This document shows positions 1 through 64,000 of a DNA stretch of 64,000 nucleotides, one piece after another. Under the pieces are notes generated by a model, which saw nothing but the letters and a program-made list of their open reading frames with translations, was not told where the DNA came from and made no database searches. The stretch comes from Bacteroides sp. (lineage in GTDB: Bacteria; Bacteroidota; Bacteroidia; Bacteroidales; Muribaculaceae), in assembly GCA_014802385.1 (NCBI GenBank), contig JAAVCJ010000025.1:40159-104158 (forward strand), in the 5' to 3' direction. The first letter of the stretch is position 1. The number at the start of each line of letters is the position of its first letter. A program made the translations under genes and the position numbers.

Positions 1-116
1 AACTTAACAGGCTCGGCAAGAAAGGCTGGGAAGCATACGGCTCGGCAACAATTCAGCATGCCGACCACTCCAGTACCCATATCGCCTACCTCAAACGCCC
101 GAAGGTAAAACAATGA
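1..116 (+). CDS. hypothetical protein, C-terminal fragment (gene begins upstream of window)
   Basis: Frame 3 is open from the window edge to TGA at 114-116. The stop overlaps the next ATG (ATGA at 113-116). Absent from the ORF track because it is truncated. Confidence 0.3.
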   Translation, partial: LNRLGKKGWEAYGSATIQHADHSSTHIAYLKRPKVKQ

Positions 117-355
117 CACCCGCTCAAGCACCATTTATACGAGATCCCCGGTATCAACTCGACCTTATAAGGATGGTTTTCGACAAAAAACATATCACGT
201 TCAGCAAAACCGAAGCAGCAAAAATCGTCGGAGGCGAGTACCGGCTTGAAAAACTGGTTATGAACGGCGACATACAAGCCGACAAACCTACAGCCAAGCA
301 AAACGGCAAGTGGTTGTGCAACGCCTTCGACGTGATCATGAACGCTAAATTATAA
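113..355 (+). CDS. small hypothetical protein, possibly DNA-binding
   Basis: 80-aa ORF from the track, ATG start coupled to the upstream stop. No recognisable catalytic motif; the DNA-binding idea is only a guess from size and position. Confidence 0.45.
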   Translation: MTPAQAPFIRDPRYQLDLIRMVFDKKHITFSKTEAAKIVGGEYRLEKLVMNGDIQADKPTAKQNGKWLCNAFDVIMNAKL

Positions 356-712
356 CGGAACTTCCGGCTGCCGTAACAAGAGCCATTGAGCCAAAGAGTC
401 GTAACCGAACAAAGTGACTCGGCACTATACCCGAGCCGTGGGACGTAGCTACGAAGTGCCTACCTATTGCCAAAGTATGGTTAAGAGCCGATTGGCCGCT
501 GAACTCAACCGTGTGTATGTTGCGCGGACTTACATAGAGGGAGGTGATAGATACCTGAAAGTGGATTCGTTGACTTGTCCGATGAAGCCGAGGGGATAAG
601 ACGCACGGAGTAGCGACCGTGCAACACACTGACTGCAAAATGACTACAGCGGTGAGGTACAGCCCCCAGTCAGACAACATGACAACGAGAAAACAACTCA
701 GAACAATATGGA
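356..712 (+). ncRNA. candidate structured non-coding RNA (unclassified)
   Basis: About 360 nt with only implausible short ORFs on either strand. Several stems are visible: CTCGG/CCGAG 418-435, GCACGG/CCGTGC 603-622, CTGACTG/CAGTCAG 629-673. It is directly followed by a tRNA-like element. The strand is assumed from the neighbouring genes. Confidence 0.3.
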
Positions 713-788
713 AGCCATATAGCATAATGGTAATGCACACAACCCAGTCGTGGTTGTGACCATGTCGGTTCGACCCCGCCTATGGCTA
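713..788 (+). tRNA. tRNA-like element with aberrant anticodon arm (GTC/Asp-like loop; possibly pseudo-tRNA or the 3' domain of the upstream ncRNA)
   Basis: Acceptor AGCCATA/TATGGCT. D arm GCAT-AATGGTA-ATGC. T arm GTCGG-TTCGACC-CCGCC with one T.C mismatch. The anticodon arm has a 7-bp stem CACAACC/GGTTGTG and loop CAGTCGT, with A rather than U at position 33. Confidence 0.35.
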
Positions 789-817
789 CTAAATAACCAA
801 TTTAAACAGTACGTAAA

Positions 818-1642
818 ATGAAACAATTCTTTAATTTAATTTTCGCAATGAGTGTAGTCATTGCATTGTCAAGTTGCCACGGTGTACGCCCCGAGGCCGA
901 TGAAGAAGCAGTATTAATCAAAAAACCGTGGTTCTTCGGACATGGCGGCGTTGAGATGGAACCGGCAACAACGGGCTTGACATGGTGTTTTTGGAGTACA
1001 TCATCTGAAACATTCAAAATCACCCCTATTCGTTATGAGGAAACACTCGATGACATTATCTCAAACGAGAATACGCCTCTCGACTTCAAGACTCAGATTA
1101 TCTTGCGAATCCAAAAAGGTAAAAGTCCTGTTTTGCTCCAAAATTATGGCATTAATTGGTATGAGAACAACATTAAAGAAATATACAATAATCTGACCCG
1201 ACACTATGTATCGCAATACTCACCATTCGATTTGACAAGTAACCGTGAAGTGGTTGCACATATTGACTCATGCGTTAAAAATGACATAATTAAATATATC
1301 GCCAAACTATCAGCCGATAAAGAATTTCCCGTCGTAGTAGAGAATGTCATCACCGGCCGTGCGATCCCCAATGAAGCGCAGCTTAAAGAGATGAATAATA
1401 CAGCAGCCCAGATTCAGGCAAAGCAGACTCAAGAACGTCGCTATGAAACTGAGGTGGCACGTGAGCAGGCCGAACGCCAGCGCGCAGTTTCAGATAAAGC
1501 ATATCAGCGCGAAATGGGACTGACTGCCGAGCAGTTCATTAATCTTAAAGCATGGGACGTGATAGCATCTAAGCCAAGCGCCAATATTGACGTATTGTTC
1601 GATGGCGGAGCATCCAACACCATGTGGAATATCCGACGCTGA
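818..1642 (+). CDS. SPFH/band-7 (prohibitin-like) domain lipoprotein
   Basis: 274 aa. N-terminal lipoprotein signal MKQFFNLIFAMSVVIALSSC. The C-terminal Ala/Glu/Gln/Arg-rich helix (AQIQAKQTQERRYETEVAREQAERQRAV) is typical of SPFH-family proteins. Confidence 0.7.
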   Translation: MKQFFNLIFAMSVVIALSSCHGVRPEADEEAVLIKKPWFFGHGGVEMEPATTGLTWCFWSTSSETFKITPIRYEETLDDIISNENTPLDFKTQIILRIQKGKSPVLLQNYGINWYENNIKEIYNNLTRHYVSQYSPFDLTSNREVVAHIDSCVKNDIIKYIAKLSADKEFPVVVENVITGRAIPNEAQLKEMNNTAAQIQAKQTQERRYETEVAREQAERQRAVSDKAYQREMGLTAEQFINLKAWDVIASKPSANIDVLFDGGASNTMWNIRR

Positions 1643-1763
1643 ATAGCAATATATATTGGGCAACCCGTGAGGGCTCCATCGCCAGGAATGGCGAAAACCA
1701 ATCAAGAAATATATGATTTTTCGCTTTTGCTCCTTGGGCGCACTAATAACTCAAGGAGCATTT

Positions 1764-1856
1764 GGAAGTGTGGGTGAGCGGCCGAAACCACCGTCCTGCT
1801 AAGACGGCAAACGCCCCTAAAGCGTTTCGCGGGTTCAAATCCCGCCACTTCCGCCA
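1764..1856 (+). tRNA. tRNA-Ser (anticodon GCT), class II with long variable arm, CCA encoded
   Basis: Acceptor GGAAGTG/CACTTCC. 3-bp D stem GGT/ACC. Anticodon arm CCGTC-CTGCTAA-GACGG. Variable stem AAACGC/GCGTTT. T arm GCGGG-TTCAAAT-CCCGC. Discriminator G followed by CCA. Confidence 0.9.
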
Positions 1857-1876
1857 AATCATTAAATTAAATAATT

Positions 1877-2683
1877 ATGAAAGCTTACAAAGGTTTTAAC
1901 AAAGACATGACATGCCGTGACTTCCAATATGAAGTAGGCAAAGAGTACGAACACAAAGGCAAAGTAGAGGCCTGCGAGAGCGGCTTCCACGCTTGCGAGA
2001 ATCCATTAGATTGTTTCAGTTATTATTCACCCGGTCAATCAGTATTCCACGAAGTAGAACTAAGCGGTAAAACCTCAAAACATGGCGATGACTCAAAAGT
2101 AGCAGCATCGCATATTAAGATTGGGGCGAAACTTGATGTCAGGGGTATATGTAATGCGCACTTTGAATACGTTCGTTCGCGTTGTACATACAAAAAAAAC
2201 GCCAATCATGGCGAACCTGCAGCCGCCGGTTTCAAGGGCAGTGCAGCCGCCGGTGACTATGGCAGTGCAGCCGCCGGTTTCAAGGGCAGTGCAGCCGCCG
2301 GTGACTATGGCAGTGCAGCCGCCGGTGCCTCGGGCAGTGCAGCCGCCGGTTTCAAGGGCAGTGCAGCCGCCGGTGACTCGGGCAGTGCAGCCGCCGGTGA
2401 CTCGGGCAGTGCAGCCGCCGGTGACTATGGCAGTGCAGCCGCCGGTGACTATGGCAGTGCAGCCGCTCGCGGCAATTCGTCTTCTGGAGCTAATGGTATT
2501 TCCGTAGCGCGAGGAAATAATGTCAAAGTGCGTGGCGGAATCGGAGCTATTCTTGTTATAGCCGAAGAAAACGAAGACAACTACTCTATCAAACAGTGGA
2601 AAGCCGCCGTCGTCGATGGCGCCCGTATTAAAGCCGACACATGGTATCAACTCATAGACGGTGAATTTCAGGAAATCAAATAG
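1877..2683 (+). CDS. repeat protein: conserved Cys/His N-domain (KGF..DMTCR..GFHACENPLDC, DUF7666-like) plus about 10 octapeptide GSAAAG(DY/FK/DS) repeats
   Basis: 268-aa ORF. The central region is encoded by near-identical 24-nt tandem units. The other two frames and the antisense frames are also open across the repeat, but only this frame has non-repeat flanking domains. Confidence 0.7.
   Translation: MKAYKGFNKDMTCRDFQYEVGKEYEHKGKVEACESGFHACENPLDCFSYYSPGQSVFHEVELSGKTSKHGDDSKVAASHIKIGAKLDVRGICNAHFEYVRSRCTYKKNANHGEPAAAGFKGSAAAGDYGSAAAGFKGSAAAGDYGSAAAGASGSAAAGFKGSAAAGDSGSAAAGDSGSAAAGDYGSAAAGDYGSAAARGNSSSGANGISVARGNNVKVRGGIGAILVIAEENEDNYSIKQWKAAVVDGARIKADTWYQLIDGEFQEIK
2219..2469 (+). repeat. 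tandem repeat, about 10.5 copies of a 24-nt unit (GCAGCCGCCGGTGACTATGGCAGT and variants)
   Basis: Read directly in the sequence. The units differ only in the 6 nt encoding DY, FK, DS or AS. Confidence 0.9.
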
Positions 2684-2688
2684 AAACA

Positions 2689-3003
2689 ATGGACACAAAA
2701 ATTTGCAAAGAATGTGGCGAGCAACGCCCTATAAATAACTTTAAACTCTCACGTTTTGGCAAACGAGTCGACGTGTGTAACTCGTGCGTGTCAGCCAAAC
2801 GCCGTGAGAATAAAGCCAACAAAAGGCTCGAAATGGGGGGGGGTAAATTGCCGCCCTTTTCCGACCCAGACTTCGACGGCAAAGACCCCGGCGAAGTCGT
2901 GCGCCTGATGGGCCGCGCCCAGCGCTGGCTCCAGTCCCGAGGCTACACAATCCGCCTCGACGGCGAATACACCGAAACCAAAGTACACAAACTTAAATTT
3001 TGA
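2689..3003 (+). CDS. zinc-ribbon protein (CxxC...CxxC)
   Basis: 104 aa with CKEC...CNSC near the N-terminus. Contains a G9 run at 2835-2843 encoding MGGGK. Confidence 0.6.
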   Translation: MDTKICKECGEQRPINNFKLSRFGKRVDVCNSCVSAKRRENKANKRLEMGGGKLPPFSDPDFDGKDPGEVVRLMGRAQRWLQSRGYTIRLDGEYTETKVHKLKF

Positions 3004-3956
3004 TGGAGAGCATAATCTACAACCTCTCAAACGACGATTACCACCGAGGCGACGGCTACCGCGACTATATCTCAAGCACCCAACTCAAAGCCTACGCCAA
3101 GAGTCCCAAGTTCGCCAAGTATATGCTTGACCACCCACAGGAAGAAACCGATGCAATGATCTTCGGGGCACTATTTCACGACTTGATGGCAAGCATGGCG
3201 GAGTATAACGGCGAATGGGATGGCGTAAAAGCATGGCGATTTAATTATGCTGTATTTGAACCGCCGACCAATTCCAAGACCGGGCAACCATACGGAGCAA
3301 ATACAAAGGCTTATGCTGAGGCTTATGCTAAATTTAAGGAAGACAACGCCGATACACTCATAGCCTCACAAGAGGACTTGAACCTTGTCTATGATATGTG
3401 CCATTCGCTATGGTGCAAATGTGGCGCCACCTCCGAGCAAGTCCGCAAACTCCTCAAATGGGGCAAGCCCGAAGTCAGCATCTTCTACGAGACCGAGGAC
3501 GGCATCAAAATCAAGATCCGCCCCGACCTGCTGACACCTAAAAAGATTATCGACTGGAAAACTACCGCACTCGATGACCTGACAGAAGAAAGCATCAACC
3601 GCACCATACTCCGCTACGGTTACCACATAAGCGCGGCAATGTATCAGTACGTCTACCACGCCGTCTCAGGCAAGTGGCTTGACTTCTACCTCATATTCGT
3701 ACAAAAGCAACCCCCTTATGACTGCGTGATGGTTGATATGGCAAACTACGGCTACCGCTATCTGCCCGACGTAGATATGGTGATACCGGGCCCCGGAGCA
3801 TTAGAGTTCCAAAAACTTTTGGACTTGCACACCAAATGCGTCAAAACAAACACGTGGCCCGGCGCCGAAACATTCATCCCCGGCGACCGCTACCGCATTA
3901 TGGAGATTGAGCCGCCGAGATACTATGCAACTAAATTTATCGAAGATGATTATTAA
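3003..3956 (+). CDS. PD-(D/E)XK family exonuclease (recombination exonuclease, YqaJ/RecE-like)
   Basis: The N-terminal LSNDDYHRG...ISSTQLK and IRPDLL...IDWKTT motifs fit PD-(D/E)XK phage exonucleases. The ATG at 3003 overlaps the upstream TGA. Confidence 0.7.
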   Translation: MESIIYNLSNDDYHRGDGYRDYISSTQLKAYAKSPKFAKYMLDHPQEETDAMIFGALFHDLMASMAEYNGEWDGVKAWRFNYAVFEPPTNSKTGQPYGANTKAYAEAYAKFKEDNADTLIASQEDLNLVYDMCHSLWCKCGATSEQVRKLLKWGKPEVSIFYETEDGIKIKIRPDLLTPKKIIDWKTTALDDLTEESINRTILRYGYHISAAMYQYVYHAVSGKWLDFYLIFVQKQPPYDCVMVDMANYGYRYLPDVDMVIPGPGALEFQKLLDLHTKCVKTNTWPGAETFIPGDRYRIMEIEPPRYYATKFIEDDY

Positions 3957-3976
3957 CGATTAAACAATTTGATAAA

Positions 3977-4837
3977 ATGGAAGAAATCAAAGGCTACGAA
4001 GTATTACAAGTCGAAACCCCCACACCGGCACAACTCGTCGGTTCACTTGACCGTGTCGAACGCGCCAACATCGACATTCAGGTAAGCACCGCCAAGCAAT
4101 ACCCCCGCTCAATAAGCCGATGCGTGAACAACGTCGTTGCACTCGCCACAATGGACAAAGACACCGCACAGTCATGCGGTTATGCCCTGCCACGTGGCGG
4201 CAAACCCATCACTGGTCCGTCAGTTCACCTCGCCAAAATTATCGCACAGCAGTATGGCAACCTCCGAGCTGAGGCCAAGGTAGTTGAGATAACCGACCGT
4301 CAAATCGTGTCACGAGGCACAGCCTGGGATCTCGAAAACAACTATGCCGTTGCTTTTGAGGTGCGCCGCTCCATCATCGGCAAGAATGGCAATCGCTTCA
4401 CCGACGACATGATCACCGTCACCGGCAACGCCGCCAACTCAATCGCCTACCGCAACGCAATCTTCGGCGTCGTGCCCAAATCAATCACCGACAAAGCCTA
4501 CCAAGCAGCCCAGCACCTTATCACCGGCGACCTTTCTGACGAAGGAAAGCTAATCAAACGACGCGACAGTGCGATAAAACACTTTGTCGACACTTATGCC
4601 ATCACTGAAGACGAGGTTGTGAAGCTATGCGGCAAACACACCGTCAATCAGATTCAAGCTGCCGAAATCTCTCTGCTTCTCGGCTTCGCCCAATCCCTTA
4701 AAGATGGCGACACCACCGTCGACGAGCTTATGGCACCGTTCCGCAAGGGCAAGGCCTCAACCAAAGGCTCATCGGCAAACCTCTTTGACGAAGACGCCGC
4801 CCCCGTCCGCGAGGATATGGGCGGCATTTTAATTTAA
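3977..4837 (+). CDS. putative single-strand annealing protein (RecT/Red-beta-like), assigned mainly by position
   Basis: 286-aa ORF immediately downstream of the exonuclease, the usual exo plus annealase pairing. I cannot verify family membership by eye. Confidence 0.45.
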   Translation: MEEIKGYEVLQVETPTPAQLVGSLDRVERANIDIQVSTAKQYPRSISRCVNNVVALATMDKDTAQSCGYALPRGGKPITGPSVHLAKIIAQQYGNLRAEAKVVEITDRQIVSRGTAWDLENNYAVAFEVRRSIIGKNGNRFTDDMITVTGNAANSIAYRNAIFGVVPKSITDKAYQAAQHLITGDLSDEGKLIKRRDSAIKHFVDTYAITEDEVVKLCGKHTVNQIQAAEISLLLGFAQSLKDGDTTVDELMAPFRKGKASTKGSSANLFDEDAAPVREDMGGILI

Positions 4838-4843
4838 CCGACC

Positions 4844-5005
4844 ATGCAGATTCCCGACTACAAAGCCAAAGCACTCATCGCCCACCTACGGCGCATCGTC
4901 GAACACGCCCTGTCTGATCCCGCCGACACCCGGATGGCCAATGCCCTCCGGCTCGCAAAAAGCGATCTGCGCACACTCGAAAAACTACTCCCCCGTGACA
5001 CCTAA
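4844..5005 (+). CDS. small hypothetical protein (53 aa)
   Basis: ATG at 4844, TAA at 5003-5005, helical-looking sequence MQIPDYKAKALIAHLRRIVEHAL. Below the ORF-track size cutoff. Confidence 0.35.
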   Translation: MQIPDYKAKALIAHLRRIVEHALSDPADTRMANALRLAKSDLRTLEKLLPRDT

Positions 5006-5216
5006 GTTCCTCGATAACCAACTCTGCGACGGCGGTTACTGCGACATCCGTGACACCTGTGTGCGCTACATAGGCAACATCGACCTCAACGCCGAGGATG
5101 CCTACTACCCCTATATAACATTCAACCGCCGGCCACTACCCTTCGAGTGCCCCTACTACCTCGACCGGGATAACGGCCACTATCCACAAAAACAACCCAA
5201 CAATCCAACAACATGA
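4941..5216 (+). CDS. Cys-rich hypothetical protein (start uncertain; GTG at 4995 would avoid overlap with the 4844-5005 ORF)
   Basis: ORF-track ORF. The CDGGYCDIRDTCVRY...FECPYY motif is in its distal part. Its stop overlaps the next ATG (ATGA). Confidence 0.45.
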   Translation: MPSGSQKAICAHSKNYSPVTPKFLDNQLCDGGYCDIRDTCVRYIGNIDLNAEDAYYPYITFNRRPLPFECPYYLDRDNGHYPQKQPNNPTT

Positions 5217-5683
5217 CCCAAAGAGAACGACTGCAACGCCAGCTCGACCAGCTCAAAACCCGCCACCGCGACATGATGCGCGGTCGCCTCGTGCCATCAT
5301 CACGCGCACAATCACTGCAACGTCAGATACTCGACACTCAGGAACAAATCAAACAACTCGACCTCGATGCCGCCGAACGCCTTGCCCTCGAACGCGCACC
5401 CATCGACGAAATACTCGAGATAATAGCCATTCCGCTCCTTGCCGACGTCATCAACGACGTTGTAGCCGGCGTCGATGCAACACTACGTCGCCGCGGAGCC
5501 CAAGAGACAATCTTCAGCCTCCATACAACCCAAATCCGCAAAAGCGCTATGGCCATTGTCGACACACTCGCCGTCCGTGATCAAAACCTCCCCCGACTCC
5601 TCGACGTCGACGACACCCTCATCGACGCCATCAAAAAGAAAATTATGGCATTCATCCGACAACGCCTCAATATAACCCGATAA
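5213..5683 (+). CDS. hypothetical protein
   Basis: 156-aa ORF whose start and stop are both coupled to neighbouring genes. Confidence 0.6.
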   Translation: MTQRERLQRQLDQLKTRHRDMMRGRLVPSSRAQSLQRQILDTQEQIKQLDLDAAERLALERAPIDEILEIIAIPLLADVINDVVAGVDATLRRRGAQETIFSLHTTQIRKSAMAIVDTLAVRDQNLPRLLDVDDTLIDAIKKKIMAFIRQRLNITR

Positions 5684-5928
5684 TGGATCAACTCACCGAC
5701 ATCGAGCGCCTCGTTTACGACGCCATCAGCGAGATTCAGGACATCAAGCGAGCAGGAGGTCAGTCGCCCGACTACGCCATGCACTTCGAGATAAACAACT
5801 TCCTGCGCCCCGAGCTACCCCCTGGCTTCGAGACGTCGATACTCAAAGCCCTCAGGCTCTTGTGTCGCCGCCGTCTCATCGATTTCCACCACACCGTCAA
5901 CGGCCTCATCATGTTCGGCATAAAATAA
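5683..5928 (+). CDS. hypothetical protein (small, possibly winged-helix)
   Basis: 81-aa ORF in operon context. Confidence 0.5.
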   Translation: MDQLTDIERLVYDAISEIQDIKRAGGQSPDYAMHFEINNFLRPELPPGFETSILKALRLLCRRRLIDFHHTVNGLIMFGIK

Positions 5929-5935
5929 TAAGAAT

Positions 5936-6672
5936 ATGGAAATATCAGGCAAAGTTCATTGTTTCTTTGAACAAAGCGGCACCTTCAAAAACGAGTTTAT
6001 CAAACTCGGCATACCCGCCGAAGATTACGATATTCAAAATAATTTCGGGCAGACCGACCATGTTATTGACTTGTTTGGCGAGATTGAAAAAGCGTATTTG
6101 GGGGGGGGGCAAGCATCTTTGATACAATAAGTTGCGATGATTTGATTATCGCGTTCTTTCCTTGCATATACTTCTCTTGCATGAGTCAGATGGCAATTTC
6201 GTGGGGTAACACTAATTACCGAAAATTGACTTACAAACAAAAAACCGATAAAATATTAGAGAGAGTAACAAATCGAGAGTATTTCTTCGGACTCGCCGTC
6301 AAGATGTTATGTGTCGCACAAGAAAGACGCCTACGCTTGATAATGGAGAATCCCTGGAGCGAACAAACCTATCTGAAAGCCAACTTCGTTATGCCACCTA
6401 CAATAATAGATAATAATAGAATGTTGCGTGGTGATTGTTTCATCAAGCCAACAGCTTATTGGTTCATCAACTGCCAACCAACTAATGGATTTACTCTACA
6501 GAACGATAAACAAAAAAAATCAATAATTTATTGTAAAAGTGGTGCAAAGGCAGGAATATGCTCCGAGGAACGCTCTATGATTTCCCCCGACTATGCAAGG
6601 AACTTTATCTGTGACTTCATTCTCGGCAAGCCCCAACCCGAAATTTGTCCCACCTTATTTGATAACCTATGA
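5936..6672 (+). pseudogene. C5-cytosine DNA methyltransferase-like gene split by a frameshift at a G10 tract (ORFs 5936-6130 and 6142-6672)
   Basis: The N-part carries a motif-I-like FFEQSGTF. The C-part carries FFPCIYFS (a PC motif) and IMENPWS (an ENV-like motif). Frame 1 is open upstream of 6142 back into the G tract (..ASIFDTISCDDLIIAFFPC). A G11 or G8 tract would fuse the two parts. Confidence 0.55.
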
Positions 6673-7403
6673 CCGACTATATAATGCTGCCGAGGGCGTG
6701 GCTTGCCAACGGGGTTATACACGACCCCAATCTCTCACGGTTGTTGCTATATCTGCTCGGCAAGGTAAACGACAATGGCGAGGTGAAATTCAACACAACC
6801 GAGCTTACAAAAGAATTTGGTTGGTCTCGGCAACAATCTCGGACGCTTATTTCTAAACTAAAAAACATTACGGAAGCAACCACCAAATCAAACAGCACAG
6901 CAACCACTCTGCTGTTTGATATTCAAACAAATAAGCAAAAACGGCAACCGCGCCAGCAACCACCAAATCAACCGCAAAAAACAGCTGATAAGCACGGCTA
7001 CGAAAGGTTTATGGACTTCTTTAATGAAACGGTAGCCAACACCTCAATCCCGACGATAACTAAGCTGACTGACGCACGAAAAAAAGCCCTATTATCCATA
7101 TTTAAGGAGTATGACAAAGAAACGGTAGTGCAAGTTATCCGCAAGGCGGTTGCGTCAGACTTCCTTTCTCGGGAATGGGGGAAGGCTGGTTTTGACTGGA
7201 TATTCAAAAAAGCAAACTTCATAAAAATTCTTGAAGGAAATTATGACAACAAACCTACCTCAACAACCCGCGACACAGCAGTCTCTCGCAAGGAGCAACG
7301 TGACCGAGGTTTATCCCTCGCTAACACGATTGTATCAAACTCTGACGACCTCCTCAGTCTCTACTATGATACAAGCGCAGACACCAACGCTCGCAAAGAT
7401 TAA
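6669..7403 (+). CDS. putative replication organiser / DnaD-like DNA-binding protein
   Basis: 244 aa. N-terminal winged-helix-like segment (LLLYLLGKVNDNGEVKFNTTELTKEFGWSRQQSRTLISKL). The C-terminal FLSREWGKAGFDWIFKKANFIKILEGNYDN resembles the conserved phage replication-protein C-terminus. Confidence 0.55.
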   Translation: MTDYIMLPRAWLANGVIHDPNLSRLLLYLLGKVNDNGEVKFNTTELTKEFGWSRQQSRTLISKLKNITEATTKSNSTATTLLFDIQTNKQKRQPRQQPPNQPQKTADKHGYERFMDFFNETVANTSIPTITKLTDARKKALLSIFKEYDKETVVQVIRKAVASDFLSREWGKAGFDWIFKKANFIKILEGNYDNKPTSTTRDTAVSRKEQRDRGLSLANTIVSNSDDLLSLYYDTSADTNARKD

Positions 7404-7932
7404 AAACTCCACCTCCGAGCTGGAACTAAGGGCGCTGCTTTATATCGCCATTTGCGAGGTATGCGACTTCTTCAACGTCGGCAAGAACATGAGCGACACC
7501 CAAATCGCTTTGACTGCCGACTTGATAATCGAAACCTATTGGTACATGAAACTCGAAGAAATCAAATATTGTTTCCGTCGGGCAATGAAGCGCGAGAAAC
7601 TGTTTGACCGAATTGACGGAAATATCATACTCGGTTGGCTCAAAGAATATGACACCGAGCGCACCGAGCAAGCCATCCGAGCCTCCGACCAACAACTCAC
7701 ACAGCAACACAACCAACCCACCGCCGATCCCCGCGCCCGCACCTATCAATCCTACATCAACTCCCTTTGGAATCTCGCCATGTATGCCGATCCCCGCGCC
7801 GTCCAGATACTGTCCGCCCTACACGACACCCCTCCCCCGCGCATGCGACTCACCACCACCCAACAACAACACCAGAACGAATTTGCATTTCAACTATTTC
7901 GCCAACAATACATCCAAAACAAGAAAAAATGA
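7366..7932 (+). CDS. hypothetical protein (start uncertain; the track ORF begins at 7231)
   Basis: ATG at 7366 (MIQAQTPTLAKIKN...) minimises overlap with the preceding gene. Its stop overlaps the next ATG. Confidence 0.5.
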   Translation: MIQAQTPTLAKIKNSTSELELRALLYIAICEVCDFFNVGKNMSDTQIALTADLIIETYWYMKLEEIKYCFRRAMKREKLFDRIDGNIILGWLKEYDTERTEQAIRASDQQLTQQHNQPTADPRARTYQSYINSLWNLAMYADPRAVQILSALHDTPPPRMRLTTTQQQHQNEFAFQLFRQQYIQNKKK

Positions 7933-8165
7933 CCTACGACATTCACCTCGATTCCGAGACCGACAACACGTCCAAGCGACACTCCAACCCCACTTATCCC
8001 TACCGATGCCCCGACCTCGGCTATCACTTCACCCCCGCCGACCACCTCATGATAAAAGTCGCCTGCCGCCGGGCCGCCAAATACATGTCCACCTACGGAC
8101 AAGCACCCGACCAACCGCTCATCGACTTAAAACATTATGCAAACTCAACACCCCAACAGCCATGA
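7929..8165 (+). CDS. hypothetical protein (78 aa)
   Basis: ATG at 7929 inside track ORF 7767-8165, coupled on both sides (ATGA at 7929-7932; stop overlaps the dUTPase start). Confidence 0.45.
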   Translation: MTYDIHLDSETDNTSKRHSNPTYPYRCPDLGYHFTPADHLMIKVACRRAAKYMSTYGQAPDQPLIDLKHYANSTPQQP

Positions 8166-8659
8166 CCGACGATATTGAATACACCGTCACCACCCCCGAC
8201 GAGTCACCCCGTCAAGACCTCACCGTCCGAATCCTATCCCTCTCCGACGACGCCGTCATACCACGCCGTGCCACACCCGGCTCAGCCGCCTACGACGTCT
8301 TCGTCCCTCGCGACACCCGCGTACACCCCGGACGCCAGGCCATACCCCTCGACCTCGCCATCGAACTCCCCCCGGGCTACGAAGCCAAGATCGAACCACG
8401 CAGCGGCTACTCATCCCAAGGCTTCAACGGCCTCATCGCCGATACCACCTACCGCCTCGACGCCGACGTCCTCGTAGGCAAAATCGACTCTGACTACCGA
8501 GGCAACATCGCCGTCATCGTCCATAGCCGCGAACCCCGCCAATTCACCATCCGCGCCCACCAACGCATCGCCCAACTCACCATCTACCGATGCCACGCCG
8601 CCACATTCAATATCGTCACCTCCCTCACCCCCAGCCAACGAGGCCACAGCGGAGACTAA
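8162..8659 (+). CDS. dut: dUTP diphosphatase (trimeric dUTPase)
   Basis: The ATG at 8162 gives 165 aa with RATPGSAAYDV, RSGYS and GKIDSDYRGNIAVIV motifs. The 351-aa track ORF is an upstream extension with no protein-like sequence. Confidence 0.85.
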   Translation: MTDDIEYTVTTPDESPRQDLTVRILSLSDDAVIPRRATPGSAAYDVFVPRDTRVHPGRQAIPLDLAIELPPGYEAKIEPRSGYSSQGFNGLIADTTYRLDADVLVGKIDSDYRGNIAVIVHSREPRQFTIRAHQRIAQLTIYRCHAATFNIVTSLTPSQRGHSGD

Positions 8660-8679
8660 CCCCACTAAAACTAAACTAT

Positions 8680-8952
8680 ATGATAAAGCATCTATTACGT
8701 GAAACCACATTTATGTGCCTCATGCTTTTGTTAGGTACCCTCAACTGGATAACCGCCTACCTTAGCCCCAAATGGTGGCTTGCCGCCATCAGTATAGCCG
8801 CCTCATTATACTCATTTTACATAGCCTGGAGACTCTACCGCCGCGCCCGGCGCCTCGCCGGCCTCATCGACCAATATCTGCAATCCATCAACCGCCAGCT
8901 CGGCAATCACCTGACACTACTAAAAATCATAATCAATGGCAAAGAAAGCTAA
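8680..8952 (+). CDS. small membrane protein (2 predicted TM helices)
   Basis: ATG at 8680 within track ORF 8590-8952. Hydrophobic stretches FMCLMLLLGTLNWITAYL and WWLAAISIAASLYSFYIAW. Confidence 0.5.
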   Translation: MIKHLLRETTFMCLMLLLGTLNWITAYLSPKWWLAAISIAASLYSFYIAWRLYRRARRLAGLIDQYLQSINRQLGNHLTLLKIIINGKES

Positions 8953-9082
8953 AGTAAAAGTCAAACCCAAACCCAACTCCGGGAAATCCACCAACCGCGA
9001 ACTCATCGGGAAAACTAAAGTCCGCACAATCGCCCACATCCAATTCGATGCCAACGGCCAAAAACGCAAAAAAGGCTGGTAG
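8936..9082 (+). CDS. small basic protein (48 aa, Lys-rich)
   Basis: ATG at 8936, TAG at 9080-9082. Below the track cutoff; weak support. Confidence 0.35.
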   Translation: MAKKAKVKVKPKPNSGKSTNRELIGKTKVRTIAHIQFDANGQKRKKGW

Positions 9083-9122
9083 ACATCCATCACACCTGTT
9101 TTTCAAAAAATCATCAATCATC

Positions 9123-9512
9123 ATGGAAGAATACCTGTTTCGCATCGTCCGCTCCGTCACCCTCACCGTCAAACACTTCCCATTCTACTACGCCGCCGGA
9201 CTGCTGATCTTCTGGTTTCTCGCCCCCGCACTCAGCGCCACGACAGTCATCATGCTCGACAGCCTCATAGTGCTCTCAGCCCTAATGACACTGTTTCTTA
9301 TCCGCTTGTCCTACTGCGTCCGACTGTGCATCTGGCACCGCCTACAATGCACCCTGCCACTCCTGCCCCAGCTCTCAGCCCACATCGACAGCCATATATG
9401 GAGCTTCGGCACCTACACCGCCACAGCCAACACCGCCCTTATGATTCTCATCTTCACCCTCTCCCTAATCAACGCATATAAAGTATTTATTAAACCAACA
9501 GTAAGGAAATGA
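9123..9512 (+). CDS. multi-pass membrane protein
   Basis: ATG at 9123 in track ORF 9048-9512. Several long hydrophobic segments. Confidence 0.5.
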   Translation: MEEYLFRIVRSVTLTVKHFPFYYAAGLLIFWFLAPALSATTVIMLDSLIVLSALMTLFLIRLSYCVRLCIWHRLQCTLPLLPQLSAHIDSHIWSFGTYTATANTALMILIFTLSLINAYKVFIKPTVRK

Positions 9513-9513
9513 T

Positions 9514-10266
9514 ATGGAGAAGATAGAACTTTTTAATGATAATTACCAAAATTGGAAGTCATATCAAATCCCCAAAGCGCAGCTAATCATAGCCGATGTG
9601 CCCTATAACCTCGGAGTTAATGCTTACGCTTCTAACCCCTCATGGTACATAGGGGGTGACAATAAAAACGGCGAAAGCGAGTTGGCAGGTAAGCAATTCT
9701 TTGACACCGACAAAGACTTCCGCCCCGCCGAGTTTATGCACTTCTGCTCCAGAATGCTCATCAAAGAGCCAAAAGAAGTAGGCAAATCACCTTGCATGAT
9801 AATCTTTTGCGCTTTCGACCAGCAGATGTACTTCATCGAGCTCGGCAAGCGATACGGCTTCAACCACTACATCAACCTCGTGTTCCGTAAAAACTACTCC
9901 CCACAGGTATTGAAAGCCAACATGAAAATAGTAGGCAACTGCGAGTACGGCATACTGCTTTACCGTGACAAACTACCCAAATTCAACAACGACGGACACA
10001 TGATATTCAACTGCATCGACTATCCACGCGACACCACAACCCCAAAGATACACCCCACCCAGAAGAGCCTGCCACTCCTTGAATCACTCATCCGACTGTT
10101 CACCGATCCCGGCGATGTTGTCATCGACCCATGCGCCGGCAGCGGCACAACACTGCTCGCCGCCAAGAACCTCCACCGCCGGGCCTACGGATTTGAAATC
10201 AAAAAAGAATTTTTCACCAAAGCCCAGGGCCTCATAGCCACCTGCGCATCACCAGTATTATTCTAA
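9514..10266 (+). CDS. DNA methyltransferase, beta-class N6-adenine/N4-cytosine type
   Basis: A catalytic DPPY-like motif (IADVPYNLG) lies near the N-terminus. The AdoMet motif VIDPCAGSGTTLLAA lies near the C-terminus, which is the beta-class order. Confidence 0.85.
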   Translation: MEKIELFNDNYQNWKSYQIPKAQLIIADVPYNLGVNAYASNPSWYIGGDNKNGESELAGKQFFDTDKDFRPAEFMHFCSRMLIKEPKEVGKSPCMIIFCAFDQQMYFIELGKRYGFNHYINLVFRKNYSPQVLKANMKIVGNCEYGILLYRDKLPKFNNDGHMIFNCIDYPRDTTTPKIHPTQKSLPLLESLIRLFTDPGDVVIDPCAGSGTTLLAAKNLHRRAYGFEIKKEFFTKAQGLIATCASPVLF

Positions 10267-10280
10267 CAACCTAAACCACA

Positions 10281-10397
10281 ATGAACGAAACAAAAAACAA
10301 CTTCAACAAGAAAGTGCAGATGCACCTCGCCTGCAAAAAGGGCGACGAAAATCGCAAAGAGCTCGAGTGTATCTATTACCCCACTAAAATTAATTAA
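10281..10397 (+). CDS. very small hypothetical protein (38 aa)
   Basis: ATG at 10281, TAA at 10395-10397, immediately before the NAMPT-like start. Weak support. Confidence 0.25.
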   Translation: MNETKNNFNKKVQMHLACKKGDENRKELECIYYPTKIN

Positions 10398-10398
10398 T

Positions 10399-11898
10399 AT
10401 GAACAACGCAATTTTACTTACCGATGGCTACAAATTAGACCATCGTCGTCAGTACCCACAAGGCACTGAGTATGTTTACTCAAACTGGACTCCGCGCAGC
10501 AACGCCTACTTCCCACAGGCCACAGACGGCGCGGTAGTGTTCGGTCTTCAGTATTTTATCAAGAAGTACCTTATCGAAAAGTTCAACAAAGACTTCTTCA
10601 ACCTTCCCGAAGATGAAGCCGTGGCAAACTTCAAACGCCGCATAGACACATTCCTCGGCGAGAACCAGGTTGGCACCGAACACATCCGCGCACTCCACCG
10701 GCTCGGCTATCTGCCCGTCCGCATCAAGTCGCTGCCCGAAGGCTCAATATGCCCCATCCGCGTGCCAATGCACACCGTCATCAACACCCTACCCGAGTTC
10801 TTTTGGCTGACAAACTTCCTTGAAACACTTATGTCATGCGAATTGTGGCTGCCTACCACATCTGCAACCACCGCACGAGTCTACCGTAAGGAACTCGAAC
10901 GACATGCCGAGAAAACAGGATTCGCCCCCGACGTTATGCTCGGCTTCCTTTGCCACGACTTCTCAATGCGCGGCATGGCCGGACTCGAAGCCTCAATCAC
11001 AAGCGGCATGGGACACCTCTCATCTTTTGTCGGTAGCGAGACCTTGCCCGCTATCGATGCCGTTGAGCAATACTACAACGCCGATGCCGAAAAAGAACTT
11101 ATCGCCATGACAGTCCCGGCTTCAGAACACAGCGTTATGTGCGCCGGAGGCAAGGATGATGAATTTGAGACATTCAAGCGCTTCATCACCCAACTTTATC
11201 CCAAAGGTTTTGTAAGCATAGTGTCCGACACATGGGACTTGTGGCAAGTGATAACTGACTTTGTACCGCGTCTCAAAAATGAAATCCTCGCCCGCGACGG
11301 TCGCCTTGTAATCCGTCCCGACAGCGGCGACCCTGTACACATCATTTGCGGCTATACTCATGACGACTTCGAGAACTTCCAGGAAGAAGCCATGACAAGT
11401 ACATCCGAGCAGAAAGGCGTTTATGAACTCCTTTGGGATATTTTCGGCGGCACTATCAACGAGAAAGGCTACAAAGTGCTTGACCCGCACATCGGCGTCA
11501 TCTATGGCGACAGCATCACCCTTGAACGCCAGAAAGAAATCTACCGCCGCCTTGAAGAAAAAGGCTTTGCCGCCACCAACCTTGTACTCGGCATCGGTTC
11601 ATACACCTATCAGTACCGCACACGCGACTCACTCGGCTTCGCCATGAAAGCCACATGGTGTCAGGTCAACGGCGAGCCCCGCGAAATATTCAAGTCACCA
11701 AAAACCGACACCGGCATGAAAAAATCGCTCAAAGGTCTTATCCGTGTTGATACGGACGAGAACGGCGTTTACTACGCCACCGATTGTGTCAGCAAAGAAC
11801 AGGAAGCCGGTGGCTGTCTTGAAACAATCTTTGAAAACGGCAAACTGGTAAAAGAAACATCACTCAAAGAAATCCGCCACCGACTATGCAAGCAATAG
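10399..11898 (+). CDS. nicotinamide phosphoribosyltransferase family protein (NAMPT/NadV-like; candidate Namat of a NARP1-type pathway)
   Basis: 499 aa. The N-terminal NAILLTDGYKLDHRRQYP, HDFSMRGM, and SDTWDLW..IRPDSGDP motifs are characteristic of NAMPT. Confidence 0.9.
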   Translation: MNNAILLTDGYKLDHRRQYPQGTEYVYSNWTPRSNAYFPQATDGAVVFGLQYFIKKYLIEKFNKDFFNLPEDEAVANFKRRIDTFLGENQVGTEHIRALHRLGYLPVRIKSLPEGSICPIRVPMHTVINTLPEFFWLTNFLETLMSCELWLPTTSATTARVYRKELERHAEKTGFAPDVMLGFLCHDFSMRGMAGLEASITSGMGHLSSFVGSETLPAIDAVEQYYNADAEKELIAMTVPASEHSVMCAGGKDDEFETFKRFITQLYPKGFVSIVSDTWDLWQVITDFVPRLKNEILARDGRLVIRPDSGDPVHIICGYTHDDFENFQEEAMTSTSEQKGVYELLWDIFGGTINEKGYKVLDPHIGVIYGDSITLERQKEIYRRLEEKGFAATNLVLGIGSYTYQYRTRDSLGFAMKATWCQVNGEPREIFKSPKTDTGMKKSLKGLIRVDTDENGVYYATDCVSKEQEAGGCLETIFENGKLVKETSLKEIRHRLCKQ

Positions 11899-12689
11899 AC
11901 CTTACCCAACCCGGCGACAACTACAAAGTGATTACTTTCCCCGATGGGGAAATCCATCTTGAACTCTCCGGGATCAACCGCAAAGAACCCATAGCCGTAA
12001 GATGTCGTATAACTAATGCGGCTGACCTTTTCATTCTAATGCAGTTGGCTGACATTATAAAGAGGCAATGCCTTGAAGTAGCAATACTGGAGATATACTA
12101 CCTCATGGGTATGCGTTGCGACAGGCTATTTGACATCAACCGACCCTTTACACTCGGCATTGTGGCAGATGTTGTCAACTCCCTTAACGCCCGCGAAGTT
12201 TGCATTTACGAGCCACACTCAGCTAAATCGTCAAGGCTGATAAAAAACAGTGCTGATATATTTATCACCACCTATTTGGCTCAAAAAAAGCCATTCGCTG
12301 AACGCCCCGAGTGGTTGTTTGTAGCGCCCGACAAAGGCGCAGCAGAGCGCTACCGCGGCACAAAGTTCGCTGTTGTTTGCGAGAAAGTAAGAGACGAGGC
12401 CACCGGCAAGTTATTGTCGTTTAAAGCAACGCCCAATGAAGAAGTGACTGGACGCGATCTGCTCGTTATCGACGACCTGTGCGACGGCGGCGGTACATTT
12501 GTCGGACTCGCGCCTAAACTTCGGGAACTTCAACCCCAAAGCCTATCTCTTCTCGTCACCCATGCCGTTCAACGCGCGGGAATTGAGAAAGTGGCTAAAG
12601 CCTACGACAAGGTGTATATAACCAGCACTTATAAAAATTGGGAAGACGAGGAACTACCCGATAATGTAGAAGTATTCTCATTCCATTAA
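11886..12689 (+). CDS. ribose-phosphate pyrophosphokinase (PRPP synthetase)-like protein, short and divergent (candidate Adps of a NARP1-type pathway)
   Basis: 267 aa with Prs-like FPDGEIHLEL, YYLMGMRCDR, APDKGAAERY and the PRPP-loop LLVIDDLCDGGGTF. It overlaps the NAMPT-like gene by 13 nt. Confidence 0.8.
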   Translation: MQAIDLTQPGDNYKVITFPDGEIHLELSGINRKEPIAVRCRITNAADLFILMQLADIIKRQCLEVAILEIYYLMGMRCDRLFDINRPFTLGIVADVVNSLNAREVCIYEPHSAKSSRLIKNSADIFITTYLAQKKPFAERPEWLFVAPDKGAAERYRGTKFAVVCEKVRDEATGKLLSFKATPNEEVTGRDLLVIDDLCDGGGTFVGLAPKLRELQPQSLSLLVTHAVQRAGIEKVAKAYDKVYITSTYKNWEDEELPDNVEVFSFH

Positions 12690-12695
12690 CCCCAC

Positions 12696-12731
12696 GCTCC
12701 ACTGCTCCGGCGGTGGAGCTAATATTTTTTT
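12696..12731 (+). terminator. intrinsic terminator after the NAMPT/Prs pair
   Basis: GCTCCAC-N10-GTGGAGC stem followed by TAATATTTTTTT. Confidence 0.7.
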
Positions 12732-12851
12732 ACAATGAACATCTGCACCTACCACTTCGGCGGCCTATGCTGCCACCCCACAAGTCCCGGACACCACTGC
12801 ACCGGCATCAACCCCAACTGCATATATTACCTAACCAAGAAAAACTAAGAA

Positions 12852-13937
12852 ATGAATACCCCACAACAAGACCTCGCATGGTCTATCTTACCAAAGGGTG
12901 TGAGAGACGGAATGAGGTATGAATATCGTAAGACTTTGTACCATCAAGTGAGAGATGTATTAGACTACTTCTTCGGTCGCCACAATTTCACCTCAGACAC
13001 TGAGCCTGAGGAGATGCTGATGGTGGAGAGAAGCGAAATAATACAAAATTACACCAATTCTTTAGAAAGATCTAAAGAATCCAATAACCCAATAGAAACT
13101 TATTCTGAGGGATATTATGATGGCCAAACGGCAATTCTCGAAGAGCTTTTCGGCGACAAGTGCCTGCCCGACAAAGAAGAGCCTAAGCCTAAGTTCAAGT
13201 ATAATATTGGGGATTTAGTAACTTATAGGGGTAAAGTAAAGAAAGTTATTTGTAAAGAGAGGGATTGTAAGGACAATGCAATATACACTTGTAGTACGAT
13301 TAACGGACAATCACCTTTGGTTTTTAATGAAATAGACCTTGAACCCTACACCGAACAAAATAAAGACAATATGATAACAACCGAAAATGGCGATTTGCCA
13401 AACAGCAAAGAATTAGACATAAAGGTCATTAATGAAGAACCGAACCTTTGCGAACTTTTGAAGGGTTGCAAGGGAGAGGAGTTTTATAGCCTAAGTCATG
13501 GCGAAGTAATTCTTGATAATATTAGAACAAATCCTTGTAGAGGCATATCGGAATTTCTTGTCTTATATTCAAAACACTATGATAGTGGGTCGATATTTAT
13601 CAATCCAAATGGCAAAACTGTAAATTATGGAAGTATTCTTCTCTATCCCTCCCGCGCCCTCTACGAGAAATATCCGCTTGATGCCTATTCAGCATGGATG
13701 GAGTGGAAAGAGGCAAAGAAGCAAAAACGGTGGAGAGCAGAGGTAGGAGAATTTTATTGGCGTATTATTTTCGATGAAAGTTACGATAATTGTATTACAG
13801 AGTCTTGTGATGGTCGCGACACTATTGACAATGCTAACTATAAACTTGGCAACTACTTCCCTACCAAAAGAACTCGCCGCCCAAGCCGCCCAATTAGTCA
13901 AAGACGTCCTACACAACTTTCACCAAAAACATCTTGA
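12852..13937 (+). CDS. hypothetical protein (AT-rich, probably acquired cargo gene)
   Basis: 361-aa ORF whose central part is visibly AT-richer than its neighbours. The C-terminal 25 aa are Arg/Pro-rich, and an alternative frame reads more protein-like (see findings). Confidence 0.6.
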   Translation: MNTPQQDLAWSILPKGVRDGMRYEYRKTLYHQVRDVLDYFFGRHNFTSDTEPEEMLMVERSEIIQNYTNSLERSKESNNPIETYSEGYYDGQTAILEELFGDKCLPDKEEPKPKFKYNIGDLVTYRGKVKKVICKERDCKDNAIYTCSTINGQSPLVFNEIDLEPYTEQNKDNMITTENGDLPNSKELDIKVINEEPNLCELLKGCKGEEFYSLSHGEVILDNIRTNPCRGISEFLVLYSKHYDSGSIFINPNGKTVNYGSILLYPSRALYEKYPLDAYSAWMEWKEAKKQKRWRAEVGEFYWRIIFDESYDNCITESCDGRDTIDNANYKLGNYFPTKRTRRPSRPISQRRPTQLSPKTS

Positions 13938-14033
13938 CGCCGATACATAAAACCCTGACGCCTCATATCAGACACCGTGATACCGAAACACGTCACAAAC
14001 GCCCGGTACAGCTTGCATTCGATACACTCCTTC

Positions 14034-14059
14034 GAGGGGAGATTCCTCAGTCTCCCCTC
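14034..14059. terminator. hairpin between convergent gene blocks (bidirectional terminator candidate)
   Basis: GAGGGGAGA-TTCCTCAG-TCTCCCCTC, a 9-bp perfect stem followed by ATCTCGTTTTCTT on the plus strand. Confidence 0.6.
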
Positions 14060-14091
14060 ATCTCGTTTTCTTGTTGTCATAGTCGGCATAC

Positions 14092-14592
14092 TCAATCCTC
14101 ATGCTTACATGATAGATACTCCCATATTTTGGTAGGCGAGTAGCCTGACTTGTTATTTTCGTCCCAATCCACATCTTTGAAATAGAACGCATAGGCAGTT
14201 TTGATTATATGCTCATCATCAAGCACACCGCATAAGTCCGAGTGTGTGGCACATAAAGCCACCCACCAATCCCACTTTGTTACGCTGGCAGGGAATTGCA
14301 GCGTTTTCATTACACCTTCCGCTTGCTCCACCGACCAATGCGGTTCATGGCGCGTCTTACCCTCTTTGTCGGTGTAGCTCATTTGCGATACATCGTACAT
14401 CGCAAAATCTTCGTGGTAGTGGTTTCCAAAGAGGATGCCGTGCTGCTCGCGAATGAAATCCCAGAACATCTGGGGATGCTCCCTCTTTATATCGGCAAGC
14501 AAATTTGCCATACTGCAAACTGAACGCCACATGGTCTTTTCGTTCCAAGTGCCGGCGTTCTTTGCATATTCTACAAGTTCTTTGAAGTTCAT
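14092..14592 (-). CDS. hypothetical protein
   Basis: 166-aa ORF, the last gene of the minus-strand late block. Confidence 0.6.
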   Translation of the reverse strand: MNFKELVEYAKNAGTWNEKTMWRSVCSMANLLADIKREHPQMFWDFIREQHGILFGNHYHEDFAMYDVSQMSYTDKEGKTRHEPHWSVEQAEGVMKTLQFPASVTKWDWWVALCATHSDLCGVLDDEHIIKTAYAFYFKDVDWDENNKSGYSPTKIWEYLSCKHED

Positions 14593-14659
14593 ATCTTAAC
14601 AATTATTGCACGTCTTCGGGAATCTCGGGATAGGCTTGTAGTCGCCTCTCTGACCTATC

Positions 14660-14977
14660 TTAATCGCCGTCGCCGTTTGTTTCGTTTCTATTTTGGTTTG
14701 CTGTTTCTTTGCCATATAGCCATGTGTATAATCGGTTAAACATCATCAGCACAATGCCGACAAAGTTACTTAGATAAGCCACAAGAATGGATAGCGACAC
14801 CGCCACAACTATCTCCGTGCCGTTGTAGAGTAACGCCGCCAATGCGCCCCAAAAACTGAGGCAAGTCGGGCATTTCAGTATCTTTCCCGATACTTCGGCG
14901 ATAGCATCGCCCAGTCCGAGATTGACTATCAGCACAGCCGAAAGCATTGCAAGTATCGCTATCCAAACCGCTTCCAT
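14660..14977 (-). CDS. membrane protein (3 TM segments; holin-like in size)
   Basis: ATG at 14977 directly after the upstream TAA. Hydrophobic segments AVWIAILAMLSAVLIV, LSFWGALAALLY and VAVSLSILVAYLSNFVGIVLMMF. Confidence 0.55.
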   Translation of the reverse strand: MEAVWIAILAMLSAVLIVNLGLGDAIAEVSGKILKCPTCLSFWGALAALLYNGTEIVVAVSLSILVAYLSNFVGIVLMMFNRLYTWLYGKETANQNRNETNGDGD

Positions 14978-14978
14978 T

Positions 14979-15416
14979 TTAAGCAACCGTAAGCGTCAGG
15001 AAGTTGTCACTGATAAACGTGCGTCCGCACATCTGACAGTTAGAAGTCTGCACTGCGTTTGCGGTAGTCCCCTTTTCAATAGTTACTGCCGTGGGAGCGG
15101 TAGCCGAAGTTACGGGGATTGAGAACGTAGCGTTGAGAGGCTGAGACATAGTGCCACAGCAGCCGCAACCACACTTAACATAGTTGATTGCACCCTCAAC
15201 CTGAACGTCTACCATATACTGAGTGCCGCCTACATTGGTAGTCCTCAATACGGTAAATGTCGGCTGAAACACAGGCACATTCTCCGAACATACCTTAGCG
15301 CACAGACGCTGATTGATTGTCACCTGAAGCTGAAACGGACTCGCCGTGCTTCCCAGTGACGGCGTAACGCTGATAATCGGGGCAGCGATACGATTGTTTT
15401 GATTACAATTACACAT
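14979..15416 (-). CDS. Cys-rich hypothetical protein (MCNCN..., KCGCGCCG, CQMCG)
   Basis: 145-aa ORF. The Thr/Val/Ser-rich sequence looks beta-rich. Possibly a virion component. Confidence 0.55.
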   Translation of the reverse strand: MCNCNQNNRIAAPIISVTPSLGSTASPFQLQVTINQRLCAKVCSENVPVFQPTFTVLRTTNVGGTQYMVDVQVEGAINYVKCGCGCCGTMSQPLNATFSIPVTSATAPTAVTIEKGTTANAVQTSNCQMCGRTFISDNFLTLTVA

Positions 15417-15446
15417 AACACAAAAATTTTTACTGTTCCCTACTGA

Positions 15447-15653
15447 CTATTTTTCTTCTTTTTCCGCGCCGGGAACGTCAGGCTCGGAAATGGGCTGCGG
15501 CGGATAGAGCGCCGCGTGTATCTCGTCGACCTTTTGAAAAAGCACCGCTATGTCTTTTGAAAGATCTATGATATTTTCATTCACAGTCTGCAAGCCAAAG
15601 GCCAGCTGTTCAAAAATTGTTTTCGGTTGCGGTTGCTTGGTATTGTCTGCCAT
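15447..15653 (-). CDS. small hypothetical protein
   Basis: 68-aa ORF in the operon. Confidence 0.5.
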   Translation of the reverse strand: MADNTKQPQPKTIFEQLAFGLQTVNENIIDLSKDIAVLFQKVDEIHAALYPPQPISEPDVPGAEKEEK

Positions 15654-15657
15654 GATT

Positions 15658-15846
15658 TTATTTTAAAAAGTTGGTTACAAAAAAGTTATCTTTATACTTT
15701 CTGAGAGCCTCGGCAATCTTTGCCGCTCTTACAGCCACCCCCTGCTCCCTTTTGGCGTTCACGAAGTCATATAAAGCCCTCTCAAGCTCCTTAGCCTCCC
15801 CCTCGTATTCGCAGTAAGCGTAAAAAGTTATCGGTAACGGTTGCAT
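15658..15846 (-). CDS. small hypothetical protein
   Basis: 62-aa ORF whose start abuts the 21-bp tandem repeat. Confidence 0.5.
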   Translation of the reverse strand: MQPLPITFYAYCEYEGEAKELERALYDFVNAKREQGVAVRAAKIAEALRKYKDNFFVTNFLK

Positions 15847-15909
15847 AATGTTGACAGCTTATGGTTTAATGTTGACAGCTTATGGTTTAATGTTGACAGC
15901 TTATGGTGT
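15847..15909. repeat. three tandem 21-bp direct repeats AATGTTGACAGCTTATGGTTT (third copy ends ..GGTGT)
   Basis: Read directly: 15847-15867, 15868-15888, 15889-15909. They fill the intergenic space between two minus-strand genes. Confidence 0.9.
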
Positions 15910-16269
15910 TTATGGTGCAGTTGGAAGCGGCGGAATCTCAACGGGCGGTGCCCCGGCGGCAGGCGGCATCGGCATTGCGATAGGCTGACCGCCGCGTAAC
16001 GTTTGCACGAAATTCCACGCTTGCATCAGATCATTTTGATTCTCCTTGACCCATCCGAATATTCCCCCGAACGTCTGCTGAGCCTGCTGCATCAGCGTCG
16101 GTTTCGGCAACGGGTATTCAGGCATCGACTCCATCCCCTCCGAGAGATAGTCATACAACTCCCTCGCCTTTTTCACATCCCCCTTGGCCTGTTCAAGACA
16201 AGTCATGCGCAAAGCCATCTTTGAACTCGGGTCAATCATTCTCAGGTCAATTTTCTTTCTGAATAGCAT
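15910..16269 (-). CDS. hypothetical protein with Pro-rich C-terminus
   Basis: 119-aa ORF. Confidence 0.55.
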   Translation of the reverse strand: MLFRKKIDLRMIDPSSKMALRMTCLEQAKGDVKKARELYDYLSEGMESMPEYPLPKPTLMQQAQQTFGGIFGWVKENQNDLMQAWNFVQTLRGGQPIAMPMPPAAGAPPVEIPPLPTAP

Positions 16270-16339
16270 ACGGTTGATTATGGAAAGAGAGATTTGCCCG
16301 CCCCTTGTTCAGCAAGGCGAGCAAATCCCATAGTGGCGA

Positions 16340-16888
16340 TTAACCCTCGTTACAAGTGTCACAGCCACAAAGACGGCTACCCGACACACGGGCCACACGC
16401 AGGTAGTTGCAACCACCCACAGCCGAGTTCAAGCCGGTGCCATTGTTGTTCTGAAGCAGAGCAAGAGCCTCAGCCTGTGCCAGTGCGTTCGAAGTTGCGT
16501 TGGCAGCACCGCCGTAAGCGGTAGTGTAAGCCTGATTACGCAGCGTGTTCTGAACGTCGATGTTCACGCCGTCCTGACGGGTAGCCTCACGGCTAACTAC
16601 GCCTGCAAGAATCTCGGTGGTCTTGTTCATCTGCTCGATTGCCTGTGCGTTACCGCGGGCGCGAGCCTTCGACGCCTGATTGATTCCCCAGATACCTGCG
16701 ATGGCAAGCAAGAGAGCGCCACCTCCGAGACCGGCACCGAGACCGATACCTGTTGCGGCCATACCATTACGGTGGTAGCCATAACCGTGACCATAGCCAC
16801 AGCCGTCACCATACCAGTTACCGGCGCGAGAAGTGCGGGCAGTGTCCCACATGGCGAGGTCGCCTGAAGTAAGATAATTACCTTCCAT
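16340..16888 (-). CDS. Gly-rich membrane protein with glycine-zipper TM segment and C-terminal CGCDTC motif
   Basis: ATG at 16888 (MEGNYLTSG...). Contains YGDGCGYGHGYGYH, the TM segment GIGLGAGLGGGALLLAIAGIWGI, and an Ala/Asn/Gln-rich C-domain. Confidence 0.55.
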   Translation of the reverse strand: MEGNYLTSGDLAMWDTARTSRAGNWYGDGCGYGHGYGYHRNGMAATGIGLGAGLGGGALLLAIAGIWGINQASKARARGNAQAIEQMNKTTEILAGVVSREATRQDGVNIDVQNTLRNQAYTTAYGGAANATSNALAQAEALALLQNNNGTGLNSAVGGCNYLRVARVSGSRLCGCDTCNEG

Positions 16889-17093
16889 AATTTGTAAAAC
16901 TTGAATTTTGGTTATGCGAAGCAACATCGCTCCGTGACTGCAAAATTGCAACACCTTACGTCCCCGTGGAATTAAGTATCAAATCCCATCTATTCCACTG
17001 ATAACCAACCAAAATATTGATACAAAAAAAATACCGGCACAGCCTCCCGATTCAGCCATGCCGGTATATCGACTCATAGACCCACCTTGTCCG

Positions 17094-20000
17094 CTACATC
17101 TTCACCCAGTCACCACCGTTGTCACGCCTCATAATCCCCCCCGGCGTCACCTTCAGGCCATATCCCCCCGCCAGCATATAGCTGCCCGACTTGTCAGCCG
17201 CCAACACCACGTCACCCCACGCCGTCGAGAAACCATCTTGATAAATCGTCGTCTGCTGGCCCACACCCACCTTAGCCTCACCCTTAATCCATACAGGTTC
17301 AAGATTACCACCCCGCCACGTGCCATTCTCATCATCCGCCACCTCATCCGACTTAATCGAGAACCTCAACGAACACATCGCTATATCCCTAACCGCTATA
17401 TAGTTAATCGCCGTCGAGAACAACACCTGGTTCTTTATCACCGTACTCTTAGCCGAACATCTGAACGTCTGCAACACATTATCCGCCCCGTCAATCAGTT
17501 CAATCGTCATAACCGGCTTATCATAGATCGGCCTCAACACCACGTCATTCCCGTCAGCCGTCATAACCGTCCCATCATCAGCCACCGCGTCATCATCAAC
17601 CACATTTGGAACTGCTGTGCCTATAATAGGCAACACAACACGATAGTCACACGTCAGAGATATTGACGTACCCTCCGCCACATTCGTCAGTATTCTCACC
17701 GTCATCGGGGCGCTCGTATTAATCGAGTAACCTTTTGTCGCAGTGTTCTTGACATGCACATTTCTCAGCTCCGGGCTTACATCCACCTTCGTCGATATAC
17801 CGTTTAATATATTACCCACATCAGGCATCTTGTCATTCGAGATCAGACAACGCGTCGCCCCCTCCTGGTCATACAGATACAACCCGTGATCCGTAAACTT
17901 GATATTGTCACCGAGCTCAATCAACCCCCTCATGAAACGTATCGTGTTACCCGCCGCATAGGCCGTACCATCATGCCTTACACCAAATAAAGCCCCATTC
18001 ACAGCATCCAGTGCCGCATCAATCTGCTCCCCACCGGCCCACATCGCCAGCGTGTTATCAACTCCGCCATTGATACCCGCCATCGTCCTGTATACACCCT
18101 CGCCGTCCGTATACCCTAATCTAAGCAACGACGCCAGTATCAGACCACCGATCATCGACCCACTCTCCGCCGCCGCATTTTTAATCGATTCCTTCAGGTA
18201 ATCAATCGACGGGTCACCATCCTCCGGCGCCGCCGACCACTCCGCCACCATACAGTTACCCCTCACCAGCATCAGCTCCGTGAACTCCTGCACACGCCCA
18301 TACGAGTTCAGACGCACAAAATAATCCCCCGACGGCTGGTTCCACACAAACGTCGTACCCTCCCTCTCACCAGTGCTCTCATCCGAGATTAGCTGGTAAT
18401 TACTCCCGTCAAACAGCCACAACGTCACCCGGTCATCAGGCGCCCCGTTCAGAGCACCCACATGGTCAGCCGTGAACACTCCCGTCGATCGCCCCCTTAT
18501 TGTGTACTCCGCACCCCTCTCCATCGGTATCGCCGTCGACAGCCTCGGCACATACAGGCTCCAGTCATTACTACCCGGCCTCGCCCCCGTCACATACGTC
18601 TCTCCCGTGTTCCTCAGCAAGTTGCGCGAACCCACCACCAAGCCCCCGACAACCTCGTCAGCCACCCCCTTGGCCGCCTCGTTCACATACTCCCCGATCG
18701 TTTTATCACCCACCGTCGACAGCACATTCAGCCTCGCCTTTATATTCAGCACACCGTTTATCCACTCTATAAAGCCCCCCTCATCGCCTATATACCACCT
18801 CGGTCTGCCATTGTACATCCCCGACTGCCGCCCTACAAAGTAATACTCCACACCCTCGGCACCCACCGAGTCCAGCCCCTCGACATACCGCTCATAGCCA
18901 CCCCCCGACACATCTCTCACCTTCATATAACGGCGGTTCGCGTCCGTATAGCTGCCACGCTGCACAATCACATCCCCCGCCTCCGGCACCCCCGTCCCGT
19001 TCACACCTCCGTCCGGCCACCCCACAGGCCGCTCCGACCCGTCACGCCGCTTCGTCAGCACCACATAGTCAGCCCCCACCTCCGTCACCCTGCGCCGATA
19101 GAACTTCAGTTCAGCATTCTCAGGTGTCATACGGTTATTCCACGCCACATCTCCAACCCTGAAGAGATTAGCCACCGTCCCCTCATGCTGGTCAAAATAA
19201 CACTTATATCCCCCCGTCATCTCATCTACACGCACAATCTCCATAGCCGCCACACTCTCCACCACCATGCCCCCCTGGCCCAGCACCTGGTTCACCACAA
19301 GATTATTCACCTCCACGTCCTCACGCACCATCAGCCTGTCCGCCTCGACAACCCAGTTACCCCCCGCGTCCTTATACACACCCCAGCCCGTGCCCCCCAC
19401 CATACCGCTCCTGAAACCTATCGACGACAACAGCGACCCGAACTCCGTCGGCGAAATCGACCTGTCGGGCAACCCATCCTTTCTCAGATACAGCTTGTCA
19501 CCCACAGCCCTCACAATCTGCTCGATATTGCTTATCGACCCCACCTGCTTAGCCAGCGCCGACACCTCACCCTGCAACATAGCCACCGGGCTCGCCGACA
19601 CCTCATAACGGTCACTCAGCACAATCTCCACATCAGGATTCAACGCCGCGTCCTCCGACGTCGGCTCACGATACGTATACGTCAGCGCCGACAGGTACAG
19701 CTCCTCCGTCGCCCCGTCAATAAAACGCTTATCCGCCAGCCTCAGCGAGTCCCCCGGCCTCAGAACAAGCCCCCCCGTCCCCATCAGCTCATTCATTCTC
19801 ACACGGTCAGTCTGCACCACCCACGTCGGCCTTATATCACACTTCTGCGCGAGCACGTCCTTCTTCCACCCGTCAACACGCTCCTCTCCCCACTTCACAT
19901 ACAGATGAGGCATATCTATACCCGTCAGGAAAAAGAAATCACCCGCCTGCGCCTGCCTCATCACCGACGGCACATACACCCCCAGCGCCTCCATCTCAGC

Positions 20001-21959
20001 GTCACTCTTACCTAGCTCAATACACCACTCCGACCAATACTCATGCTCCACCCTCACACCATTCTCCACCGTCTCCCACCGGCACAGCCTCCTGTCATAC
20101 TTCGGCATCGACGCTATCACAAACTCATAGTCCTCATGCGCCAGCGCCCCGCTACCGAACACCACCTTAGCCTCATTACCCACACGGTCACCCAGTATAG
20201 GCTCCCACACACGCTTTGCATACTGCGCCTCAGTCTCCCTCTCCCCCTTCACCGACTGCCATATATTCTTAACCCATATACGCCACGTGTCACGCCACTT
20301 ATCATCAAGCGTCGCGCTGGTCAGCCTCGGGCCCTCCAGCGACAACGTCACCTTATGATCATCACCCGTGGTATTCTCAACCCTGCACGACACCATGTAC
20401 CTGTACCTGCCCGACGCTATACCCGACGCCGGCACCCTCGCGCCACCACCATCCTCAAGCACCACCGTCGTCTCCGTCACCACCACACCCTCAATCGTCG
20501 TCTCAGCCTCAGTCTCCGTCACCTTCTCGTCAATAACCCACCGCCCCTTACTGAAATCCCAATAGAAAACATACGTCTTCCCCTTGATGATTTTCGACGA
20601 CTTCACCACAATGCGCCCCTCATCAAAGTTCGCCGTCTTATCCTCCGGCACCGTAAACCATGACCCGGTCAGCTCAATAACCACACTACCGTTCGCCGGC
20701 ACCCTCTCAGTCTTAGGCACACAATTCTCAATCGCCGACAACTGCGCGTCACTCTCCGTCGCCCCCCCCACATCATCACTCATTATCGGCTCCACATCAA
20801 CCACCTCATCAACACGCCCCATCGGCTCCACCGTCACCCCTTGTATCGTCGGGTAAATATCCTCATTATTCTCCAGTCCGTTCATCAGCGGCCCATACTT
20901 CGCTATCGACGAGTCACCCTTCACCCACGGCGCGTAACCCGGCAACACCTCCACCACCTTGTCCGTCGCCACCGGCTCCACCGTTATCTCATCAGCCACA
21001 AACTCCACCGGGTCCCACCTCTCGTCCGTCAGACCCTTCCTGTAAGCCCACGGCGCGTAAGCATTAGTCTCACCCACCGGTACATACCCCTTATACTTGT
21101 CCCTGTGAGCTGTCTTCCAACCCTGTACATAACTTCTGAAAGTCGCCGGCATCAGATTCGCGAAGTATATATTCTCAAGCTCCTCCACCCAGTCCGGGTC
21201 AGCCTCAAACGTCCCGTTAGCCTCATCCTTATCCTTGAAATAGCGGTAAGGCACATTCTTCTCACCGCCACGTCCCAGCACCATATTCCCTATCTCATCA
21301 CTCTGCACCTGCCTCTCAACCCTCATCAATCCCCCCTCAAAGCCATACTCAAACACATGCCCCTGCTCCGTCGCCGGGTACCCCACCTTGATCACATACC
21401 TCTCCGGCCCCTCCACAGGCTCAATAACCCACCTCACACCATACACCTCATACAGCTTCAGCAACACATCCCACACATGCGAGTAACTAATCTCCACCAC
21501 CTCCGGCTCCGCCTTGTACACCCAGTCCCCATTCAGCTCAATCGTGATCCTGTCACCATAGTAACGCTCCAGCACCAGCCCAAGCAGCTTGCAGAAATCC
21601 CCCAGATTAAGACTCACCGACGCCACATACTTATCAGGCCACGCCACCCCGGCATCACCCGGCTGCACCGTGTAGAAGTACCACCGCTTCAGCTGATACT
21701 GCGCCCAATGCACAAACGTCAGCTCCACCACCGGGCTCCAGCTCGTATTCTCCTTGCTGCCCTGAGGCCTCCTCAGCGGCATAATATACTTGTGACCCTG
21801 AAAAACCACCTCCCAGTCACGCGCGAAAGCCTCCCTCACATCACCGTCAATCCTCACCTGCGACGTGATAGTCCACTCACCCATATCCACCATCGACACC
21901 GACGCCGAGCTCAACGTCGCCCCCTCCGGGAAATTCAACTCCTGTATATCCTTTATCAT
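17094..21959 (-). CDS. large tail fibre / host-specificity (tail tip) protein
   Basis: About 1620-aa ORF downstream of the tape measure module. The track start is GTG at 21983, but that codon lies inside the conserved GAGCC-GT-GAGCC leader motif, so the ATG at 21959 is preferred. Confidence 0.8.
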   Translation of the reverse strand: MIKDIQELNFPEGATLSSASVSMVDMGEWTITSQVRIDGDVREAFARDWEVVFQGHKYIMPLRRPQGSKENTSWSPVVELTFVHWAQYQLKRWYFYTVQPGDAGVAWPDKYVASVSLNLGDFCKLLGLVLERYYGDRITIELNGDWVYKAEPEVVEISYSHVWDVLLKLYEVYGVRWVIEPVEGPERYVIKVGYPATEQGHVFEYGFEGGLMRVERQVQSDEIGNMVLGRGGEKNVPYRYFKDKDEANGTFEADPDWVEELENIYFANLMPATFRSYVQGWKTAHRDKYKGYVPVGETNAYAPWAYRKGLTDERWDPVEFVADEITVEPVATDKVVEVLPGYAPWVKGDSSIAKYGPLMNGLENNEDIYPTIQGVTVEPMGRVDEVVDVEPIMSDDVGGATESDAQLSAIENCVPKTERVPANGSVVIELTGSWFTVPEDKTANFDEGRIVVKSSKIIKGKTYVFYWDFSKGRWVIDEKVTETEAETTIEGVVVTETTVVLEDGGGARVPASGIASGRYRYMVSCRVENTTGDDHKVTLSLEGPRLTSATLDDKWRDTWRIWVKNIWQSVKGERETEAQYAKRVWEPILGDRVGNEAKVVFGSGALAHEDYEFVIASMPKYDRRLCRWETVENGVRVEHEYWSEWCIELGKSDAEMEALGVYVPSVMRQAQAGDFFFLTGIDMPHLYVKWGEERVDGWKKDVLAQKCDIRPTWVVQTDRVRMNELMGTGGLVLRPGDSLRLADKRFIDGATEELYLSALTYTYREPTSEDAALNPDVEIVLSDRYEVSASPVAMLQGEVSALAKQVGSISNIEQIVRAVGDKLYLRKDGLPDRSISPTEFGSLLSSIGFRSGMVGGTGWGVYKDAGGNWVVEADRLMVREDVEVNNLVVNQVLGQGGMVVESVAAMEIVRVDEMTGGYKCYFDQHEGTVANLFRVGDVAWNNRMTPENAELKFYRRRVTEVGADYVVLTKRRDGSERPVGWPDGGVNGTGVPEAGDVIVQRGSYTDANRRYMKVRDVSGGGYERYVEGLDSVGAEGVEYYFVGRQSGMYNGRPRWYIGDEGGFIEWINGVLNIKARLNVLSTVGDKTIGEYVNEAAKGVADEVVGGLVVGSRNLLRNTGETYVTGARPGSNDWSLYVPRLSTAIPMERGAEYTIRGRSTGVFTADHVGALNGAPDDRVTLWLFDGSNYQLISDESTGEREGTTFVWNQPSGDYFVRLNSYGRVQEFTELMLVRGNCMVAEWSAAPEDGDPSIDYLKESIKNAAAESGSMIGGLILASLLRLGYTDGEGVYRTMAGINGGVDNTLAMWAGGEQIDAALDAVNGALFGVRHDGTAYAAGNTIRFMRGLIELGDNIKFTDHGLYLYDQEGATRCLISNDKMPDVGNILNGISTKVDVSPELRNVHVKNTATKGYSINTSAPMTVRILTNVAEGTSISLTCDYRVVLPIIGTAVPNVVDDDAVADDGTVMTADGNDVVLRPIYDKPVMTIELIDGADNVLQTFRCSAKSTVIKNQVLFSTAINYIAVRDIAMCSLRFSIKSDEVADDENGTWRGGNLEPVWIKGEAKVGVGQQTTIYQDGFSTAWGDVVLAADKSGSYMLAGGYGLKVTPGGIMRRDNGGDWVKM

Positions 21960-21965
21960 CAGTTC

Positions 21966-21988
21966 AAAAAAAATCAGGCTCACGGCTC
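21966..21988 (-). promoter_or_regulatory. leader motif AGAGCCGTGAGCC followed by U8, upstream of the tail fibre gene
   Basis: Minus strand reads AGAGCCGTGAGCCTGATTTTTTTTGAACTGATG. The motif proper is 21977-21988. Confidence 0.5.
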
Positions 21989-22151
21989 TGAAAAAAATAC
22001 TGCTTAAACTTGCAAAATACCCCGCCCTATACTACCTTTGCACACATCTTGTCGTGCTCTTGAAGAGGAGCTGACGGTGAATTAGACTTTTTCCCTCACA
22101 CACACCACCACCCACATCGGGTAGTGTAGAGTAGGGCAGAAGTCTATTTTT

Positions 22152-23144
22152 TTACACCGTCAGGTACTCGGTAAACCAGCGCTCATCCCCGTCATCGTCC
22201 AATCCCTCCGCTGTCTTCAACACCACCACATTCGACTGGAAATAAGCCACATTCGACACCCTCCTATCACCCTCATATATCGCCAGCCCATAAGTCAGCC
22301 GTCCACTCTTACCCGCCACACACGGTATTATGTAGTTACTGTCCGGCGCCTTCGTCGCCTCCACCACAATACGCCCCGACCTCTTCATCTCATTTCGTCG
22401 CCAGCCCACAATCTCCTCAAACGGCAACACACCCCCCTGTGAAAATACGCTCACGAGCCGCCCGTCATCACCCACCTCTAACATCATATTCTCGTCCGTC
22501 ACATGCCACCTCTTCACCTCCGACACCACCCCCCTGCGATTACGCTTACGGCCACGCCTCAGCAGCGCCACACGCCTCTCCCTCGTTAACGCCTCCGACA
22601 TGTTCACAAACAGCGACTCACCATCCGTACTCAGCCTCAGCTCCACCGCCTCCACCTCCTTCGTGTCAAAATCACACAGCGACGGCCGGCTCACATGTAT
22701 CGTCAGCGTCACCACCACACAATCCATCACACGCCCATCCTGCCGCCTGTAATAATCCCTCTCATCAACCTCAGCGATAACCTCAGGTATACCCACAATC
22801 CTGCACCGCTTATAGTCATCATACAGCGTCACCGTCTTGCACCGCTTCACATCACCCCCCTTCAGCCGCTCCCTCACAGCCTTATTCCACGCCCTGATCT
22901 TCGAGTTCGCATTTACCAGATCCTTGTTTCGCGCCTCGATAAGAAACTTCACCGAGTAGTCAAACACATCATCAACCGTCCTCGCGTCCACATGCTCCCC
23001 CTCCTCCTCAATATACGTCGACACATCACGCTTCTTCTCCGGCGCCCCAAACCGCCTGTCACCGCTCACATACACAAACCCCCACCTCTTGTAGAAATCC
23101 ACAACCTCACCCCCCTCAATCTTAACCCTGCAACTAATCATCAC
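22152..23144 (-). CDS. hypothetical tail-associated protein (distal tail protein candidate, by position)
   Basis: 330-aa ORF immediately upstream of the tail fibre gene. Confidence 0.5.
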   Translation of the reverse strand: MMISCRVKIEGGEVVDFYKRWGFVYVSGDRRFGAPEKKRDVSTYIEEEGEHVDARTVDDVFDYSVKFLIEARNKDLVNANSKIRAWNKAVRERLKGGDVKRCKTVTLYDDYKRCRIVGIPEVIAEVDERDYYRRQDGRVMDCVVVTLTIHVSRPSLCDFDTKEVEAVELRLSTDGESLFVNMSEALTRERRVALLRRGRKRNRRGVVSEVKRWHVTDENMMLEVGDDGRLVSVFSQGGVLPFEEIVGWRRNEMKRSGRIVVEATKAPDSNYIIPCVAGKSGRLTYGLAIYEGDRRVSNVAYFQSNVVVLKTAEGLDDDGDERWFTEYLTV

Positions 23145-23505
23145 AACACGGTCTATTCTTCAACTCACACGAGTCACACACATGGTTATTCTTATCATAC
23201 GCCAGCACCGGGCACCTCGACGTGTCACCCTCACAGTCATACGCCTCCTTCACCGCCTTCACCTTATGCTCATACTTCGCCTCCAGCCGCCTGTAGTCAG
23301 CCTCCTTATCCTGCAACATCTGGTCACGCCGCTGCAACATCTGGTCACACCGCTCAATGTGCGCATTCTGAATATCAATCACCTGCTGCACATTATCAAG
23401 AATATCACGCTCCTTCTTCTGCTTCGTCCTGTACGCATTCGTCACCCAGCCGATAATCAGCATCAGCACCGGCACCACAAGCTCAAAAATCAGCCTTTCC
23501 GTCAT
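23134..23505 (-). CDS. N-terminally anchored coiled-coil protein with C-terminal Cys cluster
   Basis: 123 aa. TM segment LIFELVVPVLMLIIGWV, then a charged helix, then CEGDTSRC...CDSC...CC. Confidence 0.5.
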   Translation of the reverse strand: MTERLIFELVVPVLMLIIGWVTNAYRTKQKKERDILDNVQQVIDIQNAHIERCDQMLQRRDQMLQDKEADYRRLEAKYEHKVKAVKEAYDCEGDTSRCPVLAYDKNNHVCDSCELKNRPCCDD

Positions 23506-24062
23506 ATCAACCCATTTTTATACACATTGAACACCACCCACCCGTTATCCACCGCACACACCTCATTCTCCCCGAACACCTCCACCGGCACCCTCACCGC
23601 GCCCCCGTTCAGGTGCCCCTCCGTGCAGGGACGCCGGGATTCATCACGTCCGCCGCGAAAACGGGAATCGCGCATCGTGCCCATCCCCGACGGCTCCACA
23701 CCCTCAATCCTCAGCCTGCACCCGTTCGCTATGTACAGCATCGGTATTATAGCCCTCCCGACATTCAGACCCACCCTGACAGTTCCACTGCAATTGTGCA
23801 GCACATACGCCTGCCGCTCATTAAGCACCTCCCCATCAAAAACCCTGTCCACAAACACACCCCTGTCCTCCTCATCAGCAAAAAAATCCCTCAGCACCTG
23901 TAGCGTAGGGAAATCACGCTCCAGACACCAGTCCGGGTTCGCCACATAATACTCCACCATCGCCCCCCTGTCAGCCGAGCCAAGCATCTGCCTGTACCCG
24001 TCAGCACAGATACCCTTGGCATGAGCCGTGTTTATAAGCTTCTCTTTCAGACCATCGTTCAT
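23502..24062 (-). CDS. hypothetical protein
   Basis: 186-aa ORF coupled to both neighbours. Confidence 0.55.
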   Translation of the reverse strand: MNDGLKEKLINTAHAKGICADGYRQMLGSADRGAMVEYYVANPDWCLERDFPTLQVLRDFFADEEDRGVFVDRVFDGEVLNERQAYVLHNCSGTVRVGLNVGRAIIPMLYIANGCRLRIEGVEPSGMGTMRDSRFRGGRDESRRPCTEGHLNGGAVRVPVEVFGENEVCAVDNGWVVFNVYKNGLI

Positions 24063-24556
24063 CGATTCATTCGTTTAATTAACCATATCACAGCGACACA
24101 GACAGCCACCGCCAATCCCCCCATAGCAATACCCCCCAAATCCATTTTAGACCGCTCCCACTGCGACAGCTCCCGCTCAACAGGGTAGGGGAGACGGATA
24201 GAGTCATTCTTGACTGATGACAGCTTAGTACGCAACTCGTTGATTACATTCTCCTGCTGTTTAACCTTACTTTCAAGTTCTTTTTCGCGGTTGGTCGAAC
24301 GGTAAACGATGCGCTCGCGGTCATGACGGGCAGTATCACCGTTTTCTCTCAGCACCAACGTTTCTTTCTCTCGGTCAAACAGCGAGTCAGAGCATGTTTC
24401 CTTTTCGCGTCTTGACTCAAAGAGCCTCAGCAACCGATTGTATATAGCCGTTGTGTCAACCTCGCGATACTCCGTCCCCACCGACTCCACCGGCACATAC
24501 TTTGTCGGAGCACAGCCCACAAGCACAAGCAATATGACTATATAAATAAACCTCAT
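24059..24556 (-). CDS. u-spanin-like lysis protein (lipoprotein signal plus C-terminal TM)
   Basis: The ATG at 24556 overlaps the endolysin stop (ATGA). Lipobox ILLVLVGC at the N-terminus, C-terminal TM GGIAMGGLAVAVCVAVIWLI followed by KRMNR. Confidence 0.5.
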   Translation of the reverse strand: MRFIYIVILLVLVGCAPTKYVPVESVGTEYREVDTTAIYNRLLRLFESRREKETCSDSLFDREKETLVLRENGDTARHDRERIVYRSTNREKELESKVKQQENVINELRTKLSSVKNDSIRLPYPVERELSQWERSKMDLGGIAMGGLAVAVCVAVIWLIKRMNR

Positions 24557-24954
24557 AGCTTCAAAATCTGACCACGGTTCACCCCCCCCCGTTTGTGGCT
24601 GACGTGAATCCACGAGAACCCCTTCTCATCAATCAACTGGTCAAACGGCAATTTCATGTCGATAGCAAGCTGAAAAAGCCGCGCATTATCCACCTTATTC
24701 CCCGTCGTTATATCAGCCGCCTCACCCACCGTGTGCTGACTCGTCGCCACACCACCCACCAGCCTGTTCAGCTCCCCGTTCCTATAGCCGCTCGTCACCT
24801 GTATCGGATGCCCCCACGCCTCCCTCAGCGGGTCAAGCACATTATCCACCAGCGCCGCCACATTCTTTTTGGCCGGTTCAGGCATCCTGTTGTCAATCGC
24901 ATAGCGAGTCCCGGTCTCGCTCCTCTCAAATTCACTAAAACTAAAGTATTTCAT
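24553..24954 (-). CDS. peptidase M15 (VanY/L-alanyl-D-glutamate peptidase-type) endolysin
   Basis: 133 aa. SGYRNGELNRLVGGVATSQHTVGEAADI supplies the zinc ligands of M15 peptidases. A G9 run lies in the sense strand at 24582-24590. Confidence 0.8.
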   Translation of the reverse strand: MKYFSFSEFERSETGTRYAIDNRMPEPAKKNVAALVDNVLDPLREAWGHPIQVTSGYRNGELNRLVGGVATSQHTVGEAADITTGNKVDNARLFQLAIDMKLPFDQLIDEKGFSWIHVSHKRGGVNRGQILKL

Positions 24955-24969
24955 AACCTATTAATTACA

Positions 24970-25254
24970 TTAATTCCTCGTCAACCTCCAGGTTCTCGGC
25001 ATGAACCTCATAAAACTCCTCACACAATAATACACCCTCCGTTTCGGCCTGGGCATCGGCGAACGGCTCAGCACATTCCTCACATTCTCCTTACGCTTCC
25101 CGAAGTACTCCGCCAAGTCGTCGGCCGTCCCCTCCACAGCCACCTCCCTCACAATCGAGTCATGAATCGACCTCAGCTGCTCAGGCGTGCAACGGTCATT
25201 CATCACCTCCCATTTCATGTAGTCAAGTATGTCTATAATTACCTGTTTGATCAT
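24970..25254 (-). CDS. hypothetical protein
   Basis: ATG at 25254 (MIKQVIIDIL...). The longer track ORF would run into the upstream hairpin/U8. Confidence 0.5.
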   Translation of the reverse strand: MIKQVIIDILDYMKWEVMNDRCTPEQLRSIHDSIVREVAVEGTADDLAEYFGKRKENVRNVLSRSPMPRPKRRVYYCVRSFMRFMPRTWRLTRN

Positions 25255-25262
25255 AGCGAAAC

Positions 25263-25310
25263 AAAAAAAAGAGCCACACACGAACTTAATCGCATGTGGC
25301 TCACGGCTCT
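25263..25310 (-). promoter_or_regulatory. leader motif AGAGCCGTGAGCC plus hairpin GAGCCACA/TGTGGCTC plus U8 (terminator or attenuator)
   Basis: Minus strand reads AAGAGCCGTGAGCCACATGCGATTAAGTTCGTGTGTGGCTCTTTTTTTT, then 7 nt, then ATG. Confidence 0.6.
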
Positions 25311-25319
25311 TTATATTTG

Positions 25320-25327
25320 CAAATGTA
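25320..25327 (-). promoter_or_regulatory. Bacteroidota-type -7 promoter box TACATTTG
   Basis: Matches TAnnTTTG, 10 nt upstream of the leader motif. A CTTG lies 20 nt further upstream. Confidence 0.4.
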
Positions 25328-25497
25328 GTTTATTTCAATGAATTGTGCAAGGGTTATTTAAGCATTACTCTAATAAATCGCCACCACAGCAACAACCCGT
25401 CCGTTTCCGGCCCCGGGCGCTCGCGCCCATAATTCATAGCCTGAGAAACGCGAGCCTCAAAGCCCCTTCCCATTGCAGACAAGCACCACATTGCACC

Positions 25498-28400
25498 TCA
25501 GTCAATCGTCACATGCAGCGAATGCACCGACTGACTACCGCGAGGCCTTATCACCCTCCTCAGCTCCGCCACCGCGTTCTCAGCCGCCACCGCCGCCCTA
25601 CGGCACTCCACAACCGTGTCAGCCGTGTTTCGCTGAATAGCCATGTAGCTATCCATCGCCTGCTGCTGCCAGTCAGTCCACCCCCCCGACACTGCCCCCG
25701 ACGAGGGTAGGGCAGACACCTTACCACCCTCCATCAGCTGCCTTATCGCCGCCACGTTCACCGCCATGCCCGGCAAGTGGCTGACATAATAATTCTGAGC
25801 ATTCAGCGCCGCCGTGTTAGCATTCATCTCCTCACTCGTCGCCCCCGCCACCTCACGCTTTATACCCGTATACTCCCCGTCCGACTCACCCAACAGCGCC
25901 TTCATGTCATAGCCCCGCGCCTCAAGCGACTTCCACAACACCTCCATGCCATTGTTAGCCGCCGCCAGAGCCGAGTCCATACCCTTCATTATCGCATCAA
26001 TCGCACCCTCCACATCATTGTCGGCAAGCATCTTGTCCATATCCTGCCACATCGGAGTCAGAGCATTCTCAATCACCCTCGCCGCAGCACCCTCCACAAT
26101 CATATTCTTCACCAAGTCAGCATAGTCCTCCTTGATAGCCGTGAACGTATCACTCATCGACGCCCTCGCATCAATCCACGACTGCGCCATCTGCCGCGCG
26201 GCATCAGCCCTGCTCGACCCCGTGAAGTGAGCCGTCAGCTCAGCCTGCATATCCTTAATATTGTCAGCTGCCTCACGCGCTGCCTCCTCATACTCCTTGA
26301 TCTTATCCTTATCCGCCTTTTTCCCCTTCGACCGCTCCGCCTCAGCCTGCTTCATGTAAGCCTCCTGCTGCGCCTGGAGGTTTCTGAGCTGCTGGTCATA
26401 GTTATCGATATACTGAGCGCCGAACACATTCTCAGCCGCCTTTTCAAGTCTGCCGTAGGTGTATTCGAGTTGGTCTAACAGCTCCTTCTGACGCTCAATC
26501 TCCTTATTCGCCTTGCGGACTTTATTTCCGCTTATCCACGACCCTATCGCCGCGCCGACAGCGAGCACTCCGGCAGCAATCGCTATATACGGATTAGACT
26601 CAGCAATAGCATTAAACAATGCTTGTGCAGTCGTAACCACACCGATAGCCTTACTCATCGTCTGCAATGACCCTATTGCAGCATCAAACACTAAACCTGC
26701 CGCCGAGTCCTCCGATATACCCAGTAAATCTTTCACATCACCGAGAGTGTTTGCAAGCTGGTCAGCCGCCGATGCAACATTTTGCAAATCTTTGAAAAAC
26801 TTATTAGTCGCCTTCTTCTGCTTGTCTTGCTGTTCAGTGACCTTAGCCTCAGCCTCCTTAACCTTTTCAGCCGCCTTGGCCTTTGCTTGTTCCGCATTAG
26901 TTACAGCCTGTTCTGCATTGTTAAGCCGTAACTCAGCCGCGAGGATTTGCTCCTCGGTTGCAAGGCCATCTTTCTTCAGTAACAATAATGACGTTTCAGC
27001 ATCAAGTCGCTCCTCCTCAGCCATACTTATGTCAGCATCAAGCTTCGGGAGTTGCTCCTCATACTCAGCTTGTGCTGTGTTCAACTCAGCTCTCGCCGTT
27101 TTTAGGTCACGCAGGGCAGCCATGTAGTCGCGGACACTCTGCACCATATCGTTGCCGAAACCGCGCCCGCTTATCTGCTCGTCTATGTCCTCCATAGCCT
27201 TGACAAGCGTCTTCATATTCTCCGGCGAAAGGTCTTTATTGGTATCTATCAGCTTACGCATTTCCTCGCGCAGACGTTTGAGAGCGGCAGTCGAAGTGTT
27301 ATCAAGATTCTCAAAAATCTTGATGTAATCCTCACTCTTGGTAAACTCCTCAAAGTTCACTTTAGCCACGTCCTTGTCCTGCTTTGTACGACTTTGTGCA
27401 GCGAGACGGTCTTTCTCATCTTGCGGCAGATTGCTCTTGTAAATCTCCGCTCTGCGCTGTGTCTCGCGGTTGATTATGTCTGTACGCTGCTCCTCATAGT
27501 CCTTTGCTTTGGCAAGCTCCTTTTCCCAAGTAAGGATATTTGCGGCGGCGGTCTTTTGACCCTCCGAGACTATATTCTGTGCCGTGTCGCGGTTTTTCTC
27601 TATTATGTCGGCCTGATACTTCTCGTATATTTCTGCGAGTTTTTCATAATTGATACGCTGATTTGTTGTGTCAATAGCCGCGTCAATGTCTGCTGTTATC
27701 TGCATGTCAATACCGGCGTCGCCCGAAGTGAACGACTGCCTAATCTGCTCCACAATATTATCAAACAACCCCTCACCCGTATCACCATACACACTCATCG
27801 TCACACTCGCCGCCAAATCCACATCACCCGTCTGGCTCAGAATCTTATCATAGAACTCCCTTGCGGTCTTGGTGCGCGATATGCGGTCGGAGAGTTCTTT
27901 GAGCTTCTTGTCAACCATCTCAGTCTCATTCTTCAGCCAACGCGCGTCCATACTCTTACCCAGCGTAATCTGTGCCCTCCGCGCCACCACCGTGTTAATC
28001 TTACCCAGCGCATTCCAAATCTCCGTCTGATACCTGTTCAGCTCCTTGATCGTCTTCGGCGCGTCAAACTTCAGCCCGAACTCCCCAGCCAGCTCATTCA
28101 GATACTCCAGCTCCTGCCTGTAAGTCTTATCTATATACTCCGACGCCCTCACCGACCCCACACGCTTCTCCAGCTCCTCATACTTGTCAAGCATCGACAC
28201 CAGCGCCCGCTCCATCTCCTGCAACGTCTGCACCCTCCCGTCACCACGGCCACCGCCATTTTGCACCGCCGGCAAGCGATTCAGAAACGCCTCCAGCACA
28301 GCCGCCTCCAACTTCGCCTCCTTGATAGTCTCCTTCGTCTTCTCGATACTCTCAGGCGACACAACACCCACACCAACCCCCTTCCCATAATTCTCCACCA

Positions 28401-31227
28401 CAACATTCTCCTGTTGTATGTAAGCCTTCCTCTCCTCAAGCCACTCCTGCAACTTCTTCCTGTACGAGTCAAGATCATCACCCCCCTGCGCCAGAAACCG
28501 CTTCATCTTGTCCATATTGCCCCCCATCGCCCCAGTGATCTGCTCCAGAGCATCCCTCATTGTGTTCACAAAGCCCCCCTGCGGCACCCATTTGACATAC
28601 TCCCTCTGCAACTTTGCCGTCGCCAGCTTAGCCGACTCAATCGTCTTCGACGCCCCCTTGTCAAGCTCATCATTAACAGCATCCCAGTTAATACGCATCT
28701 GCTCCCCATCCATCATCGTCATCGTCGATATGTCAAACGTCAGCCCCTCCCTCTCAAACACCTCCTGCAAGAACTTCACATACTCCCTCACCTTTACACG
28801 CTCAACCTCTTGGTCATACTCAAACGTACCCTTCTTGGCAGTTATTGGAGCATTCTTTATATTCTCAAAAACCCTCTCATACCTGTTCGCATAGCTCAGC
28901 AAATCCGCATTAAGCGCCCTCATCGTCAGCTCCGACTCCTCATCAATCCTCGAGTAAGTTTCATGAACAGTATTATAGAGCTTCATAAAAGGAATGTAGA
29001 GATTAGACACCTTGCTTATATATGACTCATCAACGTCAAACCCCGTCACACTCTCAAGCGCCTTGGTGATAGCCTCGTCAAAACTCAGCGACGTGTCCTT
29101 CGAGAACTCCTCAAGCGCCGTCTTAATACGCTTCACATCATCAGCCGACAACTCAATCTTCTGCCACCCTTGACCCTCCTTCCTATATTGAAACTCTGCC
29201 CCCTTATTAGCATTCTCAAACTGCTTATTTATCTCCTTCAGCTTCACCCCCTGCTCCTCGATAAGCGCGTTAGCCTTATTAATCTGCAACTGCTCAGCCG
29301 CATACTCCCTTATCGCCACCGTCAACTGCTCATAATTACCCTTCATCGCCCTCAGCCTCTCTATAGTCATATCCTGCACCGGGATCATCTTACCGAACGT
29401 ATTATGCAACTCCTGCAAAGCCTCTCTCTGCTGCCGGCTCCCATCCGTCGACTCAGTTATCGTCTTCGTCAGGCGCTCAAACGTCAGTATCGACTGCTCC
29501 AGCCCCGTCCGCGCCTCCGCGTCCAGTCCCCTCAGCTTCTTCTCGAGCTCATCAGTCTTCGTCAGCACATCATACACCTTAAAACCAATCGCCGCCACCA
29601 GTGCTAACAACATCGTCAGCCAGTTGCGCGACAACGCCGTCTTCAGCTTATTCGTCGCCTTAGTCCACAGATTAGTCGACTGCGCCGCCCTACTTTCAGC
29701 AAAAGCCGCCTCAAGAGCCGCCTTTGCCGACACTCGCGAAGCTGTAGCCTGCGCCGTCCTCGCGTAAGCATTAGCTTTAATTGCATTTGAACTGTTCTGA
29801 GTCAGCGCCGCCTCCTGTTTGAGAGCAACAGCCTCCCTCTGCAAAGCCACATTATACGCATTTTGAGCCGCGGTCAACTTATTATTAGCCGCCACCCTCG
29901 CCGAGTCAATACCACCCTGCCAGGCACCCACCACCGACTTCACCTTATTAGCAGCCCAAAACGCCGCCAGAGCCGCGCCCGCCGTTCCGATGGCCGAACC
30001 AACCTCTCGCCAATTCCTCATCATCTCAGTCAGCAACTCAATCGTCCCCCTCATCGCCGCGTTGACAGTGCCGTTGTTACCGATCTGGTCATACATCACC
30101 GACGCCGCGTCACCCAGCTTAGCCCACATACCCGCCAACGTGTTACCCTGCTTCTCTTGCATATTGTAGAACATACCCCCCGCGCTCGTCATATCATCGA
30201 AAACCTCCTTGACAAGCTCAAACGATATGGCACGCTTCGACACCATATCCATCACCTGCGCCGCCGTAACCAATTCCCCGTTCATCTTCGACAACTTCGC
30301 CGCAAGTTCCTCAACGATAGGCACTCCCATCTCCGTGAACTGTCTGATCTCCGAAGCCCTCAGGTACCCCGTGGCGCGCGTCTGGCCGTAGGCAAGCACG
30401 ACGCGATCCATCGACACACCCAAGCCCACCGACACATCCGTCAGCTTCTTAGTCGTCTCAAACAACTCATCAACCCCAATCTTATACGCCGCCAGTTGCT
30501 TCGTGTACTTCGTCAAGTCAAGAATCGACACCGGCGACTTCAACGCGAAATTCTTAATCTCCGAGAACAACTGGTTAGCCCGCTGCTGATCCTGAATAAT
30601 CGCCCCCAGCGACACACGCTGCAACTCAAACTCCGCCGTAACCGACCTTACCGAAGTAAGAAACATCTTTACCTTCTGAAGACCCGCATACACCGCCAAC
30701 CGCTTCGTCAGCCTCCAAATCAAACTATCCTGAGACTGATAAGCCCTGTTCAGACCCTGCGTCGCCGCCGCCCCCCTCGCCGCCGCCCGGGCATCCCTCT
30801 CCCTCGCCGCCGCCAAGTTATACTCAGCCCTCGCCGCCCTTTGAGCCGCCAACGCTGACTGCGCCTTCGCTCGCTCCTCATTCACCCTCACACGCGACGC
30901 GTCAACGGCCCCACGAGTCGACACCCGAGAGTATTTCTGCACAGCCTCCAACGCCTTGGCAAGTGTCCTCAGCTCCCCCGCCAGCTCCTTGATCGCCCTC
31001 TTAGTCTCCGGCGTCACGGGCTCCAGCTTCAGCTCCGCCAACCGCTTCTTCACCGCATCAAGACTATCAAGTTTTGACGTGTCAAGGTTCAACTTAACAT
31101 TTATAGGGCGTTTTGCGATAAGTTTTTCTAATCTTTCCGCATACTTCTTATCCCAATCATCACCCGCGCCCTTAACCGCCGCCTCCAGATCAAACCCTAT
31201 CGGGAATATCAATTTGTCATCAGCCAT
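25498..31227 (-). CDS. tail tape measure protein
   Basis: 1909 aa and largely alpha-helical. The conserved tape-measure core reads ...LKSPVSILDLTKYTKQLAAYKIG...VGLGVSMDRVVLAYGQTRATGYLRASEIRQFTEMGVP. It lies downstream of the chaperone pair. Confidence 0.9.
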   Translation of the reverse strand: MADDKLIFPIGFDLEAAVKGAGDDWDKKYAERLEKLIAKRPINVKLNLDTSKLDSLDAVKKRLAELKLEPVTPETKRAIKELAGELRTLAKALEAVQKYSRVSTRGAVDASRVRVNEERAKAQSALAAQRAARAEYNLAAARERDARAAARGAAATQGLNRAYQSQDSLIWRLTKRLAVYAGLQKVKMFLTSVRSVTAEFELQRVSLGAIIQDQQRANQLFSEIKNFALKSPVSILDLTKYTKQLAAYKIGVDELFETTKKLTDVSVGLGVSMDRVVLAYGQTRATGYLRASEIRQFTEMGVPIVEELAAKLSKMNGELVTAAQVMDMVSKRAISFELVKEVFDDMTSAGGMFYNMQEKQGNTLAGMWAKLGDAASVMYDQIGNNGTVNAAMRGTIELLTEMMRNWREVGSAIGTAGAALAAFWAANKVKSVVGAWQGGIDSARVAANNKLTAAQNAYNVALQREAVALKQEAALTQNSSNAIKANAYARTAQATASRVSAKAALEAAFAESRAAQSTNLWTKATNKLKTALSRNWLTMLLALVAAIGFKVYDVLTKTDELEKKLRGLDAEARTGLEQSILTFERLTKTITESTDGSRQQREALQELHNTFGKMIPVQDMTIERLRAMKGNYEQLTVAIREYAAEQLQINKANALIEEQGVKLKEINKQFENANKGAEFQYRKEGQGWQKIELSADDVKRIKTALEEFSKDTSLSFDEAITKALESVTGFDVDESYISKVSNLYIPFMKLYNTVHETYSRIDEESELTMRALNADLLSYANRYERVFENIKNAPITAKKGTFEYDQEVERVKVREYVKFLQEVFEREGLTFDISTMTMMDGEQMRINWDAVNDELDKGASKTIESAKLATAKLQREYVKWVPQGGFVNTMRDALEQITGAMGGNMDKMKRFLAQGGDDLDSYRKKLQEWLEERKAYIQQENVVVENYGKGVGVGVVSPESIEKTKETIKEAKLEAAVLEAFLNRLPAVQNGGGRGDGRVQTLQEMERALVSMLDKYEELEKRVGSVRASEYIDKTYRQELEYLNELAGEFGLKFDAPKTIKELNRYQTEIWNALGKINTVVARRAQITLGKSMDARWLKNETEMVDKKLKELSDRISRTKTAREFYDKILSQTGDVDLAASVTMSVYGDTGEGLFDNIVEQIRQSFTSGDAGIDMQITADIDAAIDTTNQRINYEKLAEIYEKYQADIIEKNRDTAQNIVSEGQKTAAANILTWEKELAKAKDYEEQRTDIINRETQRRAEIYKSNLPQDEKDRLAAQSRTKQDKDVAKVNFEEFTKSEDYIKIFENLDNTSTAALKRLREEMRKLIDTNKDLSPENMKTLVKAMEDIDEQISGRGFGNDMVQSVRDYMAALRDLKTARAELNTAQAEYEEQLPKLDADISMAEEERLDAETSLLLLKKDGLATEEQILAAELRLNNAEQAVTNAEQAKAKAAEKVKEAEAKVTEQQDKQKKATNKFFKDLQNVASAADQLANTLGDVKDLLGISEDSAAGLVFDAAIGSLQTMSKAIGVVTTAQALFNAIAESNPYIAIAAGVLAVGAAIGSWISGNKVRKANKEIERQKELLDQLEYTYGRLEKAAENVFGAQYIDNYDQQLRNLQAQQEAYMKQAEAERSKGKKADKDKIKEYEEAAREAADNIKDMQAELTAHFTGSSRADAARQMAQSWIDARASMSDTFTAIKEDYADLVKNMIVEGAAARVIENALTPMWQDMDKMLADNDVEGAIDAIMKGMDSALAAANNGMEVLWKSLEARGYDMKALLGESDGEYTGIKREVAGATSEEMNANTAALNAQNYYVSHLPGMAVNVAAIRQLMEGGKVSALPSSGAVSGGWTDWQQQAMDSYMAIQRNTADTVVECRRAAVAAENAVAELRRVIRPRGSQSVHSLHVTID

Positions 31228-31274
31228 TGCCTATATATCGTAAAATTTTAAAAAAACCTCCCCCCCCCCGATAA

Positions 31275-31550
31275 CTACTCATCATTCATCGCCACCCTCT
31301 GCATCTCCTCAGCCGTCATCTCCCCCTCCTGACGGTCACCTATCCGTTTCACCTTACCAAACCCCATACGCGAGAAAATCGACTGCGTCTGCTCATGCGT
31401 CCGCTCATGCCGCTCCACAACACCCCTCACCCTCGGCTCACAATAATCATAGTCATAGTAACCCTTATCCATAAGCATGAGTGTCACAAAATCCGCCGTG
31501 TCAAGATACCAATACCTCAGCCACGACCACAGCCCGTAATCTCCATACAC
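31275..31550 (-). CDS. tail assembly chaperone, T-like distal part (may be expressed as a -1 frameshift fusion with 31595-32176)
   Basis: Its frame is -1 relative to the upstream ORF and stays open back to 31760, overlapping the last ~165 nt of that ORF. Confidence 0.5.
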   Translation of the reverse strand: MYGDYGLWSWLRYWYLDTADFVTLMLMDKGYYDYDYCEPRVRGVVERHERTHEQTQSIFSRMGFGKVKRIGDRQEGEMTAEEMQRVAMNDE

Positions 31551-31594
31551 CGCCTTAATCTTCTCATTGTCCGAGCTACACCCCAGCGCCGGCG

Positions 31595-32176
31595 CTACTT
31601 GCTGTCCTCCTCCCTTTTCGGCAAAGCGTCCTCGTCCAACATACTTTCCGCACTCGCCTTTCGCTCTTGCATCTGCTTGACGGCGTTGCCAACCTGAATC
31701 GTAGAGCGTCCGAGTGCTTGTTTTGAGCTGCCCAAGTTGGCTAAATAAAAAACCTGATTCTCACTCATGAGAGCTTCTTCGCTGTTGATTGTCCCACTCA
31801 CTTGCTCCGAGGCGTTGTAAATGCGCCTCCACGTCAGAGCGAAAGCAAAGGGGATAAGCCACCGCCACCGCCCCAGCACCCTATACGCCGCCTTCTTCGC
31901 ATACGCCTTACGTATCCTGGCATTCAGCCGCTTCGCCTTACGTCGGCTAATACCCTCGGCTTTTAGCTCATTCTGCCAATAAAGCACGTCATAGTCAAGA
32001 TTGAGCATTTTGAGGTTCTGCCGCTGCGACGTCGGGCGCACGTGCCACACCTTGCCGTCAATCACTATCTTCTGCCCTTTGCCGCGTTGGAGCGCATTTG
32101 CCTCGGCAAGCAGACTCAACATCGCTTGCTCGTCAAGCGTCATTTCAGGCTCAGCACGTTTCTCGGTATCACTCAT
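31595..32176 (-). CDS. tail assembly chaperone (gpG-like), assigned by position
   Basis: 193-aa ORF between the major tail gene and the tape measure. Confidence 0.55.
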   Translation of the reverse strand: MSDTEKRAEPEMTLDEQAMLSLLAEANALQRGKGQKIVIDGKVWHVRPTSQRQNLKMLNLDYDVLYWQNELKAEGISRRKAKRLNARIRKAYAKKAAYRVLGRWRWLIPFAFALTWRRIYNASEQVSGTINSEEALMSENQVFYLANLGSSKQALGRSTIQVGNAVKQMQERKASAESMLDEDALPKREEDSK

Positions 32177-32236
32177 CCACTTCCTTCATTTTAATAATTA
32201 TGACTTCAAAAAAAGTACGATGCACAACCCCCTCCT

Positions 32237-32265
32237 TGTAGGGACGCGAATTTTCGCGTCCGCCG
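32237..32265. repeat. 29-bp conserved hairpin element, copy 1 (TGTAGGGACGCGAATTTTCGCGTCCGCCG)
   Basis: Stem GGACGCG/CGCGTCC with loop AATTTT. Located between the major tail and chaperone genes. Confidence 0.85.
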
Positions 32266-32295
32266 ACATAAAGGAATCGTGCATCGTGTCAATTG

Positions 32296-32877
32296 TTATT
32301 CGGTTTCGGCTGTGGGTTTACCTTTACCCATCATAAATGTACCGAGGGTATCGGTATCAATGTACTCAGCGGTCGCGGTGATATGGAGTCGCCACAGTTT
32401 TGAGTCGAGGGTGAGGTTACCGACAATCTTTGCTTTCGGGAAAAGAATCCACTTGTTTGCCTCATCGTTGAAAATTGCGATGGGAGCGGTGGTCACCGGC
32501 AGCTCCACAAACTTCACCACATCGCTCACCTCACTTATCGACGTCGAACTCAGTGTCCCCTGCACCTTAGTCGCCTTCATCAGCGCCAGCACCATCTCCG
32601 CCGAGAGGTCTGCTATGTCACAAGAGAAAGCATAAGTTCCGGCCGTCACAGTCGACACGATAGGGTCACCCTGCTCGTCTTTGATTACGTCAATTGTGGG
32701 GTCATCGCCCTCCCATGAGGTTGAGTCTTCCACAACCTGACCGAGTGACATACCGCTCGCCGTCACATCCTCAAACGACGTATTATCCTTATACCCACCC
32801 TTCGGAGCGTCAAACAACGCTATGTCACTCTGTCCGTTAAAAACCTCAGTGACCTTTTTAGCTTTAATTCCAGCCAT
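32296..32877 (-). CDS. major tail (tube) protein, assigned by position
   Basis: 193-aa acidic, beta-rich ORF directly upstream of the chaperone and tape measure genes. Confidence 0.6.
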   Translation of the reverse strand: MAGIKAKKVTEVFNGQSDIALFDAPKGGYKDNTSFEDVTASGMSLGQVVEDSTSWEGDDPTIDVIKDEQGDPIVSTVTAGTYAFSCDIADLSAEMVLALMKATKVQGTLSSTSISEVSDVVKFVELPVTTAPIAIFNDEANKWILFPKAKIVGNLTLDSKLWRLHITATAEYIDTDTLGTFMMGKGKPTAETE

Positions 32878-32908
32878 TGTTATATGGTTTTAGTAGTTTA
32901 TAATTCAG

Positions 32909-33340
32909 TTAAGTTGTATGCCACGCCACATTGATCACCGTTGTCGCGTAGCCCGTTGTAAGGTTCACAGTCGGGGGCGTTATCACATTGGTAGGGTCAA
33001 GAGAGAAGAAGAACCCTTGCGAGGATTTGCGGTCAGCAAGCTCCGCACACTGCGTCACCATCTGCCTTAGCCGTGCCGTCTTAGCCGTGCCGTCAGCATT
33101 AGCCTTGCAGTAGAGCGTTAGAGCGAGATTCCCCTTGAACTGCCCGATGGGGTTAGTCCATGAACTTATCACTCCGTTGCTCTGCACCGTCAGGAACTCG
33201 TCCGCAAGCCCCTTGTTAGGCATCTTGGCTTGCCCGTAAGCTTTGATGGCATACTTGCTCGTTGCCGAGGTCTGCACCTCCACCTTGCCGTCAAGCAGAG
33301 CCGCGAGCGCAACATCGGGTGTCAGTTCTGCGAGGGTCAT
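32909..33340 (-). CDS. tail terminator / tail completion protein candidate
   Basis: 143-aa ORF in the connector-to-tail region; assigned by position only. Confidence 0.45.
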   Translation of the reverse strand: MTLAELTPDVALAALLDGKVEVQTSATSKYAIKAYGQAKMPNKGLADEFLTVQSNGVISSWTNPIGQFKGNLALTLYCKANADGTAKTARLRQMVTQCAELADRKSSQGFFFSLDPTNVITPPTVNLTTGYATTVINVAWHTT

Positions 33341-33846
33341 GCTTCCGTGGGTGTTATGGGTTGTAACCCGGTTATCACATTCTGAAACAGCACCTCACCC
33401 AGCGAGTCAAAGAACCCCACACCACGCCCCCACTTAGAGCCTTGTGCGTTGATTTTGTAGGCGTAGGAAACCGTAGAGAAAAGCACAATCCATATCCCTT
33501 TTGCGAATTGTGAGGTTGCCGCTTGTAATGCGAGTCGAAGATTGATAGAGCCGTCAATGCCCACCTCGCCTCGATTGGTCTGCTGCTCAACAGCAATAGC
33601 CGTCGGTATATACGAACTCAAACGCCCGTCAATGTAAACTCCGACACCCGTAGCATCATGCAGATTACCCGTAAACACCGGGAACTGTCCCGTCCCCGAT
33701 GGAGGCATAAAACCACCGTCAATGTACGCCACAAGCCGCTCAGCCACGCCGCGCAGCATTGCTTCAAGTTTAGCCTTTTCGCGCTCTGCAAAGTCTTTAA
33801 GACCCACCTTGAAAACCTTGCTGTTATGTGTCGTGTGGTCTGCCAT
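33337..33846 (-). CDS. neck / head-tail joining protein candidate
   Basis: 169-aa ORF; assigned by position only. Confidence 0.45.
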   Translation of the reverse strand: MADHTTHNSKVFKVGLKDFAEREKAKLEAMLRGVAERLVAYIDGGFMPPSGTGQFPVFTGNLHDATGVGVYIDGRLSSYIPTAIAVEQQTNRGEVGIDGSINLRLALQAATSQFAKGIWIVLFSTVSYAYKINAQGSKWGRGVGFFDSLGEVLFQNVITGLQPITPTEA

Positions 33847-33868
33847 TAGAGTATGTTTATACTTAGTC

Positions 33869-34195
33869 TTACTTCTCCGTTGATTGCTTAATCTCTATCT
33901 CAGTAACCCAGTCGCCCGTGAGGTCAAGTCCGAGGTCGTTAGCGAGTTTGACAACACCCTCGCGCCTGCGTCCGAGTTGCGTAGTCACTGCGATATTGTC
34001 ATTCTCCTGCACCATCACCGCCTTTGGCAGATACACCACGTCATTGTGCGAGATAATGCTCAGTGAGGTCTGACCTCCCGGCTGAAAGTCGCAAATGCCG
34101 TCGTAAATCTCCTCCTCAATGGGATTGTCCCACTCGTCATACTCGCCCGAAGATCGCGTAATCCGGCAATGGTCTCGGTAACTCAAATCGCTCAT
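33869..34195 (-). CDS. head-closure / head-tail adaptor candidate
   Basis: 108-aa ORF; assigned by position only. Confidence 0.45.
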   Translation of the reverse strand: MSDLSYRDHCRITRSSGEYDEWDNPIEEEIYDGICDFQPGGQTSLSIISHNDVVYLPKAVMVQENDNIAVTTQLGRRREGVVKLANDLGLDLTGDWVTEIEIKQSTEK

Positions 34196-34277
34196 GTCCG
34201 CTGTCTATTAACTATCCATGACGCTTTGTGTAGCAAAGTCATCGACCTTTGGTCGCTTTGCAACACAAAGAAATCGC

Positions 34278-34700
34278 TCATAACCGTCTCCTCCTCAAGC
34301 TTGATGCGTCAAACATACCGCCAGTGTCGGCCTCGCTCTCGTCAATGTCCGCGCCCAACTCCCTGCGCAACTTGTCGCCAAGCGCACGGAAAGCCTCGCG
34401 GTCTTTGGTCGTCAGCGGATAGCCGCCGATTGATATTTGACGGTTCCCTCGTTTCTCGCTCTTGGTGCCGCCCGTGATAGCCGCTGACATAGAGTAATAG
34501 ACCGTAGAGAGAGCATAGTTAAGCCCCTTCAGATAAAAGTCATCGTCCAGATAATCCTCAACCTCGTCCGACAGACTCACAGCACGCAGCTTCACAGGCC
34601 TCGCAAACACCGGCGACAGCACCGCCGCCTCCAGCACACTCGCCTCTATCTGCGTCCCGATACCCTGAAACTGACCCCTAAGCCAATTCTCTACCGTCAT
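34278..34700 (-). CDS. head-tail connector candidate
   Basis: 140-aa ORF immediately downstream of the capsid gene. Confidence 0.45.
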   Translation of the reverse strand: MTVENWLRGQFQGIGTQIEASVLEAAVLSPVFARPVKLRAVSLSDEVEDYLDDDFYLKGLNYALSTVYYSMSAAITGGTKSEKRGNRQISIGGYPLTTKDREAFRALGDKLRRELGADIDESEADTGGMFDASSLRRRRL

Positions 34701-34713
34701 ACTCCGTCATCGT

Positions 34714-36021
34714 TTAGTCTATCGATACCGCCCTTGATTTGCTCGACTTCGAGGCAGGCGCGCTCTGAACCGACGCCCCTGCGACAGTTTCAGTGAAGGC
34801 CACGTTGTAAACCTGACTCGGAACAGTATAGACAGGCAGACAGGTAAGTTCTGAACGCCATGTCGCCACTTTTTCGCGGGGTTCATACCAATACTCGATG
34901 ATACCACGACCACCGAAGATGTCGGTGCTTATCACAGCCGATGTGTCGGGACGGTTGGGTGCAACGGGAATAATGGAAATGATGTTACCCGACGGACGCA
35001 GGAGCATACGACCCTCGTCAAAGCAGTCCATTCGGTTACGTTTCAGCGAGGGTGCAGCGTCGGTCTGCTTGACCGCAACCTCATAGGCGGTGATGGCCGT
35101 TGAGAGAAGCACCTCGTCGATTTCGCAAATCTCCTTGAAGATTTCGATTTTCTGTTCGAGCTTAGACGACAGCAGCCAGTTTCGACCGTAGGCAACTGCA
35201 TTTGCATCGTTGTTGGCAACCTTGTAGAAAGAGTTGTCAAGAGCGTAGGCGATTGTCTTTGCCCAGGCAGGATGTTTAAGCAGGAGTTTGAACGACTTGG
35301 CGTTCATTTCCATAGTAATGCGGTCGTAGCTGTGATAGGGGTGATTGCGAATGTCGTAAACAAGCTGCTGGATATACTCAACGGGGTTTACGTCCTCGTT
35401 GTAAGTAATCTTGCCGTCTGCTTCAACAGTCCAGAACTTAACCGTCTTGCGGTTTTCTTCGGGAACGTGAGAGGGGAATACAAGACCCTTTACGCCACCT
35501 TTCGAGGTTCGGTCGTCAAGTTGGAAATCAAGACGCGACTTCAACTGGCCCACCATGAAGTTCACGGTATTCTTGTGTGCGTTGGGGAGTGCCGATAGCT
35601 TGTCATAGAGGAAATTCTCCAAGTCAGCATTCACCTGCGCTTGTACGTTGTTAGTGCCGGCGAACGCACTCATCATGCCATAAACCTGATGTTTCTTTTC
35701 AGTAACATCAACCTCGTCAATAGTGGTGATTGCCTTGTGGCGGGGAATTGAGCCTGTAAGTTTGTTGAACTTCACCGAGCCACCGATTGCACGAGGGTCA
35801 GAGTACATGTCAACGAATGTCGCCATAACCTCAACGTCGTTGTAGCGCTCCCACATTTCGTATGTGAACACGTCCTGCATACGACCCCATGTAGCACCGC
35901 GAATATCGAGGTTCTGATTCTCGCCTTTAGCGAATACCGTGTTATAAAACTCGGCAAAAATAGGACTTGATGTAATACCGAAGTACCCCATCAAATCACC
36001 CATGTTTCTGTAACTATTCAT
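34714..36021 (-). CDS. major capsid protein (lambda gpE-like position)
   Basis: 435-aa ORF in the order scaffold, decoration, capsid, connectors. Confidence 0.7.
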   Translation of the reverse strand: MNSYRNMGDLMGYFGITSSPIFAEFYNTVFAKGENQNLDIRGATWGRMQDVFTYEMWERYNDVEVMATFVDMYSDPRAIGGSVKFNKLTGSIPRHKAITTIDEVDVTEKKHQVYGMMSAFAGTNNVQAQVNADLENFLYDKLSALPNAHKNTVNFMVGQLKSRLDFQLDDRTSKGGVKGLVFPSHVPEENRKTVKFWTVEADGKITYNEDVNPVEYIQQLVYDIRNHPYHSYDRITMEMNAKSFKLLLKHPAWAKTIAYALDNSFYKVANNDANAVAYGRNWLLSSKLEQKIEIFKEICEIDEVLLSTAITAYEVAVKQTDAAPSLKRNRMDCFDEGRMLLRPSGNIISIIPVAPNRPDTSAVISTDIFGGRGIIEYWYEPREKVATWRSELTCLPVYTVPSQVYNVAFTETVAGASVQSAPASKSSKSRAVSID

Positions 36022-36033
36022 AATTCGATAGGG

Positions 36034-36423
36034 TTAAGAGATTGTTTCAACGGGTTCATAATCGAAGTCGATAAGCGGAAGTGCCGCTTTCTGCGCCTCG
36101 GTGACAGTCGCCGCCATAAGGTTGGCACGGATTGAACCTGAGCGCACGATTGTGAGTGTGCAACCTCCCTCTGCCATAGTCACGTCCGCACGAAGCAGAC
36201 CGTCGGGCTTGGTGGCGGTTGAGCCGATTTTGGGGGCAGTGTCGTCAGTGCTTAACTGCACGGGCGTACCGACAGGGAACTGAGTGCCTACGGGGTAAGT
36301 GTCATCGGGAAGCACTGCCACGCCTATTAGTTTGGAGTGGTCGATGTAATTCCAGATAGGCAACCTTTCGGCATGGGTTTCCGCTTCTGAGCGAGGGAAA
36401 CTGTTTCCTCCGTAATTTACCAT
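36034..36423 (-). CDS. head decoration protein candidate (gpD-like position)
   Basis: 129-aa ORF between the scaffold and capsid genes. Confidence 0.45.
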   Translation of the reverse strand: MVNYGGNSFPRSEAETHAERLPIWNYIDHSKLIGVAVLPDDTYPVGTQFPVGTPVQLSTDDTAPKIGSTATKPDGLLRADVTMAEGGCTLTIVRSGSIRANLMAATVTEAQKAALPLIDFDYEPVETIS

Positions 36424-36448
36424 GTTGTTTAATTGTTAAGGGTTAAAC

Positions 36449-37135
36449 TTAGGGTTGATTGGCAACCACACCCGCTGCTCGTTCCTCTTGGCGTTTAGCC
36501 ATATCAGCGAATTTCGCCGAGTGGTTATCGCCCCCTCCGTCACTCTCGAAAGGCTTTGATGTATCTACTCCTTTTTTGGCGACCGCCTTGTTGAAGTAGC
36601 CCATAGCCTTTTCTTGCAGCTGTTCCGCAGTCCATGACTTGCCGGTAGCTTCGTACATCTCGGTAGCTCGTTCCCATGCGTCAGTAGCCTCATCAGCATA
36701 CTTCTTCACATAGTCGTTGCCCTTGAATGTGGCTTCGGCTGATGCAAACGCGCTTTTTGCCGCTTGCTCGCCCTTGAACTGCGTTAGCTCATCACTAAGC
36801 GGCTTAATGGCTGCGGCTACCGCGTCAGCGATAATCTTCGCCATATCTGCCGGATTGCTCTCGGGCTTGGGTGGTTGATTGCCATTGAGCATTGCTTCAA
36901 GTTCCGCCTTTTCGCCCTCTAAGCCCTTGATTTTGGCATTGAGTTCGGTGCGTACTTTGTCCGCTGCACTCTGTTCTGCTTTGAGCATCGGTTCTGCCCC
37001 CTTGACAAAGGTTGCTATCTGCTCGTCGCTTGTGATGAAAGTTTCTCCGAACGTGGCTACCCTTTCAAAAGCCCCATCGCTTAGACCGAGTTGTTTATAC
37101 CCCTCTTTCAGCGCGTTCAATAGTTTTTGCTTCAT
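36449..37135 (-). CDS. capsid scaffolding protein
   Basis: 228 aa, Ala/Lys/Glu-rich and helical. First gene of the head operon. Confidence 0.6.
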   Translation of the reverse strand: MKQKLLNALKEGYKQLGLSDGAFERVATFGETFITSDEQIATFVKGAEPMLKAEQSAADKVRTELNAKIKGLEGEKAELEAMLNGNQPPKPESNPADMAKIIADAVAAAIKPLSDELTQFKGEQAAKSAFASAEATFKGNDYVKKYADEATDAWERATEMYEATGKSWTAEQLQEKAMGYFNKAVAKKGVDTSKPFESDGGGDNHSAKFADMAKRQEERAAGVVANQP

Positions 37136-37146
37136 AAATTTTTGCT

Positions 37147-37175
37147 TGTAGGGACGCGAATTTTCGCGTCCGCCG
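37147..37175. repeat. 29-bp conserved hairpin element, copy 2
   Basis: Identical 29-mer, 12 nt upstream of the scaffold start. Confidence 0.85.
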
Positions 37176-37179
37176 GGTT

Positions 37180-37225
37180 AAAAAAAAGAGCCACACCCCA
37201 CTACTGGGATATGGCTCATGGCTCT
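37180..37225 (-). promoter_or_regulatory. leader motif AGAGCCATGAGCC plus hairpin GAGCCA/TGGCTC plus U8 (also the likely terminator of tRNA-Met)
   Basis: Minus strand reads AAGAGCCATGAGCCATATCCCAGTAGTGGGGTGTGGCTCTTTTTTTT, starting 16 nt after the tRNA. Confidence 0.6.
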
Positions 37226-37241
37226 TAGAAAATATGTTTTG

Positions 37242-37313
37242 TGGCGCAGGGCGGACTCGAACCGCCGACCTTTGGGATATGAACCCAACGAGCTACCACT
37301 GCTCTACCGCGCT
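37242..37313 (-). tRNA. tRNA-Met (anticodon CAT) with initiator-type features
   Basis: Cloverleaf AGCGCGG-TA-GAGC-AGTGGTA-GCTC-G-TTGGG-TTCATAT-CCCAA-AGGTC-GGCGG-TTCGAGT-CCGCC-CTGCGCC-A. It has G29-31:C39-41, A11:U24 and an unpaired 1:72 (A.C). Confidence 0.85.
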
Positions 37314-37359
37314 ATATCATTTCCCCGCCCCCCGGTCAACCATACATTGATAATAATGC

Positions 37360-37398
37360 GAGAGCCGGTCTTCCTCACGGATAATCGGCTCTCGGCTC
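37360..37398 (-). promoter_or_regulatory. GAGCCGAGAGCC motif plus hairpin GAGAGCCG/CGGCTCTC upstream of tRNA-Met
   Basis: Minus strand reads GAGCCGAGAGCCGATTATCCGTGAGGAAGACCGGCTCTC. Confidence 0.5.
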
Positions 37399-37708
37399 AT
37401 TGTACTAATCCTTAGAAATTGTTACGTCAGAAAATTAAATCATTCTTATCACTTACTTATGGTTCTCTCTCCTATGTCATTCATCGGTCAAGGCTTATAC
37501 TCTCCACCTTTACAAGCACCTCACGTCTGCAAACCTTGCAGTACAAGTATAAATCACCCTTGCCAGTCACATCCTCATGCCTCGCCAGGAGCTTCCTGCG
37601 CCCTTGCTCAGCACATCGTGGACAATATATTGCTTCTTTCATGACGCAAAAATAATATACATAAATAAATTATGCAATACTTATTATATCTTTTCTATAA
37701 CTTTTTAT

Positions 37709-37716
37709 TATCTTTG
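37709..37716 (+). promoter_or_regulatory. Bacteroidota-type -7 promoter box TATCTTTG upstream of the terminase operon
   Basis: Matches TAnnTTTG within an AT-rich tract, 12 nt before the leader motif. Confidence 0.4.
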
Positions 37717-37728
37717 CGCTATATATCA

Positions 37729-37780
37729 GAGCCGAGAGCCATCTATCCCCCACATCGGGATAGGTGGCTCCTCGGCTTTT
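37729..37780 (+). promoter_or_regulatory. GAGCCGAGAGCC leader motif forming a 20-bp hairpin followed by UUUU, 47 nt before the terL ATG
   Basis: AGCCGAGAGCCATCTATCCC-CCACATC-GGGATAGGTGGCTCCTCGGCT-TTTT, with one bulge and one G.U pair. Confidence 0.6.
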
Positions 37781-37826
37781 AAGCATCAACGAGTATGAAA
37801 ATCAAACAAGGCGACACCGAGGGATA

Positions 37827-39581
37827 ATGTTCCGGCTACTTGACACAAACATATCACTTCCCACACTCTACCCCAAAGTAGAGCGAAAACTGCCTACGGT
37901 CAAAGATAAGGGCTGGACTCGCGTAGGCGGTTTTACCCTGCGTGATAAAGTGGATTACATTCCACAGCCAGGCTTACAGGAAAACTTTTGTGCCTGCGAG
38001 TCAAACACAATCTACCTATGTGGAGCCGCAACAATGGGTAAGACCTTTTCGATGATATTTAAGGTCTTATACGGTATTGACAAAAAAGGCTTTTCCTCTG
38101 CGATGATTTCCAAGCGTCTGCAAGACTCAAAAAAAGGTGGCTCCATCTTTCGTGACAATGAGATTTTGCTTGGAGCTTTCGCCGGATGCGAGTCTAACAC
38201 TTCCGATTACCCGACATTCTATTGGAAACAATGGCTCTCGGCTCACCGCCTTACACACTCCAGTTTCAATACCAACAACCCCGCCGAACGAGCCGCCTTT
38301 ATCGAAATGGCTAAGAAAAACCAGAACGGTTTACAGCAATTCGACGAGGCCGACGCAATGGAGGAATTTGAGTACAACTATTGGCAGTCGCGTAACCGTG
38401 ACGACTCAGGCATGGAGCCACAATCCACATATTCATTTAACCCTCCCGGCCCCGACCACTATCTGACGCGCAACCTCGTTAATGCCGGATATATCGGCGA
38501 GGATTGGTATTTCAAACCAGAGATGAACGGCGCGACCCGATATTACTACAAGCTCGGCGACTCAGTCGATGATTACATCTGGGGCGACACACGCGAGGAA
38601 GTTGCAGAGCGAGCCGGTATCACTCTCACACAAAAAGAAATTGACGCAGGACTTACCCCTGCCGACTTGGTTAAATCGTTCACTGCGTTTACGGGCGAGG
38701 CAGCTGACAATCTTATGCTCGTATCATCTACCGGCGGTCAGTCAATATCCAACCTCGCGCAGACGGGTAAGACCCAACGTGCAGTCCTCAAAGGCGGCTA
38801 TTTCGGCCCCATCGAAAACGAAGAGAACAATATCAACCGTCAAATGATCCACAACCTTTGGGACAACCCCATCGGTGACGACAACAACCTTTACGCCACA
38901 TTTGACGTAGGCGGTGGCAAAGGCGACTCAGCACCTTTAATTATATGGCACGGACTCCAGATGATAGCCATTGAGTATTTCAAGGGTGAACCAACCGAGC
39001 TTGCTTCATGGCTTCAGTCAATGCTGAAACGCTACGCAGTCCCGATCACTAACCTTGCTTATGATGCCACCGGCTTCGGCTTTTGGCTTAAAGCACTTAC
39101 AAACGGCGTGCCGGTGACAGCAAATAAGCGAGTATTACAAGAATATGACCAATACGGCAACCCCGTGACCGCCGATGAGTATTTCAACTGTCGCTCACAG
39201 TTACTTGGCAAATTGGAAGTAATGTTGAAGCGAGGCGAGATCTCCTGCCTTATCCCCAAAGAAAAGCTCGTTCAGTACGGCACAAAGGACGAGACACGTC
39301 GCTTCATCGACGTACTCATGGACGGCATCAACATCTTCGCCACACTCAAAAAGAACGGCAAAATATACTACCGCAACAAAGACGAGTTCAAGGCCAAATT
39401 CAAGTATTCGCCCGGCGAGATAGATGCAATGTCGCTCCGCATGGTCTTTGAACTCGACACCCGCCAACGCAAGCAACCCAAACCCGTAGTGCCGGAGAAC
39501 GCTTACAACGGACTTTACAACGGCTATCATAGCGGATGGGGAAATCATAGGCAAGCATTTAGCCGGACACGCAGATGGTAA
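37827..39581 (+). CDS. terL: terminase large subunit
   Basis: ATG at 37827. Walker A-like CGAATMGKTF, about 585 aa, immediately followed by the portal gene. Confidence 0.8.
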   Translation: MFRLLDTNISLPTLYPKVERKLPTVKDKGWTRVGGFTLRDKVDYIPQPGLQENFCACESNTIYLCGAATMGKTFSMIFKVLYGIDKKGFSSAMISKRLQDSKKGGSIFRDNEILLGAFAGCESNTSDYPTFYWKQWLSAHRLTHSSFNTNNPAERAAFIEMAKKNQNGLQQFDEADAMEEFEYNYWQSRNRDDSGMEPQSTYSFNPPGPDHYLTRNLVNAGYIGEDWYFKPEMNGATRYYYKLGDSVDDYIWGDTREEVAERAGITLTQKEIDAGLTPADLVKSFTAFTGEAADNLMLVSSTGGQSISNLAQTGKTQRAVLKGGYFGPIENEENNINRQMIHNLWDNPIGDDNNLYATFDVGGGKGDSAPLIIWHGLQMIAIEYFKGEPTELASWLQSMLKRYAVPITNLAYDATGFGFWLKALTNGVPVTANKRVLQEYDQYGNPVTADEYFNCRSQLLGKLEVMLKRGEISCLIPKEKLVQYGTKDETRRFIDVLMDGINIFATLKKNGKIYYRNKDEFKAKFKYSPGEIDAMSLRMVFELDTRQRKQPKPVVPENAYNGLYNGYHSGWGNHRQAFSRTRRW

Positions 39582-39600
39582 AATCAAAAACACAACATAT

Positions 39601-41307
39601 ATGGTAGTAAAAATAAACATTTCACAGCACTTCAAAAAGGAGTTTTGGAAACGCAGAGTCACTGACGATGCGGAAGTCAAACCGCCTACCAACGCCGAGC
39701 ATTACATTCAACCGATAATCACCAACTGCGACCGTTTTCAATATCTCACTCAATCCGATTTTATGAAAGAGATTGAGCCGTCCGCGCATAACATCAATGG
39801 ACGCTATCAGTCAACCCGACCGATTAAAGAGGCGGTGGAAAGAGAGATTGTAGGCGAAAACGGAAAGGTCGAAAAGGTCAAGGAATGGGTGATTGTCGGC
39901 TATGACGAGTTGGAAACCGCCCGTTACGGCTATCAGAAACGCTTTGCTTTTACAAAATCCGCTCACGGCGCAGGGGACGGCTTCTCTATAAACAACGAGC
40001 AACTTGACAAGTCTGAGGAGGCGCACATCCGCTTTGACACTCTCAATTCCTATAAGGATATTGCCGGACTTGATATGGCGTTAATGGAAGTACACCTCTC
40101 CTGCAATCAAACGGGCGATGCCGGACTTTATCAGTACGTCAATTCTTCGGGCGAGATTGAATATAAGGTTTACAGCTTCCTTGACGGCTACGAGATATTC
40201 CCCGACATCGACGAGAAAGGCGACCCGATATATTATATCCTCTACTCAATCAAAGGAAAATCGGTCTGCGACGTTCATTCCACCGAGTATTTCGACACTT
40301 GGGTACAAGGCGACATTCCCGACAATGTGACCGACCCGGCGGGTCGCTTTGGCTCCGACAAAGAAACAGACACGCAAAATTCGTGGTGGGAAAAGGTCAA
40401 GGGACTTTTTAAGGTAAATGATAAAGTCGTAAGCGAGGACGGTTGGCGCAGAGTGTCGCATAAGGAGCGTCAGATTGGTGCCGGTATCGGTCAGTTTTCA
40501 TATTTCCGTGTGCGTGACATTCCGAGTGGCGTTGCTCAGTTGGATATTGAGGCGGCAGAACGCAACACCTCGTTCGTATTGGAGGGTGTGAAGTCCGCGA
40601 CCTTTGACACTCTATTTGTCAAGGCTACCGATATTGAGTGTCTGCCTCCTATCGGTTCACACGGCAGTGTTATCGGTGTGAAAGGCGATGTTGAGTCGCT
40701 GAAAGCGAGCGATGCGAAACGACTTGCACCGAGCGACATTTCCAACGTGGCTACCGTAGCGCAAAAGGAACTGAAAGAAAGCATCCTCCACTCTACAATG
40801 TCGGTTATCGTTGACCCCGATATTCTCCGTAGCGGTGCTGACAGCTCGTCGGCAATGAAACTCTGCTTTAACGATGAAGTGAAGTATGCAATGGCGATGC
40901 AACCTACATTCTTCAAGCCGCTCAAACACGCTGTAACGGTACTGAAGAACCTTGTCGCCAAAGTTGAGAAAGACCCCGAATATGCCAATCTCCGCGTAAG
41001 CATTACTCAAAACGTGTGGATTCCGCAGAACTTCGCCGAGGCCGTTGACAACATTACCAAGCTCAAATATGCCGATATGATTTCCGGCGAGAATGGTCGC
41101 CATGAACTTGACCTCAACTATCCCGACGATATGACTATCATTGCTAAGGAGGCCGAGCAAAAGCTGTATCGGCAGACTTTCATACCGCTAAAAGCAAAAC
41201 ACGATGCACAAGAAAAGTTTGGCATTGATGATGTAGCGGATGACATTGTGGTAGCCGAACCCGCAAACCCGACAAAACCCGGTGTTGACAACAACGCCAA
41301 GAAATAA
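39601..41307 (+). CDS. portal protein
   Basis: 568-aa ORF directly downstream of terL. Confidence 0.7.
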   Translation: MVVKINISQHFKKEFWKRRVTDDAEVKPPTNAEHYIQPIITNCDRFQYLTQSDFMKEIEPSAHNINGRYQSTRPIKEAVEREIVGENGKVEKVKEWVIVGYDELETARYGYQKRFAFTKSAHGAGDGFSINNEQLDKSEEAHIRFDTLNSYKDIAGLDMALMEVHLSCNQTGDAGLYQYVNSSGEIEYKVYSFLDGYEIFPDIDEKGDPIYYILYSIKGKSVCDVHSTEYFDTWVQGDIPDNVTDPAGRFGSDKETDTQNSWWEKVKGLFKVNDKVVSEDGWRRVSHKERQIGAGIGQFSYFRVRDIPSGVAQLDIEAAERNTSFVLEGVKSATFDTLFVKATDIECLPPIGSHGSVIGVKGDVESLKASDAKRLAPSDISNVATVAQKELKESILHSTMSVIVDPDILRSGADSSSAMKLCFNDEVKYAMAMQPTFFKPLKHAVTVLKNLVAKVEKDPEYANLRVSITQNVWIPQNFAEAVDNITKLKYADMISGENGRHELDLNYPDDMTIIAKEAEQKLYRQTFIPLKAKHDAQEKFGIDDVADDIVVAEPANPTKPGVDNNAKK

Positions 41308-41331
41308 TGTTTAACCCTAACACTTGCAAAA

Positions 41332-43287
41332 ATGCCCTATAGAGTAAACTACAAGTCCGACTTCGACTTCCTGCTATTGCTCAATACGTGCGTCCGCCAA
41401 GACGACGGCTCATGCACCAAACGCCCCATCGGCTGGCCCGACTACGACTGGGAAGCAACATTCTGGACATCCAACAAAGCCATAACATTCAAAGCCTCCC
41501 GCCACGGCGACCGGCTCACCAACTGCTTCAACGACAACGGCCACATACACATCGTCTGCAACAGCCACCACCTCGGCTGCGGAACACTCAACGTCGACTT
41601 CCGCTCAGTATTACCCAACGGCCTCTACGCCGACGGCAGCGAAGACCTCTTTGAACCACGCCTCCTCGACATCCAACTCGTCCCCGGCCCCGGCGACTGC
41701 CCTCACGCCTCCGAAGTCGAGCTACTGCTCCCCTACATCAAAGGCGACAAAGGCGACCCGTTCACCTACGCCGACTTCACCCCAGGCCAGATCGCCGAAC
41801 TCCAGCAGCCCGCCATCGACGCCGCCCACCGCGCCGACACCGCCGTGACCAAACTGGAAGATGTAAGTTCCCAAGTCCTCATACATGAAGAAGAAAGAAC
41901 CGAGGCCGAGACCCTGCGCGCCGCCGCCGAACAAGGCCGAGCCGATGCTGAAAAACTCCGGGTCATAGCCGAGAATGCGCGCATAAAGGCCGAGCAATCC
42001 CGTGACGATGCCGAGACTAAAAGAGCAACCGGCGAGAACGAGAGAATCGACAATGAAGCCCATCGGGTCGCAACCGAGACTCAACGCGAGTCAGCCGAGA
42101 AAAACCGTCAAGATGCCGAGACCCTGCGCGCCGCCGCCGAACAAGCACGCCAGGAAGCCGAGCAATCCCGAGAGACGGCTGAATCTAAACGCACTACAGC
42201 TGAAACCGCCCGAGCTACCGCCGAGGCCGAACGCCAAACAGCCGAAAAAGACCGAGCCGAAGCCGAAAAACTAAGAGCCACAGCTGAAGCCGCCCGAGTT
42301 ACCGCCGAGCAGTCCCGCCGGGAAGCCGAAACTTTGCGCCAAGCCGCCGAACGGCAACGCGCCACAGCCGAAGCTGAGCGACAGGAAACCATGATCGAGA
42401 TCGACAACATAATGCAAGGGGTAGTGACCGCCGGCCCGACCGACAGCACCCTCCAGGACATCGAGCCCAACATCGTCACCGACGCCCTGCGCAAGACCCC
42501 ACAGCACCTCACCCCCGACGAGCAAGCCCAGGTAAAAGCCAACCTCGCCATCATGGAGCTCACCACCGCCCCCGACGGCAACCTCGCCCTGAGCCCCGAC
42601 GGCCAGCTCAGCCTCACCGACATGGCCAAACGGCGCCTGTTCATCGACCTGTGGAACGAAGCCTGCGGCACTTACGGCCGATACAACCCCACCACCGGCT
42701 ACTTCGAGCTCAACGGCCTCACCGACATAACCTACCAGCAAGCCATCGCGATTTATGTCAACACAATAGGTAGTAAAAATACTACCAATCTTGCTGCGGG
42801 TTTCGACCGTATGATAATTAGAACTAATCTTCCGTTTCTCACTTTAACAAAAGCAGAAAAAGGTGTTGAACTTAGTAGTGCTTTTCGTCTCTCTGATGTT
42901 GAAGTAGTAAATTTAAACTATCAAAATAATGATAGAACTCCTTTAAAAATAATAGATAGTGCTCAGTGGATTTTTCAGAGTGCTAATTTACATACCGTTA
43001 TCGGTATTATACAATTTGGTGGTACATTGCCTTGGTATAATGGTTTTGGCCCTAAAATACAAAATATTAAAATTGCTAATTTGAAAAGTAGCATTACATT
43101 TCAAAATTGTCCACTACTATCATTCGAATCGCTCCAATTCGTTGTAGACAACGCTACCAATACCACAACCATCACCATCACCGTCCACCCCGACGTCTAC
43201 ACCAAACTGACTGATGAAAACAATCCCGAGTGGCACCAGCTAATGCTTGACGCCGCCGACAAAAACATACAATTCGCAACAGTATAA
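41332..43287 (+). CDS. fibre protein: N-domain, 23 AExxRxx heptads, C-terminal LRR-like (BspA-type) cassette
   Basis: 651 aa. Heptad block at residues ~192-352. The C-terminal part shares conserved flanks with the next gene. Confidence 0.65.
   Translation: MPYRVNYKSDFDFLLLLNTCVRQDDGSCTKRPIGWPDYDWEATFWTSNKAITFKASRHGDRLTNCFNDNGHIHIVCNSHHLGCGTLNVDFRSVLPNGLYADGSEDLFEPRLLDIQLVPGPGDCPHASEVELLLPYIKGDKGDPFTYADFTPGQIAELQQPAIDAAHRADTAVTKLEDVSSQVLIHEEERTEAETLRAAAEQGRADAEKLRVIAENARIKAEQSRDDAETKRATGENERIDNEAHRVATETQRESAEKNRQDAETLRAAAEQARQEAEQSRETAESKRTTAETARATAEAERQTAEKDRAEAEKLRATAEAARVTAEQSRREAETLRQAAERQRATAEAERQETMIEIDNIMQGVVTAGPTDSTLQDIEPNIVTDALRKTPQHLTPDEQAQVKANLAIMELTTAPDGNLALSPDGQLSLTDMAKRRLFIDLWNEACGTYGRYNPTTGYFELNGLTDITYQQAIAIYVNTIGSKNTTNLAAGFDRMIIRTNLPFLTLTKAEKGVELSSAFRLSDVEVVNLNYQNNDRTPLKIIDSAQWIFQSANLHTVIGIIQFGGTLPWYNGFGPKIQNIKIANLKSSITFQNCPLLSFESLQFVVDNATNTTTITITVHPDVYTKLTDENNPEWHQLMLDAADKNIQFATV
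41905..42387 (+). repeat. 23 consecutive 21-nt units encoding the heptad A-E-x-x-R-x-x (coiled-coil stalk)
   Basis: AETLRAA AEQGRAD AEKLRVI ... AEAERQE. Includes a 31-nt perfect internal duplication (GCCGAGACCCTGCGCGCCGCCGCCGAACAAG) near 41905 and 42115. Confidence 0.85.
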
Positions 43288-43292
43288 ACCCC

Positions 43293-44183
43293 ATGGCACA
43301 AATAACAACACTTAAAGACAAAACCGGCACCACACTATACCCCGTGACGTCAGCTCAGGCCGTCTTTGACGACAAAGGAGTTGACCTCGAAACACGCCTG
43401 CAACAAAAACAAGATACCATCACCACCCCCGACGGCAACCTCGCCCTCTCGCCCGACGGCCAGCTCACCCTCACCGACCTCGCCAAAAAACGCCTGTTCA
43501 TCGACCTGTGGAACCAGGCCTGCGGTATCTGGGGAAAGTACAACGAGGAAACAGGATATTTTGAGCTAAATGGTATTAATGATATAGATTATCAAGAAGC
43601 ATTAAGAATACATACTTATTGTGAAGGTTGGTGTATGAATTTATCACAGACTGGTGGTTTTGGCCCATTATCACGAAATTTAAATATTCGTACAGCATAT
43701 CCTATTACTTTAGCAGCCGGAGATTGCCATTTGCAAATGAATGGTTTTGCTCAAACTAATAATACCATAGAAGTAATAAGAATATTAGACAACGATCATA
43801 ATAACTTAGTTGATAATATATCTTATGCTTTTTATTGGTGTTCTAAATTAAAACATATCTACGGACATATTATTTGTAGACCAAATAATAAAGTTAATAC
43901 TAATTCAGCCTTTACCAAGTGTAATAATCTTGAAACTCTATTTTTAAAGCATATAGATACTAATCTCGTTATAAAAGAAAGTTCTAAGCTTTCATTGGAA
44001 AGTTTTCAATATCTTGTAAAACATGGAAATACACAAGTTAGTGGAACACTTATTAAAGATAATCCTATTACTATAACAGTCCACCCCGACGTATACGCCA
44101 AGCTCACCGACTCCGACAACACCGAGTGGCATCAAATTCTTTTAGATGCAGCTGAAAAGAATATAACATTTGTAACAGTTTAA
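43293..44183 (+). CDS. fibre / receptor-binding-like protein with LRR-like cassette (paralog of the 41332-43287 C-terminus)
   Basis: 296 aa. The N-terminal ITTLKDKTGTTLYPVTSAQAVFD is typical of phage fibre N-termini. It shares PDGNLALSPDGQL..LFIDLWN.ACG and ITITVHPDVY.KLTD...EWHQ flanks with the previous gene. Confidence 0.6.
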   Translation: MAQITTLKDKTGTTLYPVTSAQAVFDDKGVDLETRLQQKQDTITTPDGNLALSPDGQLTLTDLAKKRLFIDLWNQACGIWGKYNEETGYFELNGINDIDYQEALRIHTYCEGWCMNLSQTGGFGPLSRNLNIRTAYPITLAAGDCHLQMNGFAQTNNTIEVIRILDNDHNNLVDNISYAFYWCSKLKHIYGHIICRPNNKVNTNSAFTKCNNLETLFLKHIDTNLVIKESSKLSLESFQYLVKHGNTQVSGTLIKDNPITITVHPDVYAKLTDSDNTEWHQILLDAAEKNITFVTV

Positions 44184-44195
44184 ACTTATACATTT

Positions 44196-44600
44196 ATGGA
44201 AAAAGTTTATAGAGAAAAATCTAATATGTATTCACTTAGTTGTGATAAAGAGCATATTCTTCATGATAAGAGAGAACCTGATATTACTGAAATTAGACAA
44301 GCAACTATTAAAAAATCGGATCTTGAATATTGGGAAGAATTACCTTTAAGCTCATTATCTCCATATACCAAAGCCGAGTACGACGCCAAGGTAGCCGAGC
44401 TCGTGCGCCGACGCTACTCCGCCGACGAAGAGTTCGCCATACAGCGCAAAGCCATCAACGCCGCCTTCTCTCCCTCCACCGTCAGCGACACTTCCACCGC
44501 CCTCACCGAATACCAAGCCTACAACACCTACGTCGACGACTGCAAACAGCAAGCCAAAGACCCCTCACTCTACACCAACAATGAAGATACACAAAGATAA
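44196..44600 (+). CDS. hypothetical protein (fibre-associated, by position)
   Basis: 134-aa ORF. Confidence 0.5.
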   Translation: MEKVYREKSNMYSLSCDKEHILHDKREPDITEIRQATIKKSDLEYWEELPLSSLSPYTKAEYDAKVAELVRRRYSADEEFAIQRKAINAAFSPSTVSDTSTALTEYQAYNTYVDDCKQQAKDPSLYTNNEDTQR

Positions 44601-44847
44601 AGCACTCCACTTCACCGCTTGCGCTGCCGTCTCACTTCTGACGGCCATCATCATCGCCGTCCTCACCAAGAGCAGCCCGGGAGCAGCCCTAAGCGGCATC
44701 AGCACAGGGCTCGCCATCGGCCTCGGCAAAGAATACGGCGACTCAAAATCCCCCGGCAACAAGTGGGACTGGCACGACCTCCTCGCCGACACCCTCGGTG
44801 CCATCACCGGCGCCGCCATCGGCAGCCTTGCAGCCAATCTGACATGA
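44581..44847 (+). CDS. small membrane protein (2-3 TM, Gly/Ala-rich)
   Basis: 88-aa ORF, the last gene of the plus-strand block. Confidence 0.5.
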   Translation: MKIHKDKALHFTACAAVSLLTAIIIAVLTKSSPGAALSGISTGLAIGLGKEYGDSKSPGNKWDWHDLLADTLGAITGAAIGSLAANLT

Positions 44848-44877
44848 CGCCCCATGTGCACCACACACCTCCGCCCA

Positions 44878-44906
44878 TGTAGGGACGCGAATTTTCGCGT
44901 CCGCCG
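44878..44906. repeat. 29-bp conserved hairpin element, copy 3
   Basis: Identical 29-mer, 31 nt after the stop at 44847. Confidence 0.85.
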
Positions 44907-44979
44907 CAGAAAAGTTTATCTTTTGGCCCGCACGTCCCCGGCCGCGGCCGCTCGCGCCCGTTAACCTTGCATACGCCAC

Positions 44980-45015
44980 GGGAGGTTCAGAGACTACAGT
45001 GTCTCTGAACCTCCC
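44980..45015. terminator. 15-bp perfect hairpin between convergent blocks
   Basis: GGGAGGTTCAGAGAC-TACAGT-GTCTCTGAACCTCCC. Confidence 0.6.
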
Positions 45016-45048
45016 GATTACAGCCCTTCAACCGACAAGCGCGAGTGC

Positions 45049-45387
45049 CTAAAAAGGAAGATCGCTTTCCTCTTGCGCCACTTGCTGCGGATCGGGAGTG
45101 GTAGGCACATTCTTTGCGGTCGCCTTCCAAGCGTTTGCGCTCATATATCGTTTGCCTTGATACTCCCTCACGCTGAAATCAATCTCCAGCTCATACTCTC
45201 CGCCCTGCTGAATGTTGAGTGAGTCTATTTTGTCACCGAGTACGTCAAACAACACCTCTTTCGGGTATTGCTCGTTAGAGTTGTCGTAGCAGAGTACATA
45301 AGAGCGTCTGCGCCACTGCTTGCCCGATTGTGATGTTCCGCTTGCTTCGGGCATTGCAAGGGTGATAATTCCGTTAAATGTTGCCAT
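45049..45387 (-). CDS. OB-fold-like protein (DUF3127-like) with SSB-type acidic C-terminal tip
   Basis: 112 aa ending in ..QEESDLPF, which resembles the SSB C-terminal D-(I/L)-P-F interaction tip. Confidence 0.5.
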   Translation of the reverse strand: MATFNGIITLAMPEASGTSQSGKQWRRRSYVLCYDNSNEQYPKEVLFDVLGDKIDSLNIQQGGEYELEIDFSVREYQGKRYMSANAWKATAKNVPTTPDPQQVAQEESDLPF

Positions 45388-46027
45388 TATTGTTATTTTT
45401 AATTGGTTCTAATAAATCTTTCGGGTCATATCGAAAGCCGTGTTCGGTTGCGATTGTTAGTGCCTTACATCGTAGACAAGCGTTTTCAATCTCTCCGCTC
45501 TTAACGTGGCTTTCAACGAATGACTTGTAGAGGCAGGAGGAGCATCTTTCGGGGAGGTATCTGCGTGGTTTTTCTTGTTTCTCTTCCTCGCCCTTAATAA
45601 ATCCGAGTTTTGAGAATATATCCGTTACAACCTTTAGGCTGTCTGCGTCAAGGTCAGCACCGCCCTCTACAAGCGACATTGCTTGGCTTAATAGGCTCTT
45701 TAACGCTTTGTCCCTACGGTCGCCATCAACCTCCACAATGTCATTTCGGCTCATCTGTTTCCGCCCCAAAAACTCCGCAAGCTCACTTTCGTAAGCCTCT
45801 CGGTAATCCTTAACCTTGCCGTAGTTCCAAAATTGGGAGCTTGCTTTCTTGCCGGCAGGGTTCATCTGCTTGCCCGATGCGTCTATAAAATCGGGGTGAA
45901 AGCGCATGAAAGCGTCTTGATTGCCTACTCCGAAAAGCACAGCATAAGCCACCACCTGCCTATCAACTTTCTTCAGTTGCGGAAATGCCGCCTTGTCTTT
46001 AATCTCTAAGGGTATGTTGAAGTCCAT
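45374..46027 (-). CDS. hypothetical protein (possible DNA-binding / small terminase-like; unverified)
   Basis: 217-aa ORF with a C-terminal CSSC...CLRC cluster. Confidence 0.45.
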   Translation of the reverse strand: MDFNIPLEIKDKAAFPQLKKVDRQVVAYAVLFGVGNQDAFMRFHPDFIDASGKQMNPAGKKASSQFWNYGKVKDYREAYESELAEFLGRKQMSRNDIVEVDGDRRDKALKSLLSQAMSLVEGGADLDADSLKVVTDIFSKLGFIKGEEEKQEKPRRYLPERCSSCLYKSFVESHVKSGEIENACLRCKALTIATEHGFRYDPKDLLEPIKNNNNGNI

Positions 46028-46029
46028 AG

Positions 46030-46392
46030 TTATACTTGCTCCTCAATTTCAAATTCAATTCGGGGGTTCTCTTTATCTATTAACTTTCGTGCGTGTATCT
46101 CGGCACATAGGCGGTCATTCTTAATTGTTTTTGCCGTCTGCAAGCTATCCAGCACCACCTTTAAGGCGTTATCCAAATCGGGGCGGTCGCTACTGAAATA
46201 CACGTCAATAGTCAGTTTGAAACGCTTGCTGATATTAGCGTTCCGCAGTCCGCACTGCATAAAGAAACTTTCCTCATACTTTTTAGTCGCATCCGTCTTA
46301 CCGAGTTTATGAAAACCACCGCATACAATTATCTTGTAGGAATTGCTCTTACTCGGCGGCAAGCCGTATATCGTTTGTCTTGGGTAGGTCAT
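46030..46392 (-). CDS. rusA: RusA-family Holliday junction resolvase
   Basis: 120 aa. GLPPSKSNSY near the N-terminus and DLDNALKVVLDSL match RusA catalytic-region motifs. Confidence 0.75.
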   Translation of the reverse strand: MTYPRQTIYGLPPSKSNSYKIIVCGGFHKLGKTDATKKYEESFFMQCGLRNANISKRFKLTIDVYFSSDRPDLDNALKVVLDSLQTAKTIKNDRLCAEIHARKLIDKENPRIEFEIEEQV

Positions 46393-46607
46393 ATCTCATT
46401 CTCTTTTATAAATTTCTCACAAGCGTGTTTGACTAAATGGTTCGGAACGATGCCTAATTTATCGCTCTCGCAAACCGCGTTAGGATTTTGATTAAGAAAC
46501 TCAATCATAGCCTTTGCGTACTCCACACGATCCTTGATACACTCATCGCGTTGCTTACGCTTAATCGCTCTATTCAGCGCTTGTTTCGCGGCTTTCCCCA
46601 TACTCAT
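46389..46607 (-). CDS. hypothetical protein
   Basis: 72-aa ORF with 4-nt overlaps to both neighbours. Confidence 0.5.
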   Translation of the reverse strand: MSMGKAAKQALNRAIKRKQRDECIKDRVEYAKAMIEFLNQNPNAVCESDKLGIVPNHLVKHACEKFIKENEI

Positions 46608-46999
46608 TTCTCCTCTGAAAATGTTGCTCTTTCAAGCAGGTTGTCCGCATTAGTCCAATTAAACAAGTTACTTGTATCAATAGAAATTGACACCTTATCT
46701 CCGAGGTTGAAAATCACCTCATAATTTTCATAATCCGAGAATTCTGCATCATACTTTCGTAGCAACTCCGACAATTCGGTAAGGAAAGCGGTCTTGCTGT
46801 CTATCGGCTCTGCAAGTTCAACATCGGTTACCCACACAGAAATAGACTGAGGCTCATCTAAATCAACGCATATTCTATTTTTATCTACGGAAACGACCTC
46901 GCCATAGTCTCCTTCCGCAACTCGGACTTCATCGTCATAGTTGATACAGAACTTTTTGAACCTCACTCGGTCGCCTACCTTAATTTCTTTCTCGCTCAT
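46604..46999 (-). CDS. hypothetical protein (paralog of 57442-57831)
   Basis: Shares KVGDRVR(F/L)K...TAFLT.L..LLR..(D/E)A with the other copy. Confidence 0.55.
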   Translation of the reverse strand: MSEKEIKVGDRVRFKKFCINYDDEVRVAEGDYGEVVSVDKNRICVDLDEPQSISVWVTDVELAEPIDSKTAFLTELSELLRKYDAEFSDYENYEVIFNLGDKVSISIDTSNLFNWTNADNLLERATFSEEK

Positions 47000-47000
47000 A

Positions 47001-47459
47001 TCAGTAAATAATATCTTTGTGCCGATAAGTTCCGGCTAAAATTTCTTCTCTTGTTTTTTCTCTTTCCTCAGTAAGCCTTATGCGTTCCACCTCCGCCTCG
47101 TATTCCTCCTTGACATAGGGCTTGACCTCCAACAAAAGCACGTTTTCAGGGTCAAAAGCGTCTTTACCTAACCCGTCAATAACGCACTGCGCCCTCCATT
47201 CCTCAGACAGCTTCTGCCAAGTCGCATCCTCGCCGTAGATACTCTTTAAGAGTAAATTGAAACAACTTGAATTGACCTTTAGCGTAGCCTTGCGGATAAG
47301 CACAAACTTGTCGCGCCTCCAATCAACGCAAAACTCCAACACCGAGCCGTTCTCGGCCTTTTGCAGTTTGGTGTTCAGAAATTTGCCATACGGCACAATC
47401 GCAAACCTCGTCTGCATCTCCTTCGGAGCAAGCTGGTAGATTTTCAGCGGACGTTTCAT
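47001..47459 (-). CDS. hypothetical protein
   Basis: 152-aa ORF. Confidence 0.55.
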   Translation of the reverse strand: MKRPLKIYQLAPKEMQTRFAIVPYGKFLNTKLQKAENGSVLEFCVDWRRDKFVLIRKATLKVNSSCFNLLLKSIYGEDATWQKLSEEWRAQCVIDGLGKDAFDPENVLLLEVKPYVKEEYEAEVERIRLTEEREKTREEILAGTYRHKDIIY

Positions 47460-47860
47460 ACTTTACCTTTCAATACATCGTAAATGCAATTTGCCACCCA
47501 CTGCATAAGATAGGCTCTCGGTTCGCTATCATCAAAGGTGACGGATTGAATACCGAACTGCTCACATATCCAACATACGATATGCTCTGCCTCGTGAGCC
47601 GTCACGCCTACACTTGCCAACTTCGGACGCTTAATGTGGCAGAATACGCCTTTCCAATTGCTATCCTTTTCAACTACGGGGTGACAAGTTGCAATAGCAC
47701 AATCATTATTACTCGCCTTGAAATCATCTATCGAACCGTCCGATAAAAGCTCGTAAAACTTCTCCGAAATCTGCTCAACAGGCACATTTACGCCCACCCA
47801 TATCCTTGTCGGATAGATTAGCGGGTCAAACTCGTGTATCTTTGTGGTCTTATTGCTCAT
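47456..47860 (-). CDS. hypothetical protein with HExxH motif (TAHEAEHIV)
   Basis: 134-aa ORF. Possible small metallopeptidase; unverified. Confidence 0.5.
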   Translation of the reverse strand: MSNKTTKIHEFDPLIYPTRIWVGVNVPVEQISEKFYELLSDGSIDDFKASNNDCAIATCHPVVEKDSNWKGVFCHIKRPKLASVGVTAHEAEHIVCWICEQFGIQSVTFDDSEPRAYLMQWVANCIYDVLKGKV

Positions 47861-48347
47861 CGGTTATCGGTTTTGCTGTTATGTTATAGCTCACGCCATT
47901 CTCGTTCATCTCGCAACTCACTTCCGCATTAGGGATAACAACTGTCTGAACAGGGGTAACTCCGTAGCGTTTCGCCCATTTCTTCCATATACGCCTTGCA
48001 CGTTTCTTATTCGGGTATTTAAGATTTTTCGGGCGGTGGATATATGGCTTACCGCTTATAGTAAGCGAGCATACCATTGGCTGTCCGTTTTCCTCTCTTA
48101 TGCCTAATATCGTTTCCCAATCTTGTCCGTCTGCGAGGTCAAAGGAACAACTTATAGGCTCTATGTTAAACGGTTCAATCTGCATCGCCTCTCTGACCTT
48201 AATGCGGTCTATTTCCATAGCCTCCTCCTCAGATAGAATGGTAGAGTCAGCAATAACCTTGCCGAGTTTCTGCATCTTATCTTCGCCAAGTGGAGCAAAG
48301 AACATCTCGCTCGCTCCACCGAAAAGTTTGTTTAGTTCTTCTCCCAT
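47850..48347 (-). CDS. hypothetical protein
   Basis: 165-aa ORF. Confidence 0.55.
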   Translation of the reverse strand: MGEELNKLFGGASEMFFAPLGEDKMQKLGKVIADSTILSEEEAMEIDRIKVREAMQIEPFNIEPISCSFDLADGQDWETILGIREENGQPMVCSLTISGKPYIHRPKNLKYPNKKRARRIWKKWAKRYGVTPVQTVVIPNAEVSCEMNENGVSYNITAKPITDEQ

Positions 48348-48351
48348 ATCC

Positions 48352-48972
48352 CTACGTCATTGCATCAAAACTTACCGCCGAGGCGTTCTTAATCCCTCGG
48401 ATAAAAAAAGTATAGTGGTTGTCTTTCGCTTTCATTTTCGCATCGCTCTGTGCCGATATATACTGCCGTTGCAGAGCAAACGTCTGTGCGTCCGACACCC
48501 ATTTGTCAATCTTCCACGCCTTGATACCCTGCCGAGTCCATTTCACGCGGTTGTGTAGGTCGCAGTGATTGAACGTGTGAATATCCACCGCCGAGGGCGC
48601 ATCGCAGTAGTCTTTCAACCCTGCATTGTAGAAGTCCTGCGCTATCTCGTAGGCAACCGAGTAGTAGTTACGATATGTTTTCCCTGCATTGCGCCGATAG
48701 CGAGTAAACGGAGTTGAAAAACCGCCCTCAATCGCAAGTTTTTCAAGTTCCAACTGCCAAAAAAGGTCGTTAGACGCATACTCGCTGGCAATCGTACCGA
48801 AAACTCCCGGCTGACGTGTCTTTTCAATATGCGCTCTGCATAAACCCTCGTCCTGCTCCTCTGCCGCGTGGTTCACGCCGAGCCGATAGCACGAATAAAA
48901 GAGCCGCATCAGCATACGAGCCACTGCCGTAGTAATGCCTAACTCGCGTTGGTTATTCTTTTTCGGTTTCAT
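48352..48972 (-). CDS. hypothetical protein
   Basis: 206-aa ORF. Confidence 0.55.
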   Translation of the reverse strand: MKPKKNNQRELGITTAVARMLMRLFYSCYRLGVNHAAEEQDEGLCRAHIEKTRQPGVFGTIASEYASNDLFWQLELEKLAIEGGFSTPFTRYRRNAGKTYRNYYSVAYEIAQDFYNAGLKDYCDAPSAVDIHTFNHCDLHNRVKWTRQGIKAWKIDKWVSDAQTFALQRQYISAQSDAKMKAKDNHYTFFIRGIKNASAVSFDAMT

Positions 48973-48978
48973 TGGTTG

Positions 48979-49269
48979 TTACTCCGTTACGGGGTCATAA
49001 GTCGCTTGGAAAATATCGGGCTTACACGGATAGAACTCGCCTTTTACACCCTTAATGATGTAGTCATTAGGCGTGGCGGTCATAGTGCCTTCAAGTGTTT
49101 CAATGTCAATCTCAAAGAGAGGCGCAGCTACACCTGCTTGATATGCCGCACCCGAGAATACTCTGCTTTTGAGTTTCTTTCCTATAAATACTTCAATTTC
49201 TCCGACATTGCGTCCATTGAACTGCACTGCCTCAACCTCAACTGGCTTTTTCTTGTATTTCATAATCAT
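48979..49269 (-). CDS. hypothetical protein
   Basis: 96-aa ORF. Confidence 0.5.
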   Translation of the reverse strand: MIMKYKKKPVEVEAVQFNGRNVGEIEVFIGKKLKSRVFSGAAYQAGVAAPLFEIDIETLEGTMTATPNDYIIKGVKGEFYPCKPDIFQATYDPVTE

Positions 49270-49433
49270 TCTTCATTTTTATGGGTTAAACTTGGGTCTG
49301 CCTCAAACCACGGGCAGTTAAATCGGTATATGCAGGGTTTGATGTTTCCTCCGCACTCCAAATTGCGAGCACACATTCCGTCAATGCGGAAATAGAAAAT
49401 GCAATTTCGGTAATAGTTCTCAACTTCGCTCAT
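49266..49433 (-). CDS. small Cys-containing hypothetical protein
   Basis: The ATG at 49433 follows the upstream stop directly; the track ORF extends to 49475. Confidence 0.4.
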   Translation of the reverse strand: MSEVENYYRNCIFYFRIDGMCARNLECGGNIKPCIYRFNCPWFEADPSLTHKNEE

Positions 49434-49434
49434 A

Positions 49435-49623
49435 TCACCACCAAAATATACCTCCGTAAATAAGCGTGAATACAAACGTAAGGACTAACCATAAAGTTAT
49501 CCTACAATCGCGTGAAGATATAGCGAAGTAGCCACTTGCTCTGCTATCTCCGCTTATAGCCCATACAAAACCGATTATTTCAATCAGCATATATAGGATT
49601 AAGTGCCACGTCATTGTTATCAT
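49435..49623 (-). CDS. small membrane protein
   Basis: 62-aa ORF with two hydrophobic segments. Confidence 0.45.
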   Translation of the reverse strand: MITMTWHLILYMLIEIIGFVWAISGDSRASGYFAISSRDCRITLWLVLTFVFTLIYGGIFWW

Positions 49624-49625
49624 TT

Positions 49626-49799
49626 TTAATGCTTTTCTTTGCTGATTAAATCCTGCAACTTCTCCGTCAGTTTTTCGTATCTTTCGGGAGGGGTTGGGTC
49701 GGTGTCATTAAGTAACATTTCGTTAAGCCTTTCCACCTTATCGCCCAACTTTTCTTTTATCTGCGAAAGTTTGTGATTAAGTATTTGTTTCGCGTTCAT
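49626..49799 (-). CDS. small coiled-coil protein (57 aa)
   Basis: The ATG at 49799 overlaps the upstream TGA (ATGA). Below the track cutoff. Confidence 0.4.
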   Translation of the reverse strand: MNAKQILNHKLSQIKEKLGDKVERLNEMLLNDTDPTPPERYEKLTEKLQDLISKEKH

Positions 49800-50278
49800 A
49801 CCTTATCCTCCCTCAACACCTCTCTCGCGTCCTCCTTCCACTGCTTGCGCATCTGCTTACGCTTCCCGGGAGTCGCGTCTGCATAGGCAGCCACATCTTC
49901 CATTATGGCTTGCGAGGCAAGCTCCTCGTGTTCGGTCACTGCCTTTGCCGCTTTCTCCGCCTTTTTCTCCATACGCCGCTGCCATTTCTGCACACTGCGC
50001 GTTATATCATCGCAGAAACCCTGCTCCTGCGTGAGCTGTTGAGCCGTGATATAAAGCAATGCTGCGTAGCCGTGAATATTCTCCACCTTACCCTGCCGTG
50101 CTGACTCCAGCAAATAGCCGTAAGCATTGCAACGCGCATCCACGCGCATACTCCAGATCCCGCTCACGGTGCTTATTTCAAGATAGCTTTCCTTGATGTT
50201 GTTTCCCTTGAAATACCACTCGGCGACAAAGCCGCCTACCTCAACTCTCTCAATCGGTTTATTCTTAAATATGCTCAT
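49796..50278 (-). CDS. hypothetical protein
   Basis: 160-aa ORF. Confidence 0.55.
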   Translation of the reverse strand: MSIFKNKPIERVEVGGFVAEWYFKGNNIKESYLEISTVSGIWSMRVDARCNAYGYLLESARQGKVENIHGYAALLYITAQQLTQEQGFCDDITRSVQKWQRRMEKKAEKAAKAVTEHEELASQAIMEDVAAYADATPGKRKQMRKQWKEDAREVLREDKV

Positions 50279-50568
50279 TTCAATCTCTCAGTTATAAGTT
50301 CGTAATTCCGCTTCGTAAGGCGATCAAATTCAAGCATACCCTCAACCTTGCGGATTGTGTGAATAACAGTCGGATGCTTTCGCCCGAACACAATCCCTAT
50401 GTCCGTGATGTCAAGCAAAGTCTTTTCATGGCAAAGAAACATCGCCATTTGCCGAGCCTCCGCAATAGAGCGCTTGCGGCTATCGCTCATAACATCCTCC
50501 ACGCTCACGCCGTAAACCTCGGCGGCCGCCGTGATTATAGCCCCGGGCAGTTTGTCAAATTCGCTCAT
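50275..50568 (-). CDS. DnaA C-terminal domain-like HTH protein
   Basis: 97 aa. VEDVMSDSRKRSIAEARQMAMFLCHE...IGIVFGRKHPTVIHTIRKVE resembles DnaA domain IV. Confidence 0.6.
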   Translation of the reverse strand: MSEFDKLPGAIITAAAEVYGVSVEDVMSDSRKRSIAEARQMAMFLCHEKTLLDITDIGIVFGRKHPTVIHTIRKVEGMLEFDRLTKRNYELITERLK

Positions 50569-50573
50569 TGTGG

Positions 50574-50867
50574 TTACTCGTTAGCATTACACATCGTTTC
50601 AATATCGGTGCTGATAAGCATTGTGGTCTTGCCATTGCTGACAACCTGCTCGTCCGTGTATCGACATTTGCCGTTAGCATTGGTAAAGTAGATATAGCGA
50701 CCATCATCCACAAAACGATATACTTTCACTCCGTCTGCCTCAAACAAAAACTGCACATTGAAACTTTCATCGTGAGTTTTCGTAAGTTGCACACGTTCAC
50801 CTTGTCCCGTGTGGGTGCAACCGCTCAATATGGCAATCGCAAATATTGATAGTAGTATTTTCTTCAT
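50574..50867 (-). CDS. small lipoprotein
   Basis: Signal peptide plus lipobox MKKILLSIFAIAILSGC. Confidence 0.6.
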   Translation of the reverse strand: MKKILLSIFAIAILSGCTHTGQGERVQLTKTHDESFNVQFLFEADGVKVYRFVDDGRYIYFTNANGKCRYTDEQVVSNGKTTMLISTDIETMCNANE

Positions 50868-50870
50868 ATC

Positions 50871-51254
50871 TTACTCTTTTATCAGTTCGGTTTTGGTGGT
50901 GAGGTATAGGAACGCCTCTAATTCGTGGAGATAGCGGACAGCCATTCTTCCGTCCCAATCATTGTTGCTCACAAACACCTCCCATCGGTCTTTATGGTTT
51001 CTCACCTCAACCCACAGACCATCATATTCGCAACCTTTGGTATATACGATACGTCTTGTAGAGCTTGTGTTTTCAAACCCCAACTCCGTCAGCAATTCCT
51101 CGGTTATGCGTATCGGCTCAACATCGCTTGTAAGCACATACTCCGCAGGAAAACGGATAATCAGTCCGTTATCTTCGTCCAATCCTCGCACACGTTCACG
51201 TTTGCCATCTGCAAGGACGTGCGAGCCTATATGTAGGGTGTTTATGTCAATCAT
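50871..51254 (-). CDS. hypothetical protein
   Basis: 127-aa ORF. Confidence 0.55.
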   Translation of the reverse strand: MIDINTLHIGSHVLADGKRERVRGLDEDNGLIIRFPAEYVLTSDVEPIRITEELLTELGFENTSSTRRIVYTKGCEYDGLWVEVRNHKDRWEVFVSNNDWDGRMAVRYLHELEAFLYLTTKTELIKE

Positions 51255-51895
51255 TGGATCTGCTTTTTGAGGTTGTCAACTACATCATTAGCCACCATTA
51301 CGGCAAATTCACCTATCTCGCTCGGCTTATAACGTCCTTTCTCAGCATACGCCACGGCGATTTTTGACGCAAGTTCGGCGCGGTACGCATCCCAATATGT
51401 ATCGTCTAAATCCGCCTTGACGGGGATTGTGATTGTGTGGTCGTTGGGCTGAATTTTGCGCCTATTTAACTCCTTTTTAATCCAAATTCCAGCATCACCA
51501 TTCTCATAATGCCCGAAAATATTTTCACCGGCAATCATATCCACAATAAGCACTCCATAAGGGGTTTCAACTCGGTCGCCACACTTGATTTCATCGGTCG
51601 ACTGTTTTACCAACTCCAAATCCTCGGCATAGAACGGGGCAAGTAAGGCGGTTTTGCCGATAGCCTGAGATTTTGGATTAAGTGGGTTGGGCACACTGCA
51701 TCTATCCACAACCTTACCCTCAATATACAAGCCGTAATACACCTCATTACAGATTATGCCTTTTTCAATGATAGTCGCAACCTTGCCGTCATATAGGGGC
51801 TTATCCGATATGCCATGCACTATCACTTTGTCGCCGATATTCAGCTCTTGTTTGCTACGCTCACGGCGCAGGGCTATCAGTTCGTCTTTCGTCAT
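51251..51895 (-). CDS. hypothetical protein
   Basis: 214-aa ORF. Confidence 0.55.
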   Translation of the reverse strand: MTKDELIALRRERSKQELNIGDKVIVHGISDKPLYDGKVATIIEKGIICNEVYYGLYIEGKVVDRCSVPNPLNPKSQAIGKTALLAPFYAEDLELVKQSTDEIKCGDRVETPYGVLIVDMIAGENIFGHYENGDAGIWIKKELNRRKIQPNDHTITIPVKADLDDTYWDAYRAELASKIAVAYAEKGRYKPSEIGEFAVMVANDVVDNLKKQIQ

Positions 51896-51995
51896 ATCTA
51901 AAAATTATGCTCAACCTTTAGCTCGCCGACCGTCGTCGGCAAACTTTCGCCCGATGGTGCGAGCATCGGGGTACTTGTCTGAGCCGTTTAATTTC

Positions 51996-52970
51996 TTATT
52001 CACAACCTCGCACGTTGTCATTGTTATACATATCAGTAAATAAGTTTTTCGGTTCTTCATCGGGCAGATAGAGCCTATTCACGGCAAGCACCTTACGCAA
52101 TGCCTCACGGAACGTAACACCATTGTTAGTGTAGTTCATCACCATATCGTAGCACTTGGGGTAATGCGTGCGCAACGTGCGGAAACGCGTATCATCGGCA
52201 AACTGCGCTCCGAAACCGCAACCTATACAACCCGTGCGTGTCGCTCCCTTGTGGTAGATGTCGGCTATCGGCAAGTTATTCTTGGCTATGTAGTCCCAAA
52301 TGTCCTGCTCTAACCATATTGAAAGGGGGTGGGATTTTGTAGATTCGCTATCAAAGTAATTGCAGTTGCCGTTTTTGAGATATTCCTTTGTTCTACGTCT
52401 GCTCTCGCTCGCCATTGTGCCGATTATGGGGTAACGACCGCTCTCTTTGCCAAAGCGGTGCATCGGCTCTTTTTTGAGTTTGTCACAACATACATTGTGA
52501 ACGGCATAAGGTTCATTAACCAACCATTTCCATTTTTCGCTAATACCAAACTGAGTGTCTTTGCTCATTCTCAACTGAGCGATTTTATTATTAGGATTAT
52601 GTTGGACTTGGTGGACGTAATAAGATATTTCTTTACCAACTAACGGAAACCCATACTTCGCCCACACTTGCCGAGGCGTAAACTTAGGACGGATAATCTC
52701 AATATTCGCTCCGTCTGCTTGCATCTTCCTGACAAAACGGATAATGTCGGGATATTCATTGCCAGTGTTGCAGAACACACCGAGAATATCAGGGTAGATA
52801 ATTCTCGCAAGGTGGAATAGCACGGTAGAGTCTTTGCCACCACTGAACGACACATAGACCTTATCCACGCCACCCATACGGCTGACAAAAGCCTCAATAG
52901 TGCCGAGTGAGTGGTCTATCTTCTGTTCAAGCGTCCACGATTGCCGTTCTTGTAATTCCTTTAGCGTCAT
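51996..52970 (-). CDS. PAPS reductase-like PP-loop ATPase with C-terminal Cys cluster
   Basis: ATG at 52970. PP-loop SFSGGKDSTV and C-terminal TGCIGCGFG. Confidence 0.8.
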   Translation of the reverse strand: MTLKELQERQSWTLEQKIDHSLGTIEAFVSRMGGVDKVYVSFSGGKDSTVLFHLARIIYPDILGVFCNTGNEYPDIIRFVRKMQADGANIEIIRPKFTPRQVWAKYGFPLVGKEISYYVHQVQHNPNNKIAQLRMSKDTQFGISEKWKWLVNEPYAVHNVCCDKLKKEPMHRFGKESGRYPIIGTMASESRRRTKEYLKNGNCNYFDSESTKSHPLSIWLEQDIWDYIAKNNLPIADIYHKGATRTGCIGCGFGAQFADDTRFRTLRTHYPKCYDMVMNYTNNGVTFREALRKVLAVNRLYLPDEEPKNLFTDMYNNDNVRGCE

Positions 52971-53076
52971 TCTTGCAGTTGTTAAATTACGCAGTTGAAT
53001 GAAAATATGAAGCGGAAAGCGCAACTGCTTCGCCTTGTCAGTTGATTAATTACTTCAACCTATCCGTTTCATAATG

Positions 53077-53084
53077 CAAATATA
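53077..53084 (-). promoter_or_regulatory. Bacteroidota-type -7 box TATATTTG upstream of the PAPS reductase-like gene
   Basis: Matches TAnnTTTG in an AT-rich intergenic region; ATTG lies 20 nt upstream. Confidence 0.35.
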
Positions 53085-53147
53085 AATACTCTTAGTGAAT
53101 TACGCAATATTTATTTGTGTATTACTTTAATATTTGTACGCTCCGCA

Positions 53148-54716
53148 TCATCGGCTTGCCGCTTGCGCCCCAAGAATAAGCTCACCCTGCTCGGTTGTGT
53201 CATAGTCCAACTTGCCGATGCAGTATTGAACATTGCCCGTGACCGTGCGGATGTTACGTTTCATCTCAAACTCCTTGTTGCGTAGGAACTGCGACAAATC
53301 GCGCTTGTCACGCCTCATGCTGCCCTCGTCAATGCAGAACTGCTTGTATTCCTCCCACAACGATTTCAGCGTTTTCCAACGTGGGTCGGCTTTTTCGGGT
53401 TGTGCCACCTCCACATAGTTGTTTTCGCTCCACCAGCGGCGTAGGTTGCTGCTGTTATTTGCAATCATATTCATAGCCTTTACAACCTCCGCCCCAAGCT
53501 CTATCTTGCCGTTGTTTTTTATCACGGCTCTATATCCATCAACTATCCAATTGAAGATATAGGCGCGTCCTATCGGAGTGGTGAGTTTAGTAGCCAGTTC
53601 GGGGTCTTGTTCATCGGGTGATAGACTTTCATCTCTTGACCTAATAATCAACTGCCGCCTCATTCCCCCATTTGAAAAATCCCTTTGTTCGGGCATTTCG
53701 TTGGTGCAGCAGAGCATAGGCGGAGCATACACGGTTATCGGTCGCTTTTCGTAGGGGATGCGAGCCTCAAAGGCTTGTCCGCTCGCAAATCGCTTATAAT
53801 CGCCGCCGGAGATGTCTTTGTCGTTTAGATCGTCAACCATATTGGCGAGTTTGCCACGCAGGGCAGCTATATTCGCCCCACGGTCGGAGTCTTTGAACAA
53901 CTGCCGGGGAGTGAAGTGTGAGAAGTAACGATTACCGAACACCTCCGACACCACGTTTGCGAGTACGCTCTTGCCATTTGCTCCTGAGCCGGTGATATAG
54001 CACACATATTCCCTGACAAACTTTGTTGGGTCAAGCAAAAGAGAGCCACACCATTGCTGAAACGCCGCCTGAAATTCGGGGTGAGGTAGGATTTCTTTTA
54101 GCTTTGTTTTCCATAAGTTGCACGGGTTGTTAAATGTACCGCACTCATTAGCTCCGCGCCTATAAGCCTCGTCCGAGGACATATACTCGATGTCAAGCGT
54201 CAGATAAGGGTTATATTCGGGGCTGAACGCCTTTAATTTGCGCTTTTCAAGGTCAAAAATGCCGTTGGAAAACGCGATATAGCGTCTGTCCGAGCGGTAG
54301 ATATACTCCTCCGTACTCATAAGAGTACCTATCACCGCACTTGCCATGCTTCGGGGCGACCTCTGCACATACATTGAGCCGATTTCAAGCTCTCTGAGCG
54401 TCCGTTTGGCAAGTTCTATGATAAAAGTATCAATCTTAATCGTAATCTGCTCAAATCGCTCCCCGTTGTAGGCGTAGAGCGTCTGCAAATCCTCGCTCAT
54501 AAGCAAAGGTTTCTCCTTGCTCATGCACAATCTCCGCTCAAAGAGGTCGCAGAGCATCGCATCTACGTTTGGGTAGAGCTTAAAACCGCCCCTGCCAAGT
54601 CCGCGCAGGGGGTTCTTGTACGCCTTCGGATTCTCTTTCCTCAGCTCCTCATGCGCCTTTTCCATGCCCTCGGCACAAAATCGGCTAAGATACTCGTATA
54701 TGTCTGATTTTGCCAT
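53148..54716 (-). CDS. primase/helicase (D5/P4-family SF3 NTPase)
   Basis: ATG at 54716. Walker A ITGSGANGKSVL. Size and layout fit phage/plasmid primase-helicases. Confidence 0.7.
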   Translation of the reverse strand: MAKSDIYEYLSRFCAEGMEKAHEELRKENPKAYKNPLRGLGRGGFKLYPNVDAMLCDLFERRLCMSKEKPLLMSEDLQTLYAYNGERFEQITIKIDTFIIELAKRTLRELEIGSMYVQRSPRSMASAVIGTLMSTEEYIYRSDRRYIAFSNGIFDLEKRKLKAFSPEYNPYLTLDIEYMSSDEAYRRGANECGTFNNPCNLWKTKLKEILPHPEFQAAFQQWCGSLLLDPTKFVREYVCYITGSGANGKSVLANVVSEVFGNRYFSHFTPRQLFKDSDRGANIAALRGKLANMVDDLNDKDISGGDYKRFASGQAFEARIPYEKRPITVYAPPMLCCTNEMPEQRDFSNGGMRRQLIIRSRDESLSPDEQDPELATKLTTPIGRAYIFNWIVDGYRAVIKNNGKIELGAEVVKAMNMIANNSSNLRRWWSENNYVEVAQPEKADPRWKTLKSLWEEYKQFCIDEGSMRRDKRDLSQFLRNKEFEMKRNIRTVTGNVQYCIGKLDYDTTEQGELILGAQAASR

Positions 54717-54717
54717 A

Positions 54718-55050
54718 TTATTTGCTTTTAGGTGGTTCGGGGATAGCCATCCAATAAGTAGGTCGGATATGCGAGCCGTCTTGCGTGTACCAATCCTCAC
54801 CGTCATAGTAAGCTACTGCCATCTCTATGTATGTAGGGGTATAGGAGCGTGAATAAACTACAAGCACATCTTCATCTGTTTCAGGCAACGTATCATCTAC
54901 ATTGCGCCATTGCCCTGCAAGAGCATCATTCGCCCCTACAATGTAGCCCCGCTGGATTAACTCAGTCGCATCTAAAGTTTCTTCACAGCCGAAAACGCGT
55001 GTATCGGTTGAGTCCGTGTAGGCTTGCGCTTTTTCTTCTATCGTTTCCAT
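54718..55050 (-). CDS. hypothetical protein (DUF551-like C-terminus)
   Basis: 110-aa ORF ending in ..TYWMAIPEPPKSK. Confidence 0.5.
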   Translation of the reverse strand: METIEEKAQAYTDSTDTRVFGCEETLDATELIQRGYIVGANDALAGQWRNVDDTLPETDEDVLVVYSRSYTPTYIEMAVAYYDGEDWYTQDGSHIRPTYWMAIPEPPKSK

Positions 55051-55052
55051 AC

Positions 55053-55250
55053 TTATTCAATCATTACGGGTTCATCCTTCCACGTCAGCTCTCTGCCGAT
55101 GAGTTTGGCGATTGAGCCAGGAGGAAGATATACCCAATCTGTATCTTCACCATTGCGGTATTTCGCAGGACTCCAACTTTTATTATGTCTTGTGGGAATC
55201 TCATCGTAAATTGCTTCCGCTCCGTCTGCGTCAACTGCTACAAATGCCAT
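55053..55250 (-). CDS. small hypothetical protein
   Basis: 65-aa ORF. Confidence 0.45.
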   Translation of the reverse strand: MAFVAVDADGAEAIYDEIPTRHNKSWSPAKYRNGEDTDWVYLPPGSIAKLIGRELTWKDEPVMIE

Positions 55251-55251
55251 A

Positions 55252-55596
55252 TCAGTCCTCCTTTCTCATTATTTCAACAAGTGCATCAAACTCGGATTGC
55301 AAGCGCACCATTTCAGCCTTGCTTTCCTCAACCTTCTCCGCTGTATAATCTTCGGGGTTTTCTATCGCACCGAGACATTGCAACACGAGGTCTTTATCAC
55401 GCTTTTCAAGTATCTCCGAGAATGGACGGATAAAGCGAGGGTTGTTTTCAAGTTCCCAACGTGCATCCTCTCGCGCTTTCTCTGCACGATATTCAACATA
55501 CTCATCTTCGGTCATATTGTAGTGGGTAATGTTATCCACTATTGTACTCCAACGGCAAAGTAATCCGTTTGGCTGTCTTGCTATAAATGCTCCCAT
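55252..55596 (-). CDS. hypothetical protein
   Basis: 114-aa ORF. Confidence 0.5.
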   Translation of the reverse strand: MGAFIARQPNGLLCRWSTIVDNITHYNMTEDEYVEYRAEKAREDARWELENNPRFIRPFSEILEKRDKDLVLQCLGAIENPEDYTAEKVEESKAEMVRLQSEFDALVEIMRKED

Positions 55597-55598
55597 AG

Positions 55599-55889
55599 TT
55601 ATTTTTCGTAATAGTTCTTGATTTCCTTGCGGGTGAAAATAAGCATAGAGTTCAGTTCGTCATTGGCTCTAACTTGCGGAACGACCTGCACAAGTTCATA
55701 TCCGGCTTTATTGTTTATTCTTACTGCGTCCATTATATCTCCTTTCTCGTTAGGAATAAGAGCTATAATGTTCTTAACCTCGCTTGTCGCTTGATACATC
55801 TTCTCAAACGCTCTCTTGCCCTGCCTGAGTTGCAGGACTATCCGCACGGCTAACAGCACGGCGATGATGATTAAAAGTAGGTTTGTCAT
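55599..55889 (-). CDS. N-terminally membrane-anchored protein
   Basis: 96 aa with TM segment LLLIIIAVLLAVRIVL. Confidence 0.5.
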   Translation of the reverse strand: MTNLLLIIIAVLLAVRIVLQLRQGKRAFEKMYQATSEVKNIIALIPNEKGDIMDAVRINNKAGYELVQVVPQVRANDELNSMLIFTRKEIKNYYEK

Positions 55890-56275
55890 TGGTCTATCGG
55901 TGTTATGGTGATTCTTACTTTTTGAGGTTCGCTTTCTGGAGTCAAGTCGGAAAAGAGTCTGCTGTCTAATTCATACTTCACTCCATCACTATACCATCCA
56001 ATCTCATACTCTCCTGTATCGCAGAACTCTCTACTTTCAGCGTGTGGTTTCTGAGTGTGGAGAAAGCACCCACCTATTCCGTACTCATCAACCGCTACCC
56101 AGCCCTCGATCGTTACTTGTTTTGGGTTGCAGAGTTGTTCCTTTAACTGTTCCAACGCTTTCTGCTGCTTAGCTATGTCAGCTGCTGTATATTTAGTGTT
56201 CAGAATCTCGGCAATCTGCTCATCTGACATGTTGTCAATTGCTGCTCGTAATTTAGGGTGTATATTGTTACTCAT
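55886..56275 (-). CDS. hypothetical protein
   Basis: 129-aa ORF. Confidence 0.5.
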   Translation of the reverse strand: MSNNIHPKLRAAIDNMSDEQIAEILNTKYTAADIAKQQKALEQLKEQLCNPKQVTIEGWVAVDEYGIGGCFLHTQKPHAESREFCDTGEYEIGWYSDGVKYELDSRLFSDLTPESEPQKVRITITPIDQ

Positions 56276-56427
56276 TTCATTTTCTTCTTATTGTGGTACT
56301 TGTCAAACTTGGCATAGGGTGCATATTGAAACACGATACGAGGTATCCACGAGGGTTTGTTTGGCAATTCATGGAAATGTACCTCATTGCCAATGACAAC
56401 TGTTTCTATGTGGGTATTGCGTTTCAT
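56272..56427 (-). CDS. small hypothetical protein (51 aa)
   Basis: ATGA overlaps at both ends fill the gap between track ORFs. Confidence 0.4.
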   Translation of the reverse strand: MKRNTHIETVVIGNEVHFHELPNKPSWIPRIVFQYAPYAKFDKYHNKKKMK

Positions 56428-56762
56428 TTCTCCTCCTCAAAAAGCGACTTACCGAAAAGGGTAGTCAGTTCACACATTCTGCCCTCTGCATGGTCTATTG
56501 CACGACTCTCCATTTCGTTTATGCACGTTGCGCTCGTATAGAGGTCGTGGGTTTTCTGAGCTTTCGCATACTCCTTGCGGATGAGTTCTTTCGGCACGAT
56601 GCAGTAGTCCTTTGAAAGTTGCTCAATGAAATCATTGATAATATAGTCAATGCAACTCGCAGGACACAACGCACTGCCATTATTCAGTGCATACCCTCTA
56701 ATAGCTTTCTTTATTTCTTTGCTATGCAAAGCGGCAGAGCCGGTTACTTCGTGGGTTGGCAT
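56424..56762 (-). CDS. hypothetical protein
   Basis: 112-aa ORF. Confidence 0.5.
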   Translation of the reverse strand: MPTHEVTGSAALHSKEIKKAIRGYALNNGSALCPASCIDYIINDFIEQLSKDYCIVPKELIRKEYAKAQKTHDLYTSATCINEMESRAIDHAEGRMCELTTLFGKSLFEEEK

Positions 56763-56763
56763 A

Positions 56764-56937
56764 TTATTTTAGGTCTTTTTCTTGGGTTAATATTATGTCG
56801 TTTGATGAAGGGCAATACTCAAAACTTTGAGGCTCCCAATTTTCAACGCAGACACCATCATAATATCCTCCCGATACTATAATTTTAGCATCTTCGGGAT
56901 ATTGGCTAAGAGCCTCAATCAATTCTTTTACTGTCAT
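56764..56937 (-). CDS. small hypothetical protein (57 aa)
   Basis: ATG at 56937 overlaps the upstream stop. Below the track cutoff. Confidence 0.4.
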   Translation of the reverse strand: MTVKELIEALSQYPEDAKIIVSGGYYDGVCVENWEPQSFEYCPSSNDIILTQEKDLK

Positions 56938-57146
56938 CTTTTCTTCCTTTTAAGTTGTTGCAATTCTTGTTTTTTACTCTCTATTTCAAAGTTGATAGCG
57001 TCTAAAGCGAATATATTGAGCCACGTTGCTGACTTCTTACCTAATGTAGTCATATCCGTTCTTAACTCCGCTATCTCCCTTTTCAGCCTTTTCTTCGCTT
57101 TGCGAAGCGACTGCGTCGATGACTTGGTGTTGCGGATGCTGGGCAT
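56934..57146 (-). CDS. small basic coiled-coil protein
   Basis: ATG at 57146 directly after the upstream TAA; the track ORF extends to 57191. Confidence 0.45.
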   Translation of the reverse strand: MPSIRNTKSSTQSLRKAKKRLKREIAELRTDMTTLGKKSATWLNIFALDAINFEIESKKQELQQLKRKKR

Positions 57147-57148
57147 GA

Positions 57149-57445
57149 TTATTTCTTTTTTCTCATTTGTTGTCCGAAGTATCTTTCCCAATCGCCTGCT
57201 GAATATCCACTATACTTAAAGCCGTTACGCTCGTTGTAATTGATAAGCCACAAAGCACAACTGTGTCCTATGCTTGCTGATACTTTTTTACACATCTTAG
57301 AGCGATTGTATAGCATCTTTCCATGTCGGTATGCGGATTTGCACCACCCATATACGAGAGAAGCAAATACAATTATAATCGCTATGCTAATCAACAAGGC
57401 TCCAATTACACCTATCCAATAGAAAACGGTTACTATCATGCTCAT
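57149..57445 (-). CDS. small membrane protein
   Basis: 98 aa with TM segment IVTVFYWIGVIGALLISIAIIIVFASLV. Confidence 0.45.
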   Translation of the reverse strand: MSMIVTVFYWIGVIGALLISIAIIIVFASLVYGWCKSAYRHGKMLYNRSKMCKKVSASIGHSCALWLINYNERNGFKYSGYSAGDWERYFGQQMRKKK

Positions 57446-57831
57446 TCCTTGTCAAAGTCCATTATGTTGTCGGCGGTAACAACCACCCCGCAACCTTTAT
57501 TGATTTCTTTGCCGATAGATGCAGAGGGTGCCTCGTTATCTTTGAAATACACACTTACAGGCATATCCGTCTTGTGTGCAACAAGGGTGGCCTCAAACTC
57601 CCTCAGAAGCGACTGCAAGCGCGTGAGGAAAGCTGTACGGCGGTCAATATGCTCAATACAATCGAATGCTTGCAGATATATCTCGTTGGGTTCACAATCC
57701 CATATGATGTCTGCACTATATAATCCTACGTCTACGATTGTGCCGACAAATGCGTAATCTCCTTTGAGACGTACCCTGTCGCCCACCTTGAAGTTGTGTT
57801 CGTTGGTCATATCGTTCTTTTCTTTTGTCAT
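57442..57831 (-). CDS. hypothetical protein (paralog of 46604-46999)
   Basis: ATG at 57831 overlaps the upstream TGA; the track ORF extends to 57876. Confidence 0.55.
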   Translation of the reverse strand: MTKEKNDMTNEHNFKVGDRVRLKGDYAFVGTIVDVGLYSADIIWDCEPNEIYLQAFDCIEHIDRRTAFLTRLQSLLREFEATLVAHKTDMPVSVYFKDNEAPSASIGKEINKGCGVVVTADNIMDFDKE

Positions 57832-58124
57832 ACCTCGGTCGGTTGGTTGGTGAATAACTCTTTGCCGAATAGCCACTCCAATATTGCAGTATCATCAGCA
57901 AACATATCGTTAGTTATTGAGTTTAGGCTTTTAAGCTCGTTGTATTTCGCTTTTATCCTCTCTTTCTCCTCATCGGTCAGGCGGTCGGAGAGGGGCTGCT
58001 GCATGAGCCATTGTGCGCAAGCTTCAAAAGCGTCCTCAATGTCTGTAAGACAAAAATTCTCGGTTGAGACGTTGGAGCTATTCCGATATTCTACTGCCGC
58101 CTCGTTCAGTTTATCTGCGTCCAT
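57828..58124 (-). CDS. hypothetical protein
   Basis: 98-aa ORF. Confidence 0.5.
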   Translation of the reverse strand: MDADKLNEAAVEYRNSSNVSTENFCLTDIEDAFEACAQWLMQQPLSDRLTDEEKERIKAKYNELKSLNSITNDMFADDTAILEWLFGKELFTNQPTEV

Positions 58125-58125
58125 G

Positions 58126-58605
58126 TTATTTCGTGTTGAGGGTGTAGCCGTTAGCGTGAAGTAATTCTATTGCAAGCACTACCGCTTCAATGGGATTTCC
58201 GTGCTGAGGGAGTGTTCCATTAAATCCATCCCAGTCATAATCCACAATCCAATACTCACCATTGGAGTACAGCTTGACATAGCCATTGAGGACATTTGGA
58301 ATATCCATTTCCCATATCTCACCTTCAATGAACGGAGGGTACCATTTTGTAAGTGGGAAACCGTCAAGGTGTTTAGGCAGAAGTTCAAGCAACGCGGACA
58401 GAGACCACGCAGGTGAGTAATCTACTGAACGCAGTATCTCATGAAGTGTTAATAAATCTTCTCCGAGTACACGAGTGCTATATTTGCCGTAATTCTCTCC
58501 TGGGCACATATTGATGGATAAATACATATCCGCAGTATTCGGGTCAACGCCACAAGCAAGCAGACGCTTTGCTTGATCGGGATTAGTGGCTATTTGATGT
58601 TTCAT
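58126..58605 (-). CDS. hypothetical protein
   Basis: 159-aa ORF. Confidence 0.55.
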   Translation of the reverse strand: MKHQIATNPDQAKRLLACGVDPNTADMYLSINMCPGENYGKYSTRVLGEDLLTLHEILRSVDYSPAWSLSALLELLPKHLDGFPLTKWYPPFIEGEIWEMDIPNVLNGYVKLYSNGEYWIVDYDWDGFNGTLPQHGNPIEAVVLAIELLHANGYTLNTK

Positions 58606-58608
58606 TTG

Positions 58609-58764
58609 TTATTGGGTTTTAGGTGTAAAGTATTTACAATTATTTACCTTACATACAATTATTTTCAAGTTGTCACCATGGTGGTAACAAATAGTCTCTT
58701 GATATTTGCAAGCCTTTATTTTTGAATTATAATGCCTACACTCTCGTGGGTCTTGTTTCTTCAT
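58609..58764 (-). CDS. small Cys-rich protein (51 aa)
   Basis: ATG at 58764 overlaps the upstream TGA. Six Cys residues. Below the track cutoff. Confidence 0.4.
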   Translation of the reverse strand: MKKQDPRECRHYNSKIKACKYQETICYHHGDNLKIIVCKVNNCKYFTPKTQ

Positions 58765-58967
58765 TTTCCATTCAGTTTGTCGGTTAGGGATTGGGAGAGT
58801 TTAAAATAAATCTTGTTGCAAGGAGAGAATAATTCGCATGGCTTGGCATTTTTTGGGTTACTGTAATGCTCCCGGCATAGAGGCAATAAATCGCAATATA
58901 AGCATTGACCTATGCCAGGGCTTATCTCAGCCTCATACACCTTGCTGTCTATGATTATTCCGTTCAT
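58761..58967 (-). CDS. small Cys-rich protein
   Basis: 68 aa with CLYCDLLPLC...C...C. Confidence 0.45.
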   Translation of the reverse strand: MNGIIIDSKVYEAEISPGIGQCLYCDLLPLCREHYSNPKNAKPCELFSPCNKIYFKLSQSLTDKLNGK

Positions 58968-58979
58968 ATTCTCGCAGTC

Positions 58980-59453
58980 TTATTGTGGGGTGTTAGTGGC
59001 GGAAGATAGCATCTTTTTGTACTCCCAATATTCATAAGTTTCGCCTTTGTACTCGGCAACCAACTTATCAAGCCATTGCTGTTCGCACATAGAGCCAGTG
59101 AATACATAACAATCCCTTAATTCCTCTTTTGTGGCGTAGGCAAAATAGCAAAGGGAATCTAAAGGGAATAACTCTCTCGCTGATTTTGATAAATCACTCC
59201 ACCATTGACCTCTACATTCTTCGGTTGTTCCGTCAGTCAGTGGCAGGGTAAACTTACGACCTGCAAAAGCAGTCTTGCCAAAGGGTAGTGTCATATTATC
59301 GCGCCTATAAAAACTATGCACGCCCTCGTCTTCGCCGATGATTGTTTCTCGGTCAATCTTTGTGTACGACATTTGTATAGGGCGGTTTAAGACGTATTGT
59401 GTATGCTCGCCACTCTTAACTATCGCTAATATTTTTATCTTTTCTTTATTCAT
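58980..59453 (-). CDS. hypothetical protein
   Basis: 157-aa ORF. Confidence 0.55.
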   Translation of the reverse strand: MNKEKIKILAIVKSGEHTQYVLNRPIQMSYTKIDRETIIGEDEGVHSFYRRDNMTLPFGKTAFAGRKFTLPLTDGTTEECRGQWWSDLSKSARELFPLDSLCYFAYATKEELRDCYVFTGSMCEQQWLDKLVAEYKGETYEYWEYKKMLSSATNTPQ

Positions 59454-60238
59454 ATCGCTAAATCTAATTTCGGTTGTGCCAAAGCGTCACTGACGCGCTT
59501 AACGGCAATGTTATAGTATTCTTCCATCAACTCAATTCCAATTCCTTTGCGGTTGGTGTTGGCACACGCTACCATTGTAGAGCCACTCCCCATTGTGCAA
59601 TCAAGCACACAATCGCCCTCGTTGGAGTAGGTGCGTATAAGGTACTCAAGCAACGGCACGTCTTTCTCGGTCGGGTGCACCCAATCCTTATGTTTCTTCT
59701 GGAACTGCAGTATTGAGGTCGGGAATTTCATACACGATTTTCCGTCTTGAGCCGATTGTTTCATACCGCCATAGCAAGAGTTGGCATTGGGCTTGCTCTT
59801 ACCACTTCTTGAGTGTGTTCTCAAATGCGGTGCAACCTCTCTCAACTGCGGATTGTAGGCAGGCAACTCCCGATAGAACACTAATATGTCCTCGTGCTGA
59901 CGCAACGGCATTTTATTCGCGTTCAAAAATCCCGTAGTCCGCACCTTATCCCAGACAAGCGAATAGCGGTATAACTTGGGTTGGCTCATCATCAGTTTTG
60001 CCGAAAATAAACCTTGCCCGAAAAGCACGATAGCGGCATTAGGCTTTACCACTCTCAGTAATTCAGTCCAAAGAGCGTCAATGTCTATTTCCTTATCCCA
60101 TTGAGCGTGTTTATTGCGTTTATTCAAACACCCATAGGGTAAGTCGGTCAACACCAAATCAACGCTATTGTCGGGGAGCGTAGGCAGGACTTGTAAGCAA
60201 TCGCCTTGCGTCAGTGTTATGTTGCCTATATTTGTCAT
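59450..60238 (-). CDS. DNA methyltransferase, beta-class N6-adenine/N4-cytosine type
   Basis: N-terminal LVLTDLPYG (DPPY-like) and C-terminal VLDCTMGSGSTMVA (AdoMet motif). Confidence 0.85.
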   Translation of the reverse strand: MTNIGNITLTQGDCLQVLPTLPDNSVDLVLTDLPYGCLNKRNKHAQWDKEIDIDALWTELLRVVKPNAAIVLFGQGLFSAKLMMSQPKLYRYSLVWDKVRTTGFLNANKMPLRQHEDILVFYRELPAYNPQLREVAPHLRTHSRSGKSKPNANSCYGGMKQSAQDGKSCMKFPTSILQFQKKHKDWVHPTEKDVPLLEYLIRTYSNEGDCVLDCTMGSGSTMVACANTNRKGIGIELMEEYYNIAVKRVSDALAQPKLDLAI

Positions 60239-60341
60239 TCTCGCTGATGTTAATGTTTGCGCTGATGAAATAGTGAAACGGAAACACCATCAGCTTGTGC
60301 TTTCACGTGGTAGCTATTCACGATTATCCGTTTCACGTTGT

Positions 60342-61274
60342 TTATTGATTGAAATATTCGCTACATTCAAAACCTTTTCGTGGCTTGAAGTCTTTGAAGT
60401 CCATTGTAGTCCAGAACTCTCTACGCATAGCCCAACGTGCCATATCTTTTTGCCACTGCGGAATTACTTGCTTTGGGTCATTGAAATCGCGGAAAGGTTG
60501 TGCTACGACCCTCACACGCTTAAATCCTCGGAAATACGACAAACGCTCGTAATCCTCTTGCATATTACCCGTAATCATAGCGTACATAAGATAAGAGCGC
60601 GGAGTATCGCAGTAAGAGTCTATCATCTGCATTGCTCGCTCACACTCGCCTATCTGCTTGGGAGTATCGCAACCGAAACGGATATGTGATAGCCAACGGA
60701 CTTTCGCCAACATCTTCGCTATCTCGTCAGTGACAAGCCTTGCATCTAACGCTTGGTTGAAATCAACCCTATATCCACGCTTGATTATCTTTTCGATCTG
60801 CTCCAATCCGTAATCACAAGCGAGAATGTTGTTATCCATAAGCACAAGGTTTGTGCGTCCGTCAATGGCTATTTCGTCCACGTCCATATATGGATGAACA
60901 GCACCCTCCTTAATCGGCACAACACACCACTTGCATTTATTCGGACACCCTCGCGTCAAAAAGCCGTAGGCAGTCTTTTTATCAACCTGTGGATATATTG
61001 AGTAATCCGGCTGTAAGCGGTCAATCTCGGAGGGTAAGACTGCGTGTAAATCGTAGCCAGTGCCACCGCGAACAATCTCACAATCGTAGTTATCGGTAAA
61101 GTCAGGCGAAAACGTGAAGATTTTGCTGGCGTACACTCTATCATACTCACCAAACATAGGTATAGCCCACTCTACGCTATCACCATGAGCTTTATGCCAT
61201 GCCGACAAACGCATGAGCGCAAGATTTGGGAAGTTATGCCCATCTATGTCTATGAGTCCTATTCGCTGCTTCAT
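60342..61274 (-). CDS. radical SAM domain protein
   Basis: 310 aa. The CPNKCKWC motif fits CxxxCxxC. First gene of the minus-strand early operon. Confidence 0.6.
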   Translation of the reverse strand: MKQRIGLIDIDGHNFPNLALMRLSAWHKAHGDSVEWAIPMFGEYDRVYASKIFTFSPDFTDNYDCEIVRGGTGYDLHAVLPSEIDRLQPDYSIYPQVDKKTAYGFLTRGCPNKCKWCVVPIKEGAVHPYMDVDEIAIDGRTNLVLMDNNILACDYGLEQIEKIIKRGYRVDFNQALDARLVTDEIAKMLAKVRWLSHIRFGCDTPKQIGECERAMQMIDSYCDTPRSYLMYAMITGNMQEDYERLSYFRGFKRVRVVAQPFRDFNDPKQVIPQWQKDMARWAMRREFWTTMDFKDFKPRKGFECSEYFNQ

Positions 61275-61704
61275 CTATTATTCATTTGATTTTACACGGC
61301 AAAGTAAACGTAAATAAACGATTTACGCAAATTCCATTCAAGTCACACTCGAATAATAATACAGCGAAAAGGCTCATACCAAATAGCTCTCCATACAATC
61401 TATTTATATAGTTAACAGCTTTAACATCATGTAGTTACACCCCAAGTAGGATTATGCTCGCCCTATATAAATAATTAAAAATAATTATTATTCTTTTCTC
61501 TTATTCTATTTACCTAATGAGTATTTAATAATTAAAAGAAAATAATCCTACTAACCTACAAAATAAAGATAAATATACTGATAATAAACAATTTGCATAA
61601 GTAGGCCAATTTAAACATTGCTACATTAACACGACTTTTGATTTAAAATCATGTTAAACTTTCTTAAAAGTGGGAAATCCGAAATTTTGAATAAAAAATT
61701 TTTC

Positions 61705-61742
61705 AAGGTCGCACCTGCCAGTTTTTCGTGCGACACCTTTTT
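61705..61742. terminator. orphan terminator-like hairpin in the AT-rich control region
   Basis: GTCGCAC-N13-GTGCGAC followed by ACCTTTTT on the plus strand and by CTTGAAAAATTTTTT on the minus strand. No protein gene lies upstream in either direction. Confidence 0.5.
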
Positions 61743-62168
61743 ACCCCCGCCACCCCTTTGCCTCGTTCTTCATCAATCTAAGTATTTGACACTCGACTCG
61801 TTACGCCACATATAGGGACGTATGCGTGTCAAGACACCCACAACTCCGTTATTTAGACACTGTCTAAATAAGCACAACTTAAAGCATTGTGTGTCAATTA
61901 CTTAACTTTCGACACAACGATAATTTTCTGCAAATATATATAAAAACAATCAACTGTCAAAATAATACACCGATTATTTTTAAATAAATGTTTCATAGCC
62001 GCAATAAATGGCGTGTATTGCGTTGTCGTTTGTTTATGAGATCCATGATATAAAAATAGTTATCGTGAGTTGTGGCGCATGTAAGGGGGTAGGGTGTACG
62101 ATATTTTGATGGTTATAAAATAGGGTTGCAAATACTACTTAAGGTGTTGAAAATAAACTGCTTAAATG

Positions 62169-62199
62169 TTTGTAGTGTCAAATAATTTTCGTACCTTTG
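62169..62199 (+). promoter_or_regulatory. Bacteroidota-type promoter TTTG-N19-TACCTTTG for the plus-strand early genes
   Basis: TTTG at 62169-62172 and TAnnTTTG at 62192-62199, about 90 nt upstream of the first ATG. Confidence 0.5.
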
Positions 62200-62223
62200 T
62201 AGTGCGGAGATGAAACGATAAAA

Positions 62224-62259
62224 GCCCCGTTCGTTCATCTTCTCAGACTTAAACGGGGC
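62224..62259 (+). promoter_or_regulatory. 5' UTR hairpin GCCCCGTT/AACGGGGC
   Basis: 8-bp perfect stem with a 20-nt loop, between the promoter and the gene at 62289. Confidence 0.45.
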
Positions 62260-62288
62260 GAAATATAAAATTAAAACACCGCAAAGTT

Positions 62289-62471
62289 ATGAAAACTTTA
62301 GCAATTTCCCTAATTATTGCCACGATGGTAGCAACTTTATGCGTGGCGTGTGTGGAGTTAGTAAACATTGAAAGCTCCGCGTTATTCATCAAGTTTTTCG
62401 GTTTTATTTCCTTGCTACTGATTGACATTTACGCAATCGTGGCAATACTGAAAAACAGTAAGGACCAGTAA
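62289..62471 (+). CDS. small membrane protein
   Basis: 60 aa with two hydrophobic segments. Confidence 0.45.
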   Translation: MKTLAISLIIATMVATLCVACVELVNIESSALFIKFFGFISLLLIDIYAIVAILKNSKDQ

Positions 62472-62553
62472 CAAAAAACCGAGGGGCGGCAAGCTCTGCC
62501 CCTCATTCAAATAAAAATCTCCTTCAAACACTCACCCACTAAACACCATCACG

Positions 62554-63276
62554 ATGAAAGCAAATAACATCACCATAGAAAACGCGTTACATCTCGCATT
62601 TACACCCGAATACGTTGACGCCTTCGGACTTGCAGAAATTGCAGATGTATGGAACAGCAACCACGACACCCGCGATTTAGATTTGAATCTAAACGCGTAC
62701 GCTGAAAAATGCACCTACAAAATGGAGCAAGACGGGGTAACGCTGGAGTTTGACGCGTGGGATAGATTGACCGCCGAAATAGAACGCTTTGCGGGCGTGT
62801 GGGTTCTTCTTTACTGCAATGAAGTAAGTTGGAACAATCGCCCCGAATGGCTCACAAACAGCGTCCGCAATGCGATAAACAACCCCGATAACACCACCCC
62901 CTCAACATCCGACACCATGAACACCGAGACAAAGACCGTTGAATTTTCCGAACTCTCACACGCTGGGCAGTGTTTAGACATCTATTTACACAACACCGCC
63001 GAAATATACCAGCGTTACACCGTTGAGGCGGTCAAGTTAGTAGTTAACGCGTTCACGAATCAAGGCCCCGTTAAATTGGACGATGCAACCGCGTGGGATA
63101 ACTTGACATTTTGGATCTCGTGGCAGCCGGTAACAAAAAAAGCAGTAACCGCCGCCGTTAAGCTGGTCAAGAAGCACGACCACATGACACCCACCGCAAA
63201 GGACATCGAGCAGGTAACGCGCAATTACACCGCCTATATCGTCGAGAATGCCAAATATGAAGTAGAAAACGCTTAA
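62554..63276 (+). CDS. hypothetical early protein
   Basis: 240-aa acidic ORF. Confidence 0.6.
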   Translation: MKANNITIENALHLAFTPEYVDAFGLAEIADVWNSNHDTRDLDLNLNAYAEKCTYKMEQDGVTLEFDAWDRLTAEIERFAGVWVLLYCNEVSWNNRPEWLTNSVRNAINNPDNTTPSTSDTMNTETKTVEFSELSHAGQCLDIYLHNTAEIYQRYTVEAVKLVVNAFTNQGPVKLDDATAWDNLTFWISWQPVTKKAVTAAVKLVKKHDHMTPTAKDIEQVTRNYTAYIVENAKYEVENA

Positions 63277-63282
63277 CACGAT

Positions 63283-63609
63283 ATGACAATGAAAACGAAA
63301 GTAACACGCAGCGAGATTAAGAGTTATTTTAACACCGTGATAAATTGCGACTACATGACAGGGCAAGAAATTGAGAGCCTTTGCGGCCTATCCCCCGAAT
63401 ATTATAACGCCGGCGGTTGTGGCTGGAACTGGGACGCGTTCGACGTTGATGGCGTGTGTATGGTTTACGGTTATCGCGGTTTTCCCGGTAACAAGTGGGT
63501 GCAATCCACCGAGGGCGCAAAAATAGTCAAGTATTTGCGCAAACTCAAAACGAAACGCGGACGAATTGCCGCCGCTGCAAGGCTGTTAACAAAATACGCC
63601 GGACTATGA
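63283..63609 (+). CDS. hypothetical protein
   Basis: 108-aa ORF. Confidence 0.55.
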   Translation: MTMKTKVTRSEIKSYFNTVINCDYMTGQEIESLCGLSPEYYNAGGCGWNWDAFDVDGVCMVYGYRGFPGNKWVQSTEGAKIVKYLRKLKTKRGRIAAAARLLTKYAGL

Positions 63610-63725
63610 CCCACAAAATAAAAGCCCTCGCGGCAATCGTCGGCGTAATCGTCGGCGCTGCATTGGTCGCATTTGTCAGTATTGAATTTTGGTGGCTTTG
63701 CTATTACTCTGGGCTCCCGATGTGA
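63606..63725 (+). CDS. very small membrane protein (39 aa)
   Basis: ATG at 63606 overlaps the upstream stop. TM segment ALAAIVGVIVGAALVAFV. Confidence 0.35.
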   Translation: MTHKIKALAAIVGVIVGAALVAFVSIEFWWLCYYSGLPM

Positions 63726-63811
63726 ATAACCTAATAACCCCAGCCGCGTTAACCAGGCGCCGACGGATCGAGACCGAGCCGGGGAACAAATAACAATCAA
63801 ATACAAAAGAC

Positions 63812-64000
63812 ATGAACACAACCGAATTAATTAACGCCGTATCGGCACACCTCCACAACATCGTTACACAGTCTTACACCGTTTGCGCCGTCAATCTGAC
63901 CGCGTCAATTGTCAACGCCGGTGCAGCTCTCGGGATCTGCATTTGCGGTGGTGCATACGACCCAGACACACAGACCCGCGTATTATATACTGAACTCCCC
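63812..64000 (+). CDS. hypothetical protein, N-terminal fragment (runs off the window)
   Basis: ATG at 63812 and an open frame to the window end (63 codons). Confidence 0.4.
   Translation, partial: MNTTELINAVSAHLHNIVTQSYTVCAVNLTASIVNAGAALGICICGGAYDPDTQTRVLYTELP

Follow-up and report, generated by a model that had tools for sequence, protein, structure and literature searches.

A probable NARP1 cassette in an integrated, tailed Bacteroides prophage

Two overlapping genes of a tailed Bacteroides prophage, integrated in a chromosome, most probably form the core cassette of NARP1 (NAD+ reconstitution pathway 1). They lie in the replication/early region of the prophage. NARP1 was described by Osterman et al. 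(2024), who characterized the Adps (WIT26982.1) and Namat proteins of phage SPbetaL1. Based on the family biochemistry reported there, a simple model would suggest that the Prs-family protein, Adps, transfers pyrophosphate from ATP onto the ribose of ADP-ribose (ADPR) to give ADPR-PP, and that in the Nampt-family protein, Namat, nicotinamide displaces the pyrophosphate of ADPR-PP. NAD+ would be formed directly in this second step, and an NMN adenylyltransferase is therefore not needed. During lytic growth, the pair would restore NAD+ that has been split into ADPR and nicotinamide by NADase-type defences, such as Thoeris, DSR1/2, SIR2-HerA, SEFIR, and similar systems. A NARP1-type function had been proposed for this locus in the original prediction, and at the sequence level the proposal is supported by the clamp-helix motif and similarity scores of Namat, the clade of Adps, the linkage of the two genes, and the absence of a recognizable NMN adenylyltransferase (NMNAT). 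The pair adds a member to a known, catalogued system and leaves knowledge of the pathway itself unchanged.

The window analysed here is a 64,000-nucleotide stretch of a Bacteroides sp. contig, and both open reading frames, together with the 13-nt overlap reported earlier, were found at the expected positions on its forward strand (Table 1). The overlap suggests translational coupling of the two genes. The position of the adps start codon is supported because the N-terminus that it yields, MQxIDLT, is kept across 56 homologues.

Table 1. Coordinates of the gene pair, its sequence motifs, and adjacent features in the window
Feature	Position (nt)	Strand	Size or residues	Comment
38-aa ORF	10281-10397	+	38 aa	Ends 1 nt before the namat ATG; read from sequence
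namat	10399-11898	+	499 aa	Putative nicotinamide ADP-ribose transferase (Nampt-family)
Namat clamp loop (SCL)	10489-10530	+	residues 31-44
Namat clamp helix (SCH)	11596-11628	+	residues 400-410	GSYTYQYRTRD
namat 3' end/adps start overlap	11886-11898	+	13 nt	ATGCAAGCAATAG
adps	11886-12689	+	267 aa	Putative ADP-ribose diphosphokinase (Prs-family)
Adps FPDGE			residues 18-22	Key residues
Adps R77/D79, H111, D149				Key residues
Adps catalytic K167 and R169	12384-12392			Key residues
Adps DDLCDGGGTF	12471-12500		residues 196-205	Cellular Prs has DTGGT there
Intrinsic-terminator-like hairpin	12696-12731	+		GCTCCACTGC-TCCG-GCGGTGGAGC + T-run; consensus match only

The terminator-like site noted earlier behind the pair is present. 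A terminator-like hairpin begins 6 nt past the adps stop codon, with a 10-bp stem containing 7 GC pairs (12696-12719) followed by TAATATTTTTTT; this putative terminator closes the forward-strand gene block. A recognizable promoter belonging to the pair was not found, and namat and adps are the last genes of a longer co-directional block, in which successive genes, from position 9048 onwards, are spaced by -13 to +14 nt. Hits in a sigma-70 promoter scan were no more numerous than in shuffled sequences. The Bacteroides promoter consensus is -33 TTTG / -7 TAnnTTTG, and a regular expression for it gave zero matches upstream of the pair. The 38-aa ORF in front of namat has no PHROG match, although an independent gene call covers it at 19417-19533 of a near-identical contig, L001; it is possibly a small co-transcribed gene, and its membership in the module is uncertain. 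PHROG and Pfam scans of the genes neighbouring the pair revealed no accessory function.

The family assignments, originally made from motifs that are all present (TDGYKLDHRRQYP, HDFSMRGM, and IRPDSGDP in Namat; FPDGEIHLEL, YYLMGMRCDR, and DDLCDGGGTF in Adps), proved to be far beyond chance: Namat matches NCBIfam PRK09198 with E = 5.6e-170 and phrog_448 with E = 1e-201, and Adps matches phrog_619 with E = 1.6e-60. Membership in the Nampt and Prs superfamilies is also compatible with ordinary salvage, in which Prs and NadV would make PRPP and then NMN, with host NadD/NadR completing NAD+. The retention in Adps of all catalytic residues common to the Prs superfamily (a His/Lys/Arg/Asp set) fits that explanation as well, yet the features that separate Adps from cellular Prs make it quite unlikely. 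Against TIGR01251, Adps scores 68 bits, with a cut-off of 113 bits, and it lies under every curated NCBIfam Prs threshold and far under all equivalog cut-offs. When profiles were set in competition, it scored 198.8 bits on the Adps profile versus 48.1 on the Prs profile, an advantage of 151 bits, and leave-one-out controls were assigned correctly. At five discriminating columns, the Adps state is found at four and the Prs state at none.

Osterman et al. define Adps by its falling in the Adps clade, apart from prokaryotic Prs. In a neighbour-joining tree (Kimura distances, 40 sequences, 265 columns, 200 bootstraps), all cellular Prs split from the rest in 198/200 bootstraps, the cellular panel being a small one without Bacteroidota Prs, for which core regions of structurally solved Prs, drawn from PDB alignments, were used. 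The prophage protein lies inside the Adps clade, within a Bacteroidota-phage subclade (200/200) to which a Firmicutes-phage Adps group is sister. The phylogenetic and profile comparisons proposed earlier thus agree on Adps, and a position within cellular Prs, named in the original prediction as counter-evidence, is not seen as far as the clade is concerned. Identity to the characterized enzymes is moderate (34% and 27%), the former value being that to SPbetaL1 Adps (105 bits); it rises to 41% for the Adps of phage DAC15 and is only 14-21% for cellular Prs. The catalytic K167 aligns with SPbetaL1 K162, which is equivalent to B. subtilis K197, and with E. coli K194. The DGGGT motif replaces the DTGGT of cellular Prs, and SPbetaL1 Adps, a characterized member of the clade, yielded no PRPP-type product (Osterman et al.), both of which argue against a PRPP-making role.

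The protein had been described as roughly 50 aa shorter than cellular Prs and divergent at the catalytic flexible loop. The shortfall is real but is located at the termini, where an N-terminal beta-alpha unit (about 20 aa) and a C-terminal helix (about 25 aa) are absent; the protein does have a flexible loop, including the catalytic Lys and Arg. An AF2 model (pLDDT 90.4) has the two-domain fold of class I and class III Prs, with TM scores of 0.72-0.80 to Prs structures. Foldseek confirmed the Prs fold without separating Adps from Prs because PDB searches turned up no Adps structure.

The comparison of Namat led to a matching assignment. Its best PDB matches are the crystal sequences of SPbetaL1 Namat (9W5X/9W5W; PMC12774641), at 566 bits and E = 4e-169, followed by 9KE8, the second of the two closest solved chains, at 462 bits; human and Xanthomonas Nampt reach about 220 bits. 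Identity is 72.7% to DAC15 Namat, 54.9% to SPbetaL1 Namat, and 28-33% to T4-like NadV-type Nampts (32.5% to one of them). A tblastn search against phages gave a bimodal distribution, with 299-768 bits for phages carrying Adps versus 165-203 bits for T4-like NadV phages. Placement by score (bit-score gap, identity, and motif), rather than by a formal tree, thus points to the Adps-associated clade and not to the Nmnat-associated or cellular Nampt clades.

The residues expected of a Namat are largely in place. The SPbetaL1 core set used for comparison (D13, Y15, F189, R192, D215, A242, the catalytic His, R306, D308, G360-D361, G390-S391, and R399) is kept as D9, Y11, F188, R191, A241, H244 (catalytic His), R306, D308, GD, G400-S401, and R409, the sole exception being E214 in place of D215 (human D219), an Asp that contacts nicotinamide; this conservative change is common to the whole Bacteroidota-phage lineage. 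The clamp helix fits the published Namat consensus GS-X-phi-X-phi-X-phi-TRD, in which X is aromatic (PMC12774641), and its Y402 and Y406 align with SPbetaL1 F392 and Y396. The corresponding site reads GGxLLQ in the human, Xanthomonas, and T4-like Nampts. An adenine clamp would have no role in the use of PRPP, which further disfavours ordinary salvage. Some classical salvage activity may nevertheless remain in the prophage enzyme, given that SPbetaL1 Namat still makes NMN from PRPP in vitro (PMC12774641).

The clamp loop is extended and Namat-like (WTPRS...); Bacteroidota-phage Namats have 2 more residues in it than SPbetaL1 and 5 more than Nampt. In bona fide Namats, it supplies an adenine-stacking residue, either Arg or the residue after Lys/Tyr (PMC12774641). 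The SPbetaL1 stacker R40 aligns with A36 of the prophage protein, and the neighbouring Y37, which is invariant in the subclade, may stand in for the Arg. Y37 and F38 are candidate adenine stackers; which residue stacks is uncertain.

These departures raise an alternative in which the Bacteroidota-phage Namat/Adps lineage has shifted its specificity to another pyridine base or to another ADPR-derived donor. All six Bacteroidota-phage Namats examined have Glu instead of Asp in the nicotinamide pocket (GSET versus GTDT), an exchange that occurs in none of the other five proteins (Namats and Nampts) in the comparison; the clamp loop carries its extra residues and invariant Tyr; and the gene order, Namat first and apparently coupled in translation, is the opposite of that in Bas63 and SPbetaL1. 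The substitution is conservative, however; the clamp loops of bona fide Namats are themselves described as variable in both sequence and length (PMC12774641); and the remaining contact residues and the clamp helix are canonical, so that a change of substrate appears unlikely. If it did occur, the donor might come from Bacteroides-specific NADase defences, and the pair would count as a NARP1 variant in function, not simply as an orthologue.

A core NARP1 pair would operate without an NMNAT, and the statement that none is recognizable in the window was borne out. When its 86 open reading frames were compared with Pfam at E<=0.01, there was no match to CTP_transf_like, NUDIX, NadR, or PnuC, and precomputed Pfam calls in the prophage flanks outside the window, out to the host genes, included no NMNAT, Nudix, or NadR. 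These results bear on a NARP2-type route, in which a Nampt would act with an NMN adenylyltransferase that the prophage encodes at another site, the other outcome that the original prediction had named as evidence against itself. Osterman et al. assign about 20% of phage Nampt homologues to NARP2, and the window covers only part of the prophage. NARP2, represented by NadV Nampt and NatV Nmnat in Vibrio phage KVP40 and T4-like phages, resembles NARP1 in restoring NAD+ through a Nampt-family enzyme but requires the adenylyltransferase and uses PRPP. In addition to the lack of an Nmnat in the window or among the called flank genes, it has no Prs-like partner, unlike the present pair, and its T4-like Nampts lack the aromatic clamp helix and are distant from the prophage Namat in sequence. 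The NARP2 route is thus largely refuted and is regarded as extremely improbable.

The predicted phage location was correct in that the genes are phage-borne; the source element is an integrated, tailed prophage of roughly 74 kb, not a crAss-like or free phage. It encodes a 1909-aa tape-measure protein, an SPP1-type portal, an integrase, and a repressor, and host genes flank it. A crAss-like origin, suggested by the best annotated matches, cr126_1 and DAC15, was rejected because of the 1909-aa tape-measure protein, the SPP1-type portal, and the flanking integrase and host genes. A jumbo phage, suggested by the 263-kb contig, was likewise rejected, the contig being a fragment of bacterial chromosome that carries the prophage.

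Integration in the chromosome is one of the points that favour a role in the lysogen, in which the pair would serve NAD+ homeostasis of the host Bacteroides instead of counter-defence. The authors of AntiDefenseFinder, which detects NARP1, find the system enriched in non-mobile chromosomal regions and propose housekeeping roles, and a bacterial NARP1 has been shown in published work to function. Here, however, the pair lies inside a prophage among structural, integrase, and repressor genes, at the end of the replication/early block and with the strand and packing of lytic-cycle genes, and the cassette moves between different phage backbones. Such a housekeeping function is accordingly judged very unlikely.

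Linkage of the two genes extends to relatives. A Namat homologue occurs within 10 genes for 97% of the Adps clade (Osterman et al.), and here the genes overlap. The Namat-then-Adps cassette is present in all four related phage contigs, with an overlap of about 10-13 nt in three, and its recurrence in different phage backbones, temperate as well as virulent, gives it the appearance of a mobile unit of two genes. A single-protein scan of genome contigs returned one relative only, from a Bacteroidales MAG, too few to describe a distribution.

Among known systems, NARP1 of SPbetaL1 likewise combines both enzyme families in a single operon of a temperate phage, and it shares the Namat catalytic core and aromatic clamp helix; its host phylum differs (SPbetaL1 is a Bacillus phage), and its genes are arranged Adps-Namat, as in Bas63. 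The closest catalogued relatives are those of the Bacteroides crAss-like phages DAC15/DAC17, cr126_1, and cr85_1, with the Namat identity given above for DAC15 and 41-45% identity for Adps. They share the Namat-first order, the GSET and clamp-helix features, and the host genus. As far as Tables S1/S2 of Osterman et al. are concerned, these phages already appear there with Adps and an Adps-associated Namat, the entry for DAC15 Adps in Table S1 having a Namat within 10 genes, and the novelty implied in the original prediction is not supported. Unlike the integrated prophage described here, they belong to the Crassvirales and are virulent, podovirus-like, and about 100 kb in size. In DAC15, a further gene of 142 aa separates Namat from Adps, in contrast to the direct overlap in the prophage, and PHROG and Pfam scans of that gene gave no accessory function.

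That the NARP1 cassette occurs in tailed, temperate prophages from gut Bacteroides, besides virulent crAss-like phages, implies that a dominant human gut genus exerts genuine selection through NAD+-depleting immunity. Extended versions of the system, NARP1-AP with the Macro-domain phosphatase Adpp and NARP1 with the RyDEP glycosidase, contain the same core pair, but no Macro or RyR Pfam match was found anywhere in the window, and no such gene in the flanks examined; the expectation is therefore that aRES-type defence, whose product is ADPR-1''-phosphate, would be effective against the prophage cassette. The pair provides a compact test case for NARP1 in Bacteroidota, for which K167A in Adps and R306A and Y402G/Y406K in Namat are predicted to be inactivating.

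By its sequence, the gene pair is a core NARP1 cassette, predicted to serve phage NAD+ reconstitution, in a temperate tailed Bacteroides prophage. It is "hypothetical" in the public record, where a protein 100% identical to the 267-aa product is listed as "hypothetical protein" on a 263-kb contig of a Bacteroides sp. MAG. Both open reading frames lie where the original prediction placed them, 13-nt overlap included, and every motif it quoted was found in the two proteins. They are the final two genes of a tight plus-strand early/replication block, in which neighbouring genes from position 9048 onward are spaced by -13 to +14 nt, and a DnaD/O-like replication initiator is encoded upstream of them. 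The terminator ascribed to the pair is present as a hairpin with a T-run, but it closes this longer co-directional block rather than a two-gene unit. Directly upstream of the pair, no recognisable sigma-70-type or Bacteroides-type promoter was found. The 38-aa ORF preceding namat, which gene calling also picked up in near-identical contig L001, has no family match.

Features of the gene pair and the giant minus-strand genes of the window
Feature	Position	Strand	Basis or remark
38-aa ORF, MNETKNNFNKKVQMHLACKKGDENRKELECIYYPTKIN	10281-10397	+	between DNA methylase and namat; ends 1 nt before namat ATG
namat (Nampt-like), 499 aa	10399-11898	+	ORF and family matches
adps (Prs-like), 267 aa	11886-12689	+	ORF and family matches
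namat/adps overlap, 13 nt, ATGCAAGCAATAG		+	sequence reading
hairpin then T-run, 10-bp stem, 7 GC	12696-12719		6 nt past adps stop codon
1621-aa protein	17094-21959	-	giant gene
tape-measure protein, 1909 aa	25498-31227	-	giant gene, Pfam

From its sequence, the Prs-like protein is assigned to Adps, the ADP-ribose diphosphokinase. It matches phrog_619 ("ribose-phosphate pyrophosphokinase" of phages) at E=1.6e-60 and misses every curated cellular Prs cut-off by a wide margin (e.g., 68 bits vs 113 for TIGR01251). Identity is 34% (105 bits) to the biochemically characterised Adps of Bacillus phage SPbetaL1, with catalytic K162 aligned to K167, 27% to that of phage Bas63, and 41-45% to those of the crAss-like phages DAC15 and cr126_1. 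Against solved cellular Prs the protein scores 19-55 bits, the same twilight distance as the SPbetaL1 Adps control (only 41-57 bits). For a labelled panel, Table S1 of Osterman et al. supplied Adps linked to Namat (18 phages and 3 bacteria) and cellular Prs of Actinobacteria; E. coli Prs and core sequences from four Prs structures, two of them archaeal, were added. In a neighbor-joining tree (40 sequences, 265 columns, 200 bootstraps), all cellular Prs split from the remaining sequences in 198/200 bootstraps, and the window protein falls within the Adps clade. There it joins DAC15, cr126_1, and relatives from metagenomes in a subclade of Bacteroidota phages (200/200), whose sister is the Firmicutes-phage group to which SPbetaL1 belongs. 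A tree-independent HMM competition agrees: an Adps model built without Bacteroidota sequences scored 198.8 bits against 48.1 for Prs, with 12 of 12 leave-one-out controls correct. Both comparisons, proposed as checks in the original prediction, thus place the protein with Adps and outside cellular Prs.

The protein retains all 12 superfamily-conserved residues, among them the counterparts of E. coli H131, K194, R196, D220, and D221. Of five alignment columns diagnostic for Adps versus Prs, four are in the Adps state and none is in the Prs state. In one of them, DGGGT replaces the DTGGT of the Prs loop that binds the 5-phosphate of ribose-5-phosphate. The protein had been described as roughly 50 aa shorter than cellular Prs and divergent at the catalytic flexible loop; the length difference stands, but the loop is present, and an N-terminal beta-alpha unit and a C-terminal helix are what is missing. 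The two-domain Prs fold is seen in an AlphaFold2 model (pLDDT 90.4, pTM 0.87), which aligns to the Prs of E. coli, human, B. subtilis, and archaea with TM scores of 0.72-0.80 and sequence identities of 14-21%; no Adps structure was among the PDB search matches.

The Nampt-like protein is in turn best assigned to Namat, the nicotinamide ADP-ribose transferase. Its family matches are to NCBIfam PRK09198 (566 bits) and phrog_448 (E=1e-201), and no solved structure matches it better than 9W5X and 9W5W (566 bits, E=4e-169), crystal structures of SPbetaL1 Namat (PMC12774641); human and Xanthomonas Nampts reach only ~220 bits. Features parting Namat from Nampt, among them a variable clamp loop, have been defined (PMC12774641). 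The window protein has a Namat-type clamp helix, GSYTYQYRTRD at residues 400-410, in which Y402 and Y406 align to SPbetaL1 F392 and Y396, where human, Xanthomonas, and one T4-like phage Nampt have GGxLLQ. The catalytic core is kept (D9, Y11, F188, R191, A241, H244, R306, D308, and R409), and motifs differing between the families (HDFSMRGM, EHSVMCA, and IYGD) are in the Namat state. Matches among 50,697 phage records are bimodal, with Adps-carrying phages at 299-768 bits (36-73% identity) and T4-like NadV phages, presumably NARP2-type, at 165-203 bits (28-31%).

A Nampt-family enzyme could instead belong to a NARP2-type (Nampt plus Nmnat) or NadR-type route. Neither is supported, because no NMNAT, Nudix, NadR, or PnuC gene was found in the window (86 ORFs, Pfam) or the flanks examined, in agreement with the earlier failure to recognise an NMNAT in the window. 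Linkage is consistent with NARP1: Namat lies immediately upstream of Adps in all four metagenomic relatives of the window Adps sampled, overlapping it by ~10-13 nt in three. The phages that carry it there are temperate but otherwise unlike one another, and the cassette lies within their replication/recombination modules, among DnaB, RecT, YqaJ, RusA, integrase, and methylase genes. Bas63 and SPbetaL1 have Adps first, whereas in the window Namat comes first and overlaps; DAC15 shares the window's order but, unlike it, has one small unannotated gene in between.

By homology to published family biochemistry (Osterman et al.; PMC12774641), Adps would transfer pyrophosphate from ATP onto ADPR, and Namat would combine ADPR-PP with nicotinamide to yield NAD+; together they would reverse NADase-defence damage without an adenylyltransferase. 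Extended NARP1 variants are marked by Adpp, a Macro-domain ADPR-1''-phosphate phosphatase, and RyDEP, a RyR-domain cADPR glycosidase; neither was found in the window, and without Adpp the module would not be expected to restore NAD+ once aRES-type cleavage has occurred. The clamp-helix motif, the Adps clade and HMM placement, the linkage, and the lack of a detected NMNAT all favor the NARP1-type reading originally proposed, and NARP1 is the likely function of the pair. Novelty in kind does not survive, because the pathway is known from 859 phage genomes (4.3% of the surveyed set), Bacteroides phages are listed (DAC15, DAC17, and crAss-like cr126_1 and cr85_1, with Adps and "Adps-associated" Namat in the supplementary tables; Osterman et al.), bacterial NARP1 has been demonstrated functionally (PMC12774641), and AntiDefenseFinder detects NARP1 across prokaryotic genomes.

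In the window Namat, E214 (nt 11038-11040) places Glu at the position of SPbetaL1 D215, the Asp that hydrogen-bonds nicotinamide. Its human NAMPT counterpart is D219. Glu, in the motif GSET, occurs in 6/6 Bacteroidota-phage Namats compared (window, DAC15, and related contigs L008-L011), and Asp, in GTDT, in 5/5 other sequences, including SPbetaL1 Namat and human, Xanthomonas, and T4-like Nampts. Because it is fixed across the lineage, the change was probably selected. The clamp loop is also longer in the window lineage, and its invariant Tyr, a candidate stacker, lies one position off the SPbetaL1 Arg stacker. With the reversed, overlapping gene order, these are modest lineage traits, and altered specificity of the lineage is unlikely.

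Several observations concern the relatives. DAC15_102 (142 aa; L006, the DAC15 genome, 5496-5924), inserted between Namat and Adps, has no Pfam match; in other phages this position is the seat of Adpp or RyDEP, and the protein may be an undescribed NARP1 accessory. In related contig L009, a 238-aa metallo-beta-lactamase-fold protein (10416-11132), ~3.6 kb downstream of the pair, weakly matches the anti-Pycsar nuclease Apyc1 (Pfam PF23023, E=0.003, below cut-off) and may be a second counter-defence gene. The 93.8-kb contig JAAVCB010000078.1 (P0054/L010; GCA_014802555.1) carries the same cassette (Adps 62%, Namat 91% identical) and is labelled "Clavibacter sp." in NCBI; it is probably mis-binned or mislabelled, because its gene content is of Bacteroidales-phage type.

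The carrier is an integrated, tailed prophage of ~74 kb. Near-identical contigs reach past both window ends and were used to read the flanks: moving outward, the left flank has genes for a MerR protein and a cI-like HTH protein and then host TonB and cNMP-binding genes, and the right flank a resolvase and a tyrosine integrase and then host glycogen-synthase-like and purL genes. This succession of integrase or regulator genes and then host genes on both sides identifies the prophage. Pfam matches among the 86 ORFs include the tape-measure protein, an SPP1-type portal, RusA, a D5-type primase, a dUTPase, a PD-(D/E)XK nuclease, and several DNA methylases. A crAss-like identity is ruled out by the tape-measure and SPP1-type portal gene content and the prophage flanks.

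In a 336-aa protein (7649-8659, plus strand), the dUTPase domain is confined to the last 135 residues, and the N-terminal extension of ~200 aa belongs to no recognisable family. At ~17000-32000, coinciding with the giant minus-strand genes, GC skew is strongly negative (-0.25 to -0.46) and G+C is 52-59%, vs ~43-47% elsewhere. Directly downstream of the NARP1 terminator, there is a 361-aa orphan gene (12852-13937, plus strand) without Pfam or PHROG match, and beyond it another terminator-like hairpin (14034-14059); going by its neighbourhood, a counter-defence cassette, the gene might have an accessory or anti-defence role. The prophage encodes two or more N6/N4 DNA methylases, in regions including 9514-10266 and 59450-60238 and at least one ORF at 50-62 kb. 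The 50-62 kb block also encodes a PAPS-reductase-domain protein and has weak radical-SAM and methyltransferase matches, and together with the methylases it suggests further DNA-modification or anti-restriction functions in the prophage.

Follow-up and report, generated by a model that had tools for sequence, protein, structure and literature searches.

Tandem GAGCC leader elements ahead of late genes in a Bacteroides phage, and a linked zinc-ribbon gene that may open their predicted terminators

The Locus

The sequence analysed here (hereafter, the window) is 64,000 nt of Bacteroides sp. DNA (GCA_014802385.1, contig JAAVCJ010000025.1, forward-strand positions 40,159-104,158) and derives from a siphovirus-like Bacteroides phage or prophage. 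Its relevant features are collected in Table 1; promoter boxes come from a scan for TAnnTTTG in intergenic DNA.

Several of the late genes are preceded by a leader carrying the tandem repeat GAGCC-NN-GAGCC. The terL-portal operon (ATG 37827) has element (d) as its 5' leader, and the scaffold/capsid operon (ATG 37135) is preceded by element (b), a predicted terminator in its leader. The first gene after (b), at 36449-37135, matches the unannotated family phrog_5824, which also lies downstream of the element in six relatives. Element (a), ending 8 nt before the ATG at 25254, heads a lysis cassette made up of a 94-aa ORF, an M15 peptidase (24553-24954; Peptidase_M15_3, E 3e-16), and membrane proteins. 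Element (e) is placed 82 nt past the stop codon of a small zinc-ribbon gene, which we call KTR, and upstream of tRNA-Met. The same tRNA-Met arrangement recurs in relatives L001 and L002 and at the unrelated KTR locus L153.

Table 1. Late-gene leader elements and neighbouring features, in window positions
Feature	Position	Strand	Description
Element (c)	21966..21988	-	GAGCC-GU-GAGCC-UGA-U8, no stem-loop; ends 6 nt before tail-fibre ATG 21959
Element (a)	25263..25309	-	GAGCC-GU-GAGCC, 13-bp hairpin, U8; covariance model 46.1 bits
-7 box of (a), TACATTTG	25320..25327	-	10 nt upstream of motif; sequence and TAnnTTTG scan
Element (b)	37180..37224	-	GAGCC-AU-GAGCC, 13-bp hairpin, U8; covariance model 48.2 bits, E 1e-9
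tRNA-Met (CAT)	37241..37313	-	ARAGORN and Rfam; between (e) and (b)
Element (e)	37355..37398	-	GAGCC-GA-GAGCC and hairpin, no U-tract; covariance model 33.6 bits, E 4e-6
Zinc-ribbon gene (KTR)	37481..37642	-	53 aa, CxxC...CxxC; Pfam Cys_rich_KTR, PF14205
-7 box, TATTTTTG	37647..37654	-	Bacteroidetes-type; directly upstream of zinc-ribbon gene; sequence and TAnnTTTG scan
-7 box of terL promoter, TATCTTTG	37709..37716	+	Surrounding TTATTATCTTTGC block conserved in relatives
Element (d)	37729..37780	+	GAGCC-GA-GAGCC, ~21-bp hairpin, UUUU; covariance model 34 bits
Sixth copy	38233..38244	-	Antisense within terL, codons W-L-S-A-H; no hairpin

Copies of the Motif in the Window

There are six exact matches to GAGCCNNGAGCC in the window (21977, 25298, 37213, 37387, and 38233 on the minus strand and 37729 on the plus strand) against 0.07 expected, and none of 100 shuffles reaches six. 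The first-pass annotation of this DNA was thus right that the repeat exceeds chance; all five of its copies were found, intergenic and oriented with the downstream gene, but it overlooked the sixth. The latter is probably a coincidence outside the system, because in L001, the closest relative, the match is disrupted by a synonymous substitution; it is missing in the other relatives.

A covariance model run with filters off recovers exactly four full elements in the 64 kb, namely (b), (a), (d), and (e). In each of them the second GAGCC forms the hairpin base on the 5' side, and a U-tract follows three of the four hairpins. The form of an intrinsic terminator is plain at (a) and (b), where the previously described hairpins and U8 tracts have 13-bp stems with seven G-C pairs. 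It is also found at (d), whose hairpin (-38 kcal/mol) takes in the first repeat as well, stands ~47 nt upstream of the terL ATG as had been claimed, and carries compensatory changes in its outer stem in relatives L002, L004, L015, and L016.

The remaining copies match the earlier description in part. At (c) the motif and U8 do stand before the tail-fibre ATG, but the stem-loop is missing; similar hairpin-less motifs occur 7-8 nt before a homologous large tail gene in L007, L008, L010, L011, and L015. At (e) there is a hairpin upstream of tRNA-Met, but the U-tract is absent; relative L002 has a U-rich tail at the equivalent position. A terminator at every copy, as first envisaged, is therefore not what is found. 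Nor is there a promoter before every copy: (b) follows a tRNA, which does lie, as described, between (e) and (b), and (c) comes after a stop codon and lacks a promoter. The two -7 boxes that had been assigned to (a) and (d) are where they were said to be, the second 12 nt upstream of its motif. The proposed order of promoter, leader, terminator-like hairpin, and late gene is real, is kept in relatives, and is restricted to late genes, but not all copies display it.

In this window a hairpin with U-tract stands ahead of three genes or gene groups (terL, the scaffold/capsid operon, and the lysis cassette), and the GAGCC motif is absent from the ordinary terminators that close early operons (12696-12719 and 14034-14059). 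We consider it rather probable that the terL-portal, scaffold-capsid, and lysis units each start with a predicted intrinsic terminator. Around the elements, Rfam gave nothing relevant up to E 10, and only tRNAs scored above the gathering threshold.

Conservation of the Element in Other Phages

A pattern scan of IMG/VR returned at least 120 stretches from Bacteroidales-type and Firmicutes-type phages; please note that loci L018-L137 were chosen with a pattern already requiring GGCTCTTT. The module is present in hundreds of gut phages, and the element, being widespread in phages of two bacterial phyla, is not the phage-specific switch first suggested. Relatives retain the motif with a 2- or 3-nt spacer, and at loci retrieved by protein rather than by motif the spacer is 2-3 nt in 50 of the 68 GAGCC pairs lying no more than 20 nt apart. 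The genes downstream in relatives encode terminase (terL), scaffold, portal, tape measure (TMP), endolysin, and holin, the commonest family overall being phrog_194 (head scaffolding). Some lineages have repeats 16-17 nt apart or use another unit, the examples being phi-m46.1 and Flavonifractor phage Cormatin (GCGCCUGAGCC x2).

The stems are conserved as well as the repeats, and they show strong covariation. At the stem base, GGCUC is the partner of the last GAGCC in 49/49 aligned elements, and a GGCU 3' arm follows the last GAGCC in 136/154 arrays. Beyond GGCU, 678 of 816 stem positions are paired versus 396 +/- 12 with shuffled partners. In the stem alignment, counted independently, 89% of cells are paired (36-47% in slid controls), compensatory cells number 157 versus 64 +/- 7 after shuffling, and 9/14 pairs change on both sides. 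The element is a conserved structured RNA whose pairs are upheld by compensatory change across homologues. Most arrays have a U-rich tail with at least 7 T in 10 nt; since TTT was part of the scan pattern, this count carries some bias. An RBS or ATG follows within ~10-25 nt of the U-tract, and coding transcripts must therefore traverse the hairpin; start codons lie outside it, 10-50 nt beyond.

These hairpins could conceivably involve no switch at all, being strong terminators or 5' stabilising hairpins that are alike by descent or duplication and are read through in part constitutively, with the KTR linkage incidental. Hairpin and U-tract alone would account for (a) and (b), and a terminator is to be expected at the early/late boundary, where KTR is often found. 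However, the unpaired upstream repeat is kept across two phyla while stems and spacers diverge, the repeats have multiplied to 3-4 copies in some phages, elements such as (a) and (d) lie far from KTR within the genome, and the repeat corresponds to the RNA target of a remotely similar protein, Com (see below). We regard such an explanation as very unlikely.

The Zinc-Ribbon Gene and Its Likeness to Mu Com

Amid the motif cluster lies a Com-like zinc-ribbon gene, now the likely trans factor, which the first-pass annotation did not notice. Its product scores 29.0 bits against PF14205 (gathering threshold 25.5, E 9e-7); Cys_rich_KTR is a Pfam family of unknown function. Most KTR homologues carry PF14205, ~1,967 clusters at 50% identity match the profile, and some family members miss one or two cysteines. 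The AlphaFold2 model has a pLDDT of 83, and a Foldseek search with KTR gave nothing significant. The box TATTTTTG would be the promoter of a KTR/tRNA-Met unit.

The KTR gene is tightly linked to the motif across phyla. Within 138 loci, 39 of 68 KTR genes have an array on the same strand between -40 and +100 nt of their stop codon, and in 20 of those 39 the array overlaps the last KTR codons (EPKS/EPRA). In the reverse look-up, six of seven KTR proteins picked by protein search have an array and terminator within 250 nt downstream; the seventh has the variant CC-AA-GAGCC.

Aligned with Mu Com by hhalign, KTR gives a probability of 91.6% (E 8e-7) over 33 columns of the zinc-ribbon core. Both match phrog_6417 ("translational regulator"), KTR weakly (E 0.003) and Com at 3e-10, and KTR has no match to the Com-specific phrog_13819 or the Pfam Com model; the profiles point to remote similarity, not membership. 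Com binds RNA at 5'-CC(N)2-3GAG-3' (SELEX motif NGAGNNCC(N)2-3GAGNNCC), remodels the adjacent hairpin, and is a translational activator (PMC6483171). Its site is contained as the core of GAGCC(N)2-3GAGCC. The Com SELEX unit is GAG-NN-CC, not GAGCC, and the common part is the CC(N)2-3GAG core only. KTR is the candidate trans-acting factor, and the repeat is most likely its RNA docking site.

The parallel with Com and mom mRNA goes further. In each case we find a tiny CCCC zinc-finger phage protein and a CC(N)2-3GAG site, predicted for KTR, that obeys one 2-3 nt spacing rule and is placed at the 3' end of the regulator's own gene or just past it, and an adjacent hairpin is the presumed target of remodelling on binding. 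However, the hairpin opened by Com conceals the start codon of mom, so that a single gene is controlled at the level of translation, whereas the hairpin here has terminator form with a U-tract and precedes several late operons. Sequestration of the mom type is absent, with start codons outside the hairpin and terL, scaffold, and lysis genes downstream. The Pfam families also differ (Cys_rich_KTR here, Mu-like_Com for Com).

It is worthwhile considering whether KTR, like Com, acts after transcription, its binding melting or holding the 5' hairpin and so altering translation initiation or mRNA stability or processing of late genes, with any terminator role not primary. Com itself is a translational activator (PMC6483171). 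The hairpin-less copies stand where a ribosome would bind, 7-17 nt from the tail-fibre ATG on its 5' side, and (e) has no U-tract. Leader structure affects translation initiation in Bacteroidetes. Nevertheless, the start codon, together with the AGGAGG RBS in Firmicutes-type phages, is outside the hairpin and 10-25 nt past the U-tract, and the conserved form, in which 5-8 U come right after a GC-rich stem, is that of a canonical terminator. On these grounds we think a primarily post-transcriptional role unlikely.

How the Late Genes May Be Switched On

We think it fairly likely that KTR binds the nascent repeats, keeps the base of the terminator unpaired, and so lets the late genes be read through. 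KTR would be made from its own promoter, KTR and tRNA-Met lying upstream of the first motif-bearing terminator. While it is scarce, late-leader transcripts would stop at the hairpin and U-tract. Once it accumulates, it would attach to the growing transcript at the CC(N)2-3GAG core within the tandem repeat, ahead of synthesis of the 3' arm; G-A-G at the stem base would then stay unpaired, the hairpin could not close beside the U-tract, and RNA polymerase would continue into the late genes. That KTR binds RNA, that transcripts terminate at the hairpins, and that binding leads to readthrough are steps that we infer. If they are true, KTR opening terminators would be a phage developmental timer that switches late genes on.

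There is no room for a promoter between U-tract and start codon, which makes antitermination, as the first-pass annotation had proposed, the best explanation; the modes it had in mind, polymerase modification of the lambda Q or HK022 put type or action by RNA alone, fit less well. The last repeat is part of the terminator 5' arm, and occlusion of the local hairpin by an RNA-binding protein is therefore favored; it is our best reading of the mode. Since (c) and (e) are not terminators, KTR binding may have further roles.

A processive mechanism would instead have the motif, as RNA or as non-template DNA of the region transcribed first, load KTR or another factor on RNA polymerase so that later terminators are ignored too, in the way of lambda Q/N or RfaH-ops. 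At (a), (d), and many relatives the motif starts 10-12 nt past the -7 box, ~+4 to +16 of the RNA, which is the Q-type loading zone; late operons are long, and the hairpin-less copy before the 4.9-kb tail-fibre gene could be a reload site. Against this, many copies have no nearby promoter, the motif overlaps the terminator arm (needless for a processive system), and Com is an RNA-remodelling protein not known to bind polymerase (PMC6483171). In addition, Pfam and PHROG scans of the window ORFs found no Q, N, NusG-like, or sigma-like protein, which agrees with the earlier statement on Q and N, although a very divergent Q could escape these libraries. We judge processive antitermination improbable.

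Small zinc-finger late activators such as P2 Ogr exist, and the GAGCC repeats might be an operator in dsDNA, at which an Ogr/Delta-like zinc finger or a roadblock serves as late activator or repressor, the hairpins being terminators that happen to lie nearby. The fixed distance from motif to -7 box at (a) and (d) would suit this. A dimer on B-form DNA would, however, be poorly served by a 7-8 bp period with a variable 2-3 nt spacer; the motif occurs on the sense strand only, follows tRNAs and stop codons at places without a promoter, and is fused to a hairpin arm. We give a DNA operator little credence.

Comparison with Known Systems

The proposed local occlusion of a terminator by KTR shares features with several known switches. 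The lambda PR'-qut-tR' region (and the Q of phages 82 and 21) has the same succession, from constitutive-looking promoter through short leader and strong terminator to the genes for lysis and morphogenesis; the regulator gene adjoins the site, and (a) precedes the lysis cassette as tR' does. At (a) and (d) this order of promoter and terminator-like hairpin is found: a -7 box, the motif with its hairpin and U-tract 10-12 nt further on, and then the gene. Unlike the motif here, which is part of each predicted terminator and also occurs without promoters, Q binds DNA and sigma-paused polymerase and acts processively, and no homologue of it turned up in the Pfam and PHROG scans. The occurrence of the motif away from promoters counts against a Q-type DNA element with a sigma-dependent, promoter-proximal pause and processive action. 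Both HK022 put and lambda N-nut likewise use a cis leader RNA element to set terminator readthrough. However, the two specific stem-loops that make up put, and that need no protein, are lacking here (there is also no Rfam match), as are the boxA and boxB of nut, to which an arginine-rich peptide binds.

In the RNA-binding antiterminators BglG/SacY/LicT-RAT, HutP, GlpP, and ANTAR, which occlude a terminator arm, a nascent-RNA site overlaps the 5' half of the terminator and each terminator has its own site. The predicted KTR site shows this LicT/HutP-type overlap with the terminator 5' arm in the same 49/49 aligned elements and 136/154 arrays, and HutP also reads short repeated triplets with short spacers. 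The folds are unrelated (CAT-PRD, HutP hexamer, ANTAR), and LicT/HutP-type systems sense metabolites or phosphorylation, whereas a developmental timer is proposed here. Finally, B. subtilis TRAP recognises tandem GAG/UAG repeats, 2-3 nt apart, in a leader beside a terminator; in contrast, it promotes termination by blocking an antiterminator, forms an 11-mer beta-wheel, and needs 9-11 repeats.

Motif anatomy in the window

Phage genes run across the whole 64-kb window (49% G+C), and the Bacteroidetes -7 box TAnnTTTG is found at its intergenic promoters. Besides the genes in the table, it encodes a D5-type primase/helicase, a dUTPase, RusA and two DNA methylases. Of the minor features tabulated, the NAD-salvage genes are adjacent and encode a NAMPT/NAPRTase-family enzyme and a phosphoribosyltransferase-like protein, with a motif-less ordinary terminator following them, and the DUF7666 protein carries about nine tandem copies of the 8-residue Gly/Ala-rich repeat GSAAAGD[Y/S].

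Positions of the motif copies and other features in the window
Feature	Position	Strand	Genes headed or location
Motif copy (a)	25263-25309	-	Lysis cassette
Motif copy (b)	37180-37224	-	Scaffold/capsid operon
Motif copy (c)	21966-21988	-	
Motif copy (d)	37729-37780	+	terL-portal operon
Motif copy (e)	37355-37398	-	
Sixth motif copy	38233-38244	-	Antisense in terL
GAGCC-ATT-GAGCC	380-392	+	Close to tRNA-Asp
Second perfect hairpin	37150-37169	-	Between U8 of (b) and scaffold ATG
KTR gene	37481-37642	-	
tRNA-Met (CAT)	37241-37313		Between KTR and scaffold genes
Tape-measure protein	25498-31227	-	
M15 endolysin	24553-24954	-	
Large terminase (terL)	37827-39581	+	
Portal	39601-41307	+	
DUF7666 protein	1877-2683	+	
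NAD-salvage genes	10399-12689	+	
Ordinary terminator	12696-12719		End of early operon
Ordinary terminator	14034-14059		End of early operon

The pattern GAGCCNNGAGCC occurs six times in the window, against an expectation of 0.07. The first-pass annotation had listed five copies, (a) to (e), all of which are in place and co-oriented with the downstream genes, but it overlooked the sixth. That copy, an exact GAGCCGAGAGCC, is on the mRNA perfectly complementary to the terL leader motif. Since it encodes W-L-S-A-H, is lost through a synonymous substitution in the closest relative and is missing from the other relatives, it is probably a codon coincidence. We also considered small RNAs, made of promoter, hairpin and U-tract, with a GAGCC seed directed at the complementary GGCUCUCGGCUC in terL, and dropped them because the sixth copy is not conserved. 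The GAGCC-ATT-GAGCC copy, with its 3-nt spacer, has no matching hairpin or U-tract and a low covariance-model score, and is probably due to chance.

Most of the anatomy described earlier is borne out by the sequence: the 13-bp hairpins of (a) and (b), each followed by U8; the hairpin of (d), of about 21 bp, followed by UUUU and lying some 47 nt ahead of the terL ATG; the -7 boxes 10 nt and 12 nt upstream of (a) and (d), respectively; and the tRNA-Met, which sits between (e) and (b). A hairpin with a U-tract at the head of each unit is found at (a), (b) and (d), but (c) consists of the motif, UGA and U8 without a stem-loop, and (e) has a stem-loop without a U-tract. A covariance model trained on related elements and run with filters off detects four full elements in the window and no more: (b), (a), (d) and (e). 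The second perfect hairpin listed in the table, GGACGCGAAAATTCGCGTCC, has no U-tract.

Wherever a copy has a hairpin, the 5' arm opens with the five bases of the second GAGCC, whose partner GGCUC stands right ahead of the U-tract. The first GAGCC lies 2 nt further upstream, is unpaired in (a) and (b), and joins an extended stem in (d). It might have been an alternative pairing partner, as in a classical attenuator, an idea we rejected because the hairpin adjoins the U-tract under either pairing. The start codon follows 8-50 nt past the U-tract, which leaves no space for a promoter, so that transcripts coding for the late genes necessarily traverse the hairpin. The motif is absent from the ordinary terminators that end early operons. 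It is very unlikely, in our judgement, that these elements are a plain family of terminators with no switch.

Conservation and covariation

Relatives were collected from IMG/VR and GTDB as matches to terL and the tape-measure protein (TMP), at 36-83% amino-acid identity; terL relatives occur in MAGs of Bacteroidales, Muribaculaceae and Alistipes. Conservation in related phages had been set as a test of the motif, and in these relatives its positions are retained: ahead of terL it follows a conserved TTATTATCTTTGC promoter, it occurs on both sides of the tRNA, and it precedes the scaffold, TMP and tail genes. The spacer in most of them is 3 nt rather than 2 nt, and in five, like (c) in the window, a hairpin-less copy stands 7-8 nt ahead of the large tail-fibre gene. 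The terL locus itself varies: in L001 (2129-3013) an HNH endonuclease gene is inserted between the conserved leader and terL, and in L003 (1906-4659) the terL ORF is 917 aa long, with an extra N-terminal segment that resembles an intein or homing-endonuclease insertion.

An IMG/VR scan with the pattern AGAGCC-N2-3-GAGCC-N12-40-GGCTCTTT matched at least 120 stretches. Those listed include both Bacteroidales-type contexts, with -7 boxes, and Firmicutes-type contexts, with an AGGAGG ribosome site after the U-tract, and arrays of three or four repeats occur among them. For 111 elements in the listed loci, the first ORF downstream comes mainly from families of scaffold, terminase, portal, virion, tape-measure, endolysin and holin proteins. 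Of 816 stem positions in the listed loci that the search pattern left free, 678 are paired, compared with 396 +/- 12 after shuffling of the partners. Similarly, in an alignment of 49 sequences 89% of cells are paired (slid controls, only 36-47%), both sides change in 9 of the 14 pairs, and there are 157 compensatory cells against 64 +/- 7 after shuffling. That the motif acts as a double-stranded DNA operator we regard as highly improbable. The four copies around terL could also have been terminase (cos/pac) binding sites; this was rejected, as the lysis and tail genes have copies ahead of them too, and the copies are strand-specific and form parts of covarying hairpins.

Across 408 kb of loci retrieved by protein and not by motif, 26 GAGCC pairs are 2 nt apart and 24 are 3 nt apart, with all other spacings up to 20 nt at background. 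Some lineages have repeats 16-17 nt apart, or another unit such as GCGCCUGAGCC. Rfam reported only tRNAs at the gathering threshold, and only tRNAs and noise around the elements at E up to 10. Against INPHARED phages, neither the terL region (megablast) nor the window KTR protein introduced below (tblastn) gave a match. The first-pass annotation had suggested a switch that might be phage-specific; the module instead spans phages of two phyla, in Bacteroidota and Firmicutes contexts.

A zinc-ribbon protein encoded beside the motif

Just 5' of many arrays among the listed matches lies the sequence encoding the C-terminus of a small C-x2-C...C-K-x-C-K protein. In the window this candidate trans-acting factor, here called KTR, is a 53-aa zinc-ribbon protein matching Pfam Cys_rich_KTR (PF14205) above threshold, and its gene, transcribed divergently from the terL promoter, is followed directly by (e), tRNA-Met and (b). 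With an iterated profile, KTR homologues were detected in 68 of the 138 loci listed; 39 of these 68 genes have an array on the same strand at -40 to +100 nt relative to their stop codon, and in 20 of the 39 the repeats overlap the last KTR codons, read as EPKS or EPRA.

For the reverse test, seven KTR proteins were drawn from a protein search with no regard to the surrounding DNA. Six of their genes are followed within 250 nt by a GAGCC array, hairpin and U-tract, and the seventh by the variant GUGCC-AA-GAGCC and a terminator; by chance, about 0.001 such arrays would be expected in 300 nt. Those of the genes that lie in phage contexts are typically followed at once by scaffold and major capsid genes or by HNH-terS-terL. 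The family as a whole comprises about 1,967 clusters at 50% identity. A PDB sequence search with KTR and a Foldseek search with its AlphaFold2 model (pLDDT 83) gave nothing significant, the best relevant hit being the ZitP zinc finger (TM 0.51). Literature searches for the motif, Cys_rich_KTR/PF14205, zinc-ribbon or Com-like antiterminators, and Tn916 orf6 found no functional description.

The tRNA-Met (CAT) within the module is shared by relatives L001 and L002, and stands at the same place in an unrelated Firmicutes-type phage (L153, 2749-2822); tRNA-Phe replaces it in the Muribaculaceae relative L016.

Proposed mechanism and alternatives

RNA binding, termination and readthrough are inferences alike, and we think it reasonably probable that KTR opens the repeat-bearing terminators and so permits readthrough into the late genes. 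KTR would be expressed from its own promoter, together with tRNA-Met; once abundant, it would bind the repeats as the RNA leaves the polymerase and hold the terminator stem open at its base, next to the U-tract, so that transcription could continue into the packaging, head and lysis genes. Intrinsic termination demands a stem that extends to within a few nucleotides of the U-tract, and thus keeping 3-5 basal pairs open should suffice. Such occlusion would account both for the separate motif copy at every regulated terminator and for the fusion of motif and terminator arm.

Processive modification of the polymerase by a Q- or N-like factor, in line with the lambda PR'-qut-tR' and HK022 put analogies first drawn for this DNA, would fit the promoter-proximal copies (a) and (d) and the hairpin-less copy ahead of the 4.9-kb tail gene. 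It leaves the obligatory overlap of motif and terminator arm unexplained, however, and Pfam and PHROG scans of the window, concatenated ORF sets included, found no Q, N, NusG-like or sigma-like regulator, nor was any classical late regulator (Q, N, RinA/ArpU-type) evident there; we consider it improbable. Control of translation or mRNA stability, as by the phage Mu zinc-finger protein Com, a translational activator of mom, would suit (c) and (e), but is also unlikely, given that the start sites fall outside the hairpins.

Occlusion of the terminator by KTR can draw on a remote likeness to Com. The KTR family profile aligns with Com across the zinc-finger core (hhalign probability 91.6%, E 8e-7); the Com query sequence is sound, as it matches the Com PHROG end to end (E 5e-45). 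In addition, phrog_6417, "translational regulator," is common to Com and two KTR proteins. Using SELEX, EMSA and SHAPE, Nowacka et al. 2019 (PMC6483171) showed that 5'-CC(N)2-3GAG-3' is the site read by the Com zinc finger, with the bipartite consensus NGAGNNCC(N)2-3GAGNNCC; Com prefers a single-stranded or loop form, requires an accessible GA, and is thought to melt a neighbouring hairpin (PMC6483171). The exact core CC(N)2-3GAG, with the same spacer rule, is contained in GAGCC(N)2-3GAGCC, and its GAG makes up the bottom three pairs of the terminator stem. LicT/SacY-RAT and HutP follow the same antitermination logic as proposed, which would here be carried out by a Com-like protein. Both the class of mechanism, antitermination by a protein at a leader terminator, and the protein superfamily, that of Com-like zinc fingers, are already known; what appears to be undescribed is their combination, its deployment to switch on late genes, and how widely it is spread among phages of two phyla.

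Wider distribution and significance

To our knowledge, little is known of late-gene timing in phages of the dominant gut phyla. As a tentative reading, the Cys_rich_KTR family, which at 50% identity falls into about 2,000 clusters, could consist of Com-like zinc-finger RNA-binding antiterminators that, with terminator-fused tandem GAGCC operators, form a portable developmental switch timing late genes in many Bacteroidota and Firmicutes gut phages; the same gene-plus-terminator module, also present in Tn916-like elements, may there control readthrough beyond tet(O)/tet(M). If true, an uncharacterised Pfam family would gain a function, and the Com paradigm, so far one of translational control over a single gene, would come to cover the transcription of whole late regulons. 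The model is concrete and cheap to test, with a cis element of about 45 nt, a 53-aa protein and a predicted binding core, CC(N)2-3GAG; candidate RNA targets for KTR include the 5' RNA oligo AAAGAGCCGUGAGCCACAUG and full element (a). Because the module is compact and seemingly works in Bacteroidota and Firmicutes contexts, it could also be used in the engineering of gut bacteria, as an orthogonal switch for antitermination.

With a Firmicutes-type KTR as query, cultured phages were found. In one of them, Flavonifractor phage Cormatin (ON453905.1; L150 4058-4225), which should be a good experimental system, the KTR gene separates the replication genes from HNH-terS-terL and is annotated as "translational regulator." The repeat in this phage has another unit, GCGCCTGAGCC, present twice, 17 nt apart, and the second copy is again the 5' arm of a terminator.

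Streptococcus phage phi-m46.1 (FM864213.1 53531-53770; L158 2504-2740) has a canonical KTR gene (...CPVCGSKTRNKIRKDT...) directly after tet(O), and the last KTR codons with the 3' flank read GAGCC-N16-GAGCC, followed by a hairpin and U5. In Tn916-family elements, the short ORF behind tet(M) presumably has the same annotation as this KTR. Readthrough past the tet(M)-flanking ORF in these elements controls the transfer genes, and a module right behind tet(O) in a Streptococcus element hints at a tie to the tetracycline-inducible readthrough of Tn916-family conjugative transposons.

Finally, locus L151 (2501-2800) holds a KTR gene, a four-copy GAGCC array and a scaffold-gene fragment amid bacterial genes (histidine kinase, Ntox50 toxin, S8 peptidase), and is apparently a decayed prophage remnant that has kept the module.
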